Below, one piece after another: positions 1 to 26,623 of a stretch of 26,623 nucleotides of DNA. The DNA comes from a virus (lineage: Duplodnaviria; Caudoviricetes), in the IMG/VR virus record IMGVR_UViG_3300046643_000160, positions 1 to 26,623 of that record. One strand, given 5' to 3'. The notes below the pieces were generated by a model, which saw only the letters and a list, made by a program, of their open reading frames with translations, was not told the DNA's origin and did not search any database. The position numbers were made by a program, and so were the translations under genes. Position 1 is the stretch's first letter. Each line of letters starts with the position of its first letter.

Positions 1-222
1 TCATCGATAATCGCTCGGAGTTCTAGACACTTTTCCAGTACGCCATGGTCGATACACCCGATCACGGAATGCCAGGTAGCCCATGAAGCACGTGTAGACA
101 ATCGTGATGATTGCCGCCCATTCATGCAGCGGCATGCCCAGGAATGAGTAGGTTGCACCAACAACTGCTGGAACAACTTTCGCGGCCTCTTGCACTACCC
201 CTTGGATGTGTTGATCGCTCAT
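1..222 (-). CDS. Holin, T7 gp17.5-like (class II)
   Basis: In-frame ATG at 222, just after the tail fibre stop (225). 73 aa with hydrophobic segments and a basic C-terminus; FLGMPLHEWAAIITIVYT resembles the T7 holin motif FGLSLNEW...IAYT. Confidence 0.7.
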   Translation of the reverse strand: MSDQHIQGVVQEAAKVVPAVVGATYSFLGMPLHEWAAIITIVYTCFMGYLAFRDRVYRPWRTGKVSRTPSDYR

Positions 223-224
223 GT

Positions 225-2738
225 TCAGATCCGCACCCACTGCGACATAGACGACATCCACATCAACCGGAATGGCGCCTGTGGTGTGATCGTCGTTGGT
301 GCGCTTGGCACAGTCACAAGCGCGCTATTTCTAACCAACAGCGATGTGACCGTCTGGGTGCTGAACACCGAAACCTGTTGACCATCAATCGGCGTTGACG
401 GCATCGTGATCGTGCCTGACGCCAACGTGCCAGCGGCATTGAGCCCGTACGTCTGAATGTTGTTTCCAATGGTGTTTGAGAAGCCAGTCGTTACGAAGGA
501 GACGAAGTACGACTGATCCGCGTACCCCGCCTTCGTGATCTCGTTTCCGTTCACATCGATGCGCATGCGCTCGGTGCTGTTCGTGATGAACTGAAGTGGG
601 TATGCGCCATCGGTGCCGAAGGCAACGGTCTTGTTTCCATAGAACCAAGTTGTTGCACTGCCGACACCCGAGTATGAATAGGCAGAACCCGTCGTCTTGA
701 TCAAGCCAGTCGTGCTTGTGTCAGTGTTGGTGACGTTCAGATCAATTGCAGCCGTGGACCCAGTGCTCGTCGCGCCTGAAACAAGGAACTTGGTCGTTCC
801 TGCTGGCGTGCCACCGATACCGACGTTGCCGCTTGCGTCAATGCGCATACGTTCGGTGTTGCTGGTGCCAGTCGCGAATTTGATAGATGCACCTGCGACA
901 TCAGTACAGATCACAAGGTTCGGCGCGGACGAATACAAGAACGTGTCGCCGCCACCAACCGCACCAAACGCAGATTGAGTGCTGTTATAGATTGAGAACG
1001 TTGCCGTGTTTGACACATCATTCTTGATGTTCCAACCTACTTGCCCAGTCGTTGACCCTGTACTTTGCGCAAGTGCCCCAACCGAGCCTGCCCCTTGGAC
1101 GTGAAGCTTCGCGGCCATTGTTGAAACGCCAATGCCAAGATTACCCGCTGAGTCGATACGCATCTTCTCTTGCATTGCAGAAGTGCCGTTTGGGCCAGAG
1201 GTAATGTTGTTCGTGTAGAACGCCAAGGCCGTGTTCCAGCCCGTGGCCTCGCGCATGAAGCCAATACCAGCAGAAATGCCCGTTCCTTCTGCGCCCATAC
1301 CGAAGAAGGCACCATCGTTGTTAGAAGCAAGTCCGTTGAACCCAAATCGCGCAGCCGACGAAAAGTCAGTGCTCTTGGAGATGGTTACCCCGTTGATCGG
1401 ATTTGAGCCAGTAATTTGGACTTGGAACTTTGACGTTGGGTTGTTAGTGCCAACGCCTACATTGCCCGATGAATCGATACGCAAACGCTCCGAGCCATTC
1501 ACCGTAAACAGCAGAGGCAAAGCACGAAGCTCGTTCACCTCTGACATCGTTGATGTGCTGTGCAGGTAAAGACCCTGCGTGCCGTTCACGTTCGTGATGA
1601 ACGACGCATCCGTTGTTCCTTGGCTCGCAACTTGGTTTGAACCAGTGCTGCTGACATGGAGCCTGTATGAGCCATTTGGTGTGGTGCCAACGCCCAAATT
1701 TCCTGCTGCGTCGATGCGCATGCGCTCGGTGCCATTTGTGCCAACGACAACTGGGTGATTGCTTGTAGAGCCGATACCAAACGCACTTGCGAACATGCCG
1801 GGGCCGACACCACCAAAGATCGTGCCATTGTTGATCCCCAACTGTCCCGTCATCTCGAACTTGTAGCCAGTTGATGTCGTAGTTCCGAGAAGCAGATTGC
1901 CACTTGAATCAATGCGCATGCGTTCGACGTTGTTAGTCTGGAAGGCAATTGGGATTGCCGTGTTTGTTCGCAGCGTTCCGACGTTGGATAGCAGATAAGA
2001 ATCAAAGTTGTTGGTGCCGTCGCTTAGACGGAACACGGGTTGAGTGGTAGACCGGCTGGCGACTACATTTGCTGCACCACTGGTGAAGACATCAAGCTTC
2101 ACTGTCGGGGCCACGCCGACACCAACATTGCCCACCGCATCAATGCGGAGTCGCTCTGAACTGTTCGTCAGAAACGTCATGGTCTCCGTGCTACCAACAC
2201 CGTACCCGAGGTAGCCACCAGTTGCACTTGGAGCAGTCAACTTCAGGTAAACCTCACCTGACGTGCTTTGAAGATTTGCCACCGTGCCAGTGCTGCTGAC
2301 ATGAAGCTTTGAAGTGGGTGTGGTGCCAATGCCGACATTTCCACCCGAGACCGTGTACGTTGCCTCGATTGCCGCAAGGCGCGTGTTCAGATCCCCAGGG
2401 ATTGCAGCCGTGTCCTGCGCGATCATCACAAGATTGTCAAAGTCAGCATCAAGCACGTCAGCACGAAGGGCACCACCTTCCGTGTAGTCAGTGCTTCGGC
2501 TCTTTGAGACTTCGCGGACCAATCGAACGATGGTCCCGGCAACTGGTGTCAGCGTGAACGTGACCGACCCACCAGATGGATTGCCGGTGCCGGATACCGA
2601 GTACCCAGATCCTTGCAGTACTCCATTGAGGTACACCTTCAATGAAGCTGAACTGGGAACAAGGTACGGGAATGTGAACGTCGGCGTTGCGCCGCTGGCT
2701 GTGTATTGGATAACCGGGGTCTGAAGTGGGACGGGCAT
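225..2738 (-). CDS. Tail fibre protein with T7 gp17-like N-terminal anchor and ERMRID-GNVGIG repeats
   Basis: 837 aa, G/S/T-rich. N-terminus (TFTFPY..LKVYLNG..GGSVTF..VRLVR..LRADVLDADFD) is typical of the T7-type fibre attachment domain; about 7 repeats of E[RK][ML]RIDxxGN[VL]G[IV]G. SD GAGG upstream. Confidence 0.9.
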   Translation of the reverse strand: MPVPLQTPVIQYTASGATPTFTFPYLVPSSASLKVYLNGVLQGSGYSVSGTGNPSGGSVTFTLTPVAGTIVRLVREVSKSRSTDYTEGGALRADVLDADFDNLVMIAQDTAAIPGDLNTRLAAIEATYTVSGGNVGIGTTPTSKLHVSSTGTVANLQSTSGEVYLKLTAPSATGGYLGYGVGSTETMTFLTNSSERLRIDAVGNVGVGVAPTVKLDVFTSGAANVVASRSTTQPVFRLSDGTNNFDSYLLSNVGTLRTNTAIPIAFQTNNVERMRIDSSGNLLLGTTTSTGYKFEMTGQLGINNGTIFGGVGPGMFASAFGIGSTSNHPVVVGTNGTERMRIDAAGNLGVGTTPNGSYRLHVSSTGSNQVASQGTTDASFITNVNGTQGLYLHSTSTMSEVNELRALPLLFTVNGSERLRIDSSGNVGVGTNNPTSKFQVQITGSNPINGVTISKSTDFSSAARFGFNGLASNNDGAFFGMGAEGTGISAGIGFMREATGWNTALAFYTNNITSGPNGTSAMQEKMRIDSAGNLGIGVSTMAAKLHVQGAGSVGALAQSTGSTTGQVGWNIKNDVSNTATFSIYNSTQSAFGAVGGGDTFLYSSAPNLVICTDVAGASIKFATGTSNTERMRIDASGNVGIGGTPAGTTKFLVSGATSTGSTAAIDLNVTNTDTSTTGLIKTTGSAYSYSGVGSATTWFYGNKTVAFGTDGAYPLQFITNSTERMRIDVNGNEITKAGYADQSYFVSFVTTGFSNTIGNNIQTYGLNAAGTLASGTITMPSTPIDGQQVSVFSTQTVTSLLVRNSALVTVPSAPTTITPQAPFRLMWMSSMSQWVRI

Positions 2739-2768
2739 GAAGCGATCCTCAAGAGAAGTAATCGCATC

Positions 2769-2774
2769 TATTTA
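2769..2774 (-). promoter_or_regulatory. TAAATA late-promoter-like box upstream of the tail fibre
   Basis: Minus strand aaTAAATAg, about 30 nt upstream of ATG 2738, in a short intergenic gap. Confidence 0.7.
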
Positions 2775-2785
2775 TTGAACCGGGG

Positions 2786-4318
2786 TTAGAACTCCACGGA
2801 TTCCCACTGCGCCTCGTACGACCCCTGACTGCCTGACCAGAAGCTGCTCCGTTGCCCGTAGTGACCTGCACGCAACCGAATTGGCTGGCTCAGAATGCAC
2901 ATCGCAACTGCGTCGATAAAGTCATCCTTTGAACGACCAGCACTGCGCACTGTGAAGTCACGGAGTTGAGTTCGAAAGCGGCCATCCATGACCGACTTGT
3001 GCGCGTGGATGAATCCACCAGACAAGCGGATGTCATAGGCCTCCATGATCTTCAGTGCCTTGTTCTGTGTAGTCGCCTTTCCTTCACAGGTCAGTCCTTT
3101 GCCTTCCATCTTCTTGCGCAAGATCGCAGGCAGGAAGTTCCCGATGCCGTTCGTCTCGATGACCACATGCGGAACATCGAACTCAAGCATCTTTTGAATA
3201 ACTTGCAGGCACTGCTCTTCAGCATCGCCAGACAATTGAATGGTTCGATGAACGTAGTAATGACCGTCATCGGTCGAGAACACGATTGCCAACACGCTGT
3301 CGTCGCTGGACAGGTTCGCCATCGAGGGGTCCCAGAACGCAGAGAACGAAACAACCCGTGCATCGCCAATCCTTGCCATCACACCGCCATTCGCGTGCGT
3401 GATGTCGATCTCATGGCTGTACGTGGCAATCAGACTTGGGTCGAGGACCGTGTTGTCTGGGTTGTATGGCAGCAGCAGGTACTGCGAAAAGAAGTGCCCC
3501 TTGGTCGAACTGGCAGCGGCCCGCTTGCGGATCTCGTCAAGCGGGAATCGCTCGGGCCAGGTCGGGACACCATCAAAGTTCGGGAACTCGCCAGTGCAGT
3601 TCTCAAGGACAGGAATCTTTAGGAACGACGCGCCGTCACGGATGCGCTCGTCCTTATCGACCTCACCCAAGATCTCTGGGTAAATGGAGTCATACGCGTG
3701 TGGCGTGCCAACGAAAAGTTCATGACCGCCAGGGACTAGGACGTGCGTTGGTTCAACGAGCTTGTCACGCAGGTTCTGACGCTCAGTGTCAGTGCGCGTG
3801 TTCTTTGGCACCTCCGTGTCGTCATAGATGATCCAGTCGGCACGAGCACCAGTGATCGACGAAAGCACGCCCCATGAAGTGACTGATGGTGTGCGCGCGT
3901 CAGTGAAGCCGCGAACGTAGATGCAATCGGCGCGGTTGATGTTCTCTTCACCGTGCAGGTGCTTCGCCAGCGGGTGACGCTGCATGATGTTTGCAACGTC
4001 AAGCGTGATCTTGGTTGCCGTCTTCTTGTCAGCGGAAAGAATCAAGAACCGAAGCGTTGGGTCTTGGGTCAGCATCCACGTGATGAACAAGCCGACAATG
4101 GTTGACTTCGCGGCACCACGGAAAACCTCAAGAACGCCTGTGTTGTTCAGCCAGCCCTTGTGACTGGTCAGGAACTCCATGATTCGGTAGTGAATCTGAG
4201 GAACATCCTTCCACTCGGGCTGCATCTGCGCCCAGACAAGAAAGAACTCCTGAAACGTGAAGGTCTGGACCGGCGTAGTACACGCAACACGTCGTGTGTT
4301 TCGCTTAATCGCTGGCAT
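2786..4318 (-). CDS. terL: Terminase large subunit, T7 gp19-like
   Basis: 510 aa. Walker A VFRGAAKST, Walker B IIYDD followed by EVPKN, RNase H-like nuclease motifs FWDPS...DDS and KDDFIDA. Confidence 0.93.
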   Translation of the reverse strand: MPAIKRNTRRVACTTPVQTFTFQEFFLVWAQMQPEWKDVPQIHYRIMEFLTSHKGWLNNTGVLEVFRGAAKSTIVGLFITWMLTQDPTLRFLILSADKKTATKITLDVANIMQRHPLAKHLHGEENINRADCIYVRGFTDARTPSVTSWGVLSSITGARADWIIYDDTEVPKNTRTDTERQNLRDKLVEPTHVLVPGGHELFVGTPHAYDSIYPEILGEVDKDERIRDGASFLKIPVLENCTGEFPNFDGVPTWPERFPLDEIRKRAAASSTKGHFFSQYLLLPYNPDNTVLDPSLIATYSHEIDITHANGGVMARIGDARVVSFSAFWDPSMANLSSDDSVLAIVFSTDDGHYYVHRTIQLSGDAEEQCLQVIQKMLEFDVPHVVIETNGIGNFLPAILRKKMEGKGLTCEGKATTQNKALKIMEAYDIRLSGGFIHAHKSVMDGRFRTQLRDFTVRSAGRSKDDFIDAVAMCILSQPIRLRAGHYGQRSSFWSGSQGSYEAQWESVEF

Positions 4319-4808
4319 CGTCGTCCTTCACGACATCAGCGTCCAACGACACCCCGGCTAGACCAAGCGTGCTTCGTGCTTTCTCAAGCAGTGCCGTGGT
4401 CTCATCACTGAAGACGTGCACAGTTTCTGCACGTAGTTCCTCTTCATGGCGATGCTTCTGACCGAGAACGGTGAGTTGGTCCGACAACTTCACCATCTCG
4501 CGCACGTACATCAAGTTCGTCTTGAAAACGTGCGCGGCGGCCTCGTCAACGGCGATCTCTTTTGCCTTGATCGTGCTCAGTGCAAGCGCAGATTCGAAGA
4601 TCTGCTCTGCCATAAGCTCAGAGGTGTACTGAAGACGCGCAGATAGCGGCAACTCGTCAAGGTTGTGGCTGCGCTGAACCTTTCCTGCGCGTTGCAGGAC
4701 GTTGCTCATCACGCGCTTCGCGTCTTTCCCAAGACGTGCGCTGTGCCTCTCGAATACAGTCTTCCCTGCTTCGCCCGCCTTTAGTGACGGCTTCTTTGGT
4801 GTCTCCAA
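4305..4808 (-). CDS. Probable terminase small subunit
   Basis: 167 aa, TTG start with SD GGGAG, overlaps the terL start, helical and charged. Call rests mainly on position. Confidence 0.55.
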   Translation of the reverse strand: METPKKPSLKAGEAGKTVFERHSARLGKDAKRVMSNVLQRAGKVQRSHNLDELPLSARLQYTSELMAEQIFESALALSTIKAKEIAVDEAAAHVFKTNLMYVREMVKLSDQLTVLGQKHRHEEELRAETVHVFSDETTALLEKARSTLGLAGVSLDADVVKDDDASD

Positions 4809-4835
4809 CGAGCACTCCCATAGTTGGTCGTGCTC

Positions 4836-4841
4836 TATTTA
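4836..4841 (-). promoter_or_regulatory. TAAATA box upstream of the terminase genes
   Basis: Minus strand tcTAAATAg, followed directly by a GAGCAC...GTGCTC stem (4810-4835) around the SD. Confidence 0.7.
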
Positions 4842-4847
4842 GAAAAC

Positions 4848-7800
4848 TCAGTTCTTCGGGTACACGTTCTCCATAGCCTCGTCAATCTCATCGAGACTTG
4901 TGTTCATGTTCTGCATGTGCTTCAGAAAGAACATCTTCTTCATATCGATGGTTTGATCCAGCTCGCCATGGACGGCCTTATCGCCCCAGTCGTACCAGCG
5001 CATTCCGTACGCATTGCTCAACGGTCCACCGAACAAGCGAACCGCTCGACGCTCAAGCTTTCGCCATGCCTCTTCGTCACCAGAGTTCTTGGTGGTCTGA
5101 TATGCGTCATTCGCGAGCATCACGGACTGGCTAACCTTGCCGATTGCCGGTCCCATAACGACGCCAAGTGCGTCAGCCGGACCCATCTTGTGATCGCCGC
5201 CTGTGTCGTACTTGTTCGCGATGTTCCCGCCAAAGCCGCGACCGTTGTTGAAAGCACGCGCAGTAGCGTCCATCCAATCAAAGGCTTCGACTGGGAATGC
5301 GAAGACGGAGGTGTTCTTGGCGGCGTTTTTGAGCTGTTCGGCAACCGAGCGATCTTTGGGCTCGCCCGTCGTGAACACATAGTCTCGGGTCTCGTTGATG
5401 ACGTGCGAAATCATCGTGCCAACAACCAGGCCCTCAAGCATCCGGTAGTTCGGGCGTTGAAGCTGCTTGTACGACATGCCCAATGCTGCGAACAGGAAGG
5501 ACTTGAACTGCATCATGAATCGAGCGAATTCCCCTTTCATGAATGGCGGCAGAGATCCCACACCCAAAGTCGCAATCTGGGACGACTGCGTCATGTGCAA
5601 GGCGTACTTCAACGCTTGTTGAGCATCCACGTCCTTGATTGCATCAATGTCGATGATCTTCACGTTCCCGCCCACGTCCCGCACTGCGTCGGAGGTATTC
5701 ACAACCTCTTTCAGCGAGTTGTACCGCGCCTCATCGATGCTGACGTTGTGGAACGCGTCACGATCAATTGCGGATAGCTCCTTCCACTCCTTGTTCGCAA
5801 ACTGATCGGCCCAGGTAGTGAGCGTCATACGTGACACCGAACCACGCTGGAAGTCCTCGAAGAGGTTCATGCCGCTCCAATGGTGCGTGAACGACGCCAT
5901 ACCAGCAGACGTGTCCGCAAAGTTTCGAACCATGGTCGGGCTGGATAACGTGTCGTACATCTCGTGTTCAAACTGGCTGCGAGCAACCGTGGAGAATCGA
6001 TGCTCCATGGTGTGCATGGCACCTTCAACCGCCACACCAATTTCGGCGCATGCCTGCTTGCCCAGCGCACGGTACTCGGCGTTGAACGTGTTCAGACCCT
6101 TGTCGCTGATGAATTTTCGCAGGCCGTGAGCAACTACCTGAGATTGAATTTCAGGCAAGTTACTCATCAAGGCGCCCCACAAGGAAGTCGCACGCGTGAA
6201 GCTCCGTAGGCCCGCACCAAGCGCGCTCGACTTCTGACCAACTCCAAGGAACTCATCAAGCATCCGGCTTGCCGCTTCACGATCAGTCAAGTGCAACTGC
6301 TCAGCCACGCCATTCCGAATATTGAGATCACGGAATGCATCGTTGTACTGTTCCAAGATCACATCACGGTTTGCCGATCCGAAGGTCTGGTGCAGTGCGT
6401 TCGAGTTCGCCGTTTCGCGATTCAAGACCGAGAAATTCTCAAGAGCATCGTGTTTCAAGAACGGTGCGATGACCTCATATGGCAAGTCAAGCGTTCGCGC
6501 CTTGTTCACTGCTCCACCCCGCAGCTTGTCCGACGCAAGCGAAGTGACGTTATGTACTGATGTAAATGTCAGACCGGAGAGCTTGTCATAGACTTCGGTG
6601 GCCATGTGCCGCGCTTCATCGGCGGACAGGCCATGCACTGTCTCAAATCCATTCGCAACGGTGTCCATGAACCGCTTGGGGTTCGCCAGCACGCGATCAC
6701 GGTCATAGATCCGATTGAAGTACGAGCTGTCAGTTACGGTCGCAAGGTCATCAGCGGTAACTTCACCACTGCGAAGCATGTTTGCAAGCTTTTCGTCCGT
6801 GATCTTTCGAATCGTCTCAACCACTGGCTTCAGGTGCGGGAATGGGATCACGTCACCAGTGTGCAAAGCGTGGTTCACCATATCAGCCGCATAGGACTTC
6901 ACCACAGACGGCGTGATTGGCAGATCCGAAACGTCCCGACCCATGGTCTGTAGCGCATCGCGAGCCCACGCCTCTTCTGTCGGCCCAACCACAATGTTCT
7001 CAACACGACGTGCCGTGTTCATTGCCTCTGCAACTTTGTACTGGTAGCTACCGAATTCCATGTTCCGCAGGGTTTCTGCGTTCTGAACCTTCGGACCCTC
7101 TGTCGTGAACTCGTGCGCGGTGAGCTTTTGAGCGAACTCACGCGAATGCGCAAGTTCTGAGTTCGCAAGCGTCATGCGGTCGCTTTTGAGCCAGTCCGGC
7201 GTAACGGCATCCATGAACTGCGTGGCCTTGTTCGCCACAAGCCGGGTTTCTTCCGCACCCGGCGTCACGTTGCTGGCCGAGAACAATGCTTGTTCAGCCG
7301 CCTTGCGTTCTTCTGCGGTGAACGCCTTGGCCCCTGTCTTACCAAGCACGGCACCGAACAAGGCAGTACCGAGCAACGCTGCACCAGCGTTCACGCTGTT
7401 TTCGCCGACACCAGACCAGTTCACCGAGCCGTCTGCATTTCGTGCACGGGCATCGGTGTTGGCGACTGTGCCAACCGCTGCCGCCGTGGCTGCTGTACCC
7501 ACCAATTTCTTCTTGGCAGAGCTAGAAAGCTGTGAGAACTTTGACCCGACACCGCGCATGCCAACGCCGCCGACCGTCCCCATTGCGAAGTTCTGAAGGC
7601 CTTCACTTGTCGTACGCGTTTCCTGGGTGCCTTGCAACAGAAGCTCAGGAATCGCTGATTCAAGAGCTTCACGGCCAAGGATGCTGACCCCACGCATTGC
7701 AAGTCCGCGTGCGGCATTGACTTCAAGACCAACGCCACCAGTCAGAAGGCCAATTGCAACGTTGTCAATGACGCCCATTGCACCACTTGCGATCATGCCT

Positions 7801-8249
7801 TTGGCACCAGCCGCCTCAAGGGTCTTGCGATTCTCACGCTCAGACCGAATGCGCTTCGCGATCAGGTCGTATTCCTGCTTGTTTGCCACGCGGGCGAACG
7901 ACGACGTGTACTCCCCAAGGCCATCCTCTTGCGCCTGTGTGATCGCATGGAAGGTGGTGTCGATTGGCTGCGTCTGGTAAGAAGCATCCTTGACACGCTG
8001 GTATGCCGAGCCAATCGCACTGTCAATCGTTGCCGCCTTGATGGTTTGACCCCAAGTGATCTTCTTTGCGTCTTCTGCGCGCTTCTTGTCCGCCGCATCC
8101 TTTGCAGCTTGATTCTTTGTATCGCGTGCGCTGGCATCGCGCATCACGTCCCAAGGAGTCACGTACTGCGATGATGGGGTTTGGACAAGACGTTGATTTC
8201 GGTCTTCATCAGACTCGGTGATGAACGTTGCTGGTACTTCGTTAGCCAT
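4848..8249 (-). CDS. Large internal virion (ejection) protein, T7 gp16 position
   Basis: 1133 aa, Ala-rich with Gly-rich hydrophobic segments; third of three successive genes after the tail tube; C-terminal MQFKSF motif recalled from such proteins. Confidence 0.7.
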   Translation of the reverse strand: MANEVPATFITESDEDRNQRLVQTPSSQYVTPWDVMRDASARDTKNQAAKDAADKKRAEDAKKITWGQTIKAATIDSAIGSAYQRVKDASYQTQPIDTTFHAITQAQEDGLGEYTSSFARVANKQEYDLIAKRIRSERENRKTLEAAGAKGMIASGAMGVIDNVAIGLLTGGVGLEVNAARGLAMRGVSILGREALESAIPELLLQGTQETRTTSEGLQNFAMGTVGGVGMRGVGSKFSQLSSSAKKKLVGTAATAAAVGTVANTDARARNADGSVNWSGVGENSVNAGAALLGTALFGAVLGKTGAKAFTAEERKAAEQALFSASNVTPGAEETRLVANKATQFMDAVTPDWLKSDRMTLANSELAHSREFAQKLTAHEFTTEGPKVQNAETLRNMEFGSYQYKVAEAMNTARRVENIVVGPTEEAWARDALQTMGRDVSDLPITPSVVKSYAADMVNHALHTGDVIPFPHLKPVVETIRKITDEKLANMLRSGEVTADDLATVTDSSYFNRIYDRDRVLANPKRFMDTVANGFETVHGLSADEARHMATEVYDKLSGLTFTSVHNVTSLASDKLRGGAVNKARTLDLPYEVIAPFLKHDALENFSVLNRETANSNALHQTFGSANRDVILEQYNDAFRDLNIRNGVAEQLHLTDREAASRMLDEFLGVGQKSSALGAGLRSFTRATSLWGALMSNLPEIQSQVVAHGLRKFISDKGLNTFNAEYRALGKQACAEIGVAVEGAMHTMEHRFSTVARSQFEHEMYDTLSSPTMVRNFADTSAGMASFTHHWSGMNLFEDFQRGSVSRMTLTTWADQFANKEWKELSAIDRDAFHNVSIDEARYNSLKEVVNTSDAVRDVGGNVKIIDIDAIKDVDAQQALKYALHMTQSSQIATLGVGSLPPFMKGEFARFMMQFKSFLFAALGMSYKQLQRPNYRMLEGLVVGTMISHVINETRDYVFTTGEPKDRSVAEQLKNAAKNTSVFAFPVEAFDWMDATARAFNNGRGFGGNIANKYDTGGDHKMGPADALGVVMGPAIGKVSQSVMLANDAYQTTKNSGDEEAWRKLERRAVRLFGGPLSNAYGMRWYDWGDKAVHGELDQTIDMKKMFFLKHMQNMNTSLDEIDEAMENVYPKN

Positions 8250-8257
8250 GACTGCCT

Positions 8258-10630
8258 TTACTCAATTGACTTCCACACGTCCTTGTCGATGCCTGCTGTG
8301 CTAAGTGGGTCCTTAGTGCCTCGCGCAATCGCCCAAGGCCGATTGACCTGCTTGGTGCTCTTGAGTGGCACACCACCTCGGCCACGGATGCTTTGGTTCG
8401 TCACGATGGACGGTCCAACCTTCTGTTCCATTGCGGCGTTGTATCGGTCGATCTTGGAGTTCATCTGCTCTTGAGCCATGGCGGCCATGTACTCAGACGT
8501 GTTCCGTGCATCAAAACGGTACCTCAATGGGCTTCCATGCTCATCGGATGCGACGGTGATGTTTCCCTTCGAGTCGCGGTACAAGATGCTGAATCGGTCG
8601 TTGCCTTGGCTATCAATGCCAGCATGTTCAAGGCTGATCTTTGCGTCCTTTGGAATGGATGGCAGCTTTTCTCGAACATCCTTCTCGATGGCTTCTGATG
8701 TTGCGTTGAACACCCTCTCCGCCGAAGTGGTGCTGCGCACCGCTTTGCCATCGAAGTCACCGAGCTTGGTAACACCGGAAGTTGTCTCCATGGTGGAGGT
8801 GGCGAGGCGTGCCGCTGCTTCAGGAGAACGACCCAACTGCACATGCGATTCGTACTGCTGCCGCCATGCCGCCTCGTACTGAGGTGTCACTGAGCCGGCC
8901 TGCTTTCCGCTGAACCTTGATACCAGTTCTGCAACGGGATTCGACTTGCTGCCAGGACTTGGCCTGAGGTAGTCGTCGCTCTGCTTCTTGGCGATCTTGC
9001 GTTCATCGTCGGTCATACGGCTTGCCGTCGCAACCTGCTTACGGGCTTCCGCGATGCCGACGACCGGCGAACGCTCCATGATGTCAACAACTTCGGGTGG
9101 CATCGACCCCAGGGCCAGCGGGTTCGTATCCTTGATCTTGTTCAGGAACGCAATTGCTGTCTTTGCCTGGATTTCGTCACCACTGACAACGGCCTGCTTC
9201 ACCGAGTTCTTCACCTCGGATGGCATGTACGTTGGCTTCGTTGAGACCATCCATTGGTGAATGAAGTTCTCACCACCTGGGGTGGAAAGAACTGACTGCA
9301 AAGTCGCCTTCGCGCCGTACTGGTTGTGAACGGCGAGGGCAAAGTTCTGATCAGTCAGAGCCTGCGTGCCCGTGTCATCTTGCTCGTGGCCGAGCCGCTT
9401 GAGTTGAGCCATCACGTTCGCACGGTGCCGGTTTTCCTCGACACGGTTCCGTGCACGACCAATCATTTCCTGTGACTTGATCACCAGATCGGGGTTGTCC
9501 TTGATCATTGGGTGTTCAAGCAACGACTTCTCTGCGGCGTTAAGATCCTTCAACGTCAACGCATGGCTATCACCCATCGCGTCCAGTTCAATCCCCACTG
9601 AAGAGATCACGCGTGTACCTGCCTTGAGGTCTTCACGCTCCTTGACCTTGGCAGCATTCTGAATCTCGCTGGTGTTGCGGTCGTACTGACGGTCCAGCAT
9701 GCCAAGGGCTTTGTCCCGCGCCTTCTCACGCTCTGCTTCATTGGTGAAAGGCAGCGACTGGTACACGTTCGTCAATTGATTTCGTGCATCCTCATACAGG
9801 TACTTGTCCGTCTGAGCCTCACCAGTCATAGCCGATAGCGCACCGTTGTTCGGATCAAGCAGCACGTTGTCCGTACGCGCAGCAAAGGAGCGGGCCAACT
9901 GGTTGTACAGGACGTCCCGCTTTGCGGAGATTTGTTCGGGTGCGGCCACGGCGGCAAGACGTGGGTTCTGCAACGTCATGCCTTCAATAATGTTGGCCGC
10001 TTGGCGAAGCGAGTCTTGATCGCCTGAATTGACAGCGACACGAATTGCCTCGGCCGCATTCGTATCAACATCGGCCATGGCACGGCTCACAATCAGCGGC
10101 TTGATCGTCTTCTCTTGGAAGTTCATCGTGCGCTGCGCTTGTTCGCCGACCATGTTCGTCTCGAAGTTCTTGACGATCATCTTGTTAGACAGGTTCGCCT
10201 TCGAGGTCTCGTCGTCCACGATGGCTTGCAGGCCATCTTTGTAGTTCTGGGTGTACTGCTCAACATCCCAACCTTCGGCAACTTGCTGACCTGCAAGGTT
10301 GTTCCGCAAGTCGTTCTCACGAGCCATGACGTTCACGCGCGCACGCGTGGCACGGCCATCTTCATCTGCAAGGCGTAGTGCCTCGAACTGTGCGCTGATG
10401 TCGGTCACTGATTTGGTTGCAGCTTCAACAAGCCCAGCCTCTGCGATTGACTCCTTCGCCGCCATTGGATTCAAGACCTGGGACGTTGGTGCATTCCTTG
10501 CGTCAAGGCCCATGCCAACCTGCGCGACGTTATTCCCAAGTCGTTGCTCAACGTTCGTGTCAAGACCGCGCACGCCGGAGCCAGGCTCCATGGGGCGGTT
10601 CATAAGATTGTCTGTAATGCGGATTGCCAT
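8258..10630 (-). CDS. Internal virion (ejection) protein, T7 gp15 position
   Basis: 790 aa, predicted helical, SD GGGAG; size and synteny match gp15. Confidence 0.65.
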   Translation of the reverse strand: MAIRITDNLMNRPMEPGSGVRGLDTNVEQRLGNNVAQVGMGLDARNAPTSQVLNPMAAKESIAEAGLVEAATKSVTDISAQFEALRLADEDGRATRARVNVMARENDLRNNLAGQQVAEGWDVEQYTQNYKDGLQAIVDDETSKANLSNKMIVKNFETNMVGEQAQRTMNFQEKTIKPLIVSRAMADVDTNAAEAIRVAVNSGDQDSLRQAANIIEGMTLQNPRLAAVAAPEQISAKRDVLYNQLARSFAARTDNVLLDPNNGALSAMTGEAQTDKYLYEDARNQLTNVYQSLPFTNEAEREKARDKALGMLDRQYDRNTSEIQNAAKVKEREDLKAGTRVISSVGIELDAMGDSHALTLKDLNAAEKSLLEHPMIKDNPDLVIKSQEMIGRARNRVEENRHRANVMAQLKRLGHEQDDTGTQALTDQNFALAVHNQYGAKATLQSVLSTPGGENFIHQWMVSTKPTYMPSEVKNSVKQAVVSGDEIQAKTAIAFLNKIKDTNPLALGSMPPEVVDIMERSPVVGIAEARKQVATASRMTDDERKIAKKQSDDYLRPSPGSKSNPVAELVSRFSGKQAGSVTPQYEAAWRQQYESHVQLGRSPEAAARLATSTMETTSGVTKLGDFDGKAVRSTTSAERVFNATSEAIEKDVREKLPSIPKDAKISLEHAGIDSQGNDRFSILYRDSKGNITVASDEHGSPLRYRFDARNTSEYMAAMAQEQMNSKIDRYNAAMEQKVGPSIVTNQSIRGRGGVPLKSTKQVNRPWAIARGTKDPLSTAGIDKDVWKSIE

Positions 10631-10639
10631 ACTGCTCCC

Positions 10640-11257
10640 TTAAGCCATGTTCCGCATCGTCGGTGTACCCGCAGATCCGTTCACGGCTGTGCCGCCCGTG
10701 TTCAGATTGCTGGTGCCGCTCAAGCCGCCAGACTTTGCGTACGCTGATCCAAGCGTCCCAATTGCGGAGGTAATGCCAGTGACCATCGTGGTCTGGCCAA
10801 TACTGTTCAGTGAGTTCGCCTGCCCAAGCGAGCTTTGAAGTGCCTTGTCGCCGGCTTCAGCAGCCCAACGACCATTGGTCTTAAGCTGAACCACCTTGTT
10901 CACGCCTGAGTACAGAGCAGCAAGCGCATCTGCACTTGCAAGCATCTCGATCTGATCCATTGCGGCTTGTGCGGAACCTTCGCCGATGACTGCCCCTGAT
11001 GCAGCCTGCGCGGCAGTCAACGAGCCACGCATTTGCATTGACGTCCGACGAATCTGCGCGACTTGATCGTTAGCCTGTTTCATCACGGCTTCCGATTCCA
11101 TCTCGTTCAGCCGCTCTTGAAGCATTCCCTTGTATTCGGCGTCGTAACCCGCTGCGCGTTCTTGATCCGCTTGCGTGTTCGCCGCTTCTTGCTGCTTTGA
11201 CGAACCATAAATTGATCCTGCTGCGGCGACCGCCGCTGCGGCAAATCCATACGGCAT
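10640..11257 (-). CDS. Internal virion protein, T7 gp14 position
   Basis: 205 aa, A/G/Q/S-rich with hydrophobic N-terminus (AAAAVAAAGSIYG), typical of small ejection proteins. Confidence 0.7.
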   Translation of the reverse strand: MPYGFAAAAVAAAGSIYGSSKQQEAANTQADQERAAGYDAEYKGMLQERLNEMESEAVMKQANDQVAQIRRTSMQMRGSLTAAQAASGAVIGEGSAQAAMDQIEMLASADALAALYSGVNKVVQLKTNGRWAAEAGDKALQSSLGQANSLNSIGQTTMVTGITSAIGTLGSAYAKSGGLSGTSNLNTGGTAVNGSAGTPTMRNMA

Positions 11258-11258
11258 A

Positions 11259-11804
11259 TCAGGCCTCCCTTGCCTTTTGATTGCGGCGCAGGCAGACGAT
11301 CAATGTGATTCGGTCCTCATCGCTATCGTTAGTTACCCAGTGCATGTACGAGTTATCAAAGGTGAACAGATCGCCGGGCTTCGTAACCAGAACCTGATCT
11401 TCAACATGGAACTCTTGCATGCCGTTCGCCTTCAACTGGATGGCGAACTTCTCGTAGAACTGGGCGTGCCAGCCCGTGTCGATATGCGGTTTGCATACCT
11501 GTCCTGGCTTGATTCGTGTGATGAGCACCCCACCCAAGATGTCGCCTTGGAAGACGGTCATCAATGGATAGATCAACTGGCGCACGGGAAGTACATCAGC
11601 GCATGGATACCAAACGGCGTCGTGCTTCCTTGATGGGTCATCACCAAACTGGACATATCGAACATAAATGTCGGACAAGCCGTGATGCGGTGATTCAGGT
11701 GCGGCAGTTCGACCAGTGTGCAGATCCCAGAACTCAGGGTGCTCGTCAAGTGCAGCAACCAATCCTGATACGTCCAGACCTTCGGCCAGAAGACTGATCT
11801 TCAT
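11259..11804 (-). CDS. Aspartyl/asparaginyl beta-hydroxylase-like 2OG-Fe(II) dioxygenase
   Basis: Start ATG 11804 (MKISLL...) overlaps the cupin stop (ATGA). HxD (PHID), FDNSYMHWVTN and DRITLIV motifs of this family. Confidence 0.85.
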   Translation of the reverse strand: MKISLLAEGLDVSGLVAALDEHPEFWDLHTGRTAAPESPHHGLSDIYVRYVQFGDDPSRKHDAVWYPCADVLPVRQLIYPLMTVFQGDILGGVLITRIKPGQVCKPHIDTGWHAQFYEKFAIQLKANGMQEFHVEDQVLVTKPGDLFTFDNSYMHWVTNDSDEDRITLIVCLRRNQKAREA

Positions 11805-12085
11805 GCTTCGTGCCCAGTCAAGTAGTCGGCATTCCAGATGCAAAGCCAAACTGCATTGGTCAACGCTGCAACACAATGAACTGTGTGCGCGGGGACAAAG
11901 ACGCAGCAAGGCGCTGTGTAGTCCTTGACTTCATCACCAATCGTTACTTCAACGGTGCCTTCAACAAGGTAGGACAGGTGGTCATGACCGTGCGCATGCG
12001 TTCCCAAGACGCGGCCTTGCGCGATCTTGTGCTCCATGATGAACGCGTCGCCACCCATGAATCGTTCGATTTCCAGACCGTTCAT
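11801..12085 (-). CDS. Cupin-domain protein
   Basis: 94 aa, HAHGHDHLSYLVEG and VPAHTVHCV cupin motifs; ATGA-coupled to both neighbours. Confidence 0.85.
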   Translation of the reverse strand: MNGLEIERFMGGDAFIMEHKIAQGRVLGTHAHGHDHLSYLVEGTVEVTIGDEVKDYTAPCCVFVPAHTVHCVAALTNAVWLCIWNADYLTGHEA

Positions 12086-12531
12086 ACCGTCACCCTCATG
12101 GAGTACACGTGACCGTCGTGGCTGAAACCCGCTCGTTCAAATGCTTTTGCAACCTTGTTGAGATCCATGCCTGTGCTATTCGCAATCACGATCTCGGCAA
12201 CACCCCTTTGCTTAGCTTGCTTCACGTATTCAGCAATGAGCAACGAGCCAGCACCTCCACGCTCCGTCTTCCTGACGAACGTTCCGTAGTCGCAGGCCGT
12301 GCGGTCAGTGCCAAAGAAGTGCGTTGTGATGTATCCAATGAACCCACCAATCACTACGCCCGCCTTCTCTGCCACGAGCGCAAATCCGTCCTCGCTATCA
12401 ACGAGTGCGTGCATCAGGGCATCAAGCTTTGTTGGGTAGAAATTGAAGTGATTGAACTTGCTGTCGGCGTGCATGGCCTTCGCAAGTTCAACCAGTTTTG
12501 GAACGTCCTCATGGGTAGCGTTTCGAATCAT
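12082..12531 (-). CDS. GNAT-family acetyltransferase-like protein (T7 gp13 position)
   Basis: 149 aa, IRNATHED start, FVRKTERGG-AGSLL acetyl-CoA motif A, FERAGF end; SD GGAGG. Confidence 0.85.
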   Translation of the reverse strand: MIRNATHEDVPKLVELAKAMHADSKFNHFNFYPTKLDALMHALVDSEDGFALVAEKAGVVIGGFIGYITTHFFGTDRTACDYGTFVRKTERGGAGSLLIAEYVKQAKQRGVAEIVIANSTGMDLNKVAKAFERAGFSHDGHVYSMRVTV

Positions 12532-12547
12532 GTCGTCCTCCGAACGC

Positions 12548-12553
12548 TATTTA
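12548..12553 (-). promoter_or_regulatory. TAAATA box upstream of the GNAT cassette
   Basis: Minus strand cgTAAATAg in a 35-bp gap, 16 nt before the ATG. Confidence 0.65.
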
Positions 12554-12566
12554 CGAGGTACGCGTG

Positions 12567-14552
12567 TTAGTTCACTGCCGCCTTGATCACGACGCCCAGG
12601 AGGGTGAATGGCGTCGGAGTTTCAGAGGTGATGAGGATGTTCTCGGTGTCTTTCCATCCAACCGTCTTGAGAGATTTGTCACCTGTGAACAGGGGAATCG
12701 ATGTGTTCAAGTTCATGGCCGTGGTGCGGAATGGCACAACCTTGCCGTTCACCAAGCAGTTGATGGTGTCCTTGAAGCGGAGCACCACGTCATAGATCGA
12801 GACACGGCGGCCTTGCGATGACGAGTTCACATCGCCAAACTCTGGGTTCAGCAGTTCAATCGTGGTTTCATAGCCAAGACCTACGATGACGTTGGTCGCA
12901 GGGTATTGCAGCGTGATCGATCCACCAGACACAACGCAGTCAGGGTGGACATTTCCATCAGCCAGGACAGCTACTGTCTTTCCATTCAAGTATGTGAGGC
13001 CGGTGACTGTGCTGGTGCTTGCCCCCACATAAAACAAAGTGCAGTCCATATACGCGGTGTCTTCGTTCGTGTAGTCGAACAACTCAATGAACCGCTTGGT
13101 GACTCCGCCAATGGTGCGGTTGACAATGAAGTACACGTCGTCAGCCTGACCAGATCCAGGCAGCACACCAACCGCTTCAAACTTGCCGTCGGTTGTGTGC
13201 CGCGCCCAAGCCGTGGTTTCATACTCACGGGCAAGGGTCAGGGAAAGCAGTTGCCCATCTGACCGGACGGCCCAGGCAATGAAGTCGGGGTTCTGGGCGA
13301 ACGCCATGTCACTGATCGTGCCTTCATTGGTGATGTGCTCCGCGAAGACGGTCAAGTCAGGTGCGATGTTCGCGTCTTCAGTCACCGAGTACGAGATTGC
13401 GCGGGCGCGTCGTCCGTCACGCTGGATGAACACAACCTCTCGACCGATCTTCACTGGCTTGACGAAATTGCTGCCGTGCGACGTGTGGTCTTTGATGACG
13501 TTCGAGCTGATGCCACTGATTGCGTTGTTGTTCGGTCCAGCAATCGAGAATTCTGTGGAGCTTGTCAGCGGCAACAGTTGCCGAGCAGAGACCAAGTGCG
13601 TGATCGCGTTGTAGTCATTGCCTGCGATCTGAACGATCAGCCCGTCCGAGTCAAGATTACCTACTGTCAAGTTCACGTAGTCGCCAGCACCAGAACCCCA
13701 GATGTGCTGTGGGAACTGTGGTGATGCGCCGAAGTACAGACGCTGCTCAAAGAACGAAACGGTCGATGGGTAGTTCCCTGTTTTCCAGTACGACATCGCG
13801 GCACCAGAAACCGATCCAACGACACTCCATTCCTGTCGTGCCGCAGTGGCTGACACACAGGTGATGATCCATGTCTCAGAAGTCGTGGAACCAGGCATGG
13901 AGCCCACGCCACCAAGAGCACCATTGCCAACGTTCGTCGTTCCTACAACGGTCCCTGAACTGGTGATGGCACCAGCAGTTGTGACGATCTGGAACTTGTC
14001 ACCAACCCCGAACTTGGTAGAACTGTTGATGACCTTGAAGGTCACGAACGCGTTCGAGAACGTGACATCACTAACTGCCCGGTAGACGAACGGGATATCA
14101 GCGAAGGTCCAGTTCGTGTCCGTGACGCGTTGCAGGATCTTTGGCTTCTGGTTCGGATGCACCAAGTACATGGTTGTACCGGACTGTGCATACCGAATGT
14201 CTGCAAGCTCTGACTCTGCGTACGGGATAGCAAGGCGATATGGCACGCCTGGGCTTACCTCGACGGCAACACCATCTTTGATGAACTCGATTTGCCCGCC
14301 ATTTAAAACAAGCATGAACTTGCTTGTCAGCGAGTGAACGAACGGAATCAGACGGGCGCGCTGGTTTACATCGTAGAGACTTTTGACGCAGATCGTTCCA
14401 CGTCGTTTGGTCGCACCACCGTGAACGAACGGGTATGCGTTCTCCATCTTCTTGGTCGCCTTGTTGTAGGCAGGCAAGTCGATGCGGCTAAGCAGGCGTG
14501 GGGAGATCTCACCCCACTCAAATCCAGTTTGAATGTGCTGAAGGTTTGGCAT
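12567..14552 (-). CDS. Tail tubular protein B / nozzle (T7 gp12, P22 gp10-like)
   Basis: 661 aa. N-terminal F..GEISPRL..R.D..Y, GGATKRRGT, YPSTVSFFEQRLYF and AWARHTT motifs. Confidence 0.9.
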   Translation of the reverse strand: MPNLQHIQTGFEWGEISPRLLSRIDLPAYNKATKKMENAYPFVHGGATKRRGTICVKSLYDVNQRARLIPFVHSLTSKFMLVLNGGQIEFIKDGVAVEVSPGVPYRLAIPYAESELADIRYAQSGTTMYLVHPNQKPKILQRVTDTNWTFADIPFVYRAVSDVTFSNAFVTFKVINSSTKFGVGDKFQIVTTAGAITSSGTVVGTTNVGNGALGGVGSMPGSTTSETWIITCVSATAARQEWSVVGSVSGAAMSYWKTGNYPSTVSFFEQRLYFGASPQFPQHIWGSGAGDYVNLTVGNLDSDGLIVQIAGNDYNAITHLVSARQLLPLTSSTEFSIAGPNNNAISGISSNVIKDHTSHGSNFVKPVKIGREVVFIQRDGRRARAISYSVTEDANIAPDLTVFAEHITNEGTISDMAFAQNPDFIAWAVRSDGQLLSLTLAREYETTAWARHTTDGKFEAVGVLPGSGQADDVYFIVNRTIGGVTKRFIELFDYTNEDTAYMDCTLFYVGASTSTVTGLTYLNGKTVAVLADGNVHPDCVVSGGSITLQYPATNVIVGLGYETTIELLNPEFGDVNSSSQGRRVSIYDVVLRFKDTINCLVNGKVVPFRTTAMNLNTSIPLFTGDKSLKTVGWKDTENILITSETPTPFTLLGVVIKAAVN

Positions 14553-14555
14553 CGC

Positions 14556-15113
14556 TTAGAACCTCGCGTTCAGAACGAAGCCGCGATCACCCAGAGCGTC
14601 TTGCGGTTCTTCACTGGCATCTACGAAGCGGGCCTTAGCCAGCTTCTGCCCGTACATCTGAATGTTTGTGTCAGCGGTGGCTTGAGACTTCGTAATCGCG
14701 TACGCCATCTCGGCAGCAAGACGCTGTGCCATGACATCGGTGAACATCGCGTTCCACTCGGTGGTGTCTTCAACGTCCTTCACGAAGCGCACGACACACT
14801 CAGTCTCATTGCTGTAGATGCCGTGGCCGATGATCTTGTAGTCATCGGTGTCATAGACCTCCATGACGCGGAGGCATTCAGCAGGCAGTTGGTACTTGAA
14901 CTGGTAGTTGAAGCTTGATGCGTCTGACACCGCGTTCAGCGTCTGCTCTGCAATCGCGAAGTTCCACGGGTGATCAGTGATCGAGCTACGCCGAGCGTTG
15001 TCCCACAGCGCATTCGCAACGATGGCCTCTGTTGAGTTCTCGTCTGCCGACGTGATGATGTTTGCACCGAGCCGAGACAGTGCAACGTTGATGATTTCTA
15101 CTTTGGAGGCCAT
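14556..15113 (-). CDS. Tail tubular protein A / adaptor (T7 gp11-like)
   Basis: 185 aa, EIINVALSRLG, HPWNFA, YQLPAECLR and LAAEMA motifs; directly downstream of the capsid. Confidence 0.9.
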   Translation of the reverse strand: MASKVEIINVALSRLGANIITSADENSTEAIVANALWDNARRSSITDHPWNFAIAEQTLNAVSDASSFNYQFKYQLPAECLRVMEVYDTDDYKIIGHGIYSNETECVVRFVKDVEDTTEWNAMFTDVMAQRLAAEMAYAITKSQATADTNIQMYGQKLAKARFVDASEEPQDALGDRGFVLNARF

Positions 15114-15142
15114 TGACCCGCTCCATTAATGGAAGACGGATC

Positions 15143-15148
15143 TATTTA
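15143..15148 (-). promoter_or_regulatory. TAAATA box upstream of the tail tube genes
   Basis: Minus strand aaTAAATAg just downstream of the capsid terminator, followed by an SD-burying stem. Confidence 0.7.
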
Positions 15149-15161
15149 TTTGCCGCATGCG

Positions 15162-15189
15162 AAAAGGGGGCTGCATTGCAGCCCCCTTT
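15162..15189 (-). terminator. Intrinsic terminator after the capsid gene
   Basis: Minus strand GGGGGCTGC-AAT-GCAGCCCCC followed by TTTT. Confidence 0.85.
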
Positions 15190-15200
15190 GCTTTGAGTGA

Positions 15201-16007
15201 TTACAGCGTTACGCCGAACTTCGAAGCACCAGCGGAATCAACCACGCCAGCACCCATCGAGACGTTCGCCTTGATCCAGAAAGCGTGCTTGTCTGGAGAC
15301 CATTCGATCATCGTCTTGAGGTTCTGACCAACAGCGGCACCAACAGCCAGTTCGTGGAATGCGAACTGCGTCTTGTCGGTCGTGCCGTTCAGGTAGCCGT
15401 CAGGCACTTGAATGATCTTGAAGCCGAGGAACGTATCGATGTCACCTTGAACAAGTGCCTTCACGTTGTTGTAGTCCGTGGAGGTGACTTGAGTGGTTGA
15501 AAGCAAGTCCTCGATTGCCGAGGCAGAGAGAACCATCTTGCGACCCGATGCCGGAACCATGCCGTTGTCGAAGATCTTCTTGGTTTCCAACATGCGGGCG
15601 ACCGAGAAGGCGCCTGTGTTGGTTGTCGAAGTCACCGAACCGGCAAGCAGCGCAGCCAAGATGATGTCGTCCATCTTGCGGGCGATTGCCTTCGCAACGA
15701 TGTTCACGTACTCCATCTTGATGTCAACGTTCGTCTTGAGCAGGTCAAGGTCGTCAACAAGGGTCGTGGCGTACCAGTCGGCCAGCGTCACGTCCGTGTA
15801 GGTGTGCGCTGGTTCAAGAACTGTCAGGTCGGCGTTGCGCGTCTTTTGGTACGCAGCAACAGCACCGAGCTTTTGAAAGCGAGTGGTCGAACCAACAACG
15901 CCTTCGCGCTTACGGACTTCGCCGATGAGTTGGGAATCGAGAAGATATGCAGCCTTAACCTCTGCACCGAATTGAGTAATGAAACTCTGGTCAATAGTGA
16001 TAGCCAT
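15201..16007 (-). CDS. Major capsid protein
   Basis: 268 aa, between scaffold and tail tube A. FITQF..EV..AY, AIARKMDDII and LVQGDIDTFLGF motifs of BPP-1-type podovirus capsids; SD AAGGAG. Confidence 0.9.
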   Translation of the reverse strand: MAITIDQSFITQFGAEVKAAYLLDSQLIGEVRKREGVVGSTTRFQKLGAVAAYQKTRNADLTVLEPAHTYTDVTLADWYATTLVDDLDLLKTNVDIKMEYVNIVAKAIARKMDDIILAALLAGSVTSTTNTGAFSVARMLETKKIFDNGMVPASGRKMVLSASAIEDLLSTTQVTSTDYNNVKALVQGDIDTFLGFKIIQVPDGYLNGTTDKTQFAFHELAVGAAVGQNLKTMIEWSPDKHAFWIKANVSMGAGVVDSAGASKFGVTL

Positions 16008-16129
16008 TTATTGGCTCCTTCCGTGATGGACGTTTGGTGGAGCGCTTGTCCTCATCACGAGGGGCCTGACAAATGGCTTATTTGCTGGGGCCGAAATGGC
16101 TTATCCGATAAGTCAAAACTTGTCGGAGG

Positions 16130-16135
16130 TATTTA
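16130..16135 (-). promoter_or_regulatory. TAAATA box upstream of the capsid leader
   Basis: Minus strand cgTAAATAcctcc, downstream of the scaffold terminator; context shared with the site at 19831. Confidence 0.7.
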
Positions 16136-16170
16136 CGAAACGGGCTTGAATGCCAAAGAAAACGGGCAAC

Positions 16171-16192
16171 AAAAAACCGCCCGAAGGCGGTT
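16171..16192 (-). terminator. Intrinsic terminator after the scaffold gene (cUUCGg tetraloop)
   Basis: Minus strand AACCGCC-TTCG-GGCGGTT-TTTT. Confidence 0.9.
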
Positions 16193-16216
16193 CAGATTGG
16201 TAAGCGGCGAAGTGCC

Positions 16217-16936
16217 TTACTTCTTGTGTTGAAAGTGCTTCGTGACCTTGTCATGCAGTGCGCGATCACCCTTGCGGTACTCCGATGACTGCATGATCTT
16301 GGTGACCTCTTCGTCGGTCAGTTGGGCGCCGCCCTGAGTGCCACCCTTACCGGCAACACTGTCCTCACCGATCTCGGCGCCCATGCGCGCAAGAAGCTTC
16401 ACAACTTGCGGATGGTTCCAGACTGGATCGTGTGGTGACGCATCAGACGGCGCGAATTCATTGAATGCACGGCGAACAGACTGGACTTGGTTTTCAAAGT
16501 CGTTGCCCCACTCCTGCTTCAGAGCAGTCTCCGTCTTCTCTACGGTCCACGTCGTCTCGTTCAGCATCTGCATGTACGTGTCCATGACCAAGTCGTATTG
16601 GTCCTTGGTGAAGCCCTTCTCCAATGCAGCGTTCTTGAACGACACCGCACGGTCTTCATTGAGGTCGAAGCCTTCGCCGAAATTGAACTCGTACTCATCA
16701 ATTGAACCCGCTGGGATGTTTGGCTTTGCTCCCAAACGCTTCTCCAAGTTCCCGTACGACTTCGAAAGCTTCTCGAAATCGGGCGAACCGTCCTCATTGA
16801 GGAACTTCGCAGGCACGTACGAGTAGTCGGGCGCTTGGCTGGTTGGCTCGGCTGCTGGTTCTTGTGTTGCTGGTGCCGCATCGACTTGGTCTGCTGCTGG
16901 TGTGCTTTCGCTGGGCGTCGATTCGAGTTCACTCAT
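16217..16936 (-). CDS. Capsid scaffolding / assembly protein
   Basis: 239 aa, acidic P/A-rich N-terminus, VPAKF...LSKSYGNLEKRLG and LKQEWG motifs; immediately upstream of the capsid. Confidence 0.85.
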   Translation of the reverse strand: MSELESTPSESTPAADQVDAAPATQEPAAEPTSQAPDYSYVPAKFLNEDGSPDFEKLSKSYGNLEKRLGAKPNIPAGSIDEYEFNFGEGFDLNEDRAVSFKNAALEKGFTKDQYDLVMDTYMQMLNETTWTVEKTETALKQEWGNDFENQVQSVRRAFNEFAPSDASPHDPVWNHPQVVKLLARMGAEIGEDSVAGKGGTQGGAQLTDEEVTKIMQSSEYRKGDRALHDKVTKHFQHKK

Positions 16937-17165
16937 CTTGAGCCTCCTGCTCTTCTTCTGGTTCTTCAGGCGTTGACTCTAGGAGCTCACCTGCAACGAA
17001 CGCTGCATCCACGAATGGCAGATCAACACCAAAGCTGGTTTGCACATCGGCCGTTTTGTCTGTTGGTTGGGCGAAGCTCGCTGTCTTTTGATAGACACCA
17101 TCGACCAGGGCGTAGACATCTACGGTCTCGGCTGTGTTTACGAACACGCGTTCTGGCTTACTCAT
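16929..17165 (-). CDS. Small acidic hypothetical protein
   Basis: 78 aa, overlaps both neighbours by 8 nt. Confidence 0.65.
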   Translation of the reverse strand: MSKPERVFVNTAETVDVYALVDGVYQKTASFAQPTDKTADVQTSFGVDLPFVDAAFVAGELLESTPEEPEEEQEAQDE

Positions 17166-17370
17166 CTTGGGTCTCCTGTTTTTCTACGTTGCACCGACGC
17201 AAGATGTACGCAATGACTTCGCGTTTGCCAGCGTTGAATGCGGTCTTGTATGGGTCTTGATTGAACTCAAAGCCGTCGTAGAAGAGGCTTGAAAGTTGTT
17301 CGAGAATCGCTGCTCCCGCAGGGTCTCGTTGAAATACGTTGTAGTAAGTCTGGTTCGAAAGGTTATCCAC
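17158..17370 (-). CDS. Bbp19-like small phage protein
   Basis: 70 aa, GTG start with SD GGAGG; Y..VF...AG..IL..L and DPY.TAFN.GKREV..YI pattern; follows the portal. Confidence 0.75.
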   Translation of the reverse strand: MDNLSNQTYYNVFQRDPAGAAILEQLSSLFYDGFEFNQDPYKTAFNAGKREVIAYILRRCNVEKQETQDE

Positions 17371-17381
17371 GCGGGGCCTCC

Positions 17382-17415
17382 ATAAAACGCCGCCATTTCG
17401 ACGGCGTTTTATTTA
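17382..17415 (-). promoter_or_regulatory. Terminator-like hairpin overlapped by a TAAATA box
   Basis: Perfect 11-bp inverted repeat ATAAAACGCCG/CGGCGTTTTAT (17382-17412); TAAATA at 17410-17415 overlaps its 5' arm. Confidence 0.75.
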
Positions 17416-17428
17416 GAGTCCTGGGTAC

Positions 17429-19081
17429 TTAAGCCACCGCAGGTTCAGCGGTTTGCGGCCCAGCCTTCATGGCCGCTTGCATCATTTCGGCCTGTTGTGC
17501 CTGCTGTTGGGCAGCTTCTTGGGCTTTCGCACGAGCCGCACGCATCTGACGCAGCTTGTCAGGACTGACCATCAGTTCAGCATCAACACCAAGAAGGTCT
17601 GCAACCTCTTGCATGCCTTTCTCGAAGTCAAATACATCGAGCAAGTCCGGCTTCTGCGTATTCGCAGCGGTGGTGATCAATCGGTTCATGAACTCATCAA
17701 TCGCCTGCACTTCCAACATCTTCTGCGAGCGTGCCAGAGGTGAGCGGTACTTGATCGTCAGAACACGATCACGTAGACCATCGGGAACACGAGGCAAGGC
17801 ACCAGCACGCAACGCCATGCCAAAGCAGCGTTCAACAAACGGCTGCAAGAACTCGGCTTGGAAGCGCGCAAAGATCGGGCCGAGGATCTGACGAACCTGG
17901 TTGTTTCGCGTCTGCACCTCAGTTGCAGTCTGAATGGCCTTCTCAGTTGGGCCGAGCTGGTCAGCCAGGAGCACGCGGCGGATCGAGGCTTGCAATCCCT
18001 GGATCTCGTTCATCGCGAACTGGATGTCACCGCCAGACTTCAGGATTTGCAGGTTATCCATGTCGCCCACGGGAATGATGCGACGTGCACCAATCTTGAT
18101 GGTGGCTGGGTTCACGACGCCGTCGTCCTTAACCTTGTACATGCCAGAGATGTGCATTGCCATGTTCTCGTGCATGGCTGACTTCACGGCGTTCACGGAC
18201 TTGATGTCAGGTAGCGCATCGAAGACCGGGCCGCGAGCGTAGTCGGTGTCTGGAATGCGCATCCAACGAGGCACGATCACTGGCATCTCGTGGAAGCCAG
18301 ATTCCTTGACGATGGTTCCACACTGTGCGACCCAAATACTTTCCCATGGCAAGTTCTTTTGGGTCTTGCCAACGGACTGCTTGCCGTTCCGCATGCGCGG
18401 ACGGATGGCAACAACAAAGCGGTGCTTCTTGGTGCCATGCGGATCGCTTGAGAATGCGTCCTTCATGTTCTGCGGCATTGCATCAAGACCGAACTCGTTC
18501 ACCGCCTCTTGCACCGTCCAATAGAACGAGCGGTACACCGTGTCGATGTACCCCAGGTGCAGCGTCTCTTGGCAGTACAGGTGGTGCAGCGGCCAGGATT
18601 CGAAGTACAGCTTCCCGCCCTTCATCTCGACGTACAAGCCAGCCATGCCAGCAATCATCGAGTGCGTCATGAACTCCGGTGCTTCGCAGTCGAAGTTTGA
18701 TCCGTGGATCATTGTGTGGATGCGCTGTGCCGAATCCTCAAGCCACTCCTTGCTGTCTTGGTCAAGCGCGTCCTCGTCGGCGTTTGGCACCTCAAGGTTG
18801 AACCAAAGCGAACCCGGTGGCGTGAGCGACGATTGCACGCTGGACGACAGCAAGCGCACGGCATCTGTTGCCGTGCTGTCCATCAACTGTGCCTGTTGCG
18901 TCCGCGTCGTTCCGGCGTTCGATACGCCGTCACCGTTGTTCTCTTGATTGAAGCCCGCACCGAGGTTTGGGTACGTGAAGCGATAGCAGTCGCGGTACTC
19001 TTGATCGAGCGGGTCACGAATCGCTTTCAAACGGTCGTGCTGCTTCAACACGGACCTTCCGCGTTCTTGTTCCTTGTCCAT
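17429..19081 (-). CDS. Portal / head-tail connector (T7 gp8, Bbp21 family)
   Basis: 550 aa, DSTA..A...L.S......LTPP...WF, PRW.....YARGP...ALPDIK, TATEV..R and Y.SPLARSQK motifs. Confidence 0.95.
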   Translation of the reverse strand: MDKEQERGRSVLKQHDRLKAIRDPLDQEYRDCYRFTYPNLGAGFNQENNGDGVSNAGTTRTQQAQLMDSTATDAVRLLSSSVQSSLTPPGSLWFNLEVPNADEDALDQDSKEWLEDSAQRIHTMIHGSNFDCEAPEFMTHSMIAGMAGLYVEMKGGKLYFESWPLHHLYCQETLHLGYIDTVYRSFYWTVQEAVNEFGLDAMPQNMKDAFSSDPHGTKKHRFVVAIRPRMRNGKQSVGKTQKNLPWESIWVAQCGTIVKESGFHEMPVIVPRWMRIPDTDYARGPVFDALPDIKSVNAVKSAMHENMAMHISGMYKVKDDGVVNPATIKIGARRIIPVGDMDNLQILKSGGDIQFAMNEIQGLQASIRRVLLADQLGPTEKAIQTATEVQTRNNQVRQILGPIFARFQAEFLQPFVERCFGMALRAGALPRVPDGLRDRVLTIKYRSPLARSQKMLEVQAIDEFMNRLITTAANTQKPDLLDVFDFEKGMQEVADLLGVDAELMVSPDKLRQMRAARAKAQEAAQQQAQQAEMMQAAMKAGPQTAEPAVA

Positions 19082-19084
19082 CCC

Positions 19085-19417
19085 TTACCCCGCGAGTAGT
19101 GTTGTTCTGCGCTTGGCGCGCACTTGTGCATCGCTACCGCTGGACAGGAACGGATCAATGTTTGACTGCTTCACAGCGTCATGAGCATCGTCGTTCGCCA
19201 GTGCCGCAGCACCTGAAAGCAAGGTCCGGGTCTGGAAGTACCCGTTTGCCTTCGCGTTCGTTTGTGCGACCTGACCGGCCAACTCGGCCTGCTCGTTCGC
19301 GGTGATCTGATCTCGGATGGCCTTGGTGGCCGCGTTCGTCGCATCGATCTGTGCTTGAACCTTTGCCTGCTGAGTGACGGGCGAGTTCTCAATGACCTTG
19401 GCCCAACTGAAGCCCAT
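19085..19417 (-). CDS. Small putative virion protein upstream of the portal
   Basis: 110 aa, A/Q-rich, ends KRRTTLLAG; tightly packed with neighbours. Confidence 0.7.
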   Translation of the reverse strand: MGFSWAKVIENSPVTQQAKVQAQIDATNAATKAIRDQITANEQAELAGQVAQTNAKANGYFQTRTLLSGAAALANDDAHDAVKQSNIDPFLSSGSDAQVRAKRRTTLLAG

Positions 19418-19419
19418 GG

Positions 19420-19803
19420 TTAGAACCCTGCGACCAAGGTCTTGGCACGCTTCGCCTTCTTGACGGACGGTGCGTCTGGGTCTTCAAGATCAATGCTTGA
19501 CTCGGGCGTTGGTGCGAACGCTTGATCGCCCTCTTCAGCGGCTACGCCAGCCAACAGGGTCCGGTTGCGTGCCCGACGCGCTTGATCAGCATTCGCCGAC
19601 GCAACTGACTCAGCCAGGGTTTTGGCATCGGCCTCTTGCTGCTTCGCGTCGGACTCGGCCTTGATGCGCGCCGTCTCCGCATCCGCAAGGCGGCGGTTTG
19701 CTTCTGTCTGCGCCGCGATCTCGGCGGCTGATGGACCTTTCGAACCACCACCGCACAGCATCCGGTGATCAGGTGCTTGATTTGTTAGTTTTGAAAAGTC
19801 CAC
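19420..19803 (-). CDS. Small putative virion protein, first gene of the structural block
   Basis: 127 aa, GTG start with SD GGAGG, CGGGSKGP motif, coiled coil, RTLLAG motif. Confidence 0.7.
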   Translation of the reverse strand: MDFSKLTNQAPDHRMLCGGGSKGPSAAEIAAQTEANRRLADAETARIKAESDAKQQEADAKTLAESVASANADQARRARNRTLLAGVAAEEGDQAFAPTPESSIDLEDPDAPSVKKAKRAKTLVAGF

Positions 19804-19807
19804 GCAT

Positions 19808-19836
19808 TACCTCCACTGATTTGTTGGAGGTATTTA
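19808..19836 (-). promoter_or_regulatory. TAAATA box with anti-SD hairpin at the head of the structural block
   Basis: Minus strand TAAATACCTCCA-acaaatcag-TGGAGGTA: an 8-bp stem pairs CCTCC with the SD GGAGG. Confidence 0.8.
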
Positions 19837-20408
19837 CGATCCGGCGTCAGGTATTCCTGAAAAACCGCAATTGGACGGCAGTAATTACGCGCCGGTTTTC
19901 CCGGGATATTTTTCGAATGCTTGAATATCGAAAACCTGAACTGTCGGAATCCCAAGGGACTATATGAAGGGGATAGTGAGGTTTGAACAGGTAGTACTTA
20001 AGTTCTGGAAGGTGCTCAGAATTCAAGGTTCAGAAAAAGTGCGGTGCATGGCACCTTGATCCTGAACCGTACCCCAACCGTTTCCAAATCGCTCAAGGCC
20101 AGACACAAAGCCTGTGCCACGACGTGCGCGACGGTTCAAACGGTTCTGAAAACATGATTGGACATACACGCGACCGTTCGAGATCACCTGGGACCGTCCG
20201 GCAGGGTGTCATCGATGACCAAAAAGCCTGGCTTTTGAGCACTCGGCGAGACCACGGGACCGTACTTCGACCAATTTTCAACATCCCGACTCAGCTTTTT
20301 GAGTGCTGTGCCGGCAGGTGCCGCCGGATGCGTCCTGGCTCACCCCGGTCACGAAAAATGAGGTGATCTACACACGCTGGACGGGTGCAACCGGCGCCAC
20401 CAGAGTGC

Positions 20409-20437
20409 CAGTGATACTTTGAGCAGAAGTATCACTG
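20409..20437. repeat. 11-7-11 inverted repeat, candidate tyrosine recombinase site
   Basis: CAGTGATACTT-tgagcag-AAGTATCACTG. Confidence 0.55.
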
Positions 20438-20687
20438 TCCTGTTTTCACGGGGTGACAGTGTCATCGATTGTTCCTTGTTCGGGATGGGACCGTGAACCC
20501 GAGCGAGTGTTCAAGACAGCGGAGACAGCCCCGGAGCGCGTGGTCTTCTACGAGATCACCGACAAGTTTTGCCCTCAAAGCAGCGAAAATTTAAAAGAGT
20601 ACTTCCGCATGTAAAACGTGAACTTTTCGACAAAACCAATGTATTCGGACGCGAAATAATACGCAAATTTTTGATTTCCGTAGAATT

Positions 20688-20876
20688 GTGGACATGGAAC
20701 ACAAACAGCCGCGTCCGATCCTCGGACCTCGTCAGGACCAGATGAAGCACTTCAGCAAGGAGACTGCTGGCGTGAAGCTCACAGCACTCCTGCTCTGTCA
20801 GCTTCCATTCATCTTTTGGTCGCTTGGCACCGTGGTGGCGGCTGGCGTGACCGCGTATCTGATCTGGGGTCGTTGA
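20688..20876 (+). CDS. Small membrane protein
   Basis: About 60 aa with a hydrophobic C-terminal half; its TGA overlaps the next ATG (TGATG). Start could be GTG 20688 or ATG 20694. Confidence 0.5.
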   Translation: MDMEHKQPRPILGPRQDQMKHFSKETAGVKLTALLLCQLPFIFWSLGTVVAAGVTAYLIWGR

Positions 20877-22201
20877 TGAACTTTGATAAGTCAATCAAAC
20901 GCCTGACCAAACTACTGCGTGCAGTCGAAGAGGCTCCAGACGATTATCCGAGGTTGCTGACATTACAACGCGCGATTGCTGCCCGAATTATTGGTGCCGA
21001 ACGCAAGATCGCCATACAACAAGCGGCAAAAGCTGATTTAGCTCGCAAAAGGAAACAACGAGTCTCCAAACAGGATTCCATCGAGTTAAAGGCACTGATT
21101 GATGCCATGACTGAAGTCATCGATAAGCTCCGGTACTTCATATACATCGTCAAAAGCTTCGGCGACGGTCTTGCATATGCGTACTTGGATACGTTTGCCT
21201 TAAAGCACATGTATTTCGAGACGCATACGTATAACCCAAAGCAAACGGCGGGGGCGTTGGGCAAAGACGGTTTCAGGAATGAGTGGCGAGTACTCAAGAT
21301 GGTCATTGAGAAAGGCGTGCCCGCTGTCCTGTGCGACCTCACGAACACACTCAGGCATGGGGACATCTGCCCTCTCGTTGGCCCAGACCCTATCCCCGTG
21401 GAAATAAAGTCCAGCGCAAACCGGAGTGCAAGAGCTGATAGGCAGATTGCGAACGTGCAGGCACTGAACTCGTTCTACGCGACCGATGAGGCCGAGACTT
21501 TGCACGGAATCAAGGATGTGAAGCGCATGGAGGTTGGCGGTCGCAGTGACCACATCCCAACGATCAATGAGTGCATCAAAAACTCAGGGGCGACCAACTT
21601 TGCGTACGTGAAGCTGGAAGGCCTGACGTACTTTGCTGTCAGGGGCGATGGGGAAGCCGCGCGCCTGGACCAACTAGGCGCAGGTCCAAGAACAATCCTG
21701 GCGACGCTCAATGAAACCAAGCAAGAACGGCAATGGATGCCGTACTACCCGTTCACGCTGTCCATCAGGGACGAACAAGATCTGCTTGACTTCATCAATG
21801 GCGAGGTCGTTCTTGGGATGATGATTCACGCTGACGAGGTTGTCGCCGCGTTCGCAAAGTACGGTCTGGACGCGCAGTTCATCAACAACTCGGTTGGGAT
21901 CTTGAAGATCACCCGCACAGGTGATCCTGAAGGCAACATGGCAATCGTGCCACTGCAATTCTTTCAACGCGTCATCCTTGAGTTCATGAGTATCGATGCA
22001 TTGATCCAGGCTCAATTGGCGAAGGTCGCGAGCATGGACGAGGGACAGCCTGAATTGACGAAGCAAATCAATGAGAAGGTAGCCGAGGCTGGCGGCAAGG
22101 TCACAGAGGAGATCTTGAAGCAGCTATTTCCGAATGGCTACCTAGATCACTGGCCGCCGCGCTACGAGGCTATGTTTCCAGATCAGCCAGTTGACTCGTG
22201 A
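20876..22201 (+). CDS. Hypothetical protein with N-terminal coiled coil and candidate PD-(D/E)xK nuclease motif
   Basis: 441 aa from ATG 20876; RHGDICPLVGPDPIPVEIKSS fits D-x(n)-E-x-K. The ORF is secure, the nuclease call is inference. Confidence 0.6.
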   Translation: MNFDKSIKRLTKLLRAVEEAPDDYPRLLTLQRAIAARIIGAERKIAIQQAAKADLARKRKQRVSKQDSIELKALIDAMTEVIDKLRYFIYIVKSFGDGLAYAYLDTFALKHMYFETHTYNPKQTAGALGKDGFRNEWRVLKMVIEKGVPAVLCDLTNTLRHGDICPLVGPDPIPVEIKSSANRSARADRQIANVQALNSFYATDEAETLHGIKDVKRMEVGGRSDHIPTINECIKNSGATNFAYVKLEGLTYFAVRGDGEAARLDQLGAGPRTILATLNETKQERQWMPYYPFTLSIRDEQDLLDFINGEVVLGMMIHADEVVAAFAKYGLDAQFINNSVGILKITRTGDPEGNMAIVPLQFFQRVILEFMSIDALIQAQLAKVASMDEGQPELTKQINEKVAEAGGKVTEEILKQLFPNGYLDHWPPRYEAMFPDQPVDS

Positions 22202-22615
22202 TCTGGTGTGCTTCAAGGGTTGAAGGACCCGGACGGCACGGCCTTCAATCCAGCCCCTGAACCCGCACGTTTGATTGTTTGACACGCGACTGGCCTATAA
22301 GTCGAATGCACCGTCACTTGTCGTACCTTCGCTAACCCTTGGTGCAGTTCGCCCCCGGCGTTGAAGCTTGAGTCATGCCGCTATGCGCTTTAGCGCAAAG
22401 AAGTAGGCAGGACCGCTGTGAGCGAGGTGAGCGCAGCGAGCATCGGGAGTCAGCGGGCATTGCCTTCGAGGCGGTCACGCCGAGACGACCATAGTGGCTA
22501 CAGTGCTGTGCTGCCCTGGCGGGCAGGCAAGGCGAGGTTGGTGCCTCGCAGTGCCTCGCTGCGCTCGTCCCCGACTCGGCACCAACCCGCCAATTGACCC
22601 CGCTGACGCGGGCAA

Positions 22616-22682
22616 AAAGCAATGTAATGGTGTCGCTTTAAGGTATCTCCTTTTATTTAAAGCGACACCATTACATTGCTTT
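22616..22682. repeat. 26-bp perfect inverted repeat with a 15-nt spacer
   Basis: AAAGCAATGTAATGGTGTCGCTTTAA (22616-22641) and its reverse complement (22657-22682); minus-strand TAAATA at 22654-22659. Confidence 0.95.
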
Positions 22683-22739
22683 CACAGATACGGGATGGAG
22701 ACAAGTGACAGCTCTTTGGGTCTTGTCTGCGTAGGCCGC

Positions 22740-22745
22740 TAAATA
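22740..22745 (+). promoter_or_regulatory. TAAATA box upstream of the 22872 gene leader
   Basis: cTAAATAc, overlapped by the TACATTGC/GCAATGTA stem. Confidence 0.65.
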
Positions 22746-22871
22746 CATTGCGAACAGCAATGTAGTCGGGCTTCCGACGAGCGGTCATCGACGTACTCCG
22801 AGTTAATCCCCAACCCGACTACATCCGCTGTTGCCAGCGGTGGGGACCGCTGAAACTACTCGGAGTTCAGC

Positions 22872-23504
22872 ATGGCACTTCAAATCTTCAAGCTCACTGA
22901 GCCGCTGTACGGCTTCTATCTCAAGGGCTTGCTTGTCGCCTCGTTCCTAAGCTTCCGTGATCGTGCAAAGGCGTACGCCATCACTGAAGTCACTGGCGTT
23001 CATCGCGACCTGAACGAAATCTACAGATACATCAACCTGCGCAGGCTCTACAACAGCCTGGGCGCTACGAGTCCAAAGCAGCGTAAGGCTGTCCAAGCAG
23101 CCTTGCAGGTTTACTACACGCGCAAGTCACGTGGATCAAACGTGAGCGGCATGGTCTCGATGTGGGTCAACCGTGGTGGTGAGCGAATCACCGAGTCAGC
23201 GCAGAAGGTGCTTGCGCACTACCAACTTGCAAATCAGGAGGCACTCATGGAAATCGAGTCCGGCATGTACGTCAAGGACGCAGGCAATGGCAAGTGCCTT
23301 TGCGTGATCCCATTGCAATTCGAAATGACTAAGACCGAGGTTGACGCGTTGTTAAAGCTTGTCGACGTGCTTGACGAGGAAAGTGCAGCGCAAGCGGCCA
23401 AGAAGCCGCGCAAACCTCGCACTCCTGACAGCGAGGTGACAAAGGCCAAGAAGCGTTCAGCAGCGTTGGCCCGTCAAGCCCGCGCTCGTGCAGCTCAAGT
23501 GTGA
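22872..23504 (+). CDS. Basic hypothetical protein with a NUMOD3-like C-terminal motif
   Basis: 210 aa, SD GGAG; RTPDSEVTKAKKRSAALAR resembles NUMOD3 DNA-binding repeats. Confidence 0.6.
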   Translation: MALQIFKLTEPLYGFYLKGLLVASFLSFRDRAKAYAITEVTGVHRDLNEIYRYINLRRLYNSLGATSPKQRKAVQAALQVYYTRKSRGSNVSGMVSMWVNRGGERITESAQKVLAHYQLANQEALMEIESGMYVKDAGNGKCLCVIPLQFEMTKTEVDALLKLVDVLDEESAAQAAKKPRKPRTPDSEVTKAKKRSAALARQARARAAQV

Positions 23505-23806
23505 GGCGAGAGCCACGCGTACACCGAGGTAAGCAGGGTCCCAACGCAGCCGAATGCGACCGCGAAGGCAGTCCACAATGCCGCCTTTGCGTTCTTCTTG
23601 CCAGACTTGTTGAAGGCAATCATGTGCCCGGTTACGTGCGACATGATGTTCGCTTCTGCGTTCTCAACAATTGACAGCTCCCATGCAGGCAAGACCGGGA
23701 TCTTGCTCGCCTGCCACCACAGGTACGAAGCATATAGACCCGTCACAAGTGCCATGGCAGCCATGATGAGGCCAATGACGGCCATTACGTTGTCGTGATT
23801 TGCCAT
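23495..23806 (-). CDS. Two-TM membrane protein
   Basis: ATG 23806 with SD GGGAG; 103 aa with two hydrophobic helices. Confidence 0.65.
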   Translation of the reverse strand: MANHDNVMAVIGLIMAAMALVTGLYASYLWWQASKIPVLPAWELSIVENAEANIMSHVTGHMIAFNKSGKKNAKAALWTAFAVAFGCVGTLLTSVYAWLSPHT

Positions 23807-23867
23807 GGAGCTCCCTGAAAATGAGACTGCAAAGCTCTCATAATGCCACCCCAGAAAGGGAGGCAAT

Positions 23868-24677
23868 GTGACAACGATTTACCACTACACAGACGTCCAT
23901 GGTTTTTTGGAGATCATCTCAAAGAGAAAGCTTTGGCTTTCGGGAACCAACAACCTGAACGACAAAACTGAACGAATACACGGGAAAAATAAGGTACTCA
24001 AGGCACTTGAAAATTTCGATGACTTCGAGGGAAAAAGCAAGGTTATCGAGATATTCACTCGCCTCATGGGTCATGCCCAGTACGTGTGCTCATTCTCGCA
24101 AGACGGAGACACGCTCAGTCAATGGCGGGGCTATGCCGATGATGGGCATGGTTTTGCCATAGGCTTCAATAGCGATACATTCCCTGAGAACCATGGCATT
24201 GCCATCAATACTTCTGATCCTGAATTCGCAACGTCGCTACAACGTGTGGAGTACGACCCAAGCAAGCAGGATTACCTGATCCATCAGATCATCGACAGTG
24301 CTAGACCCGATGCTGCAGCGACGGCGATTCCAAGACAAGTTCAGCTAATTGGCGCTGCTACAAGATTAGCAAGCCTAACCATCACAATGAAGAACGATGG
24401 ATTTAAAGAGGAAGCCGAGTGGAGGCTGGTTCATGCCCCAATCATCAATCTCACTCCATCAGAAGGACGTCTGATTACGTGCAAGCCAGAGCACTTCAAA
24501 CAACGTGTTTCAGGCAAACGAATTTGCACTTACTTCGAGCATTCTTTCGAGGTGTCAGCAATCGAGGAGATCATGATTGGTCCAAAGTGCTTGGTTCACA
24601 ACGAGGATCTGCAAATGCTGCTTCTCTCAAATGGCATCGACCTCACACCTCAGCATTCAAAGTCCACCTATAGGTAG
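23868..24677 (+). CDS. DUF2971-domain protein
   Basis: IYHYT, LND..E, YVCSFS..GDTLSQWRGYA...GFAIGF, K..GF..E.EWR and IMIGP motifs; GTG start with SD GGGAGG. Confidence 0.85.
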   Translation: MTTIYHYTDVHGFLEIISKRKLWLSGTNNLNDKTERIHGKNKVLKALENFDDFEGKSKVIEIFTRLMGHAQYVCSFSQDGDTLSQWRGYADDGHGFAIGFNSDTFPENHGIAINTSDPEFATSLQRVEYDPSKQDYLIHQIIDSARPDAAATAIPRQVQLIGAATRLASLTITMKNDGFKEEAEWRLVHAPIINLTPSEGRLITCKPEHFKQRVSGKRICTYFEHSFEVSAIEEIMIGPKCLVHNEDLQMLLLSNGIDLTPQHSKSTYR

Positions 24678-24747
24678 ATCCTGAAATAAAGGTGTACGTT
24701 TTTCGGCCGGTTGATACGATTTCTAAAAGTATCACCGAAGGACGTAC

Positions 24748-25377
24748 ATGCTCGAAGTTCAGCCAACCAAAACGATCCCAGCTTGGTATGCCACTCGCGC
24801 CAAGACCGGGCCAAAGGCGCCGATGCAGCCGATCACGAGCCGCGCTGACATCGCCGCCATCAAGCTCCTATTGAAAGACTCGGCACGCGACCTTGCCCTG
24901 TTCACCGTGGGCATCAACACAGCGTACCGAGCAAGCGACTACCTTGGCTGGAAGGTCAAGGACGTGCGTGGCCTTGAGCCAAGCGATGGCGTTCAGTTCA
25001 AAGAACAGAAGACCAAGAAGTACCGCGGTGTGTTCCTGAACAGAACAGCGATTGAAGCAATCAACGAACTGTTGGCCTCAAGGCCGGATGCACAGGACGA
25101 TGACTACCTGTTCGTTGGAACTGACGGCAGAACACCGATCACGGTTCATTGGTACGGGCAGTTGGTCAAACGCTGGTGCCTGGCTGTCGGCATGAAAGGT
25201 CACTTTGGTTCGCACACGCTGCGTAAGACCTGGGGGTACATGCAGCGCACCGTGAACAACATGGCCCTTGAGAAGATCCAGAAGGCATACGGGCACGCGT
25301 CTAGCGCGGTCACGTTGATCTACGTCTGCATCCCTGACGAAGAGATGCGCGACATGTACATGAGCCTGGAACTGTAA
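24748..25377 (+). CDS. Tyrosine recombinase, essentially catalytic domain only
   Basis: 209 aa; catalytic R (GINTAYRASD), K (EQKTKK), HxxR (HTLRKT), GH and Y (TLIY). Confidence 0.93.
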   Translation: MLEVQPTKTIPAWYATRAKTGPKAPMQPITSRADIAAIKLLLKDSARDLALFTVGINTAYRASDYLGWKVKDVRGLEPSDGVQFKEQKTKKYRGVFLNRTAIEAINELLASRPDAQDDDYLFVGTDGRTPITVHWYGQLVKRWCLAVGMKGHFGSHTLRKTWGYMQRTVNNMALEKIQKAYGHASSAVTLIYVCIPDEEMRDMYMSLEL

Positions 25378-25386
25378 GGGGGCAAT

Positions 25387-25647
25387 ATGGAACACAAATT
25401 CTTTGACCACACCAAATGCGGCTTCTATGACTTGAGCGAATCGCAACGCACCGAGTTCATCAAACAGAACGTCACGGCCTTTGGTGTGCTCTTTGTACTG
25501 CTGCCATTGCTCATTGCACCATTCGCTGGCGAGTACAAGGCCGCCATGATCGTGACGTTCTTGCTCGCCCTCGTCGGCGTAACTGTCGTGATGAAAGAGA
25601 ACTTGAACCGCTTCCATCGCGAGCAATACGACAAGCGAAGCGTGTAA
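25387..25647 (+). CDS. Two-TM membrane protein
   Basis: 86 aa, G-rich SD, directly after the recombinase. Confidence 0.65.
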   Translation: MEHKFFDHTKCGFYDLSESQRTEFIKQNVTAFGVLFVLLPLLIAPFAGEYKAAMIVTFLLALVGVTVVMKENLNRFHREQYDKRSV

Positions 25648-25650
25648 ATA
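25645..25650 (+). promoter_or_regulatory. TAAATA box upstream of the candidate ncRNA
   Basis: gTAAATAc overlapping the stop codon of the preceding gene. Confidence 0.6.
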
Positions 25651-25655
25651 CCATC

Positions 25656-25773
25656 GAGGCAGCAAGGCTGGTAGAGCCAGTCCAGGGCACGATGCACTGA
25701 TGCCTGAGGGGTAGGTCTCGCGTTCGAATACCGGCGCGGTCCATGCCTACACTGCTATGAAGGGTGCCGCCTC
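25656..25773 (+). ncRNA. Candidate structured multi-stem ncRNA with tRNA-like loops
   Basis: Closing stem GAGGCAGCA/TGCCGCCTC with three internal stems; lies between a TAAATA box and a terminator; no credible ORF on this strand. Confidence 0.5.
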
Positions 25774-25779
25774 ACATGA

Positions 25780-25818
25780 ATGCCCTTGCTCCGAAAGGTT
25801 CAAGGGCGTTCTTGTTTC
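25780..25818 (+). terminator. Probable intrinsic terminator
   Basis: GCCCTTG...CC-GAAA-GG...CAAGGGC followed by GTTCTTGTTT. Confidence 0.55.
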
Positions 25819-25855
25819 TGGTTCATTGCTTTCAGGTGTTTAGCGCAGAACCGTC

Positions 25856-25889
25856 TAAATACGAGTATCCGAAACACAGGAACTCGTAT
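25856..25889 (+). promoter_or_regulatory. TAAATA box with a hairpin burying the SD and start codon
   Basis: TAAATA 25856-25861; perfect 8-bp stem ATACGAGT/ACTCGTAT enclosing AGGA and ending inside the ATG. Confidence 0.75.
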
Positions 25890-26073
25890 GAAGCACAAGC
25901 ATGAAACACCACACGCATTGGCATTGCAGCTCCGCGACACGCTGCAATCCGTCATCGATCAAAGCACCGGCACGAACGTGCTGATGATCAGCCAATCGAA
26001 CCTCGGGACGCTGCGCTCGATGCTGGCCGTGCTTGAGAACAAGATCGAGAAGCTGTACGGAGTTCAGCAGTGA
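25888..26073 (+). CDS. Small hypothetical protein (61 aa)
   Basis: ATG 25888 with SD AGGA; MKHKHETPH...YGVQQ. Confidence 0.65.
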   Translation: MKHKHETPHALALQLRDTLQSVIDQSTGTNVLMISQSNLGTLRSMLAVLENKIEKLYGVQQ

Positions 26074-26138
26074 CGACGACAGCCATCCTGATCTTGCTTG
26101 GCATCCTTGCGCAGTACCTTCGCAAGATCGGCAAATGA
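26070..26138 (+). CDS. 22-aa hydrophobic micropeptide
   Basis: GTG start with SD GGAG; MTTTAILILLGILAQYLRKIGK; GTGA and ATGA overlaps with both neighbours. Confidence 0.5.
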   Translation: MTTTAILILLGILAQYLRKIGK

Positions 26139-26305
26139 TCCTCACATCGCGACCAGGCACCACCGTACGCGCTGACATTCTCGTTGATGCCATCGCTGAT
26201 CTTCGCGCCGTACTTGCGGCCATTGATGCGAAGGACTTCGCTGCACTACGGCAAGACTTTGTGCATCAGTGCGACGAGATGATTGATTACTTGGAAGTCG
26301 ATTGA
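26135..26305 (+). CDS. Small hypothetical protein (56 aa)
   Basis: ATG 26135 coupled to the micropeptide stop; acidic C-terminus. Confidence 0.55.
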   Translation: MILTSRPGTTVRADILVDAIADLRAVLAAIDAKDFAALRQDFVHQCDEMIDYLEVD

Positions 26306-26341
26306 CACGTGAGTTTTTCCAGTGTTTTACGTGAAGTTCGC

Positions 26342-26347
26342 TAAATA
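26342..26347 (+). promoter_or_regulatory. TAAATA box upstream of the last ORF
   Basis: cTAAATAc, 27 nt before ATG 26375. Confidence 0.65.
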
Positions 26348-26374
26348 CGAAGGTAGCAACAACACGGAGACACC

Positions 26375-26623
26375 ATGGCTCACGACAAAATCTTTTCGGA
26401 TCTGAACTCAATGAAGGACGCAGTCACTGCCCTTCACTATGCTGGCACATCCAAGGTCCGACCTCAGTACGAGTGCGACAACGAAGCACTCATTGCACAC
26501 ACGAAGCAAGCTGAACGCGTTCTTGACCTCACCAAGAAAAAGCAGTTCATCGGCACTTTCCCGTTGATGGCATATCCGACGTACCAAGGACTGTTCCTCG
26601 ACAAGGAAGTTCGAGGGAAGTCC
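26375..26623 (+). CDS. Hypothetical protein, truncated by the window end
   Basis: SD GGAG, ATG 26375, open to the end (MAHDKIFSDLNSMKDAV...). Not in the ORF track because it has no stop in the window. Confidence 0.7.
   Translation, partial: MAHDKIFSDLNSMKDAVTALHYAGTSKVRPQYECDNEALIAHTKQAERVLDLTKKKQFIGTFPLMAYPTYQGLFLDKEVRGKS

Follow-up and report, generated by a model that had tools for sequence, protein, structure and literature searches.

Which machinery transcribes the virion genes of a provirus whose transcription units are preceded by the hexamer TAAATA, the core of T4-type late promoters, and does the element encode that machinery itself? The question arose from a sequence-only reading of a stretch of 26,623 nt (the window), which proposed a T7-like virion module wired to T4-type late promoters and a possible helper-activated parasite of T4-like phages. 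The window record is classed as a provirus and is 70% complete. Our analysis points to a virophage-like prophage that relies on a T4-like helper for its late transcription, with a probability of roughly two in three.

Gene content of the window

The virion, terminase and holin gene set, as judged by PHROG and Pfam families, is complete in the window:

1..261, minus strand: holin (phrog_920, E=1e-9)
225..2738, minus strand: tail fibre (phrog_18345, phrog_1640)
2786-4318, minus strand: large terminase (phrog_38, E=3e-68)
4305-4808, minus strand: putative small terminase, assigned by position, with no family match
4848..11257, minus strand: three internal virion proteins of 1133, 790 and 205 aa (phrog_342, phrog_9258 (weak), phrog_418)
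11259..12531, minus strand: hydroxylase-like, cupin and GNAT genes (PF05118, PF07883, PF00583)
12567..15113, minus strand: tail tubular proteins B and A (phrog_376, phrog_394)
15201..19803, minus strand: major capsid, scaffold, Bbp19-like, portal and small upstream genes (PF19821, phrog_3742, PF25181, PF12236)
20876..24677, no single strand: cargo region around a motif-led 210-aa ORF, with three ORFs lacking the exact motif
24748..25377, plus strand: small tyrosine recombinase, catalytic domain only (PF00589, E=8e-18)

Gene set and order are the same as in HTVC010P-type, MEP301 and BPP-1-like podoviruses. The virion thus turned out to be of the HTVC010P/BPP-1 type, without RNA polymerase, instead of T7-like proper as initially assumed. 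Neither the single-subunit RNA polymerase nor the long promoters of Autographiviridae were found in the window, whose record is incomplete; a long promoter repeat was absent from positions 19400-26623, and Rfam gave no match in the window at E<=1.

The motif-less cargo consists of a 441-aa ORF (phrog_14906), the 23495-23806 ORF and a DUF2971 gene (PADLOC PDC-S31-like), and no exact TAAATA lies within 120 nt upstream of these three ORFs, as had been noted. A sigma-70 match before DUF2971 is a lead only, because the scan of the window found fewer sites (4) than shuffled sequences did (6.9). The small tyrosine recombinase is preceded by a one-mismatch motif 65 nt upstream. An integrase query returned an unrelated element, L005.

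TAAATA is enriched and precedes virion transcription units

An exact scan of both strands recovered all twelve copies reported earlier, each at its position and on its strand, and no further ones:

2769..2774, minus strand: 30 nt before the tail fibre gene
4836..4841, minus strand: 27 nt before the putative small terminase
12548..12553, minus strand: 16 nt before the GNAT and internal virion protein block
15143..15148, minus strand: 29 nt before tail tubular protein A, preceded by a hairpin after the capsid gene
16130..16135, minus strand: between a terminator-like hairpin (16193-16174) and the major capsid gene, 122 nt from the latter, with a structured capsid leader (z -4.8)
17410..17415, minus strand: 39 nt before the Bbp19-like gene and the scaffold
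19831..19836, minus strand: ahead of the virion cluster, which begins with two small genes and the portal
22654..22659, minus strand: where arm and loop of a perfect 26-bp inverted repeat meet (22616-22682); no ORF that follows is convincing
22740..22745, plus strand: 126 nt before the 210-aa ORF, with a structured leader (z -2.9)
25645..25650, plus strand: contains the TAA stop of an 86-aa ORF, next start 237 nt away; the weakest of the twelve copies
25856..25861, plus strand: 26 nt before the ORF at 25888
26342..26347, plus strand: 27 nt before an ORF (26375) running off the record end

In 100 dinucleotide shuffles the hexamer averaged 1.64 copies and never exceeded 5, and no other hexamer in the window is as strongly over-represented as TAAATA (12 vs 0.48 expected under an order-2 Markov model). 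Placement was evaluated on a hand-curated list of 28 genes. None of the twelve copies lies fully inside a gene (outside-gene background 0.106, p=2e-12), which confirms the earlier impression for long ORFs, and 10/12 have a co-oriented start within 150 nt downstream (background 0.079, p=5e-10). Both the intergenic and the strand enrichment hold. Eleven copies had been counted as directly upstream of a co-oriented gene or RNA; this number drops to ten, as those at 22654 and 25645 lack a clear gene. The distance of mostly 16-40 nt to the start applies to seven copies, while an eighth lies at 27-69 nt depending on the start codon chosen and two lie at 122 and 126 nt. Terminators had been seen just before some copies, and the hairpin ahead of the copy at 16130 agrees with this. 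Fourteen anagram hexamers served as control and gave 18 matches in the window, only 3 of which were placed before a co-oriented start.

The reported lack of a -35 box was borne out: across the flanks of 127 sites from 12 records, no column from -36 to -3 exceeded 0.44 for any base, and no conserved box was found up- or downstream of the core. The full T4 octamer TATAAATA is absent from the window (exact scan) and present in G001, G007 and L004.

Motif positions are conserved in one clade

Conservation in relatives had been named as a check, and TAAATA indeed recurs at matching positions across one tail-protein clade, whose members are integrating elements of 31-34 kb. A tail B tree (38 rows, quick method) contains a 17-row branch with an SH-aLRT value of 100 that includes all 13 motif-labelled rows; three of its four unlabelled rows also have TAAATA before capsid and tail A. 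Tail B identity among motif-bearing members is 39-68%, and their integrases and integration sites differ. The tail fibre copy is retained at 21-30 nt in G001, G006-G009, G014, G015 and G017, and the small terminase copy in G001 and G006-G009. Capsid copies occur at 119-142 nt in 17/20 clade records with a capsid homolog, some of them near-duplicates; G001 has none. The core is preceded by a lineage-dependent base, C/G in the window, L014 and G007 and A in G008, G009, G014 and G015.

A mechanical criterion applied uniformly (outside long ORFs and before a Shine-Dalgarno sequence plus start) assigned 113/168 sites in 12 clade records vs 12/110 in 8 control records. Per record, the test was not significant for G006, G007 and G015, and low-GC members showed no enrichment in TAAATA count. 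The motif-less sister lineage retains CI/CII or a DNA polymerase. A Ralstonia sister element encodes LexA-family and CII regulators and has no TAAATA in 35,541 bp; the controls G016 and L168 have a CI/Cro/CII switch and replication genes, with CI, PolA and primase/helicase in G016. None of 65 outgroup terminase loci was TAAATA-enriched below p=0.009.

These data bear on the possibility that TAAATA is an RNA-level or compositional signal, i.e. an AU-rich translation enhancer, a processing site or a stop codon with AT-rich spacer. Some copies do contain a stop codon (25645), and AT-rich words gather in spacers, with 9/18 anagram matches outside genes. However, start distances cover 16-142 nt, copies are found after hairpins that resemble terminators, no anagram exceeds 5 copies, and TAAATA is nearly missing from long ORFs of members with 53-59% GC and from the sister lineage. 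We consider such a signal very improbable.

Tail B homologs carried the labels Hydrogenophaga, Polaromonas, Uliginosibacterium and Burkholderiales. Capsid identity to MEP301 was 39% and tail B identity to deposited phages at most 39%, and two scans of species-representative genomes found no relatives. That no deposited phage exceeds 39% in the tail would fit elements which cannot be plaque-purified on their own, although undersampling explains it too.

No element-encoded reader is evident

The gp55 profile phrog_234 matched none of 14 clade or near-clade records, whereas the positive controls T4 and phiW-14 were detected. A profile built from T4 and phiW-14 gp55 gave nothing at E<=1 in 14,447 six-frame segments of 36 records, and tblastn with gp33 and gp45 found no match below E=0.3. 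No RNA polymerase match was obtained in the window, G007, G009, G014, G015, G019 and G020. The latter six also lacked a repressor match, and primase/helicase was restricted to G007 among them. When 964 non-virion ORFs of 8 records, most of them without family match, were compared by blastp, which is less sensitive than phmmer, tyrosine recombinases alone recurred in 7 records. As recombinases are the only thing common to nearly all members, no element-encoded reader is evident.

The most informative record is G020, a provirus with both attachment sites. An 11-bp repeat at 556 and 32,761 bounds the element, flanked by a Tex-like gene and a split arsC-like gene, and it encodes a serine integrase. 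Among its 31 scanned ORFs there was no match to a sigma factor, polymerase, repressor, primase, helicase or endolysin. The earlier remark that the window holds no gp55-type sigma fits these results: neither gp55, a sigma factor nor RNA polymerase was found, the bounded provirus included. CheckV completeness is only 59-66% for members of 31-34 kb; these figures understate completeness, since G020 is bounded on both sides yet scored 65%. In G009 a tRNA-Arg pair was considered as attachment repeats; the two share just 11 bp, and G009 was not counted as bounded.

Replication had been suggested to be borrowed as well. Such dependence is not universal, because G007 carries its own primase and helicase. 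Moreover, a missing RNA polymerase is not evidence alone, as the HTVC010P/BPP-1-like records examined list none. The weight lies on the motif together with the apparent loss of the repressor/replication block that sister elements keep.

It is unlikely, but has to be weighed first among the alternatives, that the promoters are real and are read by an unrecognised factor of the element, which would then be a self-sufficient temperate phage whose T4-like promoters arose by convergence. Candidates, taken together, are a diverged sigma-like protein, a 413-aa ORF, an 89-aa ORF and a moonlighting gene of the virion cluster. Room for such a factor is left by the incomplete window record (70%) and by the accessory ORFs, which mostly have no family match. 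The motif-led 413-461-aa ORF of G010 and G020 shows, by eye, polymerase-like motifs (D..C, AK..L..G, HDG) recalling PolA, T7-type and TV-Pol enzymes (TV-Pol in PMC2579912). It occurs in 2/36 records, is itself preceded by TAAATA, and neither PolA nor any Pfam, PHROG, NCBIfam or PDB entry matched it. The 89-aa mobile-element ORF recurs in 6 records; it is absent from the bounded G020, widespread elsewhere and predicted as a small alpha/beta domain fold without significant PDB match. For the 210-aa ORF of the window, an Atlas lead to RegA reached 0.85 only, the model is of low confidence (pLDDT 53) without PDB match, and the ORF has two homologs and is absent from the other records. Finally, GNAT-type and other virion-cluster genes are also present in motif-less outgroups.

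The elements could also be defective relics of a phage that formerly had its own gp55-like gene, given that several members lack repressor, replication and endolysin genes. This is the least probable of the alternatives: the virion genes are intact, motif positions are kept at 39-68% tail B identity and despite different integrases and sites, and no gp55 remnant was found in any member examined.

A candidate helper and the proposed mechanism

PhiW-14, a Delftia phage with annotated gp55, gp33 and gp45, belongs to the phages of Comamonadaceae, the probable host group. TAAATA is the top hexamer in its first 50 kb (1-50 kb, 12 vs 0.47), and 10/12 copies have an annotated gene, portal and sheath among them, no more than 200 nt downstream; no exact copy precedes gp23.

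A host factor or another resident element, such as an alternative sigma or stress regulator, might read TAAATA without any lytic helper, and control by a host stress signal would be conceivable for a prophage without repressor. This comes next among the unlikely readings. Sigma-70 and RpoS -10 boxes need a final T, which TAAATA lacks, and no conserved box accompanies it on either side. Furthermore, a phage that encodes gp55 and belongs to the likely host group uses the same hexamer, and the base before the core is lineage-variable, as among T4-like phages.

The virophage-like reading, borrowing late transcription from a T4-like helper, is preferred. With particle genes behind TAAATA and no recognisable reader encoded, the element is likely switched on only by T4-like infection; as far as sequence goes, the initial idea of a helper-activated parasite is supported, activity and helper dependence being deduced. 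The element would remain unexpressed for as long as no T4-like phage provides gp55 together with gp33 and the gp45 clamp; on such infection the gp55-modified host RNA polymerase would fire the TAAATA promoters. A repressor would be unnecessary because the promoters should be unreadable without helper. Integrases are present in G007, G009, G014, G015 and G019; TAAATA directly precedes those of G014, G015 and G019 and the small recombinase of G007, and is missing before the G009 integrase and the G020 serine integrase. In members with a motif-led integrase or recombinase, the same signal may trigger excision or resolution. Members without replication genes would be replicated by helper or host, and where no endolysin is encoded that of the helper may serve. 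Motif-driven HNH, endonuclease VII or GIY-YIG nucleases possibly cut or resolve DNA, and cargo genes may run from host promoters. The element would pack its own DNA into its own particle and compete with the helper.

According to PMC2988020, gp55 alone gives basal transcription on supercoiled plasmid DNA, gp33 represses it, and activated T4 late transcription requires gp45 loaded on the same DNA. Given the gp45 requirement and gp33 repression, the element would need clamp loading and survival of any host-DNA degradation.

Somewhat more cautiously, we favour extending this reading to a 'provirophage' clade: repressor-less temperate podoviruses whose whole lytic programme, in some members including excision, appears wired to the gp55 machinery of unrelated T4-like phages. 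Its lineages may be helper-tuned by the base before the core, and the elements would be parasites of T4-like phages and possibly a defence of the host population.

Comparison with known systems

The TAAATA core without -35 box, its co-oriented placement before virion transcription units and the loose preceding base are shared with the late promoters of T4 (TATAAATA), Aeh1 (CTAAATA; PMC1524935, which also describes a loose base among T4-like phages) and phiW-14 (TAAATA). Unlike in T4-type phages, the promoters sit in an unrelated temperate podovirus clade without detectable gp55, gp33 or gp45, and the window has no T4-type virion. HTVC010P-type and BPP-1-like podoviruses and temperate relatives (Ralstonia NZ_CP115943.1, G016) lack the TAAATA placement, and the temperate HTVC010P-type relatives keep CI/CII and replication genes, whereas no lambdoid switch was found in G007, G009, G014, G015, G019 and G020.

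Enterobacterial islands with T7-like promoters are integrated and proposed to be transcribed by the machinery of an infecting phage; to our knowledge they have long T7 polymerase promoters and no complete virion module. The satellites P4/P2, PICI, cf-PICI and PLE/ICP1 are integrated and helper-triggered, with defence cargo and homing-type nucleases. They measure about 7-20 kb and depend on the helper for capsids or, at the minimum, for tails. The clade described here resembles them in being integrated with its own recombinase (the G020 attachment repeat, the clade integrases) but differs in size (31-34 kb) and in encoding portal, capsid, tail, fibre, internal proteins and terminase; satellites are defined by wholly or partly missing virion genes, and those of the window are present.

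As described in PMC10945749, virophages (mavirus/EMALE with CroV) likewise have their own virion genes, integrate, carry the late-promoter motif of the helper in lineage-specific variants and are silent without it, silence being predicted here. They are eukaryotic, non-tailed and giant-virus-dependent, whereas the window belongs to a tailed prokaryotic virus with predicted activation only; given its tailed-phage virion genes, it is a functional analogue at most. No description of such elements was found in the literature (titles and abstract openings, with subscription journals thinly covered).

If the proposal is true, satellite finders that key on absent virion genes would overlook such elements, DNA damage would fail to induce them, and plaque purification of the element by itself would be impossible. 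They would offer natural helper-gated promoters and possibly a new defence layer against T4-like phages. Known satellites steal particles and known temperate phages control their own switch; an element with its own particle but outsourced decision and transcription would follow a third lifestyle, equivalent in bacteria to that of virophages.

No TAAATA copy in the window lies fully inside a gene

The window contains exactly 12 copies of TAAATA (dinucleotide shuffles, n=100: mean 1.64, maximum 5), which is its top over-represented hexamer (12 versus 0.48 expected under an order-2 model). The sequence-only reading had located these copies by eye, and every coordinate and strand was exact. Placement tests on a curated list of 28 genes showed that none of the 12 copies lies fully inside a gene (p=2e-12), as had been noticed before, and that ten are followed by a co-oriented start no more than 150 nt away (p=5e-10). 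Fourteen anagram hexamers used as controls gave 18 hits, nine of them outside genes and three with a co-oriented start at such a distance. Eleven copies had been assigned to a co-oriented gene or RNA; ten hold, and those at 22654 and 25645 are without a clear downstream gene, the latter including a stop codon, with the next start 237 nt away. The claim that cargo genes lack the motif proved correct for exact copies before the three cargo ORFs. Only small corrections to the overall observation were needed, and the sequence data support its interpretation, in which dependence on a helper is putative.

The window corresponds to an entire IMG/VR record that is classified as a provirus with 70% completeness; two of its proteins are also listed on a 34,603-bp contig.

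Features of the window
1 to 19.8 kb: virion part with holin, fibre, terminase, three internal virion proteins, GNAT, tail tubular A and B, capsid, scaffold, Bbp19-like protein and portal
Right of 19.8 kb: cargo, small tyrosine recombinase (one-mismatch TAAATA copy upstream) and unknown ORFs
16008-16129: capsid leader, stable fold (z -4.8), SD in a loop
20410-20437 and 24712-24735: palindromic TGATAC-N11-GTATCA on either side of the cargo, with the copy at 24712 immediately ahead of the small tyrosine recombinase
22616-22682: perfect 26-bp inverted repeat, 15-nt loop with SD-like AAGGAG, overlapping TAAATA at 22654; no clear ORF behind it
22746-22871: 126-nt leader of a 210-aa ORF, structured with alternative pairings (z -2.9)
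23868-24677: PDC-S31-like DUF2971 gene, defence cargo

The inverted repeat resembles T4 hairpins that contain late promoters and could be an origin, a cruciform or a small RNA. The capsid leader, whose length of approx. 120-140 nt is kept across the clade, is a possible conserved regulatory RNA. A weak Atlas lead links the 210-aa ORF to the translation repressor RegA. The palindrome, also present upstream of the virion cluster in the related loci L003 (397) and L014 (985), possibly represents recombinase binding or resolution sites. The related record G009 has defence cargo at its left end, a Pycsar cyclase paired with its effector (L073:668-1856).

Among deposited phages, the closest are MEP301, at 39% in the capsid, and HTVC010P-type phages, at no more than 39% in tail B; the virion group was therefore assigned outside T7 proper. 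The T7-like virion proposed earlier stands as an architecture; the group is HTVC010P/MEP301-type, whose examined records list no RNA polymerase. Database labels on tail B homologs at 49-66% are Hydrogenophaga, Polaromonas, Uliginosibacterium and Burkholderiales, and one homolog on a 21-kb contig carries the label Caldisericota.

The motif is conserved in one clade

Relatives from virus collections carry TAAATA at equivalent places, namely the virion-cluster head, the Bbp19-like gene, capsid, tail A, GNAT or first internal protein, small terminase and fibre. Of 20 clade records that have a capsid homolog, some of them near-duplicates, 17 carry the capsid copy at a distance of 119-142 nt before the gene; G001 has none, the L015 record is cut and the nearest copy in G013 is at 22 nt. 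A mechanical placement test scored 113/168 sites as placed in 12 clade records versus 12/110 in eight control records, without significance for G006, G007 and G015 individually. In a tail B tree of 38 rows, calculated with a quick method, a 17-row branch (SH-aLRT 100) contains all 13 labelled motif-bearing records; three of its four unlabelled rows (33-47% GC) have TAAATA before capsid and tail A, with counts that are not enriched.

Controls came from outside this branch. A complete 35,541-bp Ralstonia element of the sister branch shares the order of the virion genes and encodes LexA-family and CII regulators; TAAATA does not occur in it. G016, another sister-branch record, harbors CI, PolA and primase/helicase and showed no TAAATA enrichment, and none of 65 outgroup terminase loci was enriched below p=0.009.

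Two capsid types occur, with approx. 30% (G007, G008, G009, G010, G013) and 63-70% (G001, G006, L003) identity to the window. As elements of differing type share tail B and portal at 56-68% identity, these comparisons suggest that the capsid was exchanged under an unchanged promoter. With such conserved positions on one side and missing replication genes on the other, the idea that the elements are relics is hardly credible.

TAAATA resembles gp55-type late promoters

According to passages of PMC1524935, the T4 late promoter is TATAAATA at -13 to -6 with a loose first base, and that of Aeh1 is CTAAATA. Passages of PMC2988020 describe T4-type late promoters without a -35 box, basal transcription by gp55 on supercoiled plasmid, gp33 as its repressor and DNA-loaded gp45 as activator. 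Across 127 sites, no column between -36 and -3 was conserved, in line with the missing -35 box seen earlier by eye. The base preceding the core is A in 66% of these sites; the window, L014 and G007 have C or G there. A motif search found no full T4 octamer in the window.

Delftia phage phiW-14, in which gp55, gp33 and gp45 are annotated, has TAAATA as top hexamer of its first 50 kb (12 versus 0.47 expected) with mixed preceding bases. Ten of the 12 copies lie up to 200 nt before an annotated gene (portal, sheath, gp26, gp2, also ssb and uvsW); within these 50 kb none precedes gp23. This agreement is a match of kind, which does not identify the helper. That the motif is a signal other than a promoter is highly improbable.

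No reader was recognised in the elements

The gp55-type sigma missing from the window according to the sequence-only reading was not found in the relatives either. The gp55 family phrog_234 was found in 0/14 clade or near-clade records (positive controls: T4 at 1e-70, phiW-14 at 1e-48), and a gp55 profile built from two sequences matched none of 14,447 six-frame segments from 36 records. Searches for gp33 and gp45 gave no match below E=0.3.

Completeness is settled for one member, the 32,887-bp G020, because it is bounded on one side by a Tex-like S1 gene and on the other by a split arsC-like gene and has an 11-bp repeat at 556 and 32,761 with a serine integrase alongside. This integrase inserts at the 5′ end of the arsC-like gene and provides a replacement start. 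The 31 scanned ORFs of G020, most of which match no family at all, gave no match to sigma, RNA or DNA polymerase, repressor, primase, helicase or endolysin. G009, G014, G015 and G019 (27-34 kb) display the same picture of integrase and small orphans, and, except in G015, nucleases of the HNH, endonuclease VII or NUMOD3 type; G007, with primase and SF3-type helicase, is the exception. Among 964 non-virion ORFs of eight records, tyrosine recombinases occur in seven and an 89-aa mobile-element ORF in five, and no other non-virion family in more than three. The 89-aa ORF was rejected as reader, being missing from G020 and having no sigma-like fold in its predicted structure. An ORF of 413/461 aa (G020 2234-3475; G010 3124-4509) with TAAATA upstream exhibits, by eye, polymerase-like motifs that recall TV-Pol (passages of PMC2579912). 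It belongs to an unclassified family of approx. 400 aa with 11 homologs, is found in 2/36 records and has no match in any library; a part in replication is likelier than one in reading promoters. Although most accessory ORFs match no family, an unrecognised reader encoded by the element itself is unlikely. A reader supplied by the host or another resident element is improbable beside the agreement with phage late promoters.

TAAATA directly precedes the integrase gene in G014, G015 and G019 and the small recombinase gene in G007; no copy precedes the integrase of G009 or G020. No endolysin match follows the holin in G014, G015 and G020; a Bordetella control has an annotated lysozyme there. Element-borne tRNA genes comprise Arg(CCT) in G009 (L073:1961-2035) and G010 (L075:241-315) and Ser and Ala in G007 (L024:11468-11628).

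Proposed activation by a T4-like phage

The simplest account, to which we assign a probability of about 0.68, is ancestral loss of the switch combined with gp55-type wiring, so that the element would be activated by T4-like phage infection. The sequence comparisons support the wiring and the missing reader; all dynamic steps are ones that we infer. The clade ancestor would have lost its lambdoid switch and, for the most part, its replication genes, and a gp55-type promoter would have been placed before each transcription unit, leaving a prophage that may be silent without any repressor. Upon infection by a T4-like phage, the host polymerase modified by the phage's gp55 would start transcription at the element's promoters, recombinases would carry out excision, and enzymes of the helper or the host would take care of replication and clamp loading. 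The element would then package itself in its own particle, using the helper endolysin where it has a holin only.

No description of such elements was found in the literature searched, which consisted mainly of non-subscription papers. If helper reading is true, the lifestyle is categorically new. P4, PICI, cf-PICI and PLE satellites are defined by missing virion parts, a feature that the window element does not share, and T7-promoter islands are an analogue. The closest likeness in mode of life is to an endogenous virophage as described in passages of PMC10945749: the element has its own virion, is integrated and presumably silent, and bears the late-promoter motif of its putative helper. Judged by its genes it is not a virophage, despite probably working like an endogenous one.
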